Positions 1 through 64,000 of a DNA stretch of 64,000 nt are shown in pieces. How positions within the stretch are numbered: position 1 is the stretch's first letter; the number at the start of each line of letters is the position of its first letter. The DNA comes from Naegleria gruberi (Eukaryota), in assembly GCA_000004985.1 (NCBI GenBank), contig GG738871.1. One strand, 5' to 3'. Under the pieces are notes generated by a model. It was not told the origin of the DNA. It made no database searches and saw only the letters and a list, made by a program, of their open reading frames with translations. The position numbers and the translations under genes were made by a program.

Positions 1-205
1 AAAGAAGTTGAACAAGCCAATGAACCAGGATTTTTCAGAAAATACGTAAGTGTGTTAATTAATCAACATGAATTTTTAATATTTCAAATAGTGGTATTTG
101 CTTGTACCTGCTGTTCTTATTTTGTTTGGTTCCATGTTTACCGCATCCGAATAATAAATTTACATCACAATCACTATTCCAATTTTGATGATTATTTAAA
201 TATTA

Positions 206-418
206 TTACTTGTTGGAATTTTCTAATGATTTTTGTTTTTCCAAAATCTTATCAACAATGCCTTCCTTTTCAATTTCCTTTTCAAGTTCCAATCTTACAC
301 GAGTACGGAATTTATCTTCCCACTTTTCTTCCAATTCATATTGATGTTTCATTCCTACAAGACCTCCGATTGCAGTCAACACAAACATCCCTGTAACCTT
401 CCAGAATGTTGAAGTCAT
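206..418 (-). CDS. Small single-pass membrane protein, 70 aa, with a TM helix followed by a charged coiled-coil tail; possibly like mitochondrial ATP synthase subunit e.
   Basis: Minus-strand ORF starting at a real ATG with an A-rich leader (aaaaaaaATG). Protein shows a hydrophobic segment then a K/E-rich tail. The overlapping plus-strand ORF 52..396 is low-complexity antisense. Confidence 0.3.
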   Translation of the reverse strand: MTSTFWKVTGMFVLTAIGGLVGMKHQYELEEKWEDKFRTRVRLELEKEIEKEGIVDKILEKQKSLENSNK

Positions 419-621
419 TTTTTTTCAATTTTATTAAAAAACAATAATTTAATATATTAAAATTATAATATTAATAAATATTTAATTATATAATTAAACA
501 AGTATTAATACTATTCACATTCTACAGAGTTTCACAAATTTCACCTTCAACAATCTCCATCACTTTTTATTCAAAACAAAAATAAACCGTTATTCAAATA
601 AATTGCAAGTTCGAAAAAAAA

Positions 622-1213
622 ATGGCTGATAACGTGTAGGTTGAGAGTTTTATTGTTTGGAGTAGTCTAAAATTGGCTTGAAAAATGTTATATTTATAAA
701 TATTACATCATCACTTTTTATTGATTAATATTTGGATTATGTAAAATATTGGATGATACGGATTGGATGATCAATTATATTTCCGGAAATAATTTTTTAT
801 ATTAAATAATATACAGATTAGAACAATTTGAAGGTGATGACAATGTTGAAGATGAATATCAACAAGGAGAAGATGAATCAGAAATTCTTCCAGAAGATGA
901 TGTCATGTTAGAAGAAACTGATGATGTTGATGCTCCATATTTGCCAGTTGATAAAAACAAAGTTCCAAAGGAAGACAGAAAAACCACTAGAAAGATGACT
1001 AAATTCGAAAAGGCTAGAGTTTTGGGAACAAGAGCTCTTCAAATTTCTATGAATGCTCCTGTTACTGTAGAATTACAAGGTGAAACAGATCCACTCCAAA
1101 TTGCTAAGAAGGAACTTCAACAAAAGAAGATTCCAATGATCATTAGAAGATACTTGCCAGATAAATCATATGAAGATTGGCATGTGAATGAACTCGAAAT
1201 TGACTTTGAATAA
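622..1213 (+). CDS. rpb6: RNA polymerase I/II/III common subunit RPB6 (RPABC2). Two exons: 622..635 and 817..1213.
   Basis: Translation ...[22 protein letters not shown]...[11 protein letters not shown]...W matches the RPB6 core. The in-frame acidic region upstream of the first internal Met lacks an ATG. A short 5-prime exon ATGGCTGATAACGT with a GTAGGT donor at 636 and the acceptor cag at 816 restores the frame, giving [13 protein letters not shown]... Confidence 0.8.
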
Positions 1214-1218
1214 ATTAT

Positions 1219-1983
1219 TTATTCTTCATCACTGCTACTACTACTGCTATCAGAGCTAGAGCTGCTTTCATTATCACTATTGACATTTTCCTTAGTTTCT
1301 TCTTCACCATTTTCATTCTTTGATTTTTCAACAACATTATTCTTTTCTTCATAATCAGTATCACGAACATCTGAAAAATCCTCTAAATTATATCTAGATC
1401 CACTATCCTTGTCAGTTGCCTTAAGAACACGCATAACTGTCTTGGCCCTTTTATATCTCTTATTGTCTTGAAGAATATCTTTCATTTCATTGACACATTT
1501 TGCTCTGATTGACTTATCGGTAAGTACTAATTTTCTTTCCTTTGATGGGAGTGTATGGAGAGCATTCTTTTGAGCAGCAGCTCTTTGAGTCTTGACATAT
1601 TCTCTACAAGTTTCAAATAATTTCACACGGTCAAAACCAACTAGTGGAGCTACATATTCAAGAAAATATTTGAATCGTTTTCCATCAATAATTTGTGCAT
1701 TTAAACATTGATTAATAAGTGTTCTTTGTTTTGTACCATCAAATGTCCAATTACTTCTATCATTCTTCCACTGCTCCAAAAATTCAACAATAGGATGGAG
1801 AATAATTTTCTCATCATCTGAATTATATTCCTCAGTTTCCGTAACTACAACTTTTTTCTGTTGTTGTGTTGGTGCATTCAGTGCTGCCTCCTCCATCTTT
1901 CTCTTCTTTCCGGCAGACATTGGTTTATTTCTACGAGGTTGTTGTGGTTTGCTTGCTGTTGTTGGTTTATTGGTACGATTCAT
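1219..1983 (-). CDS. DUF2373 / C7orf50-like basic protein, 254 aa, with an acidic Ser-rich C-terminus.
   Basis: Motif EQWKNDRSNWTFDGTKQRTLI resembles the C7orf50 motif WKHDRDHWKFQKTRQTWLL. K/R-rich N-terminus; real ATG at 1983. Confidence 0.5.
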   Translation of the reverse strand: MNRTNKPTTASKPQQPRRNKPMSAGKKRKMEEAALNAPTQQQKKVVVTETEEYNSDDEKIILHPIVEFLEQWKNDRSNWTFDGTKQRTLINQCLNAQIIDGKRFKYFLEYVAPLVGFDRVKLFETCREYVKTQRAAAQKNALHTLPSKERKLVLTDKSIRAKCVNEMKDILQDNKRYKRAKTVMRVLKATDKDSGSRYNLEDFSDVRDTDYEEKNNVVEKSKNENGEEETKENVNSDNESSSSSDSSSSSSDEE

Positions 1984-2389
1984 TTTTTATTTGAATTGAA
2001 TTCTTCATCATCAAATATTTGATGTTCATCTAATCATTTAATCTTTTCTTTATGGAATAAAACTTGTTGAATGAAGAATAACACAACAACCCTAGTGTTT
2101 GTTGTTTCTCTCTGATAGGATCTAATTAATTTGAATAATGTCATCATCCCTATCATTGCCATCATTATCTTCTATGAAAATAAAAATAAGCTTCATTCTG
2201 TGATTGAAGTGAAGAAAAAATAGTCGGAAGAAAATAACAACTTTTGGAAGAAAATCAATCCCTCATTATATTTGCCAAAACAACAGAGTAGTATCACGAT
2301 CTATTATTAAATATTCATTTAGAGATTGAAAAGCTTTTAATTTAAATAATAATAACATGTTTTTTGTAAATTTTTTTGACAAATAAAAA

Positions 2390-3703
2390 ATGCCAATAGT
2401 AAACATTCCAAAAAGCAAGTCTGACCAGCATTACAGATACAAAAGAGAAACTCTAGAATTGAAGATTGAAGGTAAAGGAAACGGTATCAAAACCGTCATT
2501 ACCAACATGAAGTCTGTTTCTGAAAGTCTTAACGTTCCAATAGAATGTATGTTTTTTTATGAATATTTTCCGTGATTAATCATATCCAAAATTTATTCGT
2601 GGATTGACGCTATATTTTTCCTTCTTCTTTTCGCAATTTGTTTATGTATAACTATTTTACATTATTTGGACCAACAACAAAATATTCATCATTTACTACA
2701 ACAACAATATTCTTTAACAACAACAACAATAGACCCAATTAAATACTTCGGTCTTGAATTGGCCGCTCTTAGTAAAGTCGACTATAAGAACGACAAGGCC
2801 GTCATCAATGGTAAATATGATCTTAATCAAGTTGAAGATGCTCTTGAAAAGTTTATTCAAAACTTCTTGTTGTGCTCCAAGTGCCATCTCCCTGAATTGG
2901 ATTTTGCTATTAAGAGCAACAAGGATCCTGTAGCTACAACTTGCAGAGCTTGTGGTAATGCTGGACAAATTGACTCTACTGAAAAGCTCTATACTACTAT
3001 TATTAAACATCCACCTAAATCAAAGGGTTTCAAGGATCCAAAGGCTCCTGCTGAACCTGTTAAAACATCCAAATCAAGTAAATCTCAAGCCGGAGCTGTT
3101 ACTGAAAAGGCTGCTATTGATGATGGTACTTGGTCATTGGATATTTCTCAAGAAGCTATCAAGAAGAGACGTGAAATGGAAGGTCTCTCTGAAAGATTTA
3201 GAGAATTGACTAAAGGAATGGAAGATGAGGATGAAGAAGAGGAAGAACAAGAAGTTTCACCTGTATCTATTTTAAAGCAATTCATGGAAGTTAAACCAAA
3301 AGCTACCAATACTCAAATCTATCAAGCAACAAGAAAATTGAAGGCTGATTACACATTGTCTGATAAGGATTGTGTTTGTTTGCTTTATGAAACTTTCTTC
3401 ACACCAGAAAATATTTTGACTGATATTACAAAGAGAGCTCCATTGTTCAAGGCTTTCATTTCTTCAAGTGGTCAAAAGCTCATTTTGGGTTACACTGAAG
3501 AACTTGTTGGTATGAAGAATCCAGCCCTTATTCCACAAACTTCTGTTATTTTACTCGAATTCTACAAGAATAGTTTGCTGTCAAAGGAAACCATGGAAGA
3601 ATGGTTGTCAAAGAAGAAGTCACGATTCGTTAAGGATTCTGCAATTGTTGCCAAGATTAAGGAAGCAGCTAAACCATTCGGTGATTGGATGGCTTCAAAC
3701 TAA
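2390..3703 (+). CDS. eif5: Translation initiation factor eIF5. Two exons: 2390..2546 and 2733..3703.
   Basis: N-terminus [26 protein letters not shown] is the eIF5/eIF2beta-type zinc-binding domain. GTATGT donor at 2547 and acceptor aatag at 2732 join ...PIE-Y-PIKYFG, matching human eIF5 ...YPTKYFG. The C-terminal W2 domain has an acidic tract. Confidence 0.85.
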
Positions 3704-3783
3704 ACAATAAATACTTTTAACTATTTAATTTGTACTTTATCATCCCATGACCCTGTCATCAGTCATACCATCACTGAAAAAAA

Positions 3784-4709
3784 ATGGTCATTCTTTACAC
3801 TTGCGTTATTATGGATAGAAAGATCATGGCAGAATATCCAACCGGAAAGAAGGTAGGATCTCTTTTACTCATCACAACTTATTAATTTTAATTAAAGGAT
3901 ATGATGCAATTGATCAACAATTTATTAGAATACATTCCTAATCGTGAACACAAAAAATCGTTGAATTACGAAAGGTAAGATTCTAATGTATGATGGACTA
4001 AATTATTAAACGATTGTGATGATTTATTGTGACTGATAAATAGTAAAAATCTACGTATTCACTATGAATGTATGGATGAGGATGAAAAGGAACCAACACA
4101 TCGATACTTTACAATCATTTCAGTAACTGATGAAATGACACCGTACAGAGTTGTGTTTGGATTGAAGAGTGGATTTTTCAAAGATTTACAAAAGGAAGTT
4201 CGTTCAAAATACACTAAAGGAGCAAGAAATCAAAAGAACTCTCAATTGAGATCTTTTATTCAACAGAAAATGACTGAATGGAATGATCCAAACGTATGTT
4301 TGAAATTATTGTAATTATTTAATTAATTGGAATATTAGAAAGATAAATTGACTCATTTGGGATATGAAATCTCAAAGAATAAGAGCAAGATGATTGAAAA
4401 TATTGACAAAATTTTACAAAATCACGAAAGAATGGATTCTTTAATGGACAGAACAGCTCTTGTAAGTTAAAATTATTACAATAGATGTTATTTACAACTG
4501 ATATCAAGTTGGTCGACAATTCAGACCACTTCCAAAAGCAAGCTAAAAAATTGAAATCTGTCGTTTGTTGGAATAATTGTAAATTGCTCATTATTCTAAT
4601 TGGTGTTCTTGCAGTTATTGCATTCATTGGTATTTGGTTAGGTTGTGGTTTCCCAGATTTCAAACGTTGTGCAGTTGGTGATACCAACACTGATAGTACT
4701 GTTATTTAA
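3784..4709 (+). CDS. VAMP7-like longin R-SNARE. Five exons: 3784..3852, 3898..3974, 4044..4293, 4339..4461, 4509..4709; the exon 5 acceptor could instead be at 4485.
   Basis: Spliced translation MVILYTCVIMDRKIM..., ...LRIHYECMDEDE..., SNARE motif IENIDKILQNHERMDSLMDRTAL, and a C-terminal TM LIILIGVLAVIAFIGIWLGCGF align along human VAMP7. Introns are 45-69 nt with GT..AG ends and preserve phase. Confidence 0.75.
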
Positions 4710-4781
4710 ATATATTATCATCATTCCTAAAATGTTGTGTATAATAGCAATCACTTCTTAATGTGATTCATATTAAAAATT

Positions 4782-5378
4782 TCACTTTCTAACTTGAGCT
4801 GGTGCATTAATTCTGTGTTTAATTCTCAATTTGGGTATTTCATAAGGTATTGCATTCGAATCAGTCGATGATTTTTCTCTCTTTGAAATTTCACGTTGTC
4901 TCCTTCTCCAATATTCAATTCCAAGTGGTAAACTAAATTGTAATGTTTCATCTTCTTCAGAAGGAGGATTAAATATATTTGCATTCTCTATCGAATCATA
5001 TTGTGAAAAATTAGGATTATCATGTTTGAGAGCTTGTTTAATTTGATACCAATTATAAGTATCTCTATTCTTTTTAACATTGAAAAATTCAATAAATATT
5101 TTGAAAAATCATCCACATACAGATAATTCAAATTCTTCATATTTCCACGACATGTTTTCCAATTTTTCATCTTTTTGTTTCTTTGAATCTCCATTATTCA
5201 TCAAGGTCCTAATATCGTGATATTTATCGGAGAGGTAATCATTTTCAGCTAACTGAATTTTTGTGTAGATTTGAGTAGAGAGTTTTTGAATGGCCTTCTC
5301 CGTTGAATTACGATAATCTAGTGAAGGAAACGCCATTTCCGAGTAGCTTGTCGCTGATGCTTGATTATCTTTTTGCAT
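4782..5378 (-). CDS. Hypothetical protein of about 181 aa. Two exons, 5378..5121 and 5069..4782, in minus-strand order.
   Basis: The 89-aa ORF ends at a stop that lies inside a GTATGT donor. A 95-aa Met-less ORF continues immediately downstream on the same strand. A 51-nt intron (5070..5120) joins them in frame. No recognisable family. Confidence 0.4.
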
Positions 5379-5438
5379 TTTTTTTAATATTTAAAAACAT
5401 TTTTGTAAACAATTTTATTTCAAAAATATGAAAACAAT

Positions 5439-6947
5439 TTAAAATCTTTGAACTTCTAAGCCCTTAGTCTTGGATTCGTTCAAAATGAGTGGAGTAACAA
5501 AACATTCAGTTTCGTATTTGAAATTTTTCCAACTAGTTTCGACTTGATTCTTAACTGTTTGAATTGATTCTTCATTTGGAGCAAAGAGAATTGAAAAAAC
5601 TGCATCGTAACCTCCAGCACCTGGAACACCAGCAATTAAACAACCATTAGTTGCCATTGTTTCGTCCAAAAGTTTAGTTTGTTGATTAGGTTCAATTGGA
5701 ACATTTTCAGCTTGCTCTCCCATATATTTGAGCTTTTTACGAATTTCAATAAATGAATTTCTAATGGTTAACATGGCATCCTTGACTTTAGATGATACAG
5801 ATTCAACCTCTTCCCATTCACTTGCTGGTAATTGATACAATTTTTGTAAAGTATTTTCGTAATCTGATGGGAATTCCTTAGCTTGTTTGGAAATAATTTT
5901 GAATTGTTCCTCAACAGTATTATTCAAATCTCTAATAGAATTCCACAATTCAGTTGATTCAGTTGGATTTTGTTCCTTCCATTTGAGAACACATCTGACC
6001 ATACTTGGAGTATTGGATCCTTGGGCAACATCAGCAACAAACAAGTGGAAGTTAGGTGGTAATTCGAATGTCGAATTTTCATTGTCCCACACAAATTCCT
6101 TCTTTGGATCAACGACATTGATAATTTCAGTAATTGCTTGTTTGGAATATTTTGGATCAGATGGGTCAACCAATTTCATAATAGATTCCAAAATACTAGT
6201 TCCAAATCTCTTGTATCTTTGTGAGCCATAGGTAGCAGCTGAAACATCAAAACCACTTCCAATTTTACCTTGAGCGAGACAGTGACAGAATTGAGCAACT
6301 CTGTGAATCATTTCTCTACCATTTTCATCATTTATATCCAAACCAGTAAAGTGAAGAATAATAGCAGATGTCAATGAAGTAACCATAGATGCGCTACTTC
6401 CCAAACCAGTTTTTTGAATTGGTTTGTTTGAATCTGGATGAACGTAAAACTTTTCTAAATTTTCTAAATTTTCCAAAGTAACTTCCTTTCCCAAATCAAT
6501 CAACTATTTAATTATCATTCAAATATTATTGAATCACACATAAATACTAACATTTTGTCTTTGAGAATAAAAATCATTATCAGCTTGCAAAGTAATTGAA
6601 ATCTTTCTATTTTGAATCTTGGAGCCATTCAAATATTCAGAAATAGCCAAAGCATAAAGAATTGCATTTTCAATATATGGATTCTTGTTCATATTAACCA
6701 ATTTCAATTCACCTCCATTTTCACTTGATTCATAAACATATTGTCCACTCAAATAGAATTGTGGTGAATGTAAATCAATAACTAAACCACCACATGAAGT
6801 ATTTTCCACATTTTTAACATCTTTAATAGTTGTGTAAAATCTTGATGAAGTTGAAAGAACAAGTCCAGAATAATCAGGATCCAAAACTAAATATCCACCA
6901 GTGATGAGAACTTTTCCTGGAGCTGAAACAATTGTAGTTCTATTCAT
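5439..6947 (-). CDS. erg8: Phosphomevalonate kinase, ERG8-type GHMP kinase. Two exons, 6947..6552 and 6503..5439, in minus-strand order.
   Basis: N-terminus SAPGKVLITGGYLVLD and the motifs KTGLGSSA and AQGKIGSGFDV...YGS match yeast ERG8. A 48-nt intron (6504..6551) with a GTTAGT donor and an aaatag acceptor keeps the frame. Confidence 0.85.
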
Positions 6948-7264
6948 TCCGATAATAACAATTATTGCACATAATAATAAATTTGTAAATTTTACCTTTC
7001 CAATGTAGTAGTAGTAGTGGTGATGTTGCTTTTACAACAGGTAGTTGTTGTTGATTCGGGTTGTTTTTGATATTTGGCAAGTAAGTGTCCTAACAGGGTA
7101 CTGGTAAGCATAAAACCAGTGGTCAAGAGTGGTGATGGTTCTTGTGATGATGACATTTTTTTGTTGTGTGAAAATTGGTTGGGTTTCACAAATTGGGAAA
7201 TTGTAATAATTATTGTTGTGATTGAATATAATATATGTACAATTTATGCTTCTATTGAGCCTAA

Positions 7265-8371
7265 TTATTTCATTTCATAAATACTCTTTGTAATGCCAAG
7301 AGTGAGTTTTTGAATGACAAATTGGAGAGAATCTGGATTGTGACGGAATAATCCAAAGGCATGATGGAGAGAATAAAAGAGGAAGAGTAATAATTCAATC
7401 TCATCAATATGTTTGGCAAGTTCATCAAAGTAACGATCGGCTATGGTTTTGAAATTAATGTCACTCATTGTTTCTGTAAAGTAGAGAATGGCTAGGAAAA
7501 CTTTTCCTCCTGTGAATCGAGGTTGCAAATTCTCAAAGATGTCTACCTCACCTTGTTGATTATTCAGAGATCTTTCGAAAGATTGCATTGGTGTGAAAAT
7601 ATCATGAGCTATTTGACGTTCTCTTATTCTCTTTTTCGAGTCGCTGCTGTCAACTGAGTATTGCAAGTATGGATTACGGTATGAACAATGGTAAGTTGAA
7701 AATGGCTTAATCTTGAATAATTCCAAAAAAGATTCTAGTCTAAAGAATAATTTTGCATTCTTGATTCTTTCGTCTCTTAATAGAAAATTCCAAAGTAAAA
7801 AAGTTGATTTTTCACTCAAGGCATCCTTGAATATTTCATCTATTATGTCAAATATTAAAGTCCATGTTTCAATATTGAAATGACTTTTTCCAATGTCATT
7901 AGGAAGTTCATAGAAAGTATCTTTAGTGCTTGGATTTTCCTTGAGTGTTTTGTATAATTTAGAAACGGTTGAAAACTCCTTAACCAAAGTAGGTGCTACA
8001 AATTTAAAAACACCTTTCTTTCCTATAGTAAATAATTTAATATCAATTTCTGCGGAATTTACACAAGATTTCATAATACCTCTATTAATAATTGGTACTA
8101 TTAAATTATACAATTCGAGATTTTCTCTTAAATCTTCAATATTTAATTGTTGCAAAGTTTGTTCATTAATTATAAAATTATGACGATGATAGGGATTCAC
8201 CCGACGACCATCCGATTCAACAGGACTATAAAACCTCTTTTCAATTTCTTCTTTAAATACCTCTCGGATGAAATCATCATAAATTAATTTCAAACACATT
8301 AAACTTCCATCATCCACATCCGTTAAACTAAAATCTTCAGAGAGTAAATCAAAATCCATTCCTACGCGCAT
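7265..8371 (-). CDS. Hypothetical protein, 368 aa, no recognised domain.
   Basis: Long single ORF with a real ATG and an aaaaaaaaATG leader. Coding-like composition. Family not recognised by eye. Confidence 0.5.
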   Translation of the reverse strand: MRVGMDFDLLSEDFSLTDVDDGSLMCLKLIYDDFIREVFKEEIEKRFYSPVESDGRRVNPYHRHNFIINEQTLQQLNIEDLRENLELYNLIVPIINRGIMKSCVNSAEIDIKLFTIGKKGVFKFVAPTLVKEFSTVSKLYKTLKENPSTKDTFYELPNDIGKSHFNIETWTLIFDIIDEIFKDALSEKSTFLLWNFLLRDERIKNAKLFFRLESFLELFKIKPFSTYHCSYRNPYLQYSVDSSDSKKRIRERQIAHDIFTPMQSFERSLNNQQGEVDIFENLQPRFTGGKVFLAILYFTETMSDINFKTIADRYFDELAKHIDEIELLLFLFYSLHHAFGLFRHNPDSLQFVIQKLTLGITKSIYEMK

Positions 8372-8471
8372 TTTTTTTAATATTGTTTTTTGATGTTTGA
8401 TAGAAGTTGAATAATTATTTGATCACCATTCAAATGAGAAATAAATTGGTTACAACAATGTTAATAAATAT

Positions 8472-10451
8472 TTAATGTCTATTATTGGATGTATTTTCTG
8501 AAATATGGTTAAACCTGCTGGCGTGTCCTCGATTGTGAATTTGTGTTCTACAATCGCGACCATACCAACAAGTTGGTCTGGATGTTACAGTGGCAGGTAA
8601 GTCAGCAGAATCAATTTCAGCTCTATAACAGTAAATGAGTTCGTTAAAGTACTTGTAGGCACATGATTGACAGAATCGTGAATCAGTTGTAAAGTTTGGA
8701 TAGGAAGGGTGAGTGTAGGTGCCAGATTCAACCTTAGTCATGCATGTATTGTAAACATCCTGAACTGTAATATTCTTTGTTCTAATATAATCAATTAAGA
8801 TATCTCGTTCAACTTGATTATTGTTCAAACAAGTGGAAGGCAAAGAAATTATAGAAGTGTGTTCTTTGAGTTTGTGAATTCCTGAAATGTAGCATGGACT
8901 TTGAGTATTGGTAACTTGTTTGTATAAATTACAATAAATCATTCCACATAATTCACAGTTTTGTCTTCTATCAGGGGAAAGAGAAGTGTCATGGTGTCTG
9001 AAAGCTAATCTACAATTACATGTTGAACAAGAGTTATGGAGGGCATGAGCAGCACATTGATAGTTATCGATAGGATTTGGATTTGTACATTCATCACAAA
9101 CACGAACTGGCGTATCATCATCACTGTCACTTTCATCAGATGATGTCTCATCACGTCTGTTTCTTCTACGACGATGATAATCATCGTCACTATCGCTGTC
9201 ACTATCGTCATTATTATTATTATTTCTCTTATAGAGAACAAGATCAGTCTTATTAATGTAAGCATCCTTCTTGTCCATTTCCTCTTTTTCTTCCTTTTCA
9301 CGATCTTGCTTTGGATGTGTTTTCAAGTAAGTCTCTGTCAAGTTGTTCAATGTTGGATTTTTTCTAACTTCTTGGATGGTAGCTCTGCAAGTTGGACAAT
9401 TCATATTTTGACCAAAATATGAATTATTATTGCTTGGATTTAACCAAGAAGAAAGACATGAAGAGCAAAAGTTATGCAAGCATGGAATAACAGACACTGG
9501 TCTATAGAAGATACCAGAACAAATTGGGCAGGTCAATTCATTAGCCATTGCATCATCCTCTTGACTTTCTTCCATATCTGAATCAGTGGCACCAAGTAAG
9601 GCCAATAGCTTTTTGTCTTGTTCAGAGAGTGATTTCTTTTGTTTTTTTCCACTGCCATTTTCTGGTGTTTCACTTTCTGCTTTTCTCTTCTTCTCATTTT
9701 CGTCATCTGATTCTTTTTCAGAGCTAGCAGAGGCTGTGGCACTACTCGATGGATTTACGTCATCTTTGGATGGTGTCTTAAAAGGTGAGTTTCGTTTTGG
9801 TGTAGAAGTAGTATCAGAGCTTGGGGATGAAGCTCCAATGTTACTGGAACTGGCAGTAGCTGATGATGCATTTTCAACTGTTGCTGGTTCCACAGCAAGG
9901 TCTACTATTTCTTGAGTACGTTGCTCCTCTTGATCTGCCAATTCTTGTGTTTGTTGATTAGGAGGAGGTGTACTATTACAAAGTGCCAATGTGTAGATTG
10001 GTAATTCTGAGCTTAGTTTGTGAGAAATAGAGGGAACAACCAATCCTATCGTATCTCCCTCTGAAAGAATTACACTATTATTGGTACCAAGTTTCTTTCC
10101 ATTCACAAAACATCCATTTCTTCCAAGATCAGTGAATTGAATAGAATATTTAGTAGGATCGGAAGATGCCTTTCCTTCATCACAGATAATATTCACTCGT
10201 CCATGCACTGTTGATATTCTTCCATCAGAAAAAATACATTCGGGTCTAAACTCTGGCTTTCTTCCCAATTCAATTACCTTCTCATCACTATAAATTATTA
10301 TTGCATTAAAATTTGATGGTGAAATAGCAGGAATTAATTTTGCAATCTCTACTCTTTTCACCTCTGATTCTGCTATTACCTCGGATGATGGTGCATCATC
10401 TTCGTTATTATCGACAATAATTTCATCCAATGTTGCGTCGAGTGTGGCCAT
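8472..10451 (-). CDS. CHFR-like checkpoint E3 ubiquitin ligase, 659 aa, with FHA, RING and a C-terminal Cys-rich PBZ-like zinc finger.
   Basis: N-terminal FHA-like segment (...GRNGCFVNGKKL...). RING C3HC4 (CPICSGIFYRPVSVIPCLHNFCSSCLSSW...CPTCR). C-terminal CWYGRDCRTQIHNRGHASRFNH resembles the PBZ finger of CHFR. Confidence 0.7.
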   Translation of the reverse strand: MATLDATLDEIIVDNNEDDAPSSEVIAESEVKRVEIAKLIPAISPSNFNAIIIYSDEKVIELGRKPEFRPECIFSDGRISTVHGRVNIICDEGKASSDPTKYSIQFTDLGRNGCFVNGKKLGTNNSVILSEGDTIGLVVPSISHKLSSELPIYTLALCNSTPPPNQQTQELADQEEQRTQEIVDLAVEPATVENASSATASSSNIGASSPSSDTTSTPKRNSPFKTPSKDDVNPSSSATASASSEKESDDENEKKRKAESETPENGSGKKQKKSLSEQDKKLLALLGATDSDMEESQEDDAMANELTCPICSGIFYRPVSVIPCLHNFCSSCLSSWLNPSNNNSYFGQNMNCPTCRATIQEVRKNPTLNNLTETYLKTHPKQDREKEEKEEMDKKDAYINKTDLVLYKRNNNNNDDSDSDSDDDYHRRRRNRRDETSSDESDSDDDTPVRVCDECTNPNPIDNYQCAAHALHNSCSTCNCRLAFRHHDTSLSPDRRQNCELCGMIYCNLYKQVTNTQSPCYISGIHKLKEHTSIISLPSTCLNNNQVERDILIDYIRTKNITVQDVYNTCMTKVESGTYTHPSYPNFTTDSRFCQSCAYKYFNELIYCYRAEIDSADLPATVTSRPTCWYGRDCRTQIHNRGHASRFNHISENTSNNRH

Positions 10452-10730
10452 TTTTTTTCTCTGACTTTCTGGAGTTTTTTAGTGAAGGTAAAAAGAAGTT
10501 TTGCGATTGATACTAGTAATTGGCATCATCTGGAAGTTGTAAAACAGTTTGATCATAATTTGCTAATTCAATTTTCTGTTCCTCTATTGGAGGCTTAACA
10601 CAGAACAGAGTACAATCGTATGAGATTTTACAACGATTTTTCCAAATTCAATGAAATTAATAAATGAAACAAGCTAGTCGTGGTGAAGTTCTTTTCAATT
10701 TTCTCAACTTTTTCAAGTATTACAAAAAAA

Positions 10731-11264
10731 ATGTCGTCATTCTCCCTTTTTATAATTTTTCTCATTTTCCCGTGTTGCTGCATGATCTGCTCAGTTCACG
10801 CACAGCAATGCACTGTTATTGAAAAGACGTTGCCAACTTCAGCTTTTTGTTATGGATTTTCTAATTATTGGGTAACAGGCTCTGCCACTCTTCAATCCAT
10901 GGATTCTAAGGCTGTACAAATTTTCTCTGTTTTGAATGCCACTCTCCAGACACAGGATGCAATCACTAGTAGAAACGGTACTTCTGTTTCCGATAGGTGT
11001 ATTGACTATATGAAGAAGTATGCATGTTACACAGCCTATCCAAGATGTATTTTAGCAACTGGATATACTGCATATGATCAGAAACCATGTCCTAATATTT
11101 GTGGAGCTGTTGACAGTTATTGTCAGTATTCATTGACTAAGGTTAATAGTTTGATATGTACTGGTAATACCAATGACAGATCAACTTGTAATTCTTTTGC
11201 TATTTCACATAGATTGAGCTTGTTTATTGTAATCATTCTTTTTATTTCTGCTATTTTAACTTAA
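10731..11264 (+). CDS. Secreted Cys-rich protein with a Frizzled-type CRD-like pattern and a hydrophobic C-terminus suggesting a GPI anchor.
   Basis: Signal peptide after aaaaaaaATG. Cys spacing C..C...CIDYMKKYACYTAYPRC....PCPNIC....C fits the FZ CRD pattern. Hydrophobic tail LSLFIVIILFISAILT. The ORF-track start at 10680 is a non-ATG start. Confidence 0.45.
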   Translation: MSSFSLFIIFLIFPCCCMICSVHAQQCTVIEKTLPTSAFCYGFSNYWVTGSATLQSMDSKAVQIFSVLNATLQTQDAITSRNGTSVSDRCIDYMKKYACYTAYPRCILATGYTAYDQKPCPNICGAVDSYCQYSLTKVNSLICTGNTNDRSTCNSFAISHRLSLFIVIILFISAILT

Positions 11265-11452
11265 ATTAATTCTAATAAACTACCTGAAAAGGGTTTGCAT
11301 GAAATATTAAGATTTTGATACAAGGCTTCAATTCCTGGACTGATACATCTATCTCCGATCAATAAATTTTCAAACTAACTACGGATTTCAATTGTCGATA
11401 TTACAAAAAGTTCAGACCAAAGTAAAAAAACTCAAGTTCATAAAACAAAAAA

Positions 11453-12455
11453 ATGTCTATCCCGAAGATTCAAGAATTAAATCAAGACTTGCTACATGTA
11501 ATTTTTAGTCATCTAACGGAGGAGGATGTACACAATTTTATGATTTCCAACAAGTCTATTTATGAGTATTGTATAAGGGACGATGTTTATAAAATAATAT
11601 TTAATCAAGTGATTGATCGAGTTGAATTATTTCCTATGAAGGAAGTGTTCAATCCCGAGTCAAGAAATATGGAGGCCAATACTGAAAATACAAATCATAA
11701 ACTGAAGAATATTGAGAAAAATTATAGAAAGGAATTAGTGAAATATGGAAAAAACACCAAGTCAACCAATCGTTTTTTTACTAAGCAAGAAATTATGGAA
11801 ATGACTGTGGATACTAAAAAACTGAAAACAGCTACAGAAAATAAGGAAATCAAATTTGTAATAGTTGGAGATGGCGCTGTAGGAAAAACCACATTTTTAC
11901 GAAGGATTGCAATGCCAATGGATATTGATGCATTTATTCCAACAGTTTATGACTTTTATTCATATCAAGCAAAAAACCTATCATTTCAATTGTAGGATAG
12001 TGCAGGACAAGAAGAGTAAGTAATCATTTATTTTGAAAATGATTCAGATTTTTAGTTATGACAAATTAAGACCATTGTGTTATCCAGGAACGGAAATGTT
12101 CTTGTTGGCTTATTCAATAACTCAAAGAGAGAGCTTTTTCAATATTAAAAAGAAATTCATAAGGGAGGTGAAATATCATGTACCAAATGTGAATTGTGTA
12201 CTTGTTGCATGTAAAATTGATTTAAGAAATAATCAAGATGTAATGGACAGATTAGCAAAAAGATATGAACAACCAGTCTCATTTGAAGAAGGATTGAAAT
12301 TAGCCAAGCATTTGAAATGTTTAACTTTTTGGGAAACCTCATCTACAACTGAGGAAGGATTTGAACAAATAGGAGATTTCTTTACAAAATTATATTACCT
12401 GAAACATTCTTTGGCCTTCAAAGAAAACAAATCTAAAACTTGCTTTCTTCAATAA
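11453..12455 (+). CDS. F-box-like N-terminal domain fused to a Rho-family small GTPase with a C-terminal CAAX box. Two exons, 11453..12015 and 12056..12455. An in-frame TAG at 11993..11995 replaces the conserved Trp.
   Basis: LNQDLLHVIFSHLTEEDVHNFMISNKSIYEYC fits an F-box. KFVIVGDGAVGKTTFL (P-loop), PTVYDFYS (switch I), DSAGQED-YDKLRPLCYP (across a GTAAGT intron 12016..12055), CKIDLR and CAAX CFLQ fit a Rho GTPase. The expected LW-DSAGQ reads L-TAG-DSAGQ. Confidence 0.6.
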
Positions 12456-12544
12456 AATAAATAACATGATGAACTTCTCAGCAAACAACGAATGTTTAAA
12501 TGAACAATACCATCTTGTGTGTTTTATTAAGGTCCAAAATTGTT

Positions 12545-12625
12545 CGCGGTCTACAGGACTCGAACCTGTGCGGGTCACCCCAATTGATTTCTAGTCAATC
12601 ACCTTAACCACTCGGTCAAGACCGC
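12545..12625 (-). tRNA. tRNA-Ser (anticodon AGA) with a long variable arm.
   Basis: Reverse complement gives GCGGTCTTGACCGAGTGGTTAAGGTGATTGACTAGAAATCAATTGGGGTGACCCGCACAGGTTCGAGTCCTGTAGACCGCG. It has a 7-bp acceptor stem, an anticodon loop CTAGAAA, a GGTTCGAGTCC T-arm and a long variable arm. Confidence 0.8.
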
Positions 12626-12708
12626 TGTACATCCAATAAAATAACATAAACAAATTTCTGGCTAAATGAATAACGTATGTGGAAAACATTTCAAGTAAAC
12701 AAAAAATT

Positions 12709-12781
12709 TGCCGACACCAGGGATCGAACCAGGGACCTTAAGATCTTCAGTCTTACGCTCTCCCAACTGAGCTATGTCGGC
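12709..12781 (-). tRNA. tRNA-Phe (anticodon GAA).
   Basis: Reverse complement GCCGACATAGCTCAGTTGGGAGAGCGTAAGACTGAAGATCTTAAGGTCCCTGGTTCGATCCCTGGTGTCGGCA. Classic tRNA-Phe D-arm and T-arm; anticodon loop CTGAAGA. Confidence 0.85.
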
Positions 12782-13070
12782 TTCATATTCAGAATATATT
12801 CTATCTAGTATTGTTCTTGACTATCTAATTTAAACAGGAATTATTTTGTACATTAGCAAAAGAACACTTCCGTTTTAAGTAAGTTTTTTAAAACAACATT
12901 CAAATGCACCAATTAATTTATTATTTATACTATTTCAATTTTCGATTTACCAGTTAATTGTCTTTCATTAAGTGTTTCTAAAATGTGTTAAGATCTCTCT
13001 GTCACTTCTCAATCATAAAAAAAATAACACCAATCATCACCAATTTTAATCCTCATCATACGAATCCTTC

Positions 13071-16000
13071 ATGGTTTTCAGCTCATCCTCTAAAGAGGAG
13101 GCTTCTCTTCTCCACAACAATAACCATGAACAACAACAACAACACAATTCACCCAGCAACAGTAGTGGCGGGTTCAAATTTTCCCTCTCTTCTCTGATGG
13201 GCGCCAAAACCAAAACACAAAATAATAACAATAACACCTCAACTACAATTTCCGCCTCCTCATCAACCTTGGCATCATTGAATAATCCGTATGCTGCCTT
13301 TACAAATTCATTCTCCTCGGAGGGAATCCTTTCTAATTTAAATAATATTAATAATAATAATAATGGAAGTACATCAAGTAGTGGCAATAATACACCAAGA
13401 AGGAAAATATCAAATCCTAAAGCTATTCCTCTCCTGAATACAGCATTGATTTCTTCGAATTTAATTTCGGAACCAATAATTGATCATGGCACTACTGTAA
13501 ATTTTGCAACTGCTCAAGTTGATCATCCCAATACGAAACTCTATTCTATTATTCACGAATTACAATTAAATGTAAATTTTAATCAGGGAATGAATAGTGG
13601 TAATTGGACTGGATATTTTGAAGGAATATTACAGGAAAATGTTAATAATTTTGGATCACCTGGAATTGTTTCAACAACTCCGAGAGGAAATCATCATGTT
13701 ATTTCTCAATCAATGCCATATCTTTCAAATTCAAATCCTAATTCACCTTCGTCTTCGTCTTCATTTGGTGAGAAAACCAGAGGATTGAGGAATTTAGTAA
13801 TGGGAAAATCAATGAATAATTTAGATTTTTCGCCATCATCAATTAGTCAATTTGATGCCTACTTGATGAAGAAGGAAAGGAAATTATTACAAAAGTTTGG
13901 AAGATTTCCATATATAAGAATTTCTGCAGTCAAAAGTGGGAATGTTACTCCAAGAACTCCTCGAACGCCAAGAACTCCAAGAGCTAGCCCTCTTGTCATA
14001 ATGAGGCCAAAGGAAAATACAAGTAATATGGAGGAATTAGTATTGGATGCCGGAAGTCTAATACTTTCACCTAGACCAAGTATGTCATCAACACCAAGAT
14101 CTGATAGATCATTGGATGGTGATTCACCAATCACTGAATACTCAATTGATGATGTAACATTTCTTGATCGTCCAACAACTGACAATATTACTAACTTGTT
14201 AGAATCGAGGTATAACAAAAAGGATCAATCACAAAAGAAATCTCCCCAAGTTTATACTTATCTTGGAGATGCATTGAGTAAGTTTATTCTTTCAAATCAA
14301 GTGGTATTAATACTGGGCTAGTTTTTGTAAATCCAAATGATATTAAGGAAACTGAAGGATTGTATAAGAACAGCGTAATGCACTTTTACCACAAGAAACT
14401 TCCATTTGCTAGAGCTCCCCATATTTTTTCGATAGCAGAGAATGCATTTAGAACCATGAAAGAAACAAGGCAACCACAAACAATAATTGGTATGTATTTG
14501 TTTTAACATTAATTTATGACGTGAAAAATTACAATAGTGAATGGTGAAAGTGGTTCTGGAAAAACGGAGAGTAGCAAACTCATTCTCAAATATTTAACAG
14601 TTGTCTCACAAAATGGGCCTTCATCTTACTTTGTAAAACATGTATTAACAGAATCAAATCAACTTTTAGAAGCTTTCGGAAATGCAAAAACTCTGCACTG
14701 TGACAATTCATCCAGATTCGGTAAATATACTACTGTTTATTTTGGATTTGGTGATAGAATTGAAGGTGGAAAAATTAGTACAGTAAGTATAATTTAAATT
14801 ATCAAAACTCATTTCATCCTTTCAGATTCTGTTGGAAAAAAGTCACATTACGAATCAGAGAAAAAAGGAAAGAAATTTCCACATATTCTATCAGCTATGC
14901 AGAGGAGCAGATAGATCTATGAAAGAGGAATTCAATCTGCATGATCCATCTGAGTTCTTGTATCTAAACTCTACAGAGACAGTGATAGATGGAGTCGATG
15001 ATATGCGAGAATTTAAAAAAACAATTAAGAGTATGGATTCAATAGGATTTTCGAGTAATGACCGGAAAGAAATATTCAGGGTAGTTGCAGGAATTTTACA
15101 TTTAGGAAATATTCAATTTTTGGAAGGTAATTCAAAAGATAGAGCAGAAATAGTGGAAAATGATGCCCTCAAGTGGGCCTCATTATGCTTGGGAGTTCAA
15201 CCTAATCAACTAAAGCATGCTCTATTGGCACGTACTTTGAATACCGAGGAAAAGGTTGTTACTTTTCAAACTGCTGTTCAAGCTAGATTCAACAGGGATG
15301 CTCTGGCGAAAGGTATTTACGAGAGACTTTTTCTGTGGATAGTTCAGAAAATCAATTCAGTAATCAAACCAAAAACAAAGAAAATGGTTACAAAAATTGG
15401 TATTTTAGATTTGTATGGTTTTGAAATTTATCCATCCGATAACTCTCTAGAACAGTTGAATATCAACTTTGTAAATGAAAAACTTCAACAACACACATTG
15501 AAGCTCTTACAACAGGAGAAAGATGAATATGTGAAGGAAGGAATTTTCAACATGGATCTATTCACCATACTGTCTAAGGAGTTGAAAAAAGATTTTCTCT
15601 CTGATTTTGATACTATTAATGATTGTATTAGCTGTATAGAAGACAAACCACTGGGTATCTACTCACTCCTGGATGAAGAAGATTACCTTAACGTTTCAGG
15701 TGATGAAAGATATCTTGCTAAATTGAAAGAGAATTTGAAAAAGTCAAATAGTTTCGAACCTGCAAGATTCAAAAGTACTACCTTTAGTCTTAAACATTTT
15801 GCAGCTAAGGTAGATTATAACGTTACTGATTGGGTCAAAAAGAACAAGGATACATTGTTCAAAGATCTAATTGATGCCATGTGTAAGAGTTCGTCAGACC
15901 TGGTACAAGAACTTTTTAAACCATTAGACGACTTCTATTCAGGAAGAGAAAGCAAACGAAGACTTCAAGAAACCATTGTAAAACAATTTAAACGAGATGT

Positions 16001-18401
16001 AAACAAATTAATGAACAAGAAACTGAAAGGGAAAATCCATTTCATTTACTGTATAAAACCTAACTATGAGAAGAAGGCACTAAAATTTGACAAGAAATTA
16101 ATCACCAACCAGGTCAAATGTTTGGGATTAAGTTCAATATCCATATTCAAACAACATGGATTTTTCTTTAAAATGGATTATCCCAAGTTCTTTGCCAAGT
16201 ATAAAGCACTTAGTCCTAAAACTTGGCCCTCCTCCTCTGCAGATTTTGATATTGAAGAATTGAAATCCAAAATTAGAAGTATTCTGGCAGAAACCAAAAT
16301 AGAGAGTAACAATTATGCATTTGGAAAAACTGAAATTTTCCTTAAAACACCACTCGATGTTGCTACTTTGATAGATAGATTTGAGCAAATTCAGGAAGCT
16401 GTTGCTGTACTCATCCAGAGAAAGTACAGAGAGGTAATTCACAAAAGAGTAAGAAGAAAATCTGAAAAGATTAAGGGACAGCTGACCAGTGTACATGAGA
16501 GAATCTACTCAGATTATGGAGAGCATAATGTCGTTCAAATTACCAATGGAAAGTCGATATCAAGGTTATTGGTTATTTCAAAGACAAATATTTGCTTTTT
16601 AGAGCCCAATACTTATGAATTGGTGTTTAATTTCCCTCTCTCAATCATTTACAGACTTTGTATGAGCAGATTTAGTGATGGTATCTTTATAATTTGTATG
16701 AGAAATTTTGGTGATATCATTCTGGATGTAGAAAATAAGCAACACCTATATCAAGATATCGAATCTTCCTTTCACAAACTAATGGCATCTTTACTGGACT
16801 CTTACAAACCAATAAGCATAGAGTTTCATTCAATATTCTATGTTAATCCTTCTGTGCTTGTATTGGAAGATAATGAAATGAAACAAAAAGCAGAATATGA
16901 AATATTCTCAAATTCTTTACCAAGAAATAGTAATGGTGATTATCAACACCAAATCAATCTTGAAAATAATGAAGAACCTCCAATGAATGAGAATGGCTAT
17001 ACTGTTCAATTTTTGAAAGACTATACAATAGCAGCTATGAAAATAGAAAGAAGACCTAACAATGAAGGGTTGATAGTTTATGTGAAGCCCAACGAGGATG
17101 TCTACTCTGGTAAAAAGAAGAGAAGACAAGGAAGTTTTGATAGATATTTTGTGGGAGACTCTTTGAGATGGAAGGAAAAATTGGGAGAGGACAGAGATAT
17201 TCTATTTTCTGACCTAGTTGACAAGTATCACAAATCATTTAAAAAATCAGAAAGGTATCTCATTATTACAGAAAGATCCGTCTATTTGGAGCATAAATTC
17301 TTAAAGAAGAGAAGAAGGATACCTCTTAGGAAAATTTACAAAATTTCTGTTTCTCCATTCACTGACCACTACTTTTTTATTCACGTGAAGGGAGAAAGTG
17401 ACGTGCTATTGGAAAGTATCAAAAAGACTGAAATTATTTCAATACTTACTAATACTGTTAAATCTACTCTACCAAGAGTTTTTGAAATTGACATTACAAA
17501 TACAGTAACGCAAGTGACTAAAAATCCTACACTAGTTCGTCAAGTAATATTTGAGGAAGTTTCATCTCCAAAATCTTGCAAAGTTGAATACACAAAAGCC
17601 AGTGAGCCAATCAAAGTCTATATTCATAATGAGGATGTCGTTGATGAGTTTGCCAAGACAATTCTGGATGTATATGGTGGAAAGAAATCGAGAAGAATTT
17701 GTTCTCTCAAATCAGCTGACGAAATTGAAGATGCTATATTTATGAGGGAAGTACTAATGAGTGACAATACCACTCCTCTCTTTGTGGCTGAAGTTGAGTT
17801 TGTAAATCCATATTCATTGAGCTCAGTCAGAAAGAATATGAGTATTTCTAATAGTACAATATTTTTACTTGGAAAGAAGGGAAGTGATGGTTTAAGAATT
17901 GAAATTGAGGAAATCACTTCTATCAAATGTAGCAGTCAATGTGATGATCTATTTGTAATGTTTTGTGGAGATTCGGCATATCTGTTCAACTCTGAGTTAA
18001 AGACTAAAATTATTGAAACTCTCAGAGCTGCCAATAGTAAGATACAAATTTTGGTTGAACCTAAATTAATAATTCCATTCAAAGATTTATTTGTTTGGGA
18101 TGGAGAGATGAGTGTTAGCAGTTCTGAATCTTTGCCTAGCCTTATTGAAAGACCTGTTGAAGTGGAAGAGCCTATGACTCCACCATCAACACCATCTACA
18201 CATTTTCTTGAATCTCCTCTCGTCAAGAAGAAGGGCACAAATGGATACTTAATTATAGTTGTCCTTGTTGACAGAAATATCTCAGAACCAAAAATTATGT
18301 GCAATAATGAACAAGCCAATGCTAAATTGACAATTCGAATTAATGATCAAGATCCTGCCTTTCCTTTTTATCCTCTTTTCTCAAAGAGTAAAAAGGTCTA
18401 A
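13071..18401 (+). CDS. Unconventional myosin heavy chain with a ~330-aa N/S/T-rich N-terminal extension. Four exons: 13071..14277, 14322..14489, 14538..14782, 14826..18401.
   Basis: Motor motifs VYTYLGDAL-IFVNPN, PHIFSIAENAF, GESGSGKTE (P-loop), NSSRFGKY (switch I), LDLYGFE (switch II), ERNFHIFYQL and one IQ motif. Three 43-44-nt introns (GTAAGT/GTATGT donors) fall inside the motor domain and preserve phase. The tail has repeated basic beta-rich modules (...RYLIITERSVYLEHK...RRRIPLRKIYKISVS...FFIHV...). Confidence 0.8.
13947..13982 (+). repeat. Four 9-nt tandem units (actccaaga-like) encoding TPRTPRTPRTPR inside the myosin N-terminal extension.
   Basis: Direct reading: actccaaga actcctcga acgccaaga actccaaga. 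Confidence 0.6.
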
Positions 18402-18413
18402 TAAATTAGAGAT

Positions 18414-18998
18414 CTAAAAGTAATGATATTCCAAAGTTGCACAATAACCAAGTGATGCTGTTAATTTTGGTCTTTCCCATTGTTCAGCCTTAGTAAGTCT
18501 ATTTTTTGAGCTATCTTCTTGCATCTTTTGTTCAATGTAGTGGATTAATTGATTTCCCTTATCATGTTGAATCATTACAACTTGAATTTTAATGGAATAG
18601 GCATCTTCGGTTCCGTCATCGCTTAAAGAGTGCATCTCACCTCCTTCACTATTAACAATAACAAGACCATAAGCTCCTAATCTTTGAGCAATGACTGCTT
18701 TTTGTACAAAGGAACATTTTCCTCTAGCTGCAAGAATAATTCTATCGGTATAGTTTGTACTAATTCCTAAATTTGCAAAAGACATTGGTTCCTGACAAAT
18801 ATCCATTGGATTGGCCAATACAACTTCCTTCACTTCTCTACAATTTGTATTCACATAAAAACCTCCGAAATGTGCTGTAGTAAATCCGATATGACCAGAT
18901 AAATAATGAGGTGAATAAACATGAATAGCTTCAACAAGAGTTGATAGTATCAGGAAAATTGCCCCTATGAAAAGAATGGCTCTAGTATTGATGATCAT
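18414..18998 (-). CDS. PA (protease-associated) domain protein with an N-terminal signal or anchor.
   Basis: ILAARGKCSFVQKAVIAQRLGAYGLVIVNSE is PA-domain like. The real ATG at 18998 follows aaaaaaa; the ORF-track start at 19019 is TTG. Hydrophobic N-terminus MIINTRAILFIGAIFLILSTLVEA. Confidence 0.55.
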   Translation of the reverse strand: MIINTRAILFIGAIFLILSTLVEAIHVYSPHYLSGHIGFTTAHFGGFYVNTNCREVKEVVLANPMDICQEPMSFANLGISTNYTDRIILAARGKCSFVQKAVIAQRLGAYGLVIVNSEGGEMHSLSDDGTEDAYSIKIQVVMIQHDKGNQLIHYIEQKMQEDSSKNRLTKAEQWERPKLTASLGYCATLEYHYF

Positions 18999-19062
18999 TT
19001 TTTTTGTTATGAATTCCAAAATTATTTAAATAACAAATAGATAAATATTTAATAATAATAAT

Positions 19063-19790
19063 TTAATCATCAAATTCTCCATAACCATAGTAGAGAGCAG
19101 ATCTCTTATCCTTATCTTTAATTGTGCTGTCGGCGCCATTCTTTAATAAATATTTACAAATTTCTAAGAGAATTAAAAAATTAAATATTTCAATAATAAA
19201 TTAAACAAACCTTGAAAGCCAGCATACGAAGCATAATGGAGACATGTCCAACCATTTGATTCATTTACCATATTTACATTAGCTTTTCCTCTTTCAATAA
19301 GTGATTTGATAATATCAAAATTACAAGCTTCCACAGCTCTCATTAATGGAGTTCTACAGAGGAAATCCTTCTCATTAACCTTGATTCCAGTCACTCCGAC
19401 AAGAACACTCACAATAGAGGCATAATTTCCACCAACTGCATAGTGAAGGGCTGTATATTTCTCTCTATCTGTAATATTTACATCAGCTCCACGATCAACT
19501 AAATAATTTACAATATTCAAATGGCCGTCACGACAAGCCATATGTAAAATAGTCACTTGTGTTGCAGGTTGTTGGAAATTTACATTATAATTTAAATCGG
19601 AAACAATAAATTTAATAACATCCAATAATCCAGAACAAGCCACTTCTTGTGGAAGTAATCTCTTTGTTTCAGGACAAATTTCCTCGGTAACATCAAAATT
19701 ATTAGATGGTGCTGTTTTTAATAATTCAATAATTTGATTTTGATTTTTAGATTTTACACTTTCCCACACCTTTCCAGCAAATGAAGACAT
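19063..19790 (-). CDS. Ankyrin-repeat protein. Two exons, 19790..19211 and 19163..19063, in minus-strand order.
   Basis: Repeats LHMACRDGHLNIVNYLVDRGADVN, TALHYAV, TPLMRAV and CLHYASYAGFQ-EICKYLLKNGAD. The last repeat is completed across a 47-nt GTTTGT..AG intron. Confidence 0.65.
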
Positions 19791-20102
19791 TTTTTATTAT
19801 TGTGAATAATAAAAGATTTAAATCCAATGTAATTCAATACATCTATTCAAAGAGCTATATCTTTGAATTGTCAAACGCTTGCAAATATGTGTTTGAAAAT
19901 CATCCAATTCCGAGATCGGAATTTGCCATCTTACAATTTTGACACATCATTGAAATGAATTTATTCACGTTTTAAAAAAAAGACAACTACAACACTACCT
20001 CATATTATCTCGTCCAGGTCAAGAGAGATTCGGAAAAGATTAAAAAACTGTATTTTAAAAAAGCCTATTTTACAACCATCATTTGATCAATTTAAATTGA
20101 AC

Positions 20103-21131
20103 ATGACTACTCCACTTTATAAATGTTATGGATGTGATAGGCAGATGAATGCCATTACTAATAATGAAGGAAATTTAGCCTGTGCTTTCTGTGGCTCGGA
20201 ATTTGTCGAAGAAATAGAATTACCAACAGAAACTGTAACAACAAATACCTCACCAATTCATTCACCTTCTCCTCAAGCAAGTAATATTGTGGATTTAACC
20301 AATTTGGATGATGATGACATCTTCTCTCGTGCATTCAGCACAGCAGTAACAACTCCTGAACAAAATCAATCAACTAGAAGTTCCTCATCTACAACCACTA
20401 CAACAACACGATCTAGAACATCATCTTCGGGAACACCAACTGTACATAGCCAAACAATCTCCATAACAATTGGACCAAATGGTACAACAAGAAGAACAAT
20501 TACAAATGCAACACCATTCAATCCATTTGGATTTGGTGGAGATAACAATAATAGAGTGGATCCACTTACATCACTATTTGGTGGATTTGGTGGAGACAAC
20601 AATAGAGATCCAATTTCTTCAATTTTTGATGCTTTAAATAATGCTAGTCAAAATGTGGGAAGTAATACAAATCAACAAGGAACCTTCCCAAGAATAAGCT
20701 TTGGACCAACAATGGACTTTTCTAATTTCATGAGACACATTAGACAACCTTTTGGAAATGGAACAACATGGGGAGATTATGTTTTCTCAGATAACTTGGA
20801 TGACATCATTACTAGAATGATGGAAGCAACTGTTGGTCAAGGAGGAACTCCACCAGCTTCACAAGATGTCATTTCCAAACTCAAACACAGAAAAGCTCAA
20901 GAATGTGATTGTAAAGATTGTGCTGTATGTCAAGATCAAATTAAGGCTGAAGAAGAAATAACAGAGCTTCCTTGTGGCCATTTGTATCATTCTGGTTGTG
21001 TAACACCATGGCTTGAAAGACATGCCAACTGTCCTATTTGTAGAGCTGAAATTGGAAATGATGGCAGTGCCCTCCCACCACATTCCCACCAACAACAGCA
21101 ACAACAACAGAATAATCCACATAATCATTAA
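20103..21131 (+). CDS. RING-H2 E3 ubiquitin ligase of the RNF126/RNF115 type, with an N-terminal BCA2-like zinc ribbon and a C-terminal RING-H2.
   Basis: N-terminus YKCYGCDRQMN...LACAFCGSEFVEEIELP resembles the RNF126 Zn ribbon. C-terminus CAVCQD...LPCGHLYHSGCVTPWLERHANCPICR is RING-H2. The ORF-track start at 20097 is TTG; the first ATG is at 20103. Confidence 0.7.
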   Translation: MTTPLYKCYGCDRQMNAITNNEGNLACAFCGSEFVEEIELPTETVTTNTSPIHSPSPQASNIVDLTNLDDDDIFSRAFSTAVTTPEQNQSTRSSSSTTTTTTRSRTSSSGTPTVHSQTISITIGPNGTTRRTITNATPFNPFGFGGDNNNRVDPLTSLFGGFGGDNNRDPISSIFDALNNASQNVGSNTNQQGTFPRISFGPTMDFSNFMRHIRQPFGNGTTWGDYVFSDNLDDIITRMMEATVGQGGTPPASQDVISKLKHRKAQECDCKDCAVCQDQIKAEEEITELPCGHLYHSGCVTPWLERHANCPICRAEIGNDGSALPPHSHQQQQQQQNNPHNH

Positions 21132-21241
21132 ATTATTTACTATTAATTAATTGTTGGCAGCTTGTGAAAAGATCATGGTGGTTTACCATTTCTTCCCTCC
21201 ACTCGAAATTTTAAATTCAAAAAAAAAGCCGTTACGCAAAG

Positions 21242-23644
21242 ATGGTGGTGCTAACAAAACTCAAGCACCCTCGCAGTCAGTTTAAACCTCCACTCAAGGA
21301 CTCCAATAATGGATCATCATCAACTACTTCATCCAAGAGTACTACTACCGACACTACTAGTAAAATAGCTAGTAGTCTAAAACAACAAACTCTCAATTTT
21401 CCAACCAAATCATCATTGGAAAAACAGTCACTCGAGTCTTCCTATGAATCTTCCGAATCATTGTCATCACCTTCATCCTCTGATGAAGAAACTCAAGACA
21501 AGAAATCAATAGTGAATAATGTTAAAAAGAACATTAACTCTACCAAACCACTCTCCACCAGCAACACCACCACTACTTCTGCACCAATACGAAAGCCTTT
21601 CAAAACACCCTTTAAAACACCATTCAAAGATAATGTTAAATCATCATCGTCGAATAGTGTACCCTCTACATCATCAACAAGCAAACCTTCCACCACAAAA
21701 AGTAAGCCTCTCCCACAAAAGAAATCGAATACTCACACGAAAGAGAAATATGATAGCGAGTCTGTTACTAGTTCTGACGAAAGTGATTCTCCATCTGAGG
21801 AAGATGAAGAACAATCATCAGAGGATGAACAGGAAACAAAGAAAAAGCCAATCACTTCCACACCTCAAAAGAAACCTCTCCTTTTGAAAAAAGCCATTTC
21901 TAAAACTGAACCAACACCTAGGACTAATATTGTAAATATGAAATCTTCAAATGAAAAACCTTCTTCTAAGGTTTTTGAAAGTGTTCAACCAACAGAAGTT
22001 GAAAAACCTAACTCACAAGAATGTAAGAAACAGCAAGCATCTGAAAACAAATTGAAAGACAAGAAGGATGAAAATAACAACCATAGTGAGGAGACTCAAT
22101 CTAAAGTTGCATCAGCTCAGTCATCTTCCTTATCACTTTCTTTAGAGAATGAAATGGACAAACAAACTCAAAACAAGACTTCACAAATTTCTGTGGATAA
22201 AACAAAGCATTCAACTGCAGCAGAAGAACCTTTAATTTTGGAAATCTCAGACTCTTCCATGTCCCCGCTATTGAAAGATTCCCCACCAAAGAGCAAAGCA
22301 AAGAAAAAGAAGAATATAACTTTTAAGGCAATAGAATCGCCTCCAACACAAATTGAAATTACGGATAGCATTCTGTATGAGGATATTTTTACTTCAAAGA
22401 AAAATCCTATGGAAGATGAACCAAAGTGGAAACTAAAGAAGAAACAAGAAATAAGGGAAGAACATGTCCCAAGACAAATCAAAATTTCAAAATTTTTCAA
22501 GAAGGAAGCTCATGATGAATCAGAGATGAAACCAATCTCAAGTGTAAATAGATCTGTAAATTTATCAAAAAAGAGAAAGGAAAAATCAACCCCTGTACAA
22601 AACAGCCCAAGCGTAACCACACCTATCTCAACAATCAAGTCACCAGAAATGAAAAAGGTTAAACCCATCTCACAAACGACCTATACTATGAAAACCGATA
22701 CTCCCGAGAAGTTGGACCAACCAACACCAAAACTTTATGCAATGGATATTTCTCCTGTTACATCAATACTATCAATTCTTGATAGTCAAGATAGTCAATG
22801 CTCACCTCCAGTGATATTGTCCAAACCAAAACAGGAAATAATCGAAGAGGAAGAGGTGGACGAGGCAAGTAGAGAGTCCTTATTACCGTGGTCTCAATCA
22901 TCACAAATTGAGGATAGTCAAATGATTACATTCTCCCCTGTTTATAATTTGAAATCAGATGAGACACAAATAGATGAAGATACTCGAGCACAAAAGAAAT
23001 CCTCAATGTCTCTTTCACCGCTAATTGACATTATTGGGTCAAATAACTCACAACAGGTAATAGTGTTGGACTTTGATGAAACACAAATACCTGATACACC
23101 AACACACAAAATTAACATACCTTACTTGGATGATGTAAAAATGAAAGAAGAAGGTGAGGAATTTGATGAGGAGAGTACCTCTATTGACTTCTCAGAAAAG
23201 GTTTCCATCACACCCCCACTCACTAACACTTCCAAAAAGGATTATCACGTTGGGTTTTTAACTTTACCTTATAGTATTGATTTAGGTGCAACTATTCATG
23301 ATACTGAACTACCAACTGTCAATATATTTCCATCAGATAATCACATAACAAACCCATCCACTTTGCAACAGCAATGGAATGTCCAACCTAAAAAGCCAAT
23401 CAAGGCAAAGGCATTTGGAAGAAGACAGAAAGTTTCATTTAGACCAGTTTTCAAAGAACCAATCGTTGACGAGGATGTGAAACCAAAGCAAAAAGTTGAC
23501 GAATCTGTAATGAATATCATTGCATCACATATTGAATCACAAAACCAACCAAGGAGCGATTCATCTAATTCACTAAGTGATTTGAATAACAATGATGTTT
23601 TGAGAACACCACCCTCATTTAGCTCACCCGAGTTGTCACTGTAA
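21242..23644 (+). CDS. Ser/Thr/Lys-rich low-complexity protein, 800 aa, hypothetical.
   Basis: Long uninterrupted ORF with KPFKTPFKTPFKD repeats and acidic Ser clusters. Real ATG after an A-run. Confidence 0.5.
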   Translation: MVVLTKLKHPRSQFKPPLKDSNNGSSSTTSSKSTTTDTTSKIASSLKQQTLNFPTKSSLEKQSLESSYESSESLSSPSSSDEETQDKKSIVNNVKKNINSTKPLSTSNTTTTSAPIRKPFKTPFKTPFKDNVKSSSSNSVPSTSSTSKPSTTKSKPLPQKKSNTHTKEKYDSESVTSSDESDSPSEEDEEQSSEDEQETKKKPITSTPQKKPLLLKKAISKTEPTPRTNIVNMKSSNEKPSSKVFESVQPTEVEKPNSQECKKQQASENKLKDKKDENNNHSEETQSKVASAQSSSLSLSLENEMDKQTQNKTSQISVDKTKHSTAAEEPLILEISDSSMSPLLKDSPPKSKAKKKKNITFKAIESPPTQIEITDSILYEDIFTSKKNPMEDEPKWKLKKKQEIREEHVPRQIKISKFFKKEAHDESEMKPISSVNRSVNLSKKRKEKSTPVQNSPSVTTPISTIKSPEMKKVKPISQTTYTMKTDTPEKLDQPTPKLYAMDISPVTSILSILDSQDSQCSPPVILSKPKQEIIEEEEVDEASRESLLPWSQSSQIEDSQMITFSPVYNLKSDETQIDEDTRAQKKSSMSLSPLIDIIGSNNSQQVIVLDFDETQIPDTPTHKINIPYLDDVKMKEEGEEFDEESTSIDFSEKVSITPPLTNTSKKDYHVGFLTLPYSIDLGATIHDTELPTVNIFPSDNHITNPSTLQQQWNVQPKKPIKAKAFGRRQKVSFRPVFKEPIVDEDVKPKQKVDESVMNIIASHIESQNQPRSDSSNSLSDLNNNDVLRTPPSFSSPELSL

Positions 23645-23737
23645 TTTATTTACAAATTGGGAGTTTCTTTTTACATACATGAATATCATTTAGGTAAATT
23701 TCCATTTCAAACAAATTAAAGCCAACAACTCAAAAAA

Positions 23738-24016
23738 ATGAAAAGCCTCCATTTCGTACTGTTTTTCCTTCTTTTATTTTGTATTCTCTTGCTTCTAGAT
23801 AAAACAACTTGTGAGAAATGTTCTGGTGCAAGATTGAACAGATTTGCCAATAAAGATTGGGTACAATTATTAAGAACAGAAGGAAAAGCCCTTCCAACTA
23901 AACCAAAAAGACCCGTTGACATTAATGATGCTCCCCTAAATCTGAAAGACACTGGTGGTTTTGTACTGCAAAGGATTTGCAAACTTCCACAACAAGCTTA
24001 TTTTCCCTTTCAATAA
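23738..24016 (+). CDS. Small putative secreted protein, 92 aa.
   Basis: Leader caaaaaaaATG. N-terminal hydrophobic signal LHFVLFFLLLFCILLLL. It competes with the antisense minus-strand ORFs 23716..23982 and 23936..24148. Confidence 0.3.
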   Translation: MKSLHFVLFFLLLFCILLLLDKTTCEKCSGARLNRFANKDWVQLLRTEGKALPTKPKRPVDINDAPLNLKDTGGFVLQRICKLPQQAYFPFQ

Positions 24017-24305
24017 TTCCTTATAAAATTCTTCTTTCTTGAAATCTTCCAATTCAAAGACCAGTTTTTTTGAACCTTCTTTGAAATTATCGAATTTATC
24101 CTCTTCTTTCCCTTCACTACCGGAAGAGATTGTCCATAGTACCATCAAATATAATTAAGCGCGTTCCTGTAAAATCCTCTTCTCAACAGATAACAAATTA
24201 TTAAGGAACAATTTGCAATACATACAGATAGAGATTCACTACAGTGTGCATTGTTTAAATACTGGAGAAACAGCTCTTATCACATTCTCCACAATCAAAA
24301 ACAAA

Positions 24306-25865
24306 ATGCTCCAAAGCAAACATAGAATCTCACGCAATTTGTGTGCTTTCCTTCTTATTATACTAGGTCTCATCTGCACAACTCTTGTGATGGGTGCTAC
24401 AGAACACACAAGCCATGGTAAAGATCCACTCCCAAATCATGACTCTAACGATTACAAGTATGAACACTCAAGTGGTTACGTGCTTGTTGATAGTGTTGCT
24501 CAAAAACATTACTGGTATTATTTCCAACAGGCTGCCACAAACCCAACCTCAAAGCCTCTCATCTTGTTCTTGAATGGTGGTCCAGGTTGTTCCTCAATGG
24601 AATATTTTGGTAGTGGTATCGGTAATGCTAACGTTAGTGTTGATGGAAAGGTAACTTTGGAAGATAACTATTACTCTTGGAATCAATTTGCTAACATTAT
24701 CTATTTGGATGCTCCAGCTGGAGTTGGTTACAGTTATGGTAATACTAGTTTTTATGCTGTTAACTCTGACGATCAAACTGCTCAAGAATCAAGAACTTTC
24801 CTCGTTGAATTCCTTACTCATTATTCTCAATTCAGAAACAGTGATTTGTATATTTCTGGTGCTAGTTATGGTGGTAAATATGTTCCAAACTTGGCCAAGT
24901 TGATTTTGGAAGAAAATGTTAAGGGACAATTCGTTATCAATTTGAAGGGTATCACTCTTGGTAACCCATTGATTCACTGGCAACAATCTGCAATTAGTTC
25001 AACTAATCATTATGTTTCTCTTGGTATGGCTTCTAAGGTTGCTGCTGATGAAGTTGCAACTGTTTGTGGATGGAATGATCCTGATAATTGGCTCTTCACT
25101 GCCTACGGTACTAACAATCAAGAATGTCAAGACAAGTTCAAAGATCTTTATGAAAAAGCCATTAGAGGAATTAATGTTTTCAATCTCTTTAAGGATTCAT
25201 GCAATACAACCACTAACTTGAACTCTGACGCATGTCACGGAGAACATTTGAAGAGATATATGAATTTGGACTCTGTTCAAACATTCTTCAAGGTTAGAAG
25301 TAAGGTTGCATGGGATGCATGTTATCCAGAAAATGGATTTGTCTATGGTACTGACCAATTTGTTAGTGGTCTTCCAACTCTCCAATATCTTTTAGATAAG
25401 AAGAATCTCAAGATTTTGATTTACACTGGTGACATGGATGGATCAACTCCAGTTAGATCATTCTATGATGTTATTGCCAAGGCTACAGGTCTTAAAGTTC
25501 AACAAAATCTCACTTCTTGGTCAGTTGACTCACAAATTGCTGGTAGAAAGACTGTCTACAGTAATGGATTGACCTATGCTACTGTCAGAGGTGCTGGTCA
25601 TATTGCTCCACTCGATCAACCAGCCAGAGTTTATGCTTTGGTTTCAAACTTTATTCAAAATGGTGTCATTCCTGACTCTATTACTCTTCCAGAACTTCCA
25701 GAACCAGATCAAATCAATACTCCAGAAGTCATTGCTCTCAAGACTCTCTCAATTTTGTTCATTATTTTGACATTTATCTTGACCATTGTTGTCATTGTTT
25801 TGGCTGTCTGTTTGGGCGTCCAATGTTCTAAGGTTAGAAAATCTTCTAACACCACTATGGCTTAA
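24306..25865 (+). CDS. Serine carboxypeptidase, family S10, with a C-terminal TM anchor.
   Basis: Motifs LFLNGGPGCSS, catalytic GASYGG Ser, GDMDGSTP Asp and RGAGHIAPLDQP His. C-terminal hydrophobic helix. Start moved to the first ATG; the ORF-track start at 24213 is TTG. Confidence 0.85.
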   Translation: MLQSKHRISRNLCAFLLIILGLICTTLVMGATEHTSHGKDPLPNHDSNDYKYEHSSGYVLVDSVAQKHYWYYFQQAATNPTSKPLILFLNGGPGCSSMEYFGSGIGNANVSVDGKVTLEDNYYSWNQFANIIYLDAPAGVGYSYGNTSFYAVNSDDQTAQESRTFLVEFLTHYSQFRNSDLYISGASYGGKYVPNLAKLILEENVKGQFVINLKGITLGNPLIHWQQSAISSTNHYVSLGMASKVAADEVATVCGWNDPDNWLFTAYGTNNQECQDKFKDLYEKAIRGINVFNLFKDSCNTTTNLNSDACHGEHLKRYMNLDSVQTFFKVRSKVAWDACYPENGFVYGTDQFVSGLPTLQYLLDKKNLKILIYTGDMDGSTPVRSFYDVIAKATGLKVQQNLTSWSVDSQIAGRKTVYSNGLTYATVRGAGHIAPLDQPARVYALVSNFIQNGVIPDSITLPELPEPDQINTPEVIALKTLSILFIILTFILTIVVIVLAVCLGVQCSKVRKSSNTTMA

Positions 25866-26050
25866 AAATTTTGTTCTCTTTTTTAAGCTACTACTTACTG
25901 TACATTCAAATTTTCATCAACAATAAACTAAAATTTAAAAATTCATTTCAATTAAAATAATGTTTATTTGAACTTGTGCAATTTTGAAAGTACACAATTA
26001 CGCTCAAATCCTAATTGCTTAAAATAGACTTTAGGAAACAATAGAAAAAA

Positions 26051-28273
26051 ATGGAAGAAGGAACACAGGAGTCACAGCACTCACTTTTTGATGGTCTTGA
26101 TGAAGTAGAAAATGGTTTGGTTCATGTTGATGTAGCACTCTCGGGGACTACAGCTAGAAGAGGATCAACAAAATCAACAAGACAAAGGAAAACTAGTAAA
26201 GCAAGCGATTTGATGGTAAACATTCCGGAGAGGGAAAGATCAAATTCTCAAGTTTCGGATGATGGTGATTCACAAGATGAGGATGATGAGGAGTTGAATA
26301 TAGAATCTTCCAAGTTGCCAGATCATGATTTTAAAGCAGAATTGAAAAGCTTGATTTCAGAGGCAATCATGCAAAATGAAGATTCTTCTTTGGAAGAAAT
26401 ACAAAGTGAAAGTGTAGAATCTTACAATGAGAAAAAGTTGACTAGATTTGCTACTTCACAAATTGAATATGCTGAATTATTTGAAGCTGACAGAAAGAAG
26501 GGAGATTTAATTTATGATTCTCTCTTTTATCCTCATCATGTCAGAAGTAACTTGTTAATTCAAAAGAGAAAGAAAAAGTCATCCAATCAAAATCCTCTCA
26601 GCTCTCCTCACGGTGTTCCTGATTTAAATCTGAATGTAGAGGATAGTGAATTGACCATTTATCACTTGTATTATATGATGTCTATTATCAAGTCTAGACA
26701 AGAGATTCAATTGAAGCAATATCTTAAAGGTGATACAAAATTATCTGTCACTGCTTCCACTGAACATGAATATCCAATTTTTACAGACGATTCTATAGAA
26801 ATTCATGTAAATGATCTTGGAGTTTCCGTTGATACCCTATGTTATTGCTTGGAAAGTAATAGATATTTGGATGAATCCGAAGAAGGAAAAGTGATGAAAT
26901 CCATGAACAATACCTTCTCTCAAATTGTAATTACTAAGAAAAAGCTAGTTGCCTATTTATCTCTCTACCCTGAATTCTTTACCATTCAAAAACCTAGAAA
27001 GAATCTTGATTTAGTATCACTCAATTATTTATGTTTCGGAGTAGAGAATAACCAAACTAGAGAATTAATCAAGTTTAAAGTCAATGGATCCAATATTGAA
27101 ATTGTAAACATTGAAGATAATAATATTTTGTTATCAATTGCATACAGAAACCTTCCTGAAAAAATTACTCTAGATGCAAATAATGAAGAACATATCAAAT
27201 CATTGCTCAACATTATCACTGACTCATTTCCAAAAGGCAAATCCTCTTTCAAGATTAGCGTTTTGAAGCGAATACTATTCAGCAAGTATGATTTTAAACC
27301 ATACAATATCGTCCCATTCATGCATTGTTTCCCACAATTCTTTGAATTGAATAAGAAGGGTGTTAAGGTTAAAAGATTGTATCCTACTGTCATGGATTAC
27401 AAACCAAAGGTTGAGAATGTCATGTTCTTAAACAAATCCAACTCAAAAGCTGAATCAAAGCCTGTTGAGGGAATGGCTATGTTTGAACTTCCAAAAACTG
27501 ATTATTCCATAATATTTACTACTGAGGAGAAGGTTGTTGATCAATGGATTCAAGAAAATGTATTTAATCATTTTGGAGAATCAAATGATCAAAAGGTTGT
27601 TGTTGGTATGGACACTGAATTCGACTTTTTCAAGTTGAACAAGAACTATCAACTCAATCCAGTACTCCATGAAAAGTTGTGGAAAATTTTCAAAAAGCAA
27701 CAACAGTTCACAACTACTACTTCCATATCTGTCTATGATGAAAAAGAATATTCAAACTTGAAGCAATTGTACTTTAAGGAATATGAACAGACAGTCTTCC
27801 CAGATCTTATCCAATTATCAACTGGTAAATCATGTCTCTTGTATGGAACAAGCGAAGGAAAGGCTAAACCATCAAACCTGTTCGTTGAATTAATGTATGA
27901 CAAACGCGTTATCAAAACTTGGTGTTCTATGCATGAAGACGTCAAATTAATATCCCTTTGGATTAAACACTACAACATGATTTTAGAAAATAGAGAATTT
28001 GAAGGCCTTATTGAACTTGACCCTAGCCAACTTGGTGCTTCAACTCTATGCGAACAACTATTATCCTTAAAAATGGCAAAGGAAAGAACTGTTCAAGTTT
28101 CAAGATGGTCAAGATTTGGGTTATCAAAAATTCAAACCAAATATTCTGCACAAGACAGTTACCTAAACTATCTTCTTTATAATATTGTTTCAGAGAATAA
28201 GGAAGATTTAACCCAAGTCGAAGAACATGAGTCCATCTCATTTTCTTTGTTTGATCCAAGTATGAGTATTTAA
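26051..28273 (+). CDS. Protein with a C-terminal DEDD-type 3-prime-5-prime exonuclease domain (Mut-7/WRN-exo-like) and a large unassigned N-terminal region.
   Basis: VVVGMDTEF (Exo I-like), ...CSMHEDVKLI (Exo II-like) and KYSAQDSYLNYLLY (Exo III YxxxD-like). N-terminal 480 aa unassigned. Confidence 0.55.
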   Translation: MEEGTQESQHSLFDGLDEVENGLVHVDVALSGTTARRGSTKSTRQRKTSKASDLMVNIPERERSNSQVSDDGDSQDEDDEELNIESSKLPDHDFKAELKSLISEAIMQNEDSSLEEIQSESVESYNEKKLTRFATSQIEYAELFEADRKKGDLIYDSLFYPHHVRSNLLIQKRKKKSSNQNPLSSPHGVPDLNLNVEDSELTIYHLYYMMSIIKSRQEIQLKQYLKGDTKLSVTASTEHEYPIFTDDSIEIHVNDLGVSVDTLCYCLESNRYLDESEEGKVMKSMNNTFSQIVITKKKLVAYLSLYPEFFTIQKPRKNLDLVSLNYLCFGVENNQTRELIKFKVNGSNIEIVNIEDNNILLSIAYRNLPEKITLDANNEEHIKSLLNIITDSFPKGKSSFKISVLKRILFSKYDFKPYNIVPFMHCFPQFFELNKKGVKVKRLYPTVMDYKPKVENVMFLNKSNSKAESKPVEGMAMFELPKTDYSIIFTTEEKVVDQWIQENVFNHFGESNDQKVVVGMDTEFDFFKLNKNYQLNPVLHEKLWKIFKKQQQFTTTTSISVYDEKEYSNLKQLYFKEYEQTVFPDLIQLSTGKSCLLYGTSEGKAKPSNLFVELMYDKRVIKTWCSMHEDVKLISLWIKHYNMILENREFEGLIELDPSQLGASTLCEQLLSLKMAKERTVQVSRWSRFGLSKIQTKYSAQDSYLNYLLYNIVSENKEDLTQVEEHESISFSLFDPSMSI

Positions 28274-28360
28274 TTCAACATTTACAATGTGTAAAGTTTG
28301 AGAACATAATTTATTAAGCCATAAAATTTTCTTTTACAATCATAATTGGTTCAAATAAGA

Positions 28361-29758
28361 TTATTTTCTCATCTTTTTTCTCATTTCTCTCTGCTTACGT
28401 CTTCTTCTTTCTTCCTCTTCTTCTTTACGATCTTCAATATCTGCAACTCTACTGGCATACTCTTCTTCCTCCTCAATTTCATCAAATCTTGCGTCCATAT
28501 CAGCATCATCAAAGTCATCATATGATCTCAAGTGCCATTGCTGACCTGGTTTTCTAAACATTGCAGCAATAGATCCAGGCCTGTAATCATCGTAGCCACC
28601 TCTTGGAGCATATGGGTTTGGTGGTGGCACATATCTTGGTGTATCGTCATCATATTCATCATCACTGTATTCATATTCATCTTCTTCATCATCATCCTCG
28701 TCGTCATCATCAATTTCCTCAATCTTTCTTTTAGAAGCAGGAGGTCTCATATTCGAAACTGGCTTACCTGCACCATTTCTAGGATTATTACTCATTGTTG
28801 ATGAGCGTGGTGGAACCATAGCATTTCTGGAAGTTGCTGGTGGAGGACCCCTCATTTGATTTGGTCTGGTTGGTGGAGCTGCCTTCTGTGGAGGTGGCTT
28901 CATTGGAGGATGTTTTTGGGATGAACGTTGTTGAGTTACTGATCGACTTGGTGCTTGTTGTTTTGAAGTGGTTGTTGCTGATGATTTTTGGCTACTAGTT
29001 GCTGAAGATTTGCTTACTGAACTTGATTTTGGTTTAGCTGTTGTGGTAGTACTTGAAGTTTTTGAAGTGGTTGTAGTTGATTTTGCAATTTTTGGAAGAG
29101 TTTGAGATGGTGGAGTTGCTTTTGGTTTTGCAGAGGTTGATGATGCTTTAGCACTGCTATTGCTTGAAGATTTAGAAGTACCATTACTACCATTACTACT
29201 ACCACTACTAGTAGCAGAAGATGATGATCCATTTTTCCTCATTGATGGCAGATCGTCATATCTCGGAAGTGGAGGATTGTTATGTACATTAGATTTTGAA
29301 GTTTTTGATGTTTTTGTTAAATTTCTACTACTTCCTGTATCTGCAACATCTCCAACACGTTTTCCACCATTTGCTTCGGCTTTTTTCTTTTCATTCTCTG
29401 CCTTTGTTTGTCTTCTTTTTTCCTCGGATTTTAATTTACGTTGTTCCTCAACATATGAAGCTTGTAAATGTGGTGGGACAATTACTTCTTCATAAATCAT
29501 GTGTTTTGCAATTGCTTCAGGATCAAATCGAGGAGGTTTTGTTTCTCGTTTTTGTGATGTTGGTGGTGGCTTTGGTGGATTTTCTCTCTGCATTTTCATT
29601 TCCAAATAATTAGCACTTGTTATTTTAGGTACTGCTTTAGAATTTTGTTCATGTAACATTTTTAGATACTCCATGCTGGCACTGAGTGATTTTCCAATAC
29701 CATCCTCTTCTTCCACAGTGTTTCGGGATGGATGATCATCACGATGATAGGGACACAT
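28361..29758 (-). CDS. Hypothetical low-complexity protein, 465 aa, S/T/P-rich with a charged C-terminus.
   Basis: Long ORF with a real ATG and no recognisable domain. It shares an upstream region with Aurora kinase and is transcribed in the opposite direction. Confidence 0.5.
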   Translation of the reverse strand: MCPYHRDDHPSRNTVEEEDGIGKSLSASMEYLKMLHEQNSKAVPKITSANYLEMKMQRENPPKPPPTSQKRETKPPRFDPEAIAKHMIYEEVIVPPHLQASYVEEQRKLKSEEKRRQTKAENEKKKAEANGGKRVGDVADTGSSRNLTKTSKTSKSNVHNNPPLPRYDDLPSMRKNGSSSSATSSGSSNGSNGTSKSSSNSSAKASSTSAKPKATPPSQTLPKIAKSTTTTSKTSSTTTTAKPKSSSVSKSSATSSQKSSATTTSKQQAPSRSVTQQRSSQKHPPMKPPPQKAAPPTRPNQMRGPPPATSRNAMVPPRSSTMSNNPRNGAGKPVSNMRPPASKRKIEEIDDDDEDDDEEDEYEYSDDEYDDDTPRYVPPPNPYAPRGGYDDYRPGSIAAMFRKPGQQWHLRSYDDFDDADMDARFDEIEEEEEYASRVADIEDRKEEEEERRRRKQREMRKKMRK

Positions 29759-29966
29759 TTTTTTGTGTATGGATTGTGATGGAAATTTTAAAAATAAATA
29801 ATGTTCATCCTTTTACTTTTTACAATTCCTTTACATGGAGGAACATTCATAAATATTCGTCAAGTAGCAGTCCATACATTTGGATATTATGTGAAGATTT
29901 TAATGAAAATTTTATATTGCCTTGTTTTTTTCATCCAATTTTTGTACAAAAATTTATGATTTTTTT

Positions 29967-29979
29967 TTTGGCGCCAAAA
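29967..29979. promoter_or_regulatory. Palindromic E2F-like site TTTGGCGCCAAAA, 43 nt upstream of the Aurora kinase ATG.
   Basis: It matches the E2F consensus TTTSSCGC on both strands. It lies in AT-rich intergenic DNA between two genes transcribed in opposite directions. Confidence 0.4.
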
Positions 29980-30021
29980 TAAACCGTTTCACAACATTTA
30001 TAACACAACAAAAAAAAACAA

Positions 30022-31125
30022 ATGCTCACCAACAATGGATTTGCTTCAATGTCTGCTCCTAACATCAAGGCAGCCACAAATAATGGTGCCACGATAATGA
30101 TGAATGATCACAACAACAAGGAAAATCCACGATCACATCCTAATATACAGCATAATAATGGCTTTGCTGTTCCTCCAAAAAAGACAAACTCTACACTCAC
30201 CACAACAGCAAGACCATCATCAGTTAATAGCAAAGCCACAACCTCAAAAGTAAATAATAGTATAGTAGAAAAGGTTAACAACTCAGAGGATGAAGTTGTT
30301 TATCCTGATCATCCTAGAAACGATTGGACTATTAATGATTTTGAAATTGGTAAACCTTTAGGTACCGGAAAGTTTGGTAGAGTTTATTTAGCCAGAGAGA
30401 AGAAATCTAAATTCATTGTTGCTCTCAAATTACTTGATAAGAAACAATTGGAGAAGGAAAAAGTGGCTCACCAACTCAGAAGAGAAATTGAAATTCAATC
30501 ACATTTGAGACATAAGAATATTCTTCGTCTGTATGGCTATTTCTATGATGAAAAGAAAGTTTATCTGATATTGGAATATGCTCCAGGTGGAGAAATGTAT
30601 CACTTCCTTCAGAAATGTACTAGATTTTCAGAAGAACAAACTTCCAAATTCATGTATCAAATGGCCAGAGCTTTGAAATATTGTTCTGCAAAACATGTTA
30701 TCCATCGTGATATCAAACCAGAAAATCTCTTATTGGATGGCAATGGTGAATTGAAGATTGCAGATTTTGGTTGGGCTGTTCATGCTCCAACAAGTAGAAG
30801 AAAGACACTTTGTGGTACATTGGACTATTTACCTCCAGAAATGATTGAGAAGAAAGCTCACAATGCAACTGTAGATTTGTGGTGTATTGGAGTTCTGTGT
30901 TATGAATTTTTAACAGGAAATCCACCATTCTTTGCACAAGATGATAAGTCAACCATGAGAAATATTGTTGCTGTAAGATATTCCTTCCCTGAATACGTAG
31001 GAGATGAGGCAAAAGATTTAGTAAGAAAACTTCTTGTTAAGGAGCCATCCAATCGTATCACACTTGAACAAGTTCTCAAACATCCTTTCATTATTACATA
31101 CAATAAGAATAAGGACGAAATGTAA
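30022..31125 (+). CDS. aurK: Aurora kinase.
   Basis: Motifs [18 protein letters not shown]...[39 protein letters not shown] and the PPF motif; single exon. Confidence 0.9.
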
Positions 31126-31160
31126 ATGATTAAATTAATTTTTTGTATATTTATTTTAAA

Positions 31161-32071
31161 TTAGTTGTGCTTCTTTTCATCAAAAACGTCAATATCGGTA
31201 AGGTGTGGTGCTGTCTTCAACTTCATAAGGGCAACAACAGAGACGACGAGCCAGAAAACGAGGAAAAGACCAATTACAGTAGCAACAGCAATTTCAGAAT
31301 CAATGTACATGGTGTTGAGGGTACCATTGTAAACACTTGTCATATTGTAGACTTCAACAGTAGCATAAACACTGTAATCATGTTGAGCATCACTAGTAGA
31401 AAGAATGTGACGAGAATTCAAACTAGAAACAGTTGGCTTTTGAGCAGAGAAGAGAGCAACATAGTCACCTTCAGTCAACTTGTCCAAATCAGCAACAACG
31501 TTTTGAATGACAGTATCATACTTAGCCAAAAGGTCTCTAACCTTAGCATCACTACGATGAACATCAGCAAAAACGAAAAGATACTTTCCACCCTTCTTAA
31601 GATAATTTTCTGGGGAAGCAAGGAAATCCTTCAAAGCAACACTACCAGCAACATTGCTATCAGAAATAGTGAAAGTAAATTCGGATGGCAAGACTGATTT
31701 AACTTCTTCTTCAGAAATGTTAGGGAATGAAGCACTTGGACCCTTCATGGCCTTCTTCAAGAAAGCAAAAGCGTTATTTTCGTCTGGTTTGATAGAAAAA
31801 GCTCCAGAGTTTTCCAAAAATTCATCAGAACCGAGCTATTATTATTGTTGTTGTTGTTCGTTGAATCCGCAAATTATTATTCACTTACTTGATGATGCAA
31901 AAAGACTGCAACTGTGTTGGTTGAGGATAATGTGTCTTTCAATGAAGTAAATTTCGACATTTTAATGTCTCTCTTTCCGCTCCACACTAAAGCAGGTACA
32001 CTTTCCAAAGCATTGGCAAAAGCGATCACGACAGCCACTAATAAAAGGGCTACAATGGTGCTGGTCTTCAT
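31161..32071 (-). CDS. Type I membrane protein with a signal peptide and a C-terminal TM; possibly like V-ATPase accessory subunit S1 (Ac45). Two exons, 32071..31889 and 31835..31161, in minus-strand order.
   Basis: Exon 1 encodes the signal peptide MKTSTIVALLLVAVVIAFA and ends ...HHQ at a GTAAGT donor. A 53-nt intron joins it to ...LGSDEFLENSGAF.... The C-terminal TM and tail LMKLKTAPHLTD weakly resemble the Ac45 C-terminus. Confidence 0.5.
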
Positions 32072-32466
32072 TTTTTATTTAAATTTTTTATTCATTTTTC
32101 TAAAATATTTTTTGGATAAACAAACGAATATGGACCGGAAGTCTTCATCTCCGGAGTCATGGAAAACAATTAGACAATGCTATTATTATTGTTTAAATGA
32201 GTAGCTTTAATGGAGAAAATAATATCTTCTACAGTTTCTTCTATTAAGTGTTAGATAATAAATTTACAGCACGAATTAAATGATGACGATTGATTGACTA
32301 CTGTGTTGAATACATTTAAAAATTAAATTTTAATTAGGTTTGTATTTGGATAATATTCAAATTATTAATAGTGTGTTGAATCGTCAAGTCATGTTGGTTC
32401 GGATTGAAGAAGAGAAAAAAGCTTATTGCTCCACATTCCATCAACAAGTTTTAATCACATAAAAAA

Positions 32467-35400
32467 ATGCCTTCAATAAATAATGACAAAATGAATTCAT
32501 ACAAGAACTTGAGTGATGAGTCTGATGATTCTGATGACGATTATATTAAAAGGAGAAGAAGGGAAAAATATGCTAGTGATGAAGAGGAAAAACCGATGAG
32601 AGATCATAATAATACTCGTAGGGAGTCTCCAAATAGACAACCAAGACAACAACAAAAACATCATCAACAACCTCCAAATTCTCCATCATCAAATTACCAA
32701 AAGAGAAAAAGAGGTGATGACGATCATGTCGATTCTCCATCAAATGAATCCTCTCAAAAAAAGAAAAAGACTGACGATGATTGGGACTATGAATCAGATC
32801 CAAGACAAAAGATTATTCATCAAATTATTTCAATTTGCGAGTTTAAACCAAGTGATGAATTATACGAAAAATTGAAAGAAGTCTCTACTCGTATTACTAC
32901 AGATCTGGAGGATGATTATCAAACTAATATCACTACTATTTCAGATATCCTCATGCAATGGTATGTTTTTAATTTTATATTTTTACTAAATTGAATAGTG
33001 TTGCTGATTTCCCTGTCAAGTCATCTTTATATGCAATTGTAATTGCTCTTATTAATAACAAATTACCAAAATTTGGAGAGCTTTTGGTTAGTTTAACTGT
33101 GGAACATGTCATTCAAAGCCATAATAACAATGATTGGATTCGTGTTAAATCACTCCTAAGATTTATTTGTGAATTGATGCATTTCAAAGTTGTTGCTGAA
33201 TCTGACATTTATCAGATCTTTGATACATTTATTGACTTGTCGGTCAAGAATGCAGAAACTTTAATTGGAATGAATTACATGTATGTCATATTAGGAGCTC
33301 TTCCTTGGGGTATTGAGGCATTCAAAGAAAATTCTATTTATTTATCCGATATTTCATCCAAACTAACAAAATACTTTGAAGTATACAATCAAAACGATTT
33401 TGGATTATATCAAGTTTACAAAGGTCAAAAAGACTGCTTGGGAGCAATGTGGGATCAATTCAAGTATTTCCTGTCTAACCAAACAGAAACAAAGGTAATC
33501 AAGAGTTTATTGAGAGCTCATATAAATGTTACTGAATCAGATTTGAGCGATGGAAGAGCACACAAGCTTGAAATACCTGCTGGTTCTTTAAATGATGTAG
33601 CAACTAAGGACACTGATTTTTCTAAGGGTTATTTATTTAAATCAAGACTAGGACTTTATGAATCTATGATACCAAACTCACTTCATTTACTTTCACCAAT
33701 TGATAGATTAGTAGTGGAGGAGTATATATCAGATTTTCTTTATTTCTTTAATGGATCTCACAGAGATTGTGTTAATCGTTTATATATATGGGCTGGAGAT
33801 CTTGCTACTTTGGCTTTCAAGAAGGATACCTCAGTTTCCTCTCCAAAGAGCATGGAAGAAAAAGAACTTGCTATTTTAAACGATTTAGATCCAAGTGGTG
33901 AATATTTCCAACATATGGCTATGGATATTATTCTAGGTGCTATGTGTTGTCTTCCTGCTCCACCTGTTAAAATTCATTTCTACAATGTAGTTGTAATAGG
34001 ATTGTGCTTGCAGAAATGTACTAAGGATAATTTTTCAAGAGAAATTGTCAAAAAGTACATTAATTATGTATTTGAAAATATTGATGATTTTGATGATGAA
34101 TGTTGTATGCAAAGATTTACATCTTTAATGTCCTATTATTTGAGTCAATTCGATTGTAAATGGTCTTGGGATAAGTGGTCATTCATTTTCAATGATCCAG
34201 ATTCATCAACCAATAAGAGAAGGGAGCAATTTATAAGATTGGTACTCCAAAAAACCTTGCATGTGACTTACATGAATAAGGTCAAAAGATCTATTAAAGG
34301 ATCTTCAAACTTGACAGAAGATAAGTTTGATGATGATTCTAGATATAATGAGGACGAAGATTTGACTGATGTACCTTTTGCTAAATTCTTACCATACTCA
34401 CCAGATGCTACATTTAAGTATACTCCAGATAGTCCTTATCACGCTGACGCTACTAAATTACTTGATGCAATCAAGGGTAAGAAGAAGGATAACACAGAAG
34501 TTATAGAGCTCTTCTCTACTTTAGACTGTAAAGATGATAAGATACTTTTACTGGATATTTTCATTAGTTGTATTTTATCTAATCAAAAGAATCTTACTGA
34601 ATTCAGTGATTTACTGACATACTATAAGGAAGCTATTTCACAACTCATGGATTTTGATGTTTTACCTCAAAGAGTGAATATTATTAGATGTCTTTGGAGG
34701 TATTGGCACAAGTCTCCACAAAGAATTATTCTTTTAATGAAGAAGTTACTTCTCCAACATGACATCATTTCCTGTCAGAGCTTGGCAAATTATTTGTTTA
34801 CCGATAACGAACTATTGTTTTCATATGGTTATTCATGGGATATTCTTAAATCATGTTTGGACACTCAAATAACTAGAGCTTTAAGAGCTTTCGAATATGG
34901 TGATGATTCCACAAGCACAAGTGATACAGTACCAAAGATAAAGAAGGATAATCAACCATCAGATCATTTTGATCTCGATAAGGCTGTTAAAGGTTTGGAT
35001 TCCATGTTTTTTAAAATGCTACTTGGAGAAATACGTGAAACTGTCTACATTATTACTAGGCTCTTGACAGAAAAACTTCTCACCTATGATAATGTCAAAA
35101 GTTGGGAATTTAATCACTTGTACGGATTATTGAAAGAAGTTGCAAGACTTTACCAAGTCTATGTTAAGGATTTACAGGGTTATGTGGAGTCAATTCTTTC
35201 AGAATCAAGCAATACCATTGTCAAGGAACACTTGCTTTCACTCTTCAAGGGTTTGAACTTTTTCAAACATACTAGTGTGTTTGTTCCAGCTGGTTCAAAG
35301 GCAACCACCCCAAGATATGAGAGAAGATTTGATCCAATTCTTCAAACCAAGAATTATACCATATTGGATACTAGACATTCCATTCATGATTTATTAATCC

Positions 35401-35558
35401 AAGAAATTCAACGAGTGGAAAATGAAATTCCTGTAATTATTACCAAAGACCACCCATTGTGTTCACTTCTCCTTCCTCCACTTTCTGACACAAAGAAACC
35501 AGAAACTGTTGATGAGGAAATGAAAAATAACCAAACAACTAGTGGAGAGCAGCAATAA
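32467..35558 (+). CDS. ncbp1: Nuclear cap-binding protein subunit 1 (CBP80/NCBP1). Two exons: 32467..32960 and 32999..35558.
   Basis: MIF4G-type regions. FTSLMSYYLSQFDCKWSWDKWSFIFNDPDS matches human [31 protein letters not shown]. A 38-nt GTATGT..AG intron joins ...ILMQ-C-VADFPV. Confidence 0.8.
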
Positions 35559-35559
35559 A

Positions 35560-35570
35560 TTTGGCGCCAT
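35560..35570. promoter_or_regulatory. E2F-like site TTTGGCGCCAT, 32 nt upstream of the HAUS5-like ATG.
   Basis: Same GGCGCC core as the other sites in this window; AT-rich context. Confidence 0.35.
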
Positions 35571-35601
35571 ATTTTTAAATCAAAAAATTCAAATAAAAAA
35601 A

Positions 35602-37446
35602 ATGCAACAAAACCTTACACAACCTGGAAAACTCTCGCAACTCATTGAAGAATGGAGCAAGAGGGAATTACACCTAACCGAAATACCACAAACATTTTTT
35701 ATAAGAGAAGTGTGTAGAGGAAATATGATTCCGATATGGAAATTTCTGATCACATATGTGCATGATCCGAAAACTGTGGACCATGTTAAAAAGAATTTGA
35801 TGTTGTAAGTAATTGGTGTGATTTCTTATCATACATTGGGAATTAGGAGTGGAAAAAAGGTTCAAAAATCATTGGATGTCGAAAGAAAAAAGAGACAACA
35901 ACTTGTCAAACAAATTGAAGAAGTTAAATCAAGGATAAACGAAATTAAAGCTAAAGGAATACCAAACACTGAATTTGAAATTATGGAACTGAGGAAAAAA
36001 ATCAAAGTACTTCAATCATCTGTACAGAATCAAAAGAAACAGGAAGACCAAACTACAAAAGAAAATTTCTTAGTTAGAGCTTTTGAAGAAAAGTGTAAAT
36101 TTGACACTTCCGTGTTGAGTGAATATAGCCAGAAATTGGCCATATCGTATGACACAATGAAAAGAATTAACAATGTAAATATTAGCGAGGTTAGAAAAAT
36201 AATAGAAGAATTTGTAAATACTTGTGTTAAAACTTTGAGTAAGGAATTGAATATAGATATCAGTGAGATTGATTTTGCTTCCCTAAAAATCAAAGAACTG
36301 CTTACTCCACAGATTTTGGAACATGCTCAAGAAATACTCAAAGAGCAGTCGATATCTATTCGCCACTCGTTTGAGAATTCTCACACTCTTAAGGATGCTG
36401 ACAAGGAGAGGATTCAGCAAATTGAAAATGCATTGGAGGAGGAAAGAAGAAGACATATCACCAGATTTTCAGAAACTCAATCGTATGTTATCAAGACAGT
36501 ACACTATTTTAATTACATTACTAGTTTGTCTAATATCTCTCAAGACCTTAAGATAAAATTTGAAAGGCTAAACGAGGAAATAAGAGAAACAGGACTCACC
36601 ATCTTTGGTGAGAAATCAATTTATGTTGAGGAAATGAGAAAAAATGAAATTGAACTTTCTCAATTCAGAGCAGTACGAGCTGTACTAGAGGATTATATTG
36701 CTTGCCTTACAGAAGAAAGGGAAAAAAGAAAAATTGTAAGACAAAGCCTTCCTGTCAAACAACAAGAAATCAATAGTCTGAGACAAAAACGAATTCAAAA
36801 ATATGACAAGGTTGAGACACTAATTCAAGAAACCAATACATTGGTGAATATTTTGCCTCAGAAACAAGAACAAGTTCATATGTTTTTGCAAGACAGAATA
36901 CCACCAATTACAGAACCATTCGCTAATGTTTTGGAGACATTTGGCAATATTGTTGAAACTGAGTACAATACTGTTTCTAAAATACCATTGGACTATATCA
37001 TACACACAGATTATGGAGAGAAACGATTATTAAGGAAAGATCTTTCGATATTTGCCAGAGAAGAGCTAGGAGGGAAACTGAAAAAAATACTAGACATTTT
37101 AGAATTTCCTGAACATAAGGCGATTGACCATGTTCTTACTCATGCAACAGATATGAAACAAGAGTTGACTGTTCTAGAAAATGAAAGAGAGAATTTGAAA
37201 GAACTAATTGAACATATGCATGCAGTAGAGCAAGGAGTTGATTCATCTGCCATTCAACAGGTTATTGAGGAAAATCATGAACTAGAAAATGCACAGAACG
37301 AACATTGGACTGGTTTGATTGACAGAACAAAAATGGAGATTGAAAATTTCAAAGAGGAAGCAGAGAATGTACACAATTTATCTGAAGTGCTTTTACACAA
37401 TCCAGTTATCCAGAAAATTGACTGGAATTCATTATTAAACAATTAG
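35602..37446 (+). CDS. HAUS5-like augmin complex subunit. Two exons: 35602..35804 and 35847..37446.
   Basis: N-terminus IREVCRGNMIPIWKFLITYVHDPKTVDHVKKNLML resembles human HAUS5 [35 protein letters not shown]. The rest is a long coiled coil. A 42-nt GTAAGT..AG intron. Confidence 0.55.
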
Positions 37447-38561
37447 TTGGTTTTTGATTTACCAAAAAACTTCAGTAATTTGAGTAAGATAACAGTTGCA
37501 ATTACTAATGGAAGTGTGAATACTGAAATAATGGTTTTGATAGTACTATCAGTGTTATCTTCGACTGTTGTATTATCCAATTGATTTAAAAAGTCTGTAA
37601 CAGAACTTTCAGTTGGTGTAGAAACAACAGTAGTTGTTGGCTTTCTTATTGGTAATGATGGTAGGGCTCTTGTAGTTGGAGATGGTTTTCTGGCCTCAGT
37701 AGAGACTGAAGTTGTAAGAGTTGGTGAAATTTCAATTTCAGGGGTTCCAGGTGTAAGTTTCAGTTTTCCATCACCACTTGGAGAGGTGGCTTCTTCTTGG
37801 ATTATACGAAGATCTTCTTCGAATTGTTCAAGCAATTTTTGTTCTTCTTGTACTTGTTTTTCCATTTCTTTCATTTGTTGTTTGTTGAAAAGAGCCTTTT
37901 CGTGGAGTTGTGTAAGAGAACACAAAATTAATTTCTTATTCTTTTGAAGGAAAACATCTTCAAATGTGAAAAGCAAATCTACTGGAAATCCATCAACTTT
38001 TCTCAATCCTGCCAAAAACAAAGCCATATTATTCTTGGCATTAAAAAGATAATTACTATTGAAGGCCTTATCACTACTGAGTGAGAATAATTGTTGATCA
38101 AATTGATGGACCTTTTCATAGGCAATATATGTTGGGAAATAGTGTTGCAATAATTTACATAAAACAAGTCCATTTTCTAAATTGTAATAGAAATTACGAG
38201 AGCTTTCCTTCTTGGAAGCAATATCCGGTAATAATGAAGGTGATGATTTTACATCCAAACCACTGTCCTTTTTAGCAAATTTAATTCCTAAACTATTTTC
38301 GATCCAAGTTTGTAATTGTGTTTCAACTTCATGAAATTTATCTTCCTTGATATCACGTAAAGGACTAATATTCATAATAAATGTTTGCGAAAGGGAATCT
38401 GATCTTGTATGAATTGGAGTCATTGGAGAAGAAATATTTGTTAGTAATTTATTCTTTGGACGTAATGGAGTTGGGGTATTGCTATTACTGTCAACATAAT
38501 CAAAATCATCATCCAAAGAAAAGTTTTCATTTCCTCCGAACGTAACGCCTTGTGATGACAT
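37443..38561 (-). CDS. Calponin-homology-like domain protein with a C-terminal TM (tail-anchored).
   Basis: WIENSLGIKFAKKD...NGLVLCKLLQHYFP...FNAKNNMALFLAGLRKV resembles a CH domain. Coiled coil follows. C-terminal hydrophobic VFTLPLVIATVILLKLL. Confidence 0.45.
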   Translation of the reverse strand: MSSQGVTFGGNENFSLDDDFDYVDSNSNTPTPLRPKNKLLTNISSPMTPIHTRSDSLSQTFIMNISPLRDIKEDKFHEVETQLQTWIENSLGIKFAKKDSGLDVKSSPSLLPDIASKKESSRNFYYNLENGLVLCKLLQHYFPTYIAYEKVHQFDQQLFSLSSDKAFNSNYLFNAKNNMALFLAGLRKVDGFPVDLLFTFEDVFLQKNKKLILCSLTQLHEKALFNKQQMKEMEKQVQEEQKLLEQFEEDLRIIQEEATSPSGDGKLKLTPGTPEIEISPTLTTSVSTEARKPSPTTRALPSLPIRKPTTTVVSTPTESSVTDFLNQLDNTTVEDNTDSTIKTIISVFTLPLVIATVILLKLLKFFGKSKTN

Positions 38562-38590
38562 TTTTTAAAGATTTTAAAATCAAATTTATT

Positions 38591-38603
38591 TTTGGCGCCA
38601 TTT
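38591..38603. promoter_or_regulatory. E2F-like site TTTGGCGCCATTT, in the shared upstream region of two genes transcribed in opposite directions, 30 nt from the minus-gene ATG.
   Basis: GGCGCC core in an AT-rich intergenic region. Confidence 0.35.
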
Positions 38604-38740
38604 TTTTATTTAATTAATAATTATTAATAATATTTAATAGTTAAATATTATTCGTGATGGATTCTATCATATGAATTTAAATCGAAGGATTGGAAAACAT
38701 TGAAGTTTTACAATTTCCTTCCGATTATTTAATCAAAAAA

Positions 38741-41700
38741 ATGCAAGCACTTCTACCACTGAGTGAAGCTCTTGGAATTTTGCTCAACACAAAGTTTAAA
38801 CAAGTCACCAATATAAATTCCGATAAACATTCATTGTTTCATGCTTATAGTTCATGGTCCTATTTTGTAAAATCTAAATTGATTTCTGGTGGAGAGAGTA
38901 CTGATTATGAAACAATTTTAAATGACAAACAATACGGAATTATTTTCATCTTGTTGGATAATTTAGTTGAAAAATCGTCAACTCTCAAATATCAACATAG
39001 TTTTCAATTATTGTGTGATTGTTTTTATAATGATGAATCTATTAATGATTTCGTATTTGGATTATTTATTCATATTTTAAAAAAGAAACCTGAAGATGAA
39101 TCTGCTACAAGAATTCAACAATATAAATATTCTATATGTAGATTTATTACAGAGTTCATATTGGAAAAAGAGTTCGAAAAAGAGGATAAACCTAAGTTAT
39201 TAATTGATAGTAATGAAACCATTCTTGATAGATTTGGGGATGACAAGTTGTCTAAATTGATGGAATATCTTTGGATTATTACTCGATACGAAAGTGTAAC
39301 GATGGATGGTAGAAGATTTGCTACAATTTTAACATCATCCTCAAGTGACCTTTTATTAATTTTGGGATATTTACTTTCACAAAATCAGAATGAAATCCTT
39401 TTCAAGCAATTTGAAACATATTTTAAATTAACTAGTGAGTTATTGCATTGGTTTGAAAATCAGAGAGATTTATACACAACCTCTCTCAAATATCTTCACA
39501 GTAGACTGAAAGAGATTTCATCTATTGTGTCAATAGTTAATAATTTAGAGAGAAGTTCCCGAGAGGATGATCAAAATAGGGCAAAAGATGGGCGAAACAT
39601 GTCCCTCAGATCATTTTCCTCTTTTTTAATAATTTATGGATTTTTAATGGTGGAAAATCGTGAACATTTTGAGCATTACATCAAATTTACAACAAAGATT
39701 GAGGGTTCTAGTTCTAAGCATGACTATTTATTTGATTATCTGATGGCTATATTACTGGAGCTTGAAAAAACTGAAAATGAGACAGAAATACTCCACAATT
39801 TAGTATACCTATCAGCAATACTAGGTAAAATGAAAAAGAAAGAACTAAAGAAATATTTGGGAATGAAGGTAAAGGGAGAAAAGGAAACCAAAACACTCTA
39901 TGAAATAATTATACATATTACTAATAACAAACTGGTAAGTATCCATTCTCTTTATTAAACCATTAATACTTGGAATAGTTTAAAATCAATTCGGAAAATA
40001 TTGCGAGAATAACAATTTATTTATATAAGGAAATGGTAAATTATACTGGAGAAACCAATGACAGAGGAGCATTTATTGATATGGTAATGGAAATGCTTGA
40101 AAGTGATGATATTGTTTCTAAGGCAGTCATACTTTTTGTTTCAGATATTATTAGTACTGATAAGAGTCAAATATATTCTATTTTCAAACTAGTTGAATCT
40201 GACAATGAAAAGGCAAAGAAAAATGGACTTGTAATTCTTTCTGAAATATTCAACTCTACCGATATTGATGAAGAGCTTTCTCATACAGTCACTGATTATT
40301 TAATCAATAAGCTTTCATCAGATGATTTATCTATTAGATCGTGTACTGCAACAGTATTTTCGAAATTGGATTTCAAATATATTGCAAACAGAATTATTCC
40401 ACTATATGTCTCAAAGAATGAGAAAGAGAGATCTGCAGCCCATGAAATTTTGACTAAACTAATGGAGAGCAACACTGAAAATCCAAATATTTTCATGAAT
40501 GTTGTAAACTCTATCAAAGATTTACCAATTTATGAGGATCCTAATCCAGATCAAACCAGAAAAAACATTGCAGAACGAGTTATGACATTTATTCCAAAGT
40601 ACTTTGCCCATCTTTCTCCAAATTCTTCAAGACTTTTGGTAGAAGAAATAATCACCACATTTTTTGAATCTAACACCAATTCTCTCTTAGTGTTTATGAT
40701 GAATAAGATTTTGAGTTTTACACTCTCTGTGGAAGCACCTCAAAAGATTCTTTCAAGTGAAGATGAATACATACTGAACAATAAGAAAGATACCTTGTTG
40801 GGCGTTCTTGCAAAAGTGTTGGAAAGGATAAACTGTCCAAAAATAGAGGAAGAAACCATCTTTGATATGCTAGCACCACTACTTGTACTAAAGACTTTAC
40901 CCGTTTCAATATTCTACTACATTCATCCTAATGCAGAGCATGATAAAATATTCACAGAAGTTTTGCTGATAATGATTAGAAATGTGATAGATTTGAGTAA
41001 ACCAGAAGAGGTAAGAAGAGTCTCTGCTGAAGTAGCTTCAAAACTACCACCCAGAATTACAATTTCCTCATTTGTTGCAAGGTTTTCCAACTATTTACAA
41101 AAGAACTCATTGACCAAGGCTAAGTCGGTTTTATTTTGCATTTGTCAAACTATAGCTCTATACGAGGAGGATCCATACTTGTATTCTTTTCTTACTGGCG
41201 AATCTCTCTTAATTCAATCCATTAAGAATGCCTGGAATTTACAATCCAACGATCAAGAATTATCAAAGATACATCAAGGATGTATGGATTGTATGGTTAT
41301 GATTATCAAGTATATGCTGAACTACAGTCACTCTGATGGTAACTTTATTTCAGATAATATTCTCAAACCATTGTCAAATAATTCAGAAAGCATGATGGTT
41401 AGAGTATCCATTTCCAATATCATAACAAAGTGCACCAATGTATTCCCTCTGAAACATTTGCTTTCACTTTCTAGTATGGTTATACCAATTTATTCTAAAG
41501 TTTTACTTTTAAAGAGAGAACCAAATGCTGAAACCTCCCTCTTCTACTGCTCAAGTCTTCAAGCATTGATGAATTTGGTTTTCAAAATCAAGACTGCTGT
41601 TCATCCATATTCCAAATCATTGTTAGAAATTATTTCCAAGTGCTTGTCAGAGTCTGATCCTAACATTCGTCACTTCTCCCTAAAGCTCCTTAGTTCACTA

Positions 41701-41847
41701 CTCTTTGCAAGAGATGATGTACTAGTGGATCATCAAACAATCTTTGAATTTGAAATTTTAAAGAAGGTTAAGGGAATGGCCTCTATTGAATCAAGTTTGG
41801 AAGTTCAAAAGCTTGCCAATGAATTGTGTAAAATAATGGGACTATGA
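38741..41847 (+). CDS. HEAT/ARM-repeat protein, about 1000 aa. Two exons, 38741..39934 and 40030..41847; family not assigned.
   Basis: Two adjacent same-strand ORFs are joined by a GTAAGT donor at 39935 and a tataag acceptor at 40029, in frame. Helical-repeat composition throughout. The ORF-track start at 38690 is TTG; the first ATG is at 38741. The two ORFs could instead be separate genes. Confidence 0.45.
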
Positions 41848-41873
41848 GACATTTATTCACTGAATCTCTAATA

Positions 41874-41885
41874 TTTCCCGCCAAA
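41874..41885. promoter_or_regulatory. E2F-like site TTTCCCGCCAAA, 30 nt upstream of the katanin ATG.
   Basis: Matches TTTSSCGC in an AT-rich leader. Confidence 0.35.
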
Positions 41886-41913
41886 TTATTGCTCAAAATA
41901 ACTACATAAAAAA

Positions 41914-43626
41914 ATGTCAGACTCACTCCTCAAAATCAAATTGCAAAACAAGGCAAAGGAACAACAGGAGAAGGCCATTCAAGATAGAAAGAAGGGAATA
42001 TTGGTCTTGATGATAAGACACTTATTTGATAATGGGTTGGTATCACTCTTATTGAAATTGTTAATCATTCTTTAAAGGTATCTTGACACAGCTGAGAGAA
42101 TGCAATCGGAAACAGGAATATCACTCAAAAGGTTTGATGCTGCTGATAATATGGATCTCAATAATATTATGATTGTATGTTTATTTTTGTATAACTGAGT
42201 TCATAATTGTTTAAGGAATTTGAAGAATACTATCAAATGAAATTTATGAAGAAACCAAAACTTTTCCGAAAACTACAATCTGATGCTGATGATACTCCAT
42301 CAAATATACCACCAAGTTCTAAAACAGCTCCATCCTCCTCTGCAACAGCAAAAACATCAAGAGCTGCAAGTGGAAGCTCCTCTTCTTCGGATCAAAAGGA
42401 CAAACCATCAGTAACTTCAAAAACAGCACCATCATCATCTACAAGAAAAACACCTACAACTATTACAGGAGCAAAAACATCAGCTAAGGATAATAAGGAC
42501 ACAAAAGAAGATAATGAGAAACAAAATGAAGGATTTGATATTTCAGGAAAAAAATTGGATACTACAAAACAACAACAACAAAAACAAGAAAAGAAGGAAA
42601 TTACAACCGAGGAAAATGAAGAAGACTATTATGAGGAAAGGTTATTGAAACCTCTACCTGAAAATTTATTCTTTGGTGATATGAGAGAACTTGCAGAAAT
42701 GATTAGAAGAGAAATCATTGTCACTAATCCAATGGTACATTGGGATGATATTTCAGGATTACATTATGCCAAACAAATGGTTAAGGAAGCAGTTGTCATG
42801 CCACTTAAATATCCTCAATTCTTCACAGGATTGATAACACCTTGGAAAGGAGCTTTGTTATTTGGGCCACCAGGTACTGGTAAGGTAAGTTTTTGAGAAT
42901 TGAGTTTAATGTTTTGAAATAATTATTCAGACAATGTTGGCTAAAGCTGTAGCAACCGAGTGTAAAACCACCTTCTTCAATATATCTGCATCCTCAATTG
43001 TGTCAAAATGGAGAGGTGACAGTGAAAAATTAGTCAGAGTACTTTTCCAACTTGCTAGACATCATGCACCTTCTACAATTTTTTTGGACGAATTGGACTC
43101 TATTATGAGTCAAAGAGTTTCAGCCACAGAACATGAAGGTTCGAGAAGAATGAAAACAGAATTATTGATTCAAATGGATGGTCTGTCGAAGAGTAATGAC
43201 CTTGTATTTGTGTTGGCTGCTAGTAACCTTCCTTGGGATTTAGATCAAGCTGTTTTGAGAAGATTGGAAAAGAAAATCCTTGTAGGCTTGCCAGATAAGG
43301 ATTCAAGAAATTCAATATTCAAAAATTGCCTTACTCCTGAAAGAGCCAATTTGACCGAGACTCAATACCAAGATTTAGCCGAGAAAACAGAAGGATATTC
43401 CGGATCTGATATCACACTTGCTTGCAAGGAAAGTGCCATGATTCCTGTAAGAAAAATTTTCAGTCAACTAGAAAAGTTGGATGCAAAAGCAACGAATGCA
43501 GCAGATAAGGTAGTTTTAGATAAGGTAGAAATGAAAGATATCGAATATTCTCTCAATATTATCAAACCCAGCGGAAACCAATATGAAGAGCAATATAATA
43601 AATGGCAACAAAAATTTGGAATTTAA
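41914..43626 (+). CDS. Katanin p60 ATPase, LisH plus AAA (KATNAL2-like). Four exons: 41914..42035, 42078..42174, 42216..42884, 42931..43626.
   Basis: LisH motif [27 protein letters not shown] spans a 42-nt intron. AAA domain [26 protein letters not shown] is near-identical to KATNA1. Introns 42-46 nt, phase consistent. Confidence 0.85.
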
Positions 43627-43627
43627 T

Positions 43628-44638
43628 TTACAATCCCTTATTGAAGTAGAAAGTGTTAACCTTTTCTCCCTTTGTGTTAGTAATATTATGGAATTGTGGT
43701 TCCAATTCAGTAGCAGAAACTGGACTGATTTGTGGATAAATACCAATACCCAAAGGCAAGAAAAGACCAATAAATACAGTTAACATGGCCAAGTTAGTCA
43801 ATTGCTTAGACATGGCAGACTTCAAAATACCTCTAGCTTCCAAAGAGTTCATCAAAATTGGTTGAACAATCATACTAGGAGCAATCAAAAGAATTCTTGA
43901 AGTAATTGTTTGAGCAACACCCATTCTACCAGCAACTGCTGACTTTCCGTAAACAGTTCCGTCTTGATCCCAAACTGTGATACCTTGTGTCATTTCTTCT
44001 CTTCTCATCATACCAATGTTCAAAACGTTAGCAACAGCAACAGCTGTGAATGGAACAATACTCAACAATGTACTCTTGAGAACTGGTTGGAAAGTACTTC
44101 TCTTAACCCATTCATTCAAACCAATTGCAGTACCAACTGAAGAAGTGACAGCAACAATATAATTCTTGAATAAAGTAGCATTACTAACTTCATTGGAAGC
44201 ATTACGATTGGCATAATTGACACAAACGTTACAAGTTTGATTGACAGTTTGCCAGAAAATGGTACTAGGAATACTACGAGCACTCAACATACCAGAAACA
44301 ATCAACAAGTTCATAGGAACAAAAGCACTCATACGGAATGCTGGGAAAATTGGTTCCTTAGTATCTGGGTGAATTGATGATTGTTTAAGTTTCATGGCCT
44401 GGTAAATCTTTTCTGGTGCGTATTTTGGTTCACTTTGTAATTTCTTTTCATCGGTTTCTGCTTTATATTCATCCAAAAGAGAGATGGCACCCTTCAAAGT
44501 TGAATTAGTTACCAACAAGGTTCTTGGATCGGTAACATTGAAGAAGTGAACAACTCTTCCCCAGTATGTATCTTGATCGTATCTACTTTTATCAACGTTG
44601 ATTTTAGTAAAGATTTCTGTTGGTGTTGTTGTGCTCAT
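43628..44638 (-). CDS. sfxn: Sideroflexin (mitochondrial tricarboxylate/serine carrier family).
   Basis: Sideroflexin signatures HPDTKEPIFPAFRMSAFVPMN and multiple TM segments. Its stop abuts the katanin stop (convergent). Confidence 0.8.
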   Translation of the reverse strand: MSTTTPTEIFTKINVDKSRYDQDTYWGRVVHFFNVTDPRTLLVTNSTLKGAISLLDEYKAETDEKKLQSEPKYAPEKIYQAMKLKQSSIHPDTKEPIFPAFRMSAFVPMNLLIVSGMLSARSIPSTIFWQTVNQTCNVCVNYANRNASNEVSNATLFKNYIVAVTSSVGTAIGLNEWVKRSTFQPVLKSTLLSIVPFTAVAVANVLNIGMMRREEMTQGITVWDQDGTVYGKSAVAGRMGVAQTITSRILLIAPSMIVQPILMNSLEARGILKSAMSKQLTNLAMLTVFIGLFLPLGIGIYPQISPVSATELEPQFHNITNTKGEKVNTFYFNKGL

Positions 44639-44952
44639 TTTTTTGTGTTAAAATTTTAATTTATGAAATTTTTAATTTTTCAAAATTATTCAGCAGGAAG
44701 ATGGTGATGCGGAGATGTGAGAAAGCCGACACAATTTTGAGTGGAACGCTGTTTACAATAATTGATTGGTCTCAGGTCTTTATTTAGTTGAATTATGGGT
44801 CGATTTACAGTTTCTTTGTTGAGGTTATCTTTATATTGAAATTATGATATTCGAAATGAATGAAAATGAATGTTTCATTCGTTTCTGTGAAGCAAAGTGA
44901 AGAGTGAATGAAAAAAGGCTTGAGGAGGAGTTAATACAAATAACTAGAAAAA

Positions 44953-45981
44953 AATGTCTCAATCAGCCCGTGAGCAATCTTCATCGATGAATCAAATCTC
45001 AACCAGTGAGGCTTTAAATTCCTTGCAAGGAAATGAGGATGTGTTCGAAAATTTATTAATCACTCTGAGAAGTAGGTATCACCAATCTGTTTATTTGGAA
45101 TTATTCTAATCATTTTCCAGCACTTCAAATGCAAAACAAGCGTTTGATCGATTTTCAAATATCAAGGTAAGTTTCTTCACAAATTTTCAAAGGCTAAAAT
45201 GTAAAAAGTTACAAGTGGCATCTTCAACATCATGACAATATTAAAAAGATAATTAAAGGATTGAACATGTTGGGAGAGTCATTCGAAAGATATGGAATTG
45301 AAGGATTTAATATTACTCCAACAGAAGATGTCAATTTAAGAGAGTAAGTAAAACTTTATTTAACTCAATCGGTGATGAAACAACAATCGAATAGGAAAAC
45401 ATTGGAAATTGCAAATTCATTGAACATTATACCTCCTGATTTTCAAGAAAACTCAAGAAGTGTTGCAAAGAGTAAAACCACAAGTAGGGAATCTAAAAGT
45501 GATCCGTTTGAAGAAAAGCTTACAAACCTTCATTCAATTGTTGTTGGATTCTTCAAAAAGTCAAATGTATCATCTCTTGAAAGAGAAGCATTCGAAAGAG
45601 AACTGAAATCCATTTCTGATATTGAGACCTTCTCAACTCTGAAAGAAGAGTCCTACTGCACTGTCTTTCCAATTTTTGCTTCATGGTTTAAAAAGGTTGA
45701 CAGTATTAGATATGGATTGATTTATATTTATGAAGGGTTGAGAATTTTCCCAAATGCTTTCACTAGGCGTGCCAATCTTGCATCAATGAAAGAAATTGTG
45801 AATGGTAAGTTTAAGTTAAAGTGAAATGTTAACTTTGTGTAAAGCTTTGGAAGGTCTAACACATGCAGACTTCGATTCAGTTAGTGGCTTTACAGTTGAA
45901 GAAATCACTAGTGCATATGACATTCTCATTAAGCAAATCAGAAACATTGAAGGAGGATTTATTTCAGTAGAGGATTTCTAG
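44953..45981 (+). CDS. Hypothetical multi-exon gene with five proposed exons: 44953..45070, 45120..45165, 45208..~45343, 45395..45804, 45845..45981. It needs a 1-nt frame correction near 45300.
   Basis: Exons link by GTAGGT/GTAAGT donors and AG acceptors in consistent phases only if one A of the run at 45300..45302 is removed. Otherwise exon 3 hits TAA at 45308. The large exon (ORF 45372..45824) and the terminal exon ...ALEGLTHADFDSV...SVEDF are robust. Confidence 0.35.
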
Positions 45982-46041
45982 TAGTTTCAACTTGTGGCCA
46001 CAATTCAATAATATTTGAACATCACAAAATATCTTTAAAAA

Positions 46042-46791
46042 ATGGCCACACTCTTTAGACTTCAAGACGATCACATCAACGATCTTGTTTTTATTAATAA
46101 ATTAACTCCGGAATGTAGGTGTAGATTCATCAGATCACAATAATTTTATTATATAATAATATAAAGCATTGGAGGATTTATGTAGAGTTTCTATTGAATT
46201 TATTACTAAAGGATCTTTGAAGAAATCAATTCAACAAACAGCAGGTATGGATAATTTGGATGTACATAATAATAATAATAAATGTGGAATTAAATAGCAA
46301 ATCTTTCATTGGAAAAGGATGATGTTGAGAAGGGAGTAAAAAGTTTATCATATTTATTTTCCGATTGTGCTAAAGCAAATTTGGATGGTAACAAATTCCA
46401 ATTAACAATCTTTGATATCCCTTCACTTTCAGATCAATCTGCTGGAATTTTACTTAATTATTATGAACAAAATTTCCAAAATATTCGTACCTTGTTCTCT
46501 AAAGCAAGTAGTACTGAATCATGTTATGGACTCAGTACAATGCCACAATATAAAGATTTGGAATGGAGATTTGAAGTGGAATGTGACAGAAGAAGTGTTA
46601 GACAATTGGTAGAACCATACTTTACATTGAAATTAATTACATCAACGACAAGTGGAGACGAAAAGAAAAATCAAGCTCAATACTTTAACTGTTCACTCCA
46701 TGAATTGAAGCATATTCACGATGTTTTGGGAGAAGCTCTCAAGGAAATGAAATCTTCTCACACCAGAAGAATCAAATATTATATCAAATAA
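46042..46791 (+). CDS. COMM-domain protein. Three exons: 46042..46114, 46167..46244, 46298..46791.
   Basis: C-terminal LEWRFEV...YFTLKL...LHELKHIHDVL resembles a COMM domain. Short introns with GTAGGT and GTATGG donors preserve phase. Confidence 0.55.
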
Positions 46792-46812
46792 ACCAAATCT
46801 TAAAAATGTATT

Positions 46813-49800
46813 TTATTTATAAGGATGGTAAATGTGTGATTTGTTTGGTCTATTAAGCGAAAAACCTTCATTGTCACTTGCTTGATTTTCATTTTCTTGC
46901 TGTTGTTGATTATGTTCTGGTCGATAGTACGTATAAAAAACATCACCAAAAGAAGATAATTGAGGAATAGATTTGGTTACAACTTCAATTCTTACCAATC
47001 CTGGAACAATTCTTTCAGGAACTGTACATACAATTCTATCACTCAATACTTGTGCAATGTTTGGAGAATCCTGTAATCCAAACATGACTCTGACAGAGTT
47101 GCCTTCCTTCTTAATTGAATCAAAATTACCTAGAATAGTTACCTCTTGTTGTCCATTGAGAGGACCTCTGTTAGGATGAATGGATGTTAATTGGAGTGAA
47201 ATATTGGATTGTTGAGGAGATGATTGATAACTATTGTTATTGCTAGTTGTTTGTTGAGGGTGATGATGATAAATTGGACTAGTATTAGGGGATGTGAAGG
47301 GATGGTGGTGAGTAGGATACTGATTGGATGGAAACATTGTTTGTTGGTTATTGGAATTATTGGAAATGCTACCATTTGAATTAGAATAATGATGGTGAAT
47401 CATTGATCCACTGTTACTGGAATTATTATTGTTGTAGTTTTGCAAGTTTGGTCTATTTGTAGTGGAATTGTGAATGTTATTAGAAGAGGAATTATCTTGT
47501 GAATTATTGGAGCTATGTCTATATCCATCATTTTGGAAAGGTGTCATAGAATTCATGGAAGGAGATTGAACATTTGCAACCTTTGTTCTTGCAGAGAAGG
47601 AATGTTGTTGCTGTTGGTTGACTGATGAAGTCTCATGATGATTATTCATATTATTGGTATTAGGCATTGCACTAGATGATTGAGAAGAGCTAGAAACATT
47701 GGTTGTACTTGTGGCGACTGGATTGTTTCCAATAGCTCTCAAATCTTGTGGTCTCGAACAAACATAGAATTTAGACGAATTAACCTTCTTGATAATCTTA
47801 TTGCTCATTGAAAACTCTGCTGAAATCCAAATTAGTTTTTGAGTTTCAGGTCTACCAGAAGTGAAAGGAAGTTTCTTTCTGAATTGTGCCTCATAAACAT
47901 CATCTTCATCAATAGAAAGTGTGCACTTAGCATTCTTCAACACTTCAGCAACCTTTGATGGATTCAACTTTGTGAATGAATCTACAAATGAAAGTGTTTC
48001 CATTACTTTAGTTTCAGTGTTTCCCTCCTTTGTGCAATAAACTGTACAAGTATCAAATACAAATGAAGAGATTACCTGTATGGTAATTACGTTTCTTTGA
48101 ACCCAATACTTGATACCATTCTTTTCCTTCTGAGATCCATCAATAATTTGAACAGTTGCAAATGATATGTTTTCATCATCTGAATCACTGCCTCCACTAA
48201 ATTCCTCAGAACCACTACTTGAATTATTCATACTGTTTGAACTTGCCTCTCTACTACCATTATTATTGTTGTTACTACTGTTTCCTCCTCCATTATTACT
48301 GGTCGAGTTATTTCTACGTTCAGAACTATTTGAAGAACCACCTCCATTTTGAGAATTACCAGATGATTCACCACTACCAGATACAGTTAACACATTTACA
48401 GGAGGCATTGGATAGGCATCTTCATTTTGATCTTCCTCTGATGAGACATCTTCTCTTTCATCTCCACTACTATTACTACTATTACCTCCGTCACTGCTGA
48501 GTCTTTCACTGCTACTACTTGTACCATTTCCACTACTGCCACCTTGATAATCCTCTGTTGTTGAATGATTGGATTTACCACTCGGAGAAATGAATGGTGT
48601 GAAAACAAGTTTGTTTAGTGAAATTTTTGATTTCATAGAATTGAATAGTTTGGAGAAGATGGTAAGAGCAGTAGGTACTCTCATAACACCACCCTGTACA
48701 AGGAAGTCCTTCTTCTTCTTTTGACTACTTTCATTTGACATGCTTTGTTGCTGTTGTTCAACAGGTTGGTGAATTTCTTCATCATTATTGGCAGTAGTGG
48801 ATGAATTGAGCAACATATCTTTGCTTGTTGCTTGGCCATTCTCTGATAATGTCTTTTTCATATCAGAGGAATGAGATTGCTCATTTGAAGATGACTTTGA
48901 TTGACTCTCCTGTCCAGAAGAGCTTGAACAATCATCACTTTCACTATTAGTAGCTGGAGATTGAGAGTGGATGTTTCTGTAACCACTACTTGCACTCATG
49001 GATTTCTCATGGTAGCTTGAAAGTGAATCACTGGAAGAAACATCAGTGGTAGAATCTTCTTCACCACTGCTACTGCCACTGTTTGATTCTTCATCTTTGA
49101 AATCTATTGTCTGATTATTGTTCTCTTGTTTCTTAGTGGTTGTTACGAGTCGGGAAATGTTGGTTTGGAGGAACTTTTGGTGCTTGCTCTTTGACTTGAT
49201 AAACTTTCTTGAAGAGGAAACGAGTCCATCATCATCTATAGCCACAGTAGCCTCATCCTCACTTTCATCAACATTCAAAACCCTAGGTCTAAACAATTCC
49301 ACTTGTATTTCATGTGAAGTTATTGTTGTTATCCATTTAATCTCAATGTAGGACTTGAAATCTGGGGACGGAGATAGTTTATCAAGAATTGAATAAATAT
49401 AGGAAGTTGGAAAGGTATCAATGGTATTGTATGTGGAGGTTGATTGAGATTTAATTTTAGCTGCATGATGGTTGTGGTGTGTTTTAATTTTGTTTTGATT
49501 ATTATTATTCGTCATTGTTGCGAAAGACTTTCTTCTCTTATCAAACAATAACTGTGATGATTGTGGAGGAGGTAGATTGGTTGTTGTTGTTTGTACGGAT
49601 GAAGAAGCAGCTATCACAGATGGAACGAATTGTTGTTGAGTATTTTCAGAATACTGAAGCAATGAATCATGAAATCTCTTTGAATGACGACTTGTTTTAC
49701 TACCACAATGTTTTGAAAATTGATGTTGTTGCAATTTCCAAGAATTAACGTTATGTACTGGTGGTGGAGTAGTATTGTTAAAGGGATGCTTTGAAAGCTT

Positions 49801-50076
49801 GTCCTCTGTTGTTGGTGATTTTTTAATCATCCAAGCTGAATTTTGAGATTCAATCTGCTGCTTTGTGTCGCAACCTGTGTTGTTTGTAAATATTCTCGCA
49901 GGCTCAAGTTTGCGAGTTTGGCTGAATTTGTTATTGTTAACGGAGTATTCAAAACAGCAACAACAATAAAAAGAAGAAGAGAAATATTGGTGTGGGTTAG
50001 TTGGGATGGATTCAAATTGAAATGTAAACCTACACAAAGATCTTCTCTGCTTCCGTGCTATCAGCAAATACTGCAT
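46813..50076 (-). CDS. Giant N/Q/S-rich protein, 1087 aa, with a C-terminal IPT/TIG domain and a central beta-rich domain; putative DNA-binding or transcription regulator.
   Basis: C-terminus IHPNRGPLNGQQEVTILGNF...VRVMFG...IVCTVPERIVPGLVRIEVV is IPT/TIG-like. Long poly-N and poly-Q linkers. The first ~80 aa are atypical (CCCC), so the true start may be an internal Met. Confidence 0.55.
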   Translation of the reverse strand: MQYLLIARKQRRSLCRFTFQFESIPTNPHQYFSSSFYCCCCFEYSVNNNKFSQTRKLEPARIFTNNTGCDTKQQIESQNSAWMIKKSPTTEDKLSKHPFNNTTPPPVHNVNSWKLQQHQFSKHCGSKTSRHSKRFHDSLLQYSENTQQQFVPSVIAASSSVQTTTTNLPPPQSSQLLFDKRRKSFATMTNNNNQNKIKTHHNHHAAKIKSQSTSTYNTIDTFPTSYIYSILDKLSPSPDFKSYIEIKWITTITSHEIQVELFRPRVLNVDESEDEATVAIDDDGLVSSSRKFIKSKSKHQKFLQTNISRLVTTTKKQENNNQTIDFKDEESNSGSSSGEEDSTTDVSSSDSLSSYHEKSMSASSGYRNIHSQSPATNSESDDCSSSSGQESQSKSSSNEQSHSSDMKKTLSENGQATSKDMLLNSSTTANNDEEIHQPVEQQQQSMSNESSQKKKKDFLVQGGVMRVPTALTIFSKLFNSMKSKISLNKLVFTPFISPSGKSNHSTTEDYQGGSSGNGTSSSSERLSSDGGNSSNSSGDEREDVSSEEDQNEDAYPMPPVNVLTVSGSGESSGNSQNGGGSSNSSERRNNSTSNNGGGNSSNNNNNGSREASSNSMNNSSSGSEEFSGGSDSDDENISFATVQIIDGSQKEKNGIKYWVQRNVITIQVISSFVFDTCTVYCTKEGNTETKVMETLSFVDSFTKLNPSKVAEVLKNAKCTLSIDEDDVYEAQFRKKLPFTSGRPETQKLIWISAEFSMSNKIIKKVNSSKFYVCSRPQDLRAIGNNPVATSTTNVSSSSQSSSAMPNTNNMNNHHETSSVNQQQQHSFSARTKVANVQSPSMNSMTPFQNDGYRHSSNNSQDNSSSNNIHNSTTNRPNLQNYNNNNSSNSGSMIHHHYSNSNGSISNNSNNQQTMFPSNQYPTHHHPFTSPNTSPIYHHHPQQTTSNNNSYQSSPQQSNISLQLTSIHPNRGPLNGQQEVTILGNFDSIKKEGNSVRVMFGLQDSPNIAQVLSDRIVCTVPERIVPGLVRIEVVTKSIPQLSSFGDVFYTYYRPEHNQQQQENENQASDNEGFSLNRPNKSHIYHPYK

Positions 50077-50473
50077 GGTAGGTTACCATGGCTTTATCGC
50101 AAATTTTTTTATGTTCTCCCCTTACGAGATTTTATTAATTACCAACAAATTTGCATAATAAATAGATCAAGCAAACATTCTCAAAATTTGAGATCAATCC
50201 CGAGCGAGCTGCGCTACTTGAAGTGGTACCAAGCTTGGTTTGTCCAAGCCACAAACTACCAAAAACATCTTAGACACTCTCCCAATCACAAAAAACAAAA
50301 TGATGACTATTCTTTCAGAAAATGAATCATAGTTTTTAATTTTCCTTATGTATTGAAATAAGGATGTATTATCTGAACATAATTCGGAACAAATAATTTT
50401 CTCTGCTAGGGGCAATACAAAATAACTGTTAGTTTTGAAAGGTGGAATTTACGAAAATCCATTGTACAAAAAA

Positions 50474-52070
50474 ATGCTTATTGGAACGGAAGCAGATTCA
50501 TCATTGGACCATCACCAACATAAAATGTTGCTTGATGATATGGTGCTAGTTTCATCACCATCATCAAACAACGCGGAAGAAGAGCACGAAGAAGAACAAT
50601 TAAAATTATTATCATCACCAAGTTCTAATGAAAGTTTAATAACAATGGTCTCATCGTCAATGGATGATACTACATCAAATCTAGTGAAGCCGACACCCAA
50701 AATCATGGAATCAAGAATTTACTTTCATCAAAATTCACAATTATTATTTCTAAATTTTGAAGATTTTTACTTGGAAACACAAGAGGACGTTGATGTTGTG
50801 ATTAAATTTATTGAATTAACATTTACAAATTATTTAGCGGATGAGGAGTTACAAAGAAAGATACAGTCCAATAGTATAAATCGAAGAAATAGTTTCATAA
50901 AGGAAAAACCAAATAATTCAAAGAAAAAGACAAATATTGATGTTTATATTTGTTATGATAGATTTCATTGCCAACTTGATTTACTAAAATACTATTCCGA
51001 AAAAGTAGCCTATCTAGAGGCTAATTATTATAGATCAGTGAAGAGATTCACAACGGAATCACTAGAGGATAAATTATTGAAAAAGTTTGAAAGTGTTTTG
51101 GAACAACAAGAACATGTCGATGAACCAATAATTCAAAATTTTGAAATGTTGAATGGACGATACATTATCCAATCAGAACATTTAATAGCTAGAGGTACTT
51201 TTGGAAGGTAAGTAATACATCACCAAATATGCATTCCGAACTAAAATTATTTAGGGTATTCCTTGGACAGGATAAATTAACAGGAGATTTGGTAGCAGTA
51301 AAGGAATTAAAAAGAAAAAACATTGACAGTGTTGAAGGTTTGAAAGAACTTATTGATAAGGAATTGAAAATTTGTAAATTATTATCACAATCCCTAAAGG
51401 ATGGTGAATCACATATTGGAAAAAAGTATATTTGTAAAATATATGATGTAATTGATACAGAACCCTTCCATTATATTGTAATGGAGTATTTAGCTAATGG
51501 ATCACTTGAGAATCCTCTTGAGGAAAGAGAAACATTCCCACCCGAAGTTGCAAAGAAATATATCAAACAGTTATCCTATGCACTTGATTATATTCATAGT
51601 ACACTAAATATATGCCATCGTGATATTCAATTGGCTAATTTATGTTTGGATGCACATGGAAATATCAAGCTTGTAGATTTTGGATTGAGGTAAGTTCAAA
51701 TTATTGAAAAATAATTATTGACTTTCAAAGTGATTTCTTTACCAAAGAGGCAACAACTCATAATTCATTTTGTGGAAATTATGCATCTCCTGAAATGATT
51801 TTAGCGACTAAATATATAGGATACGAGGGAGATTGTTATGGAATGGGACTTTTATTGTATAAATTATTATCAGGATTTTTCCCATTTCGTTCAAGTGTAG
51901 ATAAGATTGTAGAACAATACTACATTCCATTGGATGAATTGGAAAGGGAAGGTACATTGAATGAATCCAGTATATCCTTAATTAAAGGTCTTTTAGAAAA
52001 AGATCCTTGTAAAAGATTAACAACAAAAGATGTCATTAATCATGAATGGTTACAAGATGTTGAAGTTTAA
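50474..52070 (+). CDS. Ser/Thr protein kinase (CAMK-like) with a ~240-aa N-terminal region. Three exons: 50474..51207, 51255..51689, 51731..52070.
   Basis: GTFGR-VFLG...VAVKEL, HRDIQLANL and DFGL-S...CGNYASPEM join across GTAAGT introns of 47 and 41 nt. The ORF-track start at 50435 is TTG. Confidence 0.8.
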
Positions 52071-52088
52071 ATTAAATTATTGTGATAT

Positions 52089-52619
52089 TTACAAAAAGGA
52101 TCTACCCCTATTATGAAAATGTTCCACAGTTATTGGTTGCTTATCAGCTTGAATTTCTCTTCTTCTCGTTTCTTCCCTTTGTTGTTGTAATTTCATATTT
52201 TCCACCATTAAGGACTTCATATATTCTCTCCTCTTTTCATTACTAGTATTGGCATGAATATATCTATCTCTAGGTGTCTCCCTTGGTTTAATTTCAGAGA
52301 GTGGAGCTGTCTTTGGTCTCGTGTCCACAACATTCGGAATTTGTTTTATGAATGTCTTTTCCTTTACTACATTCTCGTGTTCTTTTCTTCCTTTTAATTC
52401 CAAATGACGATCATAATCTTGTTTCCTTTGTTTTTGAAGTTGTAACTGCTCCTCCCTAGTGCCAGCAATGGCTTGTCTTCTCGATTCCTCTATTTGCTTC
52501 ATCTTGGTTCGTTTTGCCTCAATGTTCTGAATTTCACGTTGATAGTCCTTCTCAACAGTTTGGCAATTTGTGATTGAGCACTTTCTCGGAACGAACAATC
52601 TACTTCTAGTTGTCTCCAT
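52089..52619 (-). CDS. Hypothetical charged coiled-coil protein, 176 aa.
   Basis: Single ORF with a real ATG, K/E/R/Q-rich. Confidence 0.4.
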   Translation of the reverse strand: METTRSRLFVPRKCSITNCQTVEKDYQREIQNIEAKRTKMKQIEESRRQAIAGTREEQLQLQKQRKQDYDRHLELKGRKEHENVVKEKTFIKQIPNVVDTRPKTAPLSEIKPRETPRDRYIHANTSNEKRREYMKSLMVENMKLQQQREETRRREIQADKQPITVEHFHNRGRSFL

Positions 52620-53104
52620 TCTTTTAAGTGTAATAGTATTACAGGTTCTGTACAGTGTGTGGTGGTGTTGTTTTGGAGATTGCTTTTAATTTACACAAGT
52701 CATTAACAAATGTGTGTAAAGCAAATATAGATTTGATGGTAAAGACTTTTTTTTTGGTATTGAGAAGTTAATTGGTGAGGAATATTCTGTAAACTGAATT
52801 ATACAGCTTTGTGGTATAGGTATTGATTGTGAAAGTTTTATTGCTCTTAGGAGTGCAAGAGATGATCAACCATGAAGTGCTGTCCTTCAACTTCTATTCG
52901 AGTATGAAATTAACATATAAAAATGATTTTCGAATCCAACGAAGAGAATAAATGTAGAGATATCACCTCAAAGTGAAAGTGCTTTATTAAGGCTTTTGAG
53001 TCGTTAATAGGAATATTAAAATAATTCAATAAATTATTAAGAGATATTAATTTCAGTATTACGTATTTGTTTTTGATTTCTTATAACCGTTTTTACAGTT
53101 TGTA

Positions 53105-53117
53105 TTTGGCGCCAAAA
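53105..53117. promoter_or_regulatory. E2F-like palindrome TTTGGCGCCAAAA, 34 nt upstream of the 53151 ATG.
   Basis: Same motif as the 29967 site. Confidence 0.35.
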
Positions 53118-53150
53118 TTTATAAAAATAAATGAATCAAACATTAAATAA

Positions 53151-54152
53151 ATGTATGCAAAACGAATGCTTACTCGCTCACCCTCATCATCAAATGTTAA
53201 TAGTACAAATGAGTATATTGAATACCAGGATGGATCAATAGCCGTCATGAATCACAATGAAACTGTAGAGGAAATTAATAACCGAATAAAAGAAGAAAAA
53301 AGAAGGAAGGAAGAAGAACGATTAAAAAAGCTGAGAATTGAAACAGCAAAAAGGAGGAAACGACAAGAACAAATTGATGCGGAATTAAAAGAAAAGAAGG
53401 AAAATGAAATTGAAAAAGCTTTACAGGACAGGAAAAAACAAATAGAGGCTTCGAAATTAAGGAAAAACAGCAAAACACCCGAATGTATAACAACAACAAA
53501 TGGAGGTAAAAGCATCAGGCCTACACCTGCTGTGGCTGATATAACGAAAAAACAAATTAGACATTTGAACATTTTAGAATCTCTTGATTTACAAGGAATT
53601 ACATCGAGTACTGACATGTTTCTTGTTGCTGAGAAGATGTCGAAAAGATCGAGTGTCAGAGAATCGGAGGCAGCTCATGCCATAAAAATGATTGAGATTA
53701 CTTCGGCTAGATCACCAAATCCAACAAAAGAAATTCCCTTAGAATCGCCTTCCAACAAGACAAAGAGAGTGAGGATACAAATAGTGGAGGAAGAGAAACG
53801 AAAGACCTCTCCTCGAAATAATGATCTGAAACTTCCTCAAATTAAAACCCGACCAACTGAAGCAGTTGCCGAAAAGAAGATTGAGAAAAAGAAAAAGCTT
53901 GTGGCACCACATACAGGTGTCTCGATAGATATAGAAAAAATAGAGAAGGATATTGCATTAATTGATAAGGCACTTTTAGAAAAATATCAAAGTTTAAGGA
54001 ATATTGATAATAACGTACTGAAACGAGTGAATACAAGCGACAGGTCTGATAGAAAGGACTCTACACCATCACCCACACAAAATAATCCAAAGAAAATTTC
54101 CAAACCAAAGCGAGCTAAACCTGTTTTATCAACAAGGCAACGAAAATTTTGA
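53151..54152 (+). CDS. Lys/Glu-rich hypothetical protein, 333 aa.
   Basis: Long charged ORF, probably a nuclear coiled-coil protein. Confidence 0.45.
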   Translation: MYAKRMLTRSPSSSNVNSTNEYIEYQDGSIAVMNHNETVEEINNRIKEEKRRKEEERLKKLRIETAKRRKRQEQIDAELKEKKENEIEKALQDRKKQIEASKLRKNSKTPECITTTNGGKSIRPTPAVADITKKQIRHLNILESLDLQGITSSTDMFLVAEKMSKRSSVRESEAAHAIKMIEITSARSPNPTKEIPLESPSNKTKRVRIQIVEEEKRKTSPRNNDLKLPQIKTRPTEAVAEKKIEKKKKLVAPHTGVSIDIEKIEKDIALIDKALLEKYQSLRNIDNNVLKRVNTSDRSDRKDSTPSPTQNNPKKISKPKRAKPVLSTRQRKF

Positions 54153-54196
54153 TAAATTAGTACAATTAATTTATTTCCTAGTTGAATTGTTTAGAT

Positions 54197-55153
54197 TTAG
54201 TTTGATTCTTCAATTGAGATTTCTTCACTCTTGTCTTCAGACTTAGTTTCTTCTGGCTTTTCTTCTTCAGACTTGGTTTCCTCACCTTCTTCTGATGGGG
54301 TAGTATTTTCTTGAACTGGTTCCTCCTCATCATCAAAGATACCACCTTCTTTTGGTTCTTCTTCTTCAGTTGGAGTTTCTTCAACAATCACTGATTGAGC
54401 CTTAGCTTTTCTTGGACTAAAAACATTTACAACACCTTGGAATAAATTCTTAAAACCATATTGAGCTTTTTCAAGTAAACTAATATTGAGTTGATCTGGT
54501 GTATAACCTCTCTTAAGGTTTCTTTCTATGTACACATCTCTATCCTTTACAATTCTCATAATGAGATCACTAGTGGAAACACCTTCAGTTCTCTTAATAG
54601 TTAAAAATCTGTGCATTTCCTTCAATCCAGCATAAACATCATTACCATTTTCATCAACGGAAAGATCTTCACCATGTGAAACGAAATCAATGTTATGTTT
54701 CAAGACAAAATCACCATCAACAACCCATGGAGCTTCCTTCACAACTTCATCAACATATCTACAGTGGGAAACACCTTCATATCTTTCGTTTTCTGTCATG
54801 ACAGTCTTTCCTTTAATTCTCCAAGTGTCAGCATCTGAACAAACACCAACAATTAAATGTGTATTTGGGAACAAATTTTTAGCTTGTTGAAGGGATCTCA
54901 TGTGACCAAAGTGGAAAAGATCATAAATACCATCGGCATATACTCTAACAGGTCTATCGAGAGGCACTCTAACTAAATTTCCTTGCATCATTCTAAATTC
55001 ATATCTTCCATCTTCTCCTTCTACAACATCACCTTCCTTGTGAGAAGAATAGTCAATTTCAAATCCCTGTTTAACCTTCTTTTGTTGTGGTTCAACTGTG
55101 TTGTTACCGTTTTGTTCTTCTGATGACGTAACCTCTTCAATGTTTCTTTTCAT
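54197..55153 (-). CDS. pcyt1: Choline-phosphate cytidylyltransferase (CCT/PCYT1).
   Basis: RVYADGIYDLFHFGHMRSLQQAK (HxGH), RYVDEVV and an acidic C-terminal tail. Confidence 0.85.
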   Translation of the reverse strand: MKRNIEEVTSSEEQNGNNTVEPQQKKVKQGFEIDYSSHKEGDVVEGEDGRYEFRMMQGNLVRVPLDRPVRVYADGIYDLFHFGHMRSLQQAKNLFPNTHLIVGVCSDADTWRIKGKTVMTENERYEGVSHCRYVDEVVKEAPWVVDGDFVLKHNIDFVSHGEDLSVDENGNDVYAGLKEMHRFLTIKRTEGVSTSDLIMRIVKDRDVYIERNLKRGYTPDQLNISLLEKAQYGFKNLFQGVVNVFSPRKAKAQSVIVEETPTEEEEPKEGGIFDDEEEPVQENTTPSEEGEETKSEEEKPEETKSEDKSEEISIEESN

Positions 55154-55178
55154 TTTTTTTCTTCTGAAAAGCCAACGG

Positions 55179-55191
55179 AAGGCGCCAAAAG
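55179..55191. promoter_or_regulatory. E2F-like site, reading TTTTGGCGCCTT on the gene strand, about 27 nt upstream of the CCT ATG.
   Basis: GGCGCC core flanked by A/T runs. Confidence 0.3.
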
Positions 55192-55296
55192 TGTATCCAA
55201 TTGTATTCTGTGATTTATGATATTCTGTAACGCTTTATGATTCTTCGTACAGAGTATCAAGTTTACAAAATGGACGATGAACCATTTCTGATTTTA

Positions 55297-57153
55297 TTAA
55301 GACCAAGTTTCAACCTGATACCTTTTAGCAAGATCTAATTGTTTCAAATATTCTTCTGCTTCTTGGTTTGTCATTCCACCATGGATTAGAACAGATTTGA
55401 CTGCTTTTTGAACAGATTCTGGCATTTGTTTGGAATTACCGGCAACGTAAAAGTAAGCTCCCTTGTTTACAATTAGATCAAAGAGTAAATCTTTTTGTTC
55501 TCCAATACGATGTTGAACGTAGACTTTTGAATCTTGATCTCTTGAAAAAGCTGTTGACAATAAAAAGTTAAATTGTGTTTCACTTGAGTATTTTGTAAAT
55601 TCTTCTCCATATAAAAAGTCACTCTTTTCATTTCTGCATCCAAAGAATAGAATACTCTTTCCAATCTCTTCTGTACTTGTTATTGATAAATTGGATATTT
55701 TCAAATAACGATCTTGAATGAAACTTCTAAATGGTGCAACACCAGTTCCAGGTCCAACCATAATAATTGGAGTGGAGAGTGATTTTGGTAAAGTCATTGT
55801 ACCCTTATTGATCCATACTGGTACAAATACATCACCTTGTGTTCCAATATCAGTTGAAGAAAGCCATGATGTAAAAACTCCATTTCTAACTCTCTTAAAT
55901 GGTGTGGTAAAGTTTACAATAGCAATAGTGACATGAATTTGATGAGGACACATTGATTGAGAAGAGGATATGGAATAATATCTTGGTTTGATTTGTGGTA
56001 TTAAATCTAAAATGTACTCAAGAGTTGGTTTTGAACCAGGAAAATCATCAAAAACTTCGACATATGTTCTTTTCTCTTTGTGATTATATCTGTACATATC
56101 ACCTGTTCCTTCTGCAGATCCAAAATATTCTAATCTTTCCCTCTCTTCACCAGTTGTAAAATGGCTTAACAATTCGAATAAATATCTTCTTGGTGTTCCT
56201 TGAATATCTAAGTATTTTTCGAAAAGGTTGAATAAAGTAATTACACTATTGCCAAATGGCATATCAGGAGCATCTGGATCAATTTTTTCTACTCTTATCA
56301 ATTGATTTCCATCTAAGGATAATCTCTTGAGTAAATGTTGGACTTGATTAATTGTGTTTCTTGGTAAAACTGCAAGAACATCTCCTGGTTGATATGTGAG
56401 AGCTGTTTGATGATTTTCTCCTAAATTTTCAAAAACAACATGTCTAACATCTTGCCAGTGATTTTCAGATGTCATTTTCTTATTTTCTATCATTTTAGCC
56501 ATGAATGGATTCTCTTTTGAGTAAGGACTTGTGCTGCTGGCAGATTTGAAAATGTATGAGTTTTTAAGGGAGTTATCTGATTCATCACACTTGATAATTC
56601 TATATCTTGGTTCTGGAATAATATGAGGTGATATAACTTCAACACCAACAGGTAGAGGATAAATACTCATAACCTTATCCCACAATCCTCTCATCCATCC
56701 AACCAATGCACCGTCAATTCCATTAGCATGTTGGTCATCAGCCAATCCTCTAGCATGGAATTCTTGAGCACCTAATTGTAATAATCTTCTATGAAGTTTC
56801 TTGGCAACAAAATTGAATTTTGAATATCCAGAATCTCCCAATCCAAATACAGAAAATTTGACACTACTTAAACTATCTGCTGCCAAACTCTTTCTTCTGA
56901 GAAAATTCCAAAACTTCTTCATATTATCAGGCTCATCACCTTGTCCAGTTGTTGAAACTACGAAAATCAAAATTGGTTCCGATGTTAAATTTTCAATATT
57001 ATAATCATCCAATGCAGATAATTTAACAGATAGATATCTTCTCTTTGCTTCTCTTTGTATTCTTTCAGCCACCTCCTGAGCACAACCGCTTTGTGATCCA
57101 TAGAGAACACAGATTTTGCGAGAGGAGGTTTCTACCGTTTGTTGTGTAAGCAT
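55297..57153 (-). CDS. ndor1: NADPH-dependent diflavin oxidoreductase (NDOR1/Tah18).
   Basis: Flavodoxin-like N-terminus ICVLYGSQSGCAQEVAERI...IFVVSTTGQGDEPDNMKKFWNFL near-identical to human NDOR1. FAD/NADPH-binding C-terminus. No N-terminal TM. Confidence 0.85.
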   Translation of the reverse strand: MLTQQTVETSSRKICVLYGSQSGCAQEVAERIQREAKRRYLSVKLSALDDYNIENLTSEPILIFVVSTTGQGDEPDNMKKFWNFLRRKSLAADSLSSVKFSVFGLGDSGYSKFNFVAKKLHRRLLQLGAQEFHARGLADDQHANGIDGALVGWMRGLWDKVMSIYPLPVGVEVISPHIIPEPRYRIIKCDESDNSLKNSYIFKSASSTSPYSKENPFMAKMIENKKMTSENHWQDVRHVVFENLGENHQTALTYQPGDVLAVLPRNTINQVQHLLKRLSLDGNQLIRVEKIDPDAPDMPFGNSVITLFNLFEKYLDIQGTPRRYLFELLSHFTTGEERERLEYFGSAEGTGDMYRYNHKEKRTYVEVFDDFPGSKPTLEYILDLIPQIKPRYYSISSSQSMCPHQIHVTIAIVNFTTPFKRVRNGVFTSWLSSTDIGTQGDVFVPVWINKGTMTLPKSLSTPIIMVGPGTGVAPFRSFIQDRYLKISNLSITSTEEIGKSILFFGCRNEKSDFLYGEEFTKYSSETQFNFLLSTAFSRDQDSKVYVQHRIGEQKDLLFDLIVNKGAYFYVAGNSKQMPESVQKAVKSVLIHGGMTNQEAEEYLKQLDLAKRYQVETWS

Positions 57154-57365
57154 TTTTTTTTGAAAAGAAAATTATGGAGAAATGGATTTCCACTCAAAAG
57201 ATTCTTCGTTCGTTTCAATTTAATTTTGAAACACATGTTGTTTAGGGATGATGAATATGAAGAAATGGGAGAATGCTCGGATAATCTCCTTGAATATTAT
57301 GAAAGTGCTTACGAGTTTGAGGGGAAATTTCTCCCGCCAATTTGTAATTTCAAAAAATCAAAAAA

Positions 57366-58004
57366 ATGACCATCATTTCAATCTTGGCAGTTCTAGCATT
57401 ATTTATTTATTTATATAAGGCTTTCTTTACATCGTGGAATAGAGCTGAAATGCCAAGCCATTCAACTGATTCTGACTTGGATCAGCATTCACAATTTTGG
57501 GAGAGAAGAATTGAGGAAGCATTAAATAACTTTTCATCTTATAGGGATTCAAAAATTGCTAAAAGATCATCAGAAAAAGTATTTAAAGAATTAGGAGAAG
57601 CTTGGGGAGAGTATGATCGTTCTCAGTTTTTAAAAAACAAAGCAATGATAATGTCAAAACAAGCAAAATTAAAAGTTCTATACAAAGAGAAGAAGGAAAA
57701 TGAGAAGAAAAAAGAAGGCCTCGTCATTATTAATGCGAGATATGGAGTTTTTGATAAGAAGCATAGAGCTATTGTCGATGTTACTACTCCATTACAATGT
57801 TTTGTGAACGATGCTTCATCTACAATTTCTTTCAAGAAAGGTCCATTCGAATCCTTGCCAGGCTTTGGAAACGTCACAGAAGGGATGTCATTTCCCTTAG
57901 GTGCGAACTTGAAGAAAGAATTACAAGTAATTTATCGAACGAACGGATCTCTTAGAATGAAAACGTTTATTGAGGAGGAAGGAAATGAAGTAGAATTGCC
58001 CTAA
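57366..58004 (+). CDS. Hypothetical protein with an N-terminal TM, 212 aa; the C-terminal region may be DUF3395-like.
   Basis: aaaaaaaATG start. TM MTIISILAVLALFIYLY. C-terminus LVIINARYGVFD...DVTTPLQCFV. Confidence 0.45.
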   Translation: MTIISILAVLALFIYLYKAFFTSWNRAEMPSHSTDSDLDQHSQFWERRIEEALNNFSSYRDSKIAKRSSEKVFKELGEAWGEYDRSQFLKNKAMIMSKQAKLKVLYKEKKENEKKKEGLVIINARYGVFDKKHRAIVDVTTPLQCFVNDASSTISFKKGPFESLPGFGNVTEGMSFPLGANLKKELQVIYRTNGSLRMKTFIEEEGNEVELP

Positions 58005-58100
58005 ACCACTTCACCATGGAAGACAAGTCATTTATCAAACATCAATCACAAACCAACAAACAACAAGATCCAATTTATTTAATTTTCACTACTCTAAAAA

Positions 58101-59284
58101 ATGTTTATCACATCCGTTGCCTATGACTACTACAAGGGCTTCGTAACGGCCTTTATTGAAATTACGGATAACACTGATGTCATGGTTTTTGGTAAACCAA
58201 ACTTGAAGAAAATTATACCTATGGTGAATATCATTGCTCTTATTGAAAGTATCTTGGCAGTAATTTTCTTCATTCTAGTTGCTATTCGTGCTTCTGTGTA
58301 GGTTTCTTCTATAATAATCAAAGAAATATTTCTAACATCTCTTTGTAGTACTTCAATGTCAATGTTTATTGTTTTTGTTCCACTTGAAATTTTCTTCCTT
58401 TTCATGTTAGGTTTGATGATGGTTATTTTCTTCTCTTTTGTGATAACAGCATTTAGGTTTACCAGGAAAGTTTATTGGATTGTTGCCTATTGTTTCATCT
58501 TCCCAATTGTTTTTATTAACTTGTGTCTTTTCTTTGGTATGCCAATCTTGGTTTCTATTCTCTTCCCATTGCAAGAAATCAAAGTACTTCAAGGGTATGT
58601 TTTTAAAGTTTCGAATAATGTTTTTAATTGTTAAATAGTCAAAAAGCTTGGGATGTGTCATTGTTTTTAGTTCTCTGGCTCGTTGGTGGTTTATTGAAAG
58701 CATTCGTTAGACCAAGTGAAGACGACAGCAACCCATATCAACATGATAACAAGAACGTCACTTTTACAGCAATCTACGTCTGTGTTCTCTTCTTGATTGC
58801 TGTTTTTATTTTCTTGATTTCTGCTAGATTGGATGGTACTGTTCCATTCTCTACAACAACACCTTTCCCATCTGTATCATATTGGATTGTTTTCATTCCA
58901 ATATTTGTTATTTGGGCAATTGGTACAATTCTCTATTCTATCAAGGCATTCTTGGAATTGAAATTGGTCTACAAGAAGGGTGATGTTAACGGAGATGGTA
59001 TTTTCAAGTCAATCTTCTACATTGGAATGATTGTCTTCCTCTTCTTGTCACTCATCACATCCATTTTATTGTGTGTCAAGCTTTCACTTTCTGCTGAAGA
59101 ACAAGACAAATTCTCTCTTGGATGGTGTTTCTTACCTTTCATTTTGGGCTTTTTCACAATTGCTTGTTGTTGTTCAATTCCATTCTTCCCTCAATTCCGT
59201 AAAGTTAAATCAGCTGCTTTGAAGAATAGTGTCACTAACGAAGTTGAAGAAGCTGCCGAAAAAGAAATGCAATGTTTCCTTTAA
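58101..59284 (+). CDS. Multi-pass transmembrane protein, about 360 aa, possibly TMEM185-family. Three exons: 58101..58297, 58349..58594, 58639..59284.
   Basis: Three consecutive same-strand hydrophobic ORFs are joined by GTAGGT and GTATGT donors and tag acceptors with consistent phases (introns 51 and 44 nt). Confidence 0.55.
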
Positions 59285-59487
59285 AAAGGAAAATCAAGAC
59301 AACTCAGATTGTCAGTGTATGATATTACTTAATATTAAATAAAATTATTCTTCAATTATTTACTAGGAATTTCACAAATTTACACTTATTGTAAAAGAAT
59401 AGAGGATAATTTAATGGATTGTAAAATCAAATGTCAAATATTATCATAAAAACCATTCAAAAAAATTGATCCAAAGATTAACTAACA

Positions 59488-62400
59488 ATGGTTGTTACAG
59501 ATCAACAGAAACAAGCAATCCGTCAGTGGATTGAAACGGTCACAGGGGAGAAGTTCTCAGATCCCAACGATATGTACACTTCTCTGAAGGATGGTTGTTT
59601 ATTGTGTGGGTGAGTTTCAAGTTTCGAATAATAATAATTTTACATTTCTCTCATTACACACTGTTTAAATTATTATTATATATGTTTATTAACAAATTAG
59701 TTTAATTTCTGCTCTCCGTTGCATTAAATATCCAACCTACAACCGAGAAACTAAAGGTATCATGTTCAAGGAGATGGAAAACATTGCCTACTTTATGCAA
59801 ACCACACAAAAAGCTGGACTCAAACTAAATTGGACACTGAAGGCACTTCATAAGAATGCCGACATGGATGCTGTACTATTATCTTTAATTGATTTATCCA
59901 ATCACATTAAACAGAATAATAATGAAGGATTCAAGGGACCATTCTTGGAATTGGGAAGTTCTACTGCTACCACCACCACTACTACTACTTCTGCTGCTTC
60001 CTCTGATAATTCATCATCCACATCATCACCAGCATCTGTAGGAACATCATCACCCCAAGTGAAAACAAGTGTTCCCGAACCAACAACACCAAAAGTCATC
60101 AAGAAAACATCAAATAATGTAACACCTGGTACTGATTCGAATGTTGATTCACCACCGACCATTACAAGTAGCAGTAATGGAGGTGTTCAATCTAGATTAA
60201 AGAGATTTTTTGGAGGTGGATCAAACGAATCTAAAACAAATGAAACTAAATCAGAACAAACACCTTCTCCACCAGTTACTTCAAATATTTCGACAACATC
60301 AGCAACAACAACACCAACAAAACAATCAACAATTCCATCTGTTACTTCTACTCCACCAGTTTCGAATACTAGTTCAACACCATCATCAACTAATAGCACT
60401 CCTGTAAGGACATCGTCTGCAACAAGTGTCACAACTCCACAAAATTCTTCCTCAAGGAATCTTCTCAGTTCACCAGCAAGTTCTTCATCCCTAACTGGAT
60501 CATCACCAAGAAGATCAATTGGAGGAAATTCAGATGATGACGATGACGATGAAGATGAAGAAGTGATGGATGAAGAAATTTTAACTCATGTTAAAAAGTT
60601 GAAGGAAAGTGTGGAAAATCCAACTCCTGAATATTTGAGAGTTTTAAATCAAAAATTGGAAGCCAAATCACTCAAGTGGTGCAACAAATTTGCCAATGAT
60701 AAGGGAGCTTTCTATTTGGGAGAAATTATCATAACAACCAATAAGAAGTATAAAGGAGCTAATGAAAAGAGTATTCAGGAACAAGCTTTGAATTGTCTCA
60801 ATACTTTGATTGATGTTGGAGCATTAAATGGTATAATCAAATATACATCAATTGTCTTTGCAATTGTCATGTTAACAGATAATAAGGAATCATTGAAAAC
60901 AAGAGTGATGGCTCTTGAATTGTTATCACTTATTTGCACTTTTAATGAACAAGGTTTTTGGGTTGTTTTGGAAGCTTTTGGACAGTGTAAAGTTGAAAAG
61001 AGAGAACCAAAGAGATTTTTCGATATTGTTGATGGGTTGAAGAATGAAAAGGATGAGAAATTCAAAGCATTCTGTTTATTATTATTCAATTCCCTTATTA
61101 ACACACCTCAAGATACCTCAATAAGAATTTTATTGAGAAATGAATTGAAATCTCTTGGATTGGATGATATTGTTACAAAACTTCAAAAGGATGTTGATAG
61201 TGATACTATCAAAGAGGAAAGTCTTAAGGATCAAATCAGAGCTTTTGATGAAGAAATGATGTCCAGGTTTATTGAAAATGATGATGATGAAGATGAGGAG
61301 GAAGAATCTAACAGTTCTCTGATTGACACCAAGTCTATTAAGGATCCACTCCAATTGATGAAGTTATTAACTATCAAACTTGGTGGTAGTTCAGTTGGTA
61401 TCAGTAATTTGAGAAATATTTTACAACATTTATTGGAATACACCCAAATTATTCCTCATGAAATGGATGATATCAACAAGTCTGACAAGATTCTCCAGGA
61501 CAGTTGGAAGAATATTGACAACATGTTGCATGCTCTCACCAACGATTCAATCATGACCAAGAATGTAGTAGCTGATGTGATAAAGAGTGAAAAGATGTTA
61601 AAGATTCTTTTACAAAAAGGTAACAAGAAATCGAAGGAATTGGATCAAGAGGTTGAAAACTTGAAGAAGGAAAATGATGCTCTCAAAAGAGGAGTGAAAT
61701 ATGAACCAGAAATAACATTGCCATCAGGTTCTGGAGATGCTAAGCCAACAACTGAAGTTGCCATGTTGACAAAGCTTGTCAAACAACAGAAAGAAAAGCT
61801 CGAAGCTATGAAAATTTCACTTGAAGATTTAGAGAAGCAAAATATTGATCTTTTGAGAAATATTAAGGAAAAAGATGCTGCTATTGAATCATTCAGGTCA
61901 ACTGGTGTCATGCCAACCAACGTGACGACTTCAACTGAAGGTGTTCCACCAATTCCAAGTGGAGGCGATTCATCGCTTATTCCACCACCACCAATTGGTG
62001 GTGATGTGCCTCCTCCTCCTGGTATGGGAATTCCACCTCCTCCTGGTAGTTCTGGCGTTCCTCCACCACCTGGTGGTGTCCCTCCTCCTCCTGGTGGAGG
62101 CGTTCCATTGCCACCTGGTGTTCCAAAGACTCCAGAAATCAAATTACCTGATTTACCAAAGAGAAGTTCCAAGAAACCACTCAGAAACTTCTATGGTGAT
62201 CCTATCAGAAAGCAAAAAGTTGGTACTACCGCTTGGGTTAAGGATGGTATTGCTGAAAGAACCAAAGATATTGATATCGATCCAAATGAATTGGAAGATC
62301 TCTTCTCCAATGTACCAAAGGAAAAGGAATCTACCAAAAAGGAGAGAAAGATCAAAGAGTTGGTTTCATTCATCGATCCTCAAAAATCGAACAATCTCTC

Positions 62401-63628
62401 AATTTTGCTTGGTTATTTGCGTCTTGACAATGAAGACATTAAGAATGCCATTATAGATATGGACGACGAAATACTTTCTCAACAAAATATCGAATCATTG
62501 AAGGATAAGGCCCCAACTGAAGAAGAAATTCAATCAATTATGGCTTATACAGGTGATAAGGATTTATTGGCTCCAGCTGATAAATTCTATTTGGCCATCA
62601 AGGATGTTCCAAGATTGGCTGGAAGATTGAGTTGTTGGGCTTTCAAGTACAAGTTTGAATCTAGTATTCCTGTAGTTATTCCAGATTTGGAGACTGTCTT
62701 GTTTGCATCTCAGGAAGTTCAAAGAAGTAAGAAATTCAAAGAATTACTTACAGTTATTCTTGCCATTGCAAACTTTTTGAATGCCAACTCATCTAAGAAG
62801 GATTCCTATGGTTTCACACTTTCTAGTTTGTCAAAGTTGAAGGATACTAAAGCAGTTGATGGTAAGACAACCTTACTTCAATATATTGGTATCTTCTGTA
62901 CAAAGAAGAATCAAAATGTTTTGAGAATTAGAGAAGATTTCGGTAATTTGGAAATGGCTACAAGAGTGTCCTTTCCAGAAACTCTTTCTGAAATCTCCAA
63001 GTTGAAAGCAGGTGTTGAAGAAATTGAAAAAGAATTGAACAGACCAGAGTGGAAGAATAATAAGAACGACAAGTTCTATAAGATTATGAGCGAATTTTTG
63101 GAAAATGCTAAGGGTGATATGCGTGTTGTCAATATTTTGACAGGAAAGATTGAACTCAGTCTCAAGACTTTGGCAGATCTCTATGCAGAAGATGAAAAGA
63201 TTTTAACAAAGAATCCAACTGAATTCTTCATGCAAATATTCACATTCTTGGAATCATTCCTTTCCAGTTTGGAAGATTATTTGAGACAAAGAATTTTAGA
63301 AAGAAGGAAGAGAGAAAAGAGAGAAAAACAAAGACAATTGGAGTTGAGAAAGATGCAACAACGAAAACAAATGGAATTAGAAGCACTCAAAAAGAAGAAA
63401 CAACAAGAAACCTCACCTGCAGCTGCAGGTGGTGAACTAACACCAGAATCAGGAGAAAAACGAAATATCAAACAAGCTATCAGACAAAGAAAGCAAAGCA
63501 TGATGTCAGGTGAAGCTTTCAGAGACAAGAGAGAATCCAGAATGGCAGTCAAACAACAACAAGAGTCATCCTCACTCCCATTCCCAGTCAATCTAAGAAA
63601 AACAAAATCCGAAGCAGTTGAACAATAA
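59488..63628 (+). CDS. Formin (GBD/FH3-FH1-FH2) with an N-terminal calponin-homology domain. Two exons: 59488..59609 and 59701..63628.
   Basis: Exon 1 MVVTDQQKQAIRQWIETVTGEKF...LKDGCLLCG ends on a GTGAGT donor. A 91-nt intron joins it to LISALRCIKYP...ENIAYFMQ (CH domain). An armadillo-like FH3 follows. FH1 is (G)VPPPPG x5. FH2 contains ...LLQYIGIFC.... Confidence 0.75.
61975..62115 (+). repeat. Degenerate proline-codon tandem repeats (ccwcctcctcctggt-like) encoding the FH1 poly-proline tracts.
   Basis: Direct reading; the antisense Gly-rich ORF 61645..62172 is an artefact of this repeat. Confidence 0.5.
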
Positions 63629-64000
63629 AATTTCTTATTTTCACAAAACCACAAATTTTCCAAATTTAAAAATATTAAAAAATTGCACATGCTTTAATTG
63701 CTTGATTTGTTTTTGTTTCAGATGATTATAACACTTTTCATGTGCACGAATGACTTCTGGATGATCGTGCCTCTACTACCAAGATCTATGATGCAATTAT
63801 TATTGTTTATCAGGTAATAATTTGATATCTACTCGGAGAGTTTTGTTTTTGCCTGGCTATTCATCATGTTGAATGCCATTTGACAATCACAAGCTCTTTC
63901 GAACACTCAGATCAAGCAGAAGGAAAATTGAATTGACCAGTTCAAAAACATTGGATCACTTTTGATCCAAATTATTTATCAGAATTGAGTCCATTACATA

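What the first reader, a model, noticed from the sequence alone, without database searches (positions are those of the whole stretch)
11453..12455. F-box-Rho GTPase fusion gene with a TAG at the conserved Trp of the switch II region
An N-terminal F-box-like motif is fused to a complete Rho-type GTPase with a CAAX box, which is an unusual architecture. The conserved W of LW-D-AGQ is a TAG (11993..11995). Every other motif and the intron phase are intact.
Basis: seen in the sequence. Interest (0 to 1): 0.6.

Follow-up and report, generated by a model that had tools for sequence, protein, structure and literature searches.

The report
Known Naegleria F-box–Rac gene, one stop
This is a published Naegleria gruberi gene that joins an F-box to a Rac-type GTPase, and its single in-frame TAG is most likely a very recent knockout mutation or a base-call error, not a new biological mechanism.

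Summary
Window 11453-12455 (+) encodes a two-exon, 320-codon protein with an N-terminal F-box, a helical linker, a complete Rac-type GTPase and a CaaX box (CFLQ). Its only defect is TAG at 11993-11995, where the Trp of LWDxAGQ should be.

The window is Naegleria gruberi NEG-M. The TAG is in the GenBank reference, where it serves as the stop codon of the 108-aa model EFC43816.1/XP_002676560.1.

The architecture is not new. Herman et al. 2021 (PMC8296547) report the F-box as the commonest extra domain on Naegleria Rab, Rho, Ran and Gα GTPases. Their Table S8 lists this gene as a manually corrected "Rac" with W written at the TAG and no pseudogene flag.

The F-box is below Pfam threshold here (17.3 vs 20.5 bits). 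A profile of 14 paralog N-termini hits only F-box proteins in PDB (best 2e-8).

The window uses the standard code. I found no readthrough or editing signal, no orthologue and no independent sequence of the site.

Most likely this is a young nonsense lesion or null allele in a birth-and-death family (about 0.55). A sequencing error is the main rival (about 0.3). Interest is low.

The parts
11453..12015 (+). Exon 1 of the F-box–Rac gene (codons 1-187 plus 2 nt). Holds the F-box, the linker, the P-loop, switch I, the TAG and DSAGQE.
   Evidence: Same start and splice model as the manually corrected sequence in Herman et al. 2021 Table S8.
11468..11590 (+). F-box (residues 6-46: IQELNQDLLHVIFSHLTEEDVHNFMISNKSIYEYCIRDDVY).
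   Evidence: PF00646 17.3 bits, E=0.0046, profile positions 1-41 of 43, below the gathering score of 20.5. A leave-one-out profile of 13 paralog F-box segments scores it 38.9 bits, against a maximum of 9.5 in 2000 shuffles. The family profile hits only F-box proteins in PDB.
11669..11995 (+). CDS of the GenBank/JGI model EFC43816.1 = XP_002676560.1 = NAEGRDRAFT_68255 (108 aa). It uses the in-frame TAG as its stop.
11852..12371 (+). Rac-type GTPase domain (residues 134-293), interrupted by the TAG and by the intron.
   Evidence: Pfam Ras family E=1.8e-33. Best solved relatives are Rac1 (E=1e-39), Rac2/3, RhoA and Cdc42. The alignment is collinear, including the Rho insert, with a beta2-beta3 hairpin 4 aa shorter.
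11993..11995 (+). In-frame TAG (codon 181) at the Trp of LWDxAGQ. It is one G-to-A transition from TGG.
11992..11997 (+). Cryptic 5' splice site GTAGGA (GTGGGA if the codon were TGG). Splicing 11992..12055 stays in frame and removes L*DSAGQE.
   Evidence: Non-consensus compared with the GTAAGT/GTATGT donors of ORF-bridging introns in the window. Inference only.
12016..12055 (+). Intron, 40 nt, GTAAGTAA...TTTTTAG, phase 2.
   Evidence: Typical of window introns, which are 38-53 nt with GTAAGT or GTATGT donors.
12056..12455 (+). Exon 2 (codons 188-320 plus TAA stop at 12453-12455). Holds the rest of switch II, G4 (CKID), the Rho insert, G5 (ETSS) and the CaaX box CFLQ (12441-12452).

Best explanation
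**What it is (near certain).** The locus is NAEGRDRAFT_68255 of Naegleria gruberi NEG-M. It belongs to a Naegleria-specific, rapidly expanding subfamily of Rac GTPases. Members carry an N-terminal F-box, a roughly 80-residue helical linker and a C-terminal CaaX prenylation signal.

**How intact members probably work (inferred).** They would act as membrane-anchored SCF (Skp1-Cul1) components. The F-box docks on Skp1. The Rac domain supplies nucleotide-dependent partner binding, or is itself regulated by the ligase. This parallels RhoBTB proteins acting with Cul3.

**This copy (most likely).** It carries a genuine single-base nonsense change, TGG to TAG, at the switch-II Trp codon. It would then be a very young pseudogene or a null allele, possibly heterozygous. 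Normal splicing at the perfect GTAAGT donor leaves the UAG in the mRNA. Translation would stop after residue 180. That product holds the F-box, the linker and only the first third of the GTPase fold, so it could not be a working GTPase.

**What is shown and what is not.** Shown: the gene's identity and architecture, and the presence of the TAG in the reference assembly. Inferred: that the TAG is a real genomic change rather than a base-call error, and everything about function. The confidence of 0.55 refers to the TAG being a real genomic lesion.
For: **Organism and locus**
- Five window ORFs are identical to N. gruberi proteins on a 417,575-bp scaffold.
- The GenBank model XP_002676560.1 ends exactly at this TAG.

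**Family and architecture**
- Herman et al. 2021 report more than 80 Rho genes in N. gruberi, with the F-box as the most frequent added domain.
- They describe coding-sequence-disrupting mutations as birth-and-death evolution in the F-box-bearing Rab-like clades.
- Their Table S8 flags several Rac entries as putative pseudogenes.
- The gene aligns end to end with F-box-annotated paralogs, for example XP_002676320 at E=3e-43 over residues 12-289.
- Three of the ten paralog N-termini pass the Pfam F-box threshold.
- The family profile hits only F-box proteins in PDB: 40 of 40 hits, best 2.2e-8, Skp2 1.9e-6.
- The leave-one-out profile scores this gene 38.9 bits.
- The GTPase domain's best hit is Rac1 at 1e-39, with the Rho insert aligned.

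**Lineage-specific and likely dispensable**
- No one-to-one N. fowleri orthologue is listed.
- Only its own model and one paralog appear among 1.84 billion representative proteins.

**A single, recent lesion**
- All G motifs, the splice sites and the CaaX box are intact.
- The chance of a 133-codon open frame after the stop is about 3e-5.
- The change is a G:C-to-A:T transition in a 33% GC genome.

**TAG is an ordinary stop here**
- Stop-free stretches of at least 200 codons end in TAA 26 times, TAG 3 times and TGA 3 times.
- No other pair of long frames is separated by a TAG.
- The closest paralog itself ends in TAG.
Against: - A single lesion in an otherwise perfect gene is also what a consensus base-call error would look like.
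- Herman et al. wrote W at this codon in their hand-corrected sequence and did not tick "putative pseudogene". They either judged the stop an error or had evidence for TGG. No explanation was found in their supplements.
- No independent read, contig or transcript of this site could be obtained. Neither the reality of the A nor its zygosity is shown.
Confidence: 0.55

Rival explanations
1. Base-call or assembly error. The true genomic codon is TGG, the gene is intact, and it encodes a functional 320-aa F-box–Rac, as the published corrected model implies.
For: - There is only one defect. Every motif, the intron and the CaaX box are intact.
- The curated sequence in Herman et al. 2021 Table S8 reads W here and carries no pseudogene flag.
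Against: - A finished Sanger whole-genome consensus is expected to carry few base errors, and only a small share of substitutions create a stop. This prior rests on my general knowledge and was not measured here.
- The family is documented to contain genes with disrupted coding sequences, so a real lesion has the higher prior.
- Nothing in the window itself suggests poor sequence quality: there are no N runs, and neighbouring ORFs are identical to GenBank proteins.
Confidence: 0.3
2. Splicing bypass. The same G-to-A change turns GTGGGA into GTAGGA at 11992. Using this upstream donor with the normal acceptor (12055) removes the stop and the DxxGQ motif in frame. The result is a 312-aa G3-less F-box pseudo-GTPase resembling the closest paralog.
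For: - The 11992..12055 splice is in frame and gives ...NLSFQ-F-YDKLRPL....
- The closest paralog (XP_002671994 family) has its intron at the codon equivalent to the TAG. It lacks exactly WDSAGQE, yet it keeps an intact ORF in NEG-M and in a 98.8%-identical environmental strain.
- Loss of G3 is therefore tolerated in this clade.
Against: - GTAGGA departs from the strong GTA[A/T]GT donor consensus of window introns at positions +4 and +6.
- A perfect GTAAGT donor lies only 24 nt downstream and should win.
- There is no transcript evidence.
Confidence: 0.05
3. Programmed recoding. The UAG is read as Trp, either by translational readthrough or by restorative A-to-I mRNA editing (UAG to UGG). The editing route would resemble the one described for premature-stop genes in Fusarium and Neurospora.
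For: - The codon is one A-to-G change from the conserved Trp, and the rest of the gene looks selected.
- Fungal restorative editing of UAG to UGG is a real precedent (PMC10776026, PMC5496914, PMC11156358).
- A published curated sequence has W at this codon.
Against: - No known readthrough context is present: the sequence is UAG-GAUAGU, with G at +4 and no CARYYA-type motif. This rests on established knowledge of such motifs.
- The local RNA fold is not significant (z = -1.15), and the UAG sits in a weak stem rather than a hairpin loop.
- TAG terminates other long ORFs, and there is no second TAG-interrupted gene in 64 kb.
- To my knowledge no nuclear mRNA editing or stop reassignment has been reported for Naegleria. 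I did not run a literature search on this point.
Confidence: 0.05

Closest known systems
Naegleria F-box–Rac/Rho paralogs (Herman et al. 2021, BMC Biol 19:142, PMC8296547, Additional file 4 and Table S8), e.g. XP_002676320.1, XP_002671699.1, XP_002678060.1, XP_002671994.1
   Same: - Same organism and same layout: F-box (L-N/P-x-D/E-hydrophobic-x-x-I-x-S/K-F/Y-L), an NP and N-F/Y-R-x-x-L linker, a Rac domain with CKxD and ETSS variants, and a C-a-a-Q/L/M tail.
- This gene is itself an entry in that table.
   Different: - This copy has a TAG at the switch-II Trp codon in the reference genome, while the table shows W.
- It is not annotated as F-box in the table because its own Pfam score is sub-threshold.
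- It is only about 30% identical to any paralog.
XP_002671994.1-type paralog (closest N-terminal relative; environmental-strain copy on L002)
   Same: - It is the closest relative of the N-terminal extension (49 bits; 35% identity).
- It has the same two-exon structure with a phase-2 intron, and collinear exon 2.
   Different: - The paralog has lost the seven codons WDSAGQE through a 21-nt shift of the exon-1 boundary, and it has a degenerate P-loop region.
- It is an intact ORF in two strains.
- Our gene keeps a textbook G3 motif but has the stop.
RhoBTB proteins (Rho domain plus BTB domains; Cul3 ligase adaptors)
   Same: A Rho-family GTPase domain is fused to a cullin-RING-ligase adaptor module. 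RhoBTB proteins are also present in Naegleria. This is the best functional analogy for how an intact F-box–Rac would work.
   Different: - The adaptor is an F-box (Skp1/Cul1 route), not BTB (Cul3 route).
- The adaptor is N-terminal, not C-terminal.
- A CaaX box is present.
- No biochemical data exist for the F-box type.
TbFRP, the FYVE–F-box–GTPase of Euglenozoa (PMC3593210)
   Same: It is a Discoba protein that joins an F-box to a Ras-superfamily GTPase. Its authors link the F-box to rapid turnover.
   Different: - The TbFRP GTPase is Rab18-like, not Rho.
- TbFRP has a FYVE domain.
- Its authors found no N. gruberi orthologue, so the fusion arose independently.
Fungal restorative A-to-I editing of premature UAG codons (Fusarium graminearum PUK1/AMD1-type genes; PMC10776026, PMC5496914)
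   Same: An apparently intact gene carries a single in-frame TAG at a Trp codon.
   Different: - Editing sites there sit in hairpin loops and are supported by RNA-seq.
- Here there is no supporting structure, no transcript data and no known editing system in the organism.

Membership tests
Rho/Rac family small GTPase | G1 P-loop GxxxxGK[ST] | tested here: met
   GDGAVGKT at residues 139-146.
Rho/Rac family small GTPase | Switch I Thr and G3 DxxGQ (switch II) | tested here: met
   IPTVYD and DSAGQE are aligned to Rac1 T35 and D57-Q61. The codon immediately before D is the TAG.
Rho/Rac family small GTPase | Rho insert between beta5 and alpha4 | tested here: met
   DLRNNQDVMDRLAKRYEQPVS aligns without gaps to Rac1 [21 protein letters not shown]. 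The 60 best PDB hits listed are all Rho-family proteins (Rac, RhoA, Cdc42, TC10, Rho1).
Rho/Rac family small GTPase | C-terminal CaaX prenylation box | tested here: met
   CFLQ followed by the stop. The same tail type occurs in paralogs: CFLQ, CLIQ, CIIQ.
Rho/Rac family small GTPase | Uninterrupted coding sequence | tested here: not met
   TAG at codon 181 in the window and in the GenBank reference.
F-box domain (PF00646/PF12937) | Score above Pfam gathering threshold | tested here: not met
   PF00646 scores 17.3 bits against a cut-off of 20.5. PF12937 scores 12.6 against 24.3.
F-box domain (PF00646/PF12937) | Profile-level homology to solved F-box domains | tested here: met
   - A 14-sequence family profile that includes this protein returns 40 of 40 hits to F-box proteins: FBXW21 2.2e-8, FBXO3 1.2e-7, Skp2 1.9e-6, beta-TrCP 2.4e-5.
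- A leave-one-out profile scores this protein 38.9 bits, against at most 9.5 in 2000 shuffles.
F-box domain (PF00646/PF12937) | Binding to Skp1 | not testable with these tools
   The usual Leu-Pro is Leu-Asn here and in most paralogs. The consequence for Skp1 binding is unknown.
Naegleria F-box–Rac subfamily (Herman et al. 2021) | N-terminal extension alignable with F-box-annotated Naegleria Rac paralogs, and listed among N. gruberi Rac genes | tested here: met
Pseudogene or null allele | Disabling mutation present in genomic sequence | tested here: met
   It is present in the window and implied by the GenBank CDS end. This is a single assembly only.
Pseudogene or null allele | Confirmation by independent reads; zygosity; loss of expression | not testable with these tools
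   No other contig or transcript of the locus was found.
Programmed stop-codon recoding (readthrough or UAG-to-UGG editing) | Recoding signal: readthrough context, or a hairpin-loop editing site; recurrence in other genes | tested here: not met
   - The context is UAG-G with no known motif.
- The local fold has z = -1.15 with the UAG in a stem.
- TAG terminates 3 of 32 long ORFs, and no other TAG-interrupted gene is present.
Programmed stop-codon recoding (readthrough or UAG-to-UGG editing) | Transcript or protein evidence of Trp at codon 181 | not testable with these tools
   No N. gruberi transcript data are reachable. Neighbouring genes also lack Logan-derived entries, so this absence is uninformative.

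The most novel reading that the evidence does not exclude
The UAG is real in the genome but is converted to a Trp codon in the mRNA by restorative A-to-I editing, or is read through. This would make the locus a conditionally expressed F-box–Rac and the first case of nuclear stop-codon recoding in a heterolobosean. It would also explain why a curated published sequence shows W at this codon.
Probability: 0.05. Interest if true: 0.75.

Novelty: already known. Interest (0 to 1): 0.18.

Why it matters
As it stands this is a housekeeping point, with three modest consequences.

- **Annotation mismatch.** GenBank calls the gene a 108-aa "predicted protein" that stops at the TAG. The literature shows a 320-aa Rac with Trp there. 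Anyone using either sequence should know that they differ at a stop codon.
- **A dated gene-death event.** If the TAG is real, this is a cleanly dated, single-hit gene death in a family already proposed to evolve by birth and death.
- **How switch II is lost in this clade.** The closest paralog lost exactly the G3 motif through a shifted exon boundary and survived as an intact ORF. Together with this gene, that hints at how pseudo-GTPases arise here.

Only the low-probability recoding reading would be of wide interest.

Tried and rejected
**Searches for an independent copy of the site (all empty)**
- Exact look-up of the 180-aa truncated product, and of hypothetical TGG products (188, 116, 320 aa), in 15 billion proteins.
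- Look-up of contigs for P0127.
- A DNA pattern with N at the variable base in JGI metagenomes.
- A protein-guided scan of JGI metagenomes.
- An ENA metagenome (ERZ929261) does hold N. gruberi-like contigs at 98.8% identity. They stop at window 10768, and no copy of this gene or of the downstream neighbour was found.

**Orthologue search**
- The N-terminal 132 aa were searched against 1.84 billion representatives. This found only the gene's own model, one paralog and a spurious bacterial repeat protein.

**Readings considered and rejected**
- *Dictyostelid origin.* This was my first guess from poly-N/Q proteins and base composition. Exact matches to N. gruberi proteins rejected it.
- *TAG as the 3' end of an intron (…ttgtag|GAT).* The upstream sequence is collinear with Rac switch I and beta2-beta3, so no exon could be lost there.
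- *Reassignment of TAG as a sense codon.* Stop usage in the window rejects it.

**Not done**
- No structure prediction was run. The paralogs needed for a useful alignment come from a paper, so the tool would not accept them. The sequence-profile evidence for the F-box was already decisive.

Full report
**1. Observation**

Reading window 10800-13200 and translating it confirms the finding at the stated coordinates.
- The ATG is at 11453, and exon 1 runs to 12015.
- A 40-nt intron (12016-12055, GTAAGTAA...TTTTTAG) splits an Asp codon in phase 2.
- Exon 2 ends at TAA (12453-12455).
- The spliced frame has 320 codons and one internal stop: TAG at 11993-11995, codon 181, in ...NLSFQL*DSAGQEDYDKLRPLCYP....
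- In an alignment with human Rac1 the stop falls on Trp56.
- Stop codons occur at 0.075 per codon in this 33% GC sequence. The chance of a 133-codon open frame after the TAG is about 3e-5. The downstream part is therefore a real, still-open coding sequence.

**2. Where the window comes from, and what the databases say about the locus**

- Five long ORFs in the window are identical to Naegleria gruberi NEG-M proteins (EFC43819, 43821, 43825, 43829, 43910) on a 417,575-bp scaffold.
- A search with the N-terminal 141 residues found one protein, P0127. It is EFC43816.1 = XP_002676560.1 = NAEGRDRAFT_68255, a 108-aa "predicted protein".
- P0127 maps to window 11669-11995 and ends ...NLSFQL followed by this TAG.
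- So the TAG is in the reference assembly, and the automatic annotation used it as the stop codon.

**3. The gene and its architecture are already published**

- Herman et al. 2021 (BMC Biol 19:142, PMC8296547) analysed Ras-superfamily GTPases of N. gruberi and N. fowleri.
- Their supplementary text reports more than 80 Rho genes in N. gruberi.
[quoted passage not shown] - Their Table S8 contains this very gene as "Rac", a manually corrected model of XP_002676560.1.
- That 320-aa sequence is identical to my splice model, except that it has W where the DNA has TAG.
- The entry carries no "putative pseudogene" tick and no F-box label.
- No one-to-one N. fowleri orthologue is listed. I found no comment on the stop.

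**4. Is the N-terminus an F-box?**

- On its own the protein is sub-threshold: PF00646 gives 17.3 bits (E=0.0046; cut-off 20.5), although it covers profile positions 1-41 of 43.
- I took 14 further full-length paralogs with N-terminal extensions from Table S8. The gene aligns with them end to end. Examples are XP_002676320 (F-box-annotated) at E=3e-43 over residues 12-289, and XP_002671994 over residues 5-315.
- Of ten paralog N-termini scanned, three pass the PF00646 threshold and four more give weak F-box or F-box-like hits at the aligned position.
- A profile of 14 N-terminal segments (alignment A1) searched against all PDB sequences returned 40 hits. Every one is an F-box protein: FBXW21 2.2e-8, FBXO3 1.2e-7, Skp2 1.9e-6, beta-TrCP 2.4e-5, and also TIR1, GID2, Fbw7 and Cdc4.
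- A profile built without this gene scores it at 38.9 bits, against a maximum of 9.5 bits in 2000 shuffles.
- The F-box assignment is therefore sound at the family level. The usual Leu-Pro is Leu-Asn in this family, so Skp1 binding is inferred, not shown.

**5. Is it a complete Rho GTPase?**

Yes, apart from the stop.
- Pfam Ras family gives E=1.8e-33.
- The best solved relatives are Rac1 (1e-39), then Rac2/3, RhoA and Cdc42.
- The best database relatives are Rac/Cdc42-type proteins at 41-45% identity, over the GTPase domain only.
- P-loop, switch I Thr, DSAGQE, CKID, ETSS and the Rho insert all align without gaps to Rac1.
- The one indel is a beta2-beta3 hairpin 4 aa shorter. Paralogs XP_002676320 and XP_002677510 share it, so it is a subfamily trait and not decay.
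- The CFLQ tail matches the CaaX tails of paralogs.

**6. What is the TAG?**

*Genetic code.* It is standard in this window.
- Stop-free stretches of at least 200 codons end in TAA 26 times, TAG 3 times and TGA 3 times.
- The five verified ORFs have no internal stops.
- No other pair of long same-frame segments is separated by a TAG.
- The closest paralog itself terminates with TAG.
- Only tRNA-Ser(AGA) and tRNA-Phe(GAA) lie in the window.

*Recoding signals.* None were found.
- The context is UAG-GAUAGU, with G at +4 and no known readthrough motif (established knowledge).
- The 81-nt local fold is not better than shuffles (z = -1.15), and it puts the UAG in a weak stem rather than a hairpin loop.
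- Fungal UAG-to-UGG restorative editing prefers a hairpin loop (PMC11156358).

*Splicing.*
- The 40-nt GTAAGT intron is typical of the window. ORF-bridging introns there are 38-53 nt with GTAAGT or GTATGT donors.
- The G-to-A change also turns GTGGGA into GTAGGA at 11992.
- Splicing from 11992 to the normal acceptor is in frame and removes L*DSAGQE.
- That donor is non-consensus, and a perfect donor lies 24 nt downstream.

*Independent sequence.* None could be obtained.
- An ENA metagenome assembly contains N. gruberi-like contigs 98.8% identical to the window. They end at window 10768 and do not include this gene.
- Neighbouring genes have no Logan-derived entries either. The absence of transcripts in the collection is therefore uninformative.

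**7. Weighing the explanations**

- A real TGG-to-TAG transition fits several facts.
  - The family is large and lineage-specific, and it already contains flagged pseudogenes.
  - The gene has no orthologue outside N. gruberi.
  - The genome is AT-rich, and Naegleria is described as mainly a heterozygous diploid (PMC9928731). The assembly may therefore show one null allele.
  - Because there is only one lesion, the event must be recent.
- A base-call error gives exactly the same picture. The W in the published curated sequence favours it slightly.
- My estimates are:
  - real lesion, about 0.55
  - sequencing error, about 0.30
  - splicing bypass, about 0.05
  - recoding, about 0.05

**8. Mechanism**

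For intact family members the most likely mode of action is inferred by analogy with RhoBTB-Cul3 and from the general role of F-boxes. It would be a prenylated, membrane-bound Rac domain tethered through its F-box to Skp1-Cul1. That would couple the nucleotide state either to ubiquitylation of bound partners or to its own turnover.

For this copy as assembled, translation stops after residue 180. The product has an F-box, a linker and only the beta1-beta3 part of the G domain. It lacks switch II, G4, G5 and the CaaX box. It cannot be a working GTPase.

**9. A side observation that bears on the family**

- The closest paralog is XP_002671994. Its environmental-strain copy on L002 is 293 aa and differs from the NEG-M sequence at 4 residues.
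- It has a canonical 38-nt GTAAGT intron exactly at the codon equivalent to our TAG.
- Its exon 2 is collinear with ours. It therefore lacks precisely WDSAGQE, yet it is an intact ORF in two strains.
- Loss of G3/switch II is thus tolerated in this clade. This is why the splicing-bypass idea is kept as a rival and not dismissed.

**10. Verdict**

The remaining question, real nonsense allele or assembly error, is a routine one that a read pile-up would settle.

Noticed in passing
L002 1123-2045 (ENA ERZ929261 contig k127_112041); compare window 11990-12056: The closest paralog (XP_002671994 type) has its phase-2 GTAAGT intron (L002 1611-1648) at the codon equivalent to the TAG. It lacks exactly the seven codons WDSAGQE, so G3/switch II was lost by a 21-nt shift of the exon boundary. 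Its ORF is intact in NEG-M (published protein) and in a second strain, with 4 aa differences in 293.
   Followed up: partly
window 11669-11995 versus Herman et al. 2021 Table S8: The GenBank protein XP_002676560.1 is a 108-aa fragment ending at the TAG. The published manually corrected sequence of the same accession is 320 aa with Trp at that codon and no pseudogene flag. The two public versions disagree at a stop codon, without comment.
   Followed up: partly
L001 1-95 versus window 10769 onward: An ENA metagenome contig is 98.8% identical to window 6240-10768. Its first 95 nt are unrelated and GC-rich. This is either a chimeric contig end or a structural difference in that strain inside ORF 10680-11264, just upstream of the Rac gene. 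No copy of the Rac gene or of the 13071-14321 ORF was found in that assembly.
   Followed up: partly
window 12545-12625 (-) and 12709-12781 (-): tRNA-Ser(AGA) and tRNA-Phe(GAA) genes sit on the opposite strand, starting 90 nt downstream of the Rac stop codon.
   Followed up: no
window 10680-11264 (+): The upstream neighbour is a Cys-rich ORF that ends in a hydrophobic tail (…RLSLFIVIILFISAILT). It looks like a secreted or membrane-anchored protein. I did not examine it further.
   Followed up: no
window 13071-14321 (+): This 416-aa low-complexity ORF overlaps over only 16% of its length with the GenBank model XP_002676561.1 ("myosin, partial", 712 aa). The annotated gene structure downstream of the Rac gene may also need revision.
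   Followed up: no

Follow-up and report, generated by a model that had tools for sequence, protein, structure and literature searches.

A candidate promoter-proximal E2F-family element upstream of Aurora kinase, HAUS5 and other genes of Naegleria gruberi

Does the hexamer GGCGCC, which recurs shortly upstream of start codons in a 64-kb stretch of Naegleria gruberi DNA (contig GG738871.1; the window hereafter), mark binding sites for transcription factors of the E2F family? An earlier note had proposed as much, describing palindromic E2F/DP-type sites in front of several mitotic regulators. The recurrence is real and non-random: seven copies, starting at 13200, 19132, 29970, 35563, 38594, 53108, and 55181, are found in the whole window against 0.30 expected, a count reached by none of 100 shuffles. 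Despite strong CpG depletion (CpG o/e 0.41 over the 64 kb), GGCGCC is the commonest all-G/C hexamer of the window, occupying seven of 15 such positions. Longer patterns behave alike, with eight strand-matches to TTTGGCGCC (0.03 expected) and nine to TTTSSCGC (0.98 expected), the latter including TTTCCCGC at 41874, which had been noticed as a related motif.

Non-coding DNA makes up ~11.8 kb (~18%) of the window at a GC content of 28.7%, so that it is about 71% AT overall rather than ~80% as previously stated for intergenic DNA. It holds five copies of GGCGCC against 0.057 expected (~90-fold; five copies in 0 of 2000 shuffles) and seven of the E2F core SSCGCS against 0.62 expected; in the 52 kb of coding DNA SSCGCS shows no real excess (three against 2.6 expected). 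Relaxing GGCGCC to SSCGCS adds two non-coding sites, TTTCCCGCCAAA (41874) and TCTCCCGCCAAT (57330), the second of which had been missed in the earlier list of promoter sites. The core is GGCGCC in five of the seven promoter sites, with CCCGCC as the alternative, and both lie inside E2F consensus space. In the 64 kb, the perfect 12-mer TTTGGCGCCAAA occurs at two sites and a perfect TTTCCCGCCAAA at one. The sites and their genes are given below, distances being those of the first hexamer base from the ATG.

29967-29978, plus strand: E2F-type site, perfect palindrome TTTGGCGCCAAA; hexamer at -52 from Aurora ATG 30022
29984-29988, plus strand: CCGTT (reverse complement AACGG), Myb/MSA-like, exactly 8 nt 3′ of the Aurora hexamer
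30022-31125, plus strand: Aurora kinase gene (Pkinase domain; 100% identity to an N. gruberi protein with the UniRef name Aurora kinase)
35560-35571, plus strand: HAUS5 site, TTTGGCGCCATA; hexamer at -40 from ATG 35603
35603-37446, plus strand: HAUS5 (augmin subunit 5) gene (Pfam HAUS5, 6.9e-21; exons 35603-35806 and 35818-37446)
38591-38602, minus strand: CH gene site, plus-strand TTTGGCGCCATT, reading AATGGCGCCAAA in gene orientation; hexamer at -38 from ATG 38561
37443-38561, minus strand: gene for a CH-domain tail-anchored protein (Pfam CH; start confirmed by alignment with the orthologue of metagenomic relative L003)
41874-41885, plus strand: KATNAL2 site, TTTCCCGCCAAA, an asymmetric variant of E2F/DP and E2F7/8 type; hexamer at -38 from ATG 41915
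41915-43626, plus strand: KATNAL2-like AAA ATPase gene (multi-exon; exon 1 conserved with L003)
53105-53116, plus strand: unk333 site, perfect TTTGGCGCCAAA; hexamer at -43 from ATG 53151
55178-55190, minus strand: CCT site, gene-strand TTTTGGCGCCTTC followed by CCGTT; hexamer at -33 from ATG 55153
54197-55153, minus strand: choline-phosphate cytidylyltransferase-like gene (CCT; Pfam CTP_transf_like, 1.9e-25)
57330-57341, plus strand: DnaJC11-C-like gene site, TCTCCCGCCAAT; hexamer at -33 from ATG 57366
13167-13208, plus strand: ambiguous pair, GGCGGG at 13167 and ATGGGCGCCAAA at 13197-13208, where the 5′ end of ORF 13071-14321 is uncertain

As had been claimed, the sites stand upstream of start codons: all seven non-coding SSCGCS hexamers begin 33–52 nt 5′ of an ATG, a zone comprising 7% of the non-coding DNA (post hoc P ~1e-8). 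Around all seven the flanks are T-rich on the 5′ side and A-rich on the 3′ side (gene-strand TTT in five of seven and AAA in four of seven, respectively), a pattern of T-run and A-run that far exceeds the composition-based expectation. Intergenic regions in the window are as short as 44 bp; the 35560 site starts 2 nt past the stop codon of an upstream CBP80-like gene and the 41874 site lies 27 nt past a stop at 41847, while the 57330 site sits in a divergent intergenic region common to the DnaJC11-like and a P450-reductase-like gene. HAUS5 exon 1 ends at the intron donor GTAAGT, as read from the sequence, and the gene starting at ATG 53151 encodes a K/E-rich 333-aa protein, with a CCGTT at 53087, 16 nt upstream of the 53105 site. 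The hexamer at 38594 belongs to the minus-strand CH gene and not to the plus-strand gene (likely ATG 38741), and the gene called katanin p60 in the earlier note is KATNAL2-like. Two copies had been taken as coding, at 13199 and 19128; their starts are 13200 and 19132. Only the latter is truly coding (G-A of the ankyrin stretch KNGADST). The 13200 copy comes right after an in-frame ATG and GGCGGG lies 30 nt upstream of the same ATG, hence at -30 if translation of the ORF begins at 13197.

The motif is carried by about seven of 32 promoters in the window, or roughly one fifth, a high share for a purely cell-cycle regulon. Some 25 promoters, including those of eIF5, myosin I, carboxypeptidase, sideroflexin, and formin, are without it; the motif is therefore gene-selective and is not a generic core-promoter element, the alternative that had been raised at the outset. 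It is absent from the CHFR-like checkpoint gene in the window, and no S-phase genes are present within the window. The description of the genes as mitotic regulators clearly holds for two to three of the seven only (Aurora and HAUS5 among them); for CCT, for the DnaJC11-like gene, and for two genes of unknown nature no mitotic role is obvious.

Conservation across relatives is partial. Of four genes compared, three (Aurora, HAUS5, and KATNAL2) have a GC core in the same promoter place, and these cores stand in promoters that are otherwise unalignable. In 21 kb of N. lovaniensis just two SSCGCS hexamers occur, one at -44 of Aurora and one (CTTGGCGCCTTT) at -32 of HAUS5, and the L003 orthologue of KATNAL2 bears GTTCCCGCCACC at -38 with the core TTCCCGCC kept. 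Speaking against an E2F reading, the site is not kept at the CH gene of L003, where CCTCGCTTCGGACGG stands instead, and was not seen at a metagenomic CCT (L007, 53% identical). At Aurora the layout hexamer-N8-CCGTT is kept in six loci, five of Aurora orthologues and one of a Willaertia Aurora paralogue. The hexamer position reads GCCGCC in N. lovaniensis, GGCGCC in L012, ACCGCC in L005, and ACCGCT in Willaertia, so that all share no more than CGCC (CGCT in Willaertia), at an unvarying 8 nt from CCGTT; GCCGCC, ACCGCC, and ACCGCT are poor E2F matches. In L012 GGCGCC is the sole SSCGCS hexamer in 3.2 kb, and its T/A flanks are missing. Given this degeneracy and the missing flanks, what is conserved could be a site of CGCC type for another factor. 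In N. lovaniensis and Willaertia the Aurora paralogues, too, bear CCCGCC or ACCGCC / TTCCCGC elements.

Cognate factors are present in the same genome, as the earlier note had asked: E2F, DP, DEL, and RB proteins have been reported for N. gruberi (NgruE2F, NgruDP, NgruDEL, and NgruRB; Medina et al. 2016, supplement). These sequences have the expected domains, E2F_TDP plus CC-MB in NgruE2F, E2F_TDP plus DP in NgruDP, two E2F_TDP stretches in NgruDEL, and RB_A plus RB_B in NgruRB. The DNA-binding domain is conserved. Over 24 residues, the recognition helix of E2F equals its counterpart in DNA-bound human E2F4 (PDB 1CF7), and the DP protein contains RRRVYDALNVL. The E2F C-terminus, EGVSDLFL, resembles the pocket-protein-binding motif. 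In SELEX, E2F homodimers have been described as selecting GGCGCC, and TTGGCGGGAA has been reported as the sequence of E2F/DP and E2F7/8 (Morgunova et al. 2015). Both core types accepted by E2F proteins, GGCGCC and CCCGCC, occur among the N. gruberi sites.

It thus seems likely, judging from the DNA and the encoded proteins, that the motif is a promoter-proximal E2F-family binding site in N. gruberi; the original E2F/DP assignment is partly supported, by sequence, factors, and conservation in three of four genes. Actual binding, the direction of its effect, RB dependence, and periodic expression are what we infer. On this reading the TTTGGCGCCAAA and TTTCCCGCCAAA elements would be bound by an E2F-DP heterodimer or by a two-domain DEL/E2F7-like protein, in roughly one fifth of genes, at sites ~35–50 nt 5′ of the start codon, a distance that probably puts them near the transcription start. 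Such binding would make transcription of these genes, the mitotic Aurora kinase and HAUS5 among them, depend on proliferation or the state of the cell cycle. The RB homologue would presumably repress by docking on E2F's conserved C-terminal motif, until freed by CDK phosphorylation. At the Aurora promoter, the site may act jointly with the Myb/MSA-like AACGG at fixed 8-nt spacing.

The element is of a familiar kind, here seen in Naegleria, a heterolobosean (Discoba) on a distant eukaryote branch, and no description of E2F sites in heteroloboseans was found in the literature. With animal and plant E2F/DP sites (TTTSSCGC; the symmetric DHFR-type TTTCGCGCCAAA; the GGCGCC of Morgunova et al. 2015) it shares a 12-bp match, comprising the 6-bp G/C core with central CpG, the 5′ T-tract, and the 3′ A-tract, as well as a promoter-proximal location, an Aurora kinase target, and unchanged E2F and DP recognition helices. 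Human E2F/DP heterodimers prefer GGCGGGAA in SELEX or ChIP, whereas the symmetric GGCGCC dominates the Naegleria sites (five of seven), which counts against an E2F reading; and the position of the predicted Naegleria sites, -33 to -52 from the ATG, is unusually tight. The unrelated alveolate Cryptosporidium parvum offers another parallel. Its E2F-like motif 5′-TGGCGCCA-3′ (DTTGSCGCCH; TTTGGCGGGAAV), with the variants TGGCGCCA and TTTGGCGGGAA, is over-represented upstream more than any other. Of 200 clusters of genes grouped by expression, 163, to which 2,379 genes correspond, have it upstream, and no particular pattern of expression goes with it. The two protist genomes are alike in being AT-rich and compact and in having the same two variants, the palindromic one predominant, and the motif is strongly over-represented in the short upstream regions of a large share of genes. 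At about one promoter in five, its use in Naegleria may be just as broad. In contrast to Naegleria, C. parvum lacks pRB, and the Naegleria motif is found on a minority of promoters, those of mitotic genes among them.

The C. parvum precedent, where such a role has been proposed, suggests a reading in which E2F binds but the element is broad, promoter-proximal, and largely constitutive rather than a periodic, RB-controlled switch. The spread over about seven of 32 promoters, including those of CCT, DnaJC11-like, and unknown genes, would fit, as would the range of -33 to -52, whose narrowness is typical of core-promoter-like elements. We nevertheless regard it as rather unlikely, because N. gruberi, unlike C. 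parvum, encodes an RB homologue containing both pocket domains, A and B, and because the motif is found at HAUS5, at Aurora, and at both Aurora paralogues in relatives; HAUS6, another augmin subunit, is reported to be up-regulated in N. gruberi mitosis.

A non-E2F factor reading the (G/C)CGCC core together with a Myb-type factor on CCGTT would account for the CGCC/CGCT kept at fixed spacing in Aurora orthologues and for the flankless GGCGCC of L012, the likeness to E2F sites in N. gruberi being in part a coincidence, to which AT-rich flanks contribute. This is improbable in view of the two perfect TTTGGCGCCAAA 12-mers and one perfect TTTCCCGCCAAA, of T-run and A-run flanks beyond what composition predicts, and of the presence of exactly the two cores that E2F proteins accept alongside cognate factors with unchanged recognition helices. 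Chance, a compositional artefact, or a 3′-end/terminator signal of upstream genes is effectively refuted: the sites at 35560 and 41874 do closely follow stop codons, but four of the seven (29967, 38591, 53105, and 57330) sit between divergent genes, away from any 3′ end, the spacing to the downstream ATG is fixed, the element is kept in orthologous promoters, and no shuffle reached the non-coding count.

In plants and animals, composite promoters control G2/M genes including Aurora kinases. Naegleria Aurora likewise pairs a GC-rich E2F/CDE-like element with a second short one at a fixed small distance, as do plant MSA/MYB3R plus E2F-RBR (DREAM-type) and animal CDE/CHR promoters. The literature yielded nothing on MuvB or MYB3R proteins of Naegleria. 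A precedent for E2F-type sites before mitotic genes in a protist comes from Dictyostelium RblA/E2F, where a single RB orthologue reportedly represses S-phase and mitotic genes; this organism is also a free-living amoeba but belongs to Amoebozoa, another supergroup. The partner core at Naegleria Aurora, AACGG, is that of plant MSA and Myb sites and lies at 8 nt, whereas the animal CHR (TTYGAA) lies at 4 nt. CHR-like TTCAAA is seen near some ATGs of the window, at variable distance and in A-rich surroundings.

SSCGCS hexamers occur ten times in the window, seven of them in non-coding DNA (GGCGCC at 29970, 35563, 38594, 53108 and 55181; CCCGCC at 41877 and 57333), and all seven non-coding copies are found within -33 to -52 of an ATG, counted from the first base of the hexamer.

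Non-coding SSCGCS hexamers of the window, by gene
Aurora kinase gene: hexamer at -52 from the ATG, gene strand TTTGGCGCCAAA
HAUS5 gene: hexamer at -40 from the ATG, gene strand TTTGGCGCCATA
CH-domain gene: hexamer at -38 from the ATG, gene strand AATGGCGCCAAA
KATNAL2-like gene: hexamer at -38 from the ATG, gene strand TTTCCCGCCAAA
unk333, gene for a K/E-rich 333-aa protein: hexamer at -43 from the ATG, gene strand TTTGGCGCCAAA
CCT, choline-phosphate cytidylyltransferase-like gene: hexamer at -33 from the ATG, gene strand TTTGGCGCCTTC
DnaJC11-like gene: hexamer at -33 from the ATG, gene strand TCTCCCGCCAAT

Perfect 12-mers are present at three sites (TTTGGCGCCAAA twice, TTTCCCGCCAAA once), and the remaining four deviate by one to three mismatches confined to the flanks. 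The consensus TTTSSCGC/TTTGGCGCCAAA is matched in that every site has a 5′ TTT or a 3′ AA(A); a 5′ TTT is present in 5/7 sites and a 3′ AAA in 4/7, far above the prediction from base composition. The sites listed in the earlier note stand, but 57333 (TCTCCCGCCAAT) was missing from its list. Immediately upstream of that site (window 57316-57341) lies GGGGAAA, TTTCCCC on the other strand, which could constitute a second, degenerate half-site of the same promoter.

The region is gene-dense—an approximate ORF-based map gives ~32 genes in 64 kb and ~18% non-coding DNA—with a GC content of 30-37% and a strong depletion of CpG (observed/expected 0.41). Over the whole window, GGCGCC is seen seven times versus 0.30 expected, TTTGGCGCC yields eight strand-matches versus 0.03 expected, and TTTSSCGC nine matches versus 0.98 expected.

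Observed and expected hexamer counts by sequence class
Non-coding DNA, 11.8 kb: GGCGCC 5 versus 0.057 expected; SSCGCS 7 versus 0.62 expected
Coding DNA, 52 kb: GGCGCC 2 versus 0.34 expected; SSCGCS 3 versus 2.6 expected

The enrichment of GGCGCC in non-coding DNA is ~90-fold, and a count of five was reached by none of 2000 dinucleotide-preserving shuffles. The counts and the shuffles rule out chance or composition as the origin of the motif, and the recurrence of GGCGCC before ATGs that had been read from the sequence alone in the earlier note is real. Since only 15 hexamer positions in the window are all-G/C, seven being GGCGCC and three CCCGCC or GGCGGG, the motif is the outstanding G/C-rich word of a CpG-poor sequence.

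All seven sites fall inside the windows from -30 to -55 of the 32 starts, which together make up 7% of non-coding DNA (P ~1e-8, the window having been chosen after seeing the data). Four of them reside in divergent intergenic regions, which rules out a 3′-end signal of upstream genes. SSCGCS is absent within 90 nt of the ATG in ~25 of the 32 promoters in the window, including those of eIF5, GHMP kinase, a CHFR-like gene, myosin I, carboxypeptidase, a 3′-5′ exonuclease-domain gene, SPT2, CBP80, sideroflexin, P450 reductase, and formin. This makes the element selective for certain genes, not a universal core-promoter feature, and a generic core-promoter element of all genes, the alternative raised alongside the E2F proposal, is ruled out. 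Gene starts were fixed with the aid of an A-run (AAAAAAATG) that precedes most start codons. The site at 38594 was assigned to the minus-strand CH-domain gene, the plus-strand neighbour, like its orthologue, most likely starting at 38741. In a spacer of only 44 bp (window 35556-35603), the HAUS5 site begins 2 nt past the stop codon of the CBP80-like gene, so that the HAUS5 promoter must overlap the CBP80-like 3′ end.

Among the genes at the sites, Aurora and HAUS5 are mitotic by homology. Over 93% of its length, the Aurora ORF (30022-31125) shows 100% identity to an N. gruberi protein named Aurora kinase by UniRef, with N. fowleri, N. lovaniensis, and Willaertia as next-best matches, which marks the window as nuclear DNA of N. 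gruberi. HAUS5 is identified by a Pfam match of 6.9e-21. The gene that had been called katanin p60 (window 42207-43626) is indeed katanin-type, but comes closest to animal and plant KATNAL2 proteins; neither N. fowleri nor N. lovaniensis contributed an orthologue to its top matches. CCT has a cytidylyltransferase domain, the CH-domain protein is tail-anchored, the product of the gene behind the 57333 site carries a DnaJC11 C-terminal domain, and unk333 has no Pfam match. The CHFR-like gene (window 8472-10451, minus strand), whose promoter is without an E2F-type hexamer, encodes a checkpoint protein with FHA, RING, zf-CRD, and PBZ domains.

Two further GGCGCC copies had been taken to be coding. 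This is correct for 19132, where the hexamer specifies the G-A of 'KNGADST' in the final exon of an ankyrin-repeat gene and is hence ruled out as a promoter site; in this gene, ORF 19173-19790 on the minus strand is followed by a short intron and a further exon ending near 19065, and the downstream PA-domain gene starts at 18998. The copy at 13200 lies near an ORF start of uncertain position: together with GGCGGG at 13167 it falls in the first 130 nt of ORF 13071-14321, where GGCGCC is immediately preceded by an in-frame ATG and GGCGGG stands 30 nt upstream of the latter. The encoded protein is of low complexity; GGCGGG and ATGGGCGCCAAA are spaced 30 nt apart at the 5′ end of its ORF (window 13167-13208), and the usual A-run is found at none of three candidate ATGs.

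Intergenic DNA is not alignable between relatives, which makes a retained motif informative. Orthologous loci were compared from N. lovaniensis (L001, L006), Willaertia magna (L002, L014), and Naegleria-like metagenome or SRA contigs (L003-L005, L012). In the 21 kb of N. lovaniensis L001, SSCGCS occurs only twice, as GCCGCCAAT at -44 of Aurora, where the hexamer reads GCCGCC, and as CTTGGCGCCTTT at -32 of HAUS5. In L003 the KATNAL2 orthologue retains GTTCCCGCCACC at -38, and the single SSCGCS hexamer of L012 (3.2 kb) is a GGCGCC upstream of Aurora. The Aurora hexamer is degenerate in L005 and Willaertia, with only ACCGCC or ACCGCT. The Aurora paralogue of N. lovaniensis bears two CCCGCC, at -142 and -127, and that of Willaertia ACCGCC plus TTCCCGC. 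Willaertia magna L014 (21.5% GC) contains only two SSCGCS in 21 kb, at 17398-17403 and 236-241, the pair consisting of an intergenic TTTTGGCGCCATTTT that precedes the next gene by 100-210 nt and, in sense orientation at -47, a CCCGCC in front of an ADH-like gene. No E2F-like core is found in the L003 promoter of the CH gene; three clustered CpGs, CCTCGCTTCGGACGG, take the place of the N. gruberi GGCGCC (~1965-1985, minus strand) and may represent a different element in the same position. Nothing similar to the motif is present at the CCT gene of the metagenome locus L007, which is the best relative found, is only 53% identical, and is uninformative on close relatives.

When the Aurora promoters are anchored on the pentamer CCGTT, a GC hexamer is located exactly 8 nt upstream of it in 5/5 orthologue loci as well as in the Willaertia paralogue, in surroundings that are otherwise unalignable.

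The hexamer-N8-CCGTT arrangement in Aurora promoters
N. gruberi Aurora, window 29970-29988: GGCGCC-aaaataaa-CCGTT
L012 Aurora, 1316-1334: GGCGCC-tgttttaa-CCGTT
N. lovaniensis Aurora, L001 9957-9975: GCCGCC-aatgatga-CCGTT
L005 Aurora, ~523-541: ACCGCC-cataaaaa-CCGTT
Willaertia Aurora orthologue, L002 ~9962-9980: ACCGCT-tcaaaaaa-CCGTT
Willaertia Aurora paralogue, L014 upstream of 10001: ACCGCC-aagtttga-CCGTT

On the opposite strand CCGTT reads AACGG, which forms the core of Myb sites and of the mitosis-specific activator (MSA) element of plants. Naegleria and Willaertia Aurora promoters thus share a feature with plants, where the MSA/Myb core is found in mitotic-gene promoters, and the fixed spacing suggests a composite promoter, at least for Aurora genes. 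CCGTT recurs beside two other hexamers of the window, at a distance of 2 nt from that of CCT and 16 nt upstream of that of unk333. Two more copies close upstream of start codons, at 21229 (13 nt ahead of the 21242 ATG) and at 59716 (46 nt ahead of the formin ATG, 59762), are not accompanied by a GC hexamer. In contrast to the animal CDE/CHR arrangement, neither TTYGAA nor TTCRAA is found 4 nt from any hexamer; TTCAAA occurs nearer the ATG with variable spacing in four promoters, and an animal-type tandem, which requires the 4-nt spacing, is ruled out. A word resembling a reversed CHR (TTCAAA), AAATTCAAA(A), just precedes the ATG in several motif-bearing promoters—HAUS5 of N. gruberi (35585-35602) and N. 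lovaniensis (L001 18250-18264), KATNAL2 of L003 (~5270-5285), and Willaertia Aurora (L002 ~9985-10000)—and may reflect chance in A-rich leaders.

E2F, DP, DEL, and RB sequences of N. gruberi are given in the supplement of Medina et al. 2016 (eLife, PMC4862756), on which their attribution to this species rests. Pfam scans detect the expected domains, in keeping with the presence of the homologues that the E2F proposal calls for: E2F_TDP and E2F_CC-MB in NgruE2F, E2F_TDP and DP in NgruDP (which carries RRRVYDALNVL), two E2F_TDP stretches in the E2F7/8-type NgruDEL, and RB_A (6e-45) and RB_B (2e-24) in the pocket protein NgruRB. NgruE2F presumably also retains the conserved C-terminal motif of E2F on which a link to RB would be based. 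Alignment of its DNA-binding domain to human E2F4 in the E2F4-DP2-DNA structure 1CF7 revealed that the DNA-contacting RRxYD recognition helix is identical, which leads us to expect a conserved DNA specificity of N. gruberi E2F. GGCGCC is the core selected by E2F homodimers according to Morgunova et al. 2015, who report TTGGCGGGAA to be preferred by E2F/DP and E2F7/8; both cores occur in the window promoters, the symmetric GGCGCC in the majority.

In the best-supported reading, the seven elements are predicted E2F-family binding sites in the proximal promoters of a gene subset that includes mitotic genes, at which the E2F family would act and RB would provide repression. Since RB is present and the C-terminal motif of E2F appears conserved, motif-bearing genes are probably repressed by RB. 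The main rival accepts that E2F binds, yet regards the element as broad rather than as a cell-cycle switch. Among upstream words of Cryptosporidium parvum, the same motif (TGGCGCCA) is over-represented most strongly; it precedes genes in 163/200 clusters (2,379 genes) and shows no particular expression pattern. A broad role in Naegleria is kept alive by the frequency of the motif, ~1 promoter in 5 of the window, and by the mixed list of genes that bear it. A factor other than E2F could read CGCC beside a Myb-type site, a possibility that the three perfect 12-mers render less likely than binding by E2F.

The predicted E2F sites could also form part of a larger scheme, for which we would give rather long odds: heterolobosean mitotic promoters would combine an E2F-type site and a Myb/MSA AACGG element in a composite (hexamer-N8-CCGTT) read by a DREAM-like assembly of RB, E2F/DP, R1R2R3-Myb, and possibly MuvB. 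If so, the two-element G2/M logic of plants and animals would be an inheritance from the last eukaryotic common ancestor, and the symmetric GGCGCC core would indicate a binding mode (E2F homodimer or DEL) unlike the heterodimer preference of animals. The fixed pair of E2F-like and Myb-like sites in Aurora promoters is directly testable.

No earlier account of E2F sites or E2F binding in Naegleria came up in a literature search covering E2F, promoter motifs, and DREAM; the motif is a textbook element in a lineage where no description was found. To our knowledge, cis-regulatory evidence is scarce beyond animals, plants, Dictyostelium, and apicomplexans. On the basis of protein phylogenies, the last eukaryotic common ancestor has been inferred to possess E2F, DP, and RB, and a position-constrained E2F-type site in a Discoba genome would support conservation of the DNA-recognition code, not of the proteins alone, and bring Discoba into the cis-regulatory evidence for an ancestral RB-E2F system. 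E2F also becomes a candidate regulator of the mitosis-specific transcription programme of N. gruberi, for which synchrony RNA-seq has been published without promoter analysis and in which HAUS6 and TPX2 are reported to be up-regulated. A compact, well-delimited promoter element of ~45-60 bp ahead of the ATG could aid the design of expression constructs in Naegleria, where transgenesis is difficult. The overall importance of the finding is moderate.

As to dinucleotide composition, TpA is low as well (0.63 over the whole window), and a noticeable share of the G/C-rich CpGs sits in E2F-type hexamers. This distribution, together with the CpG depletion, could be related to cytosine methylation in N. 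gruberi.
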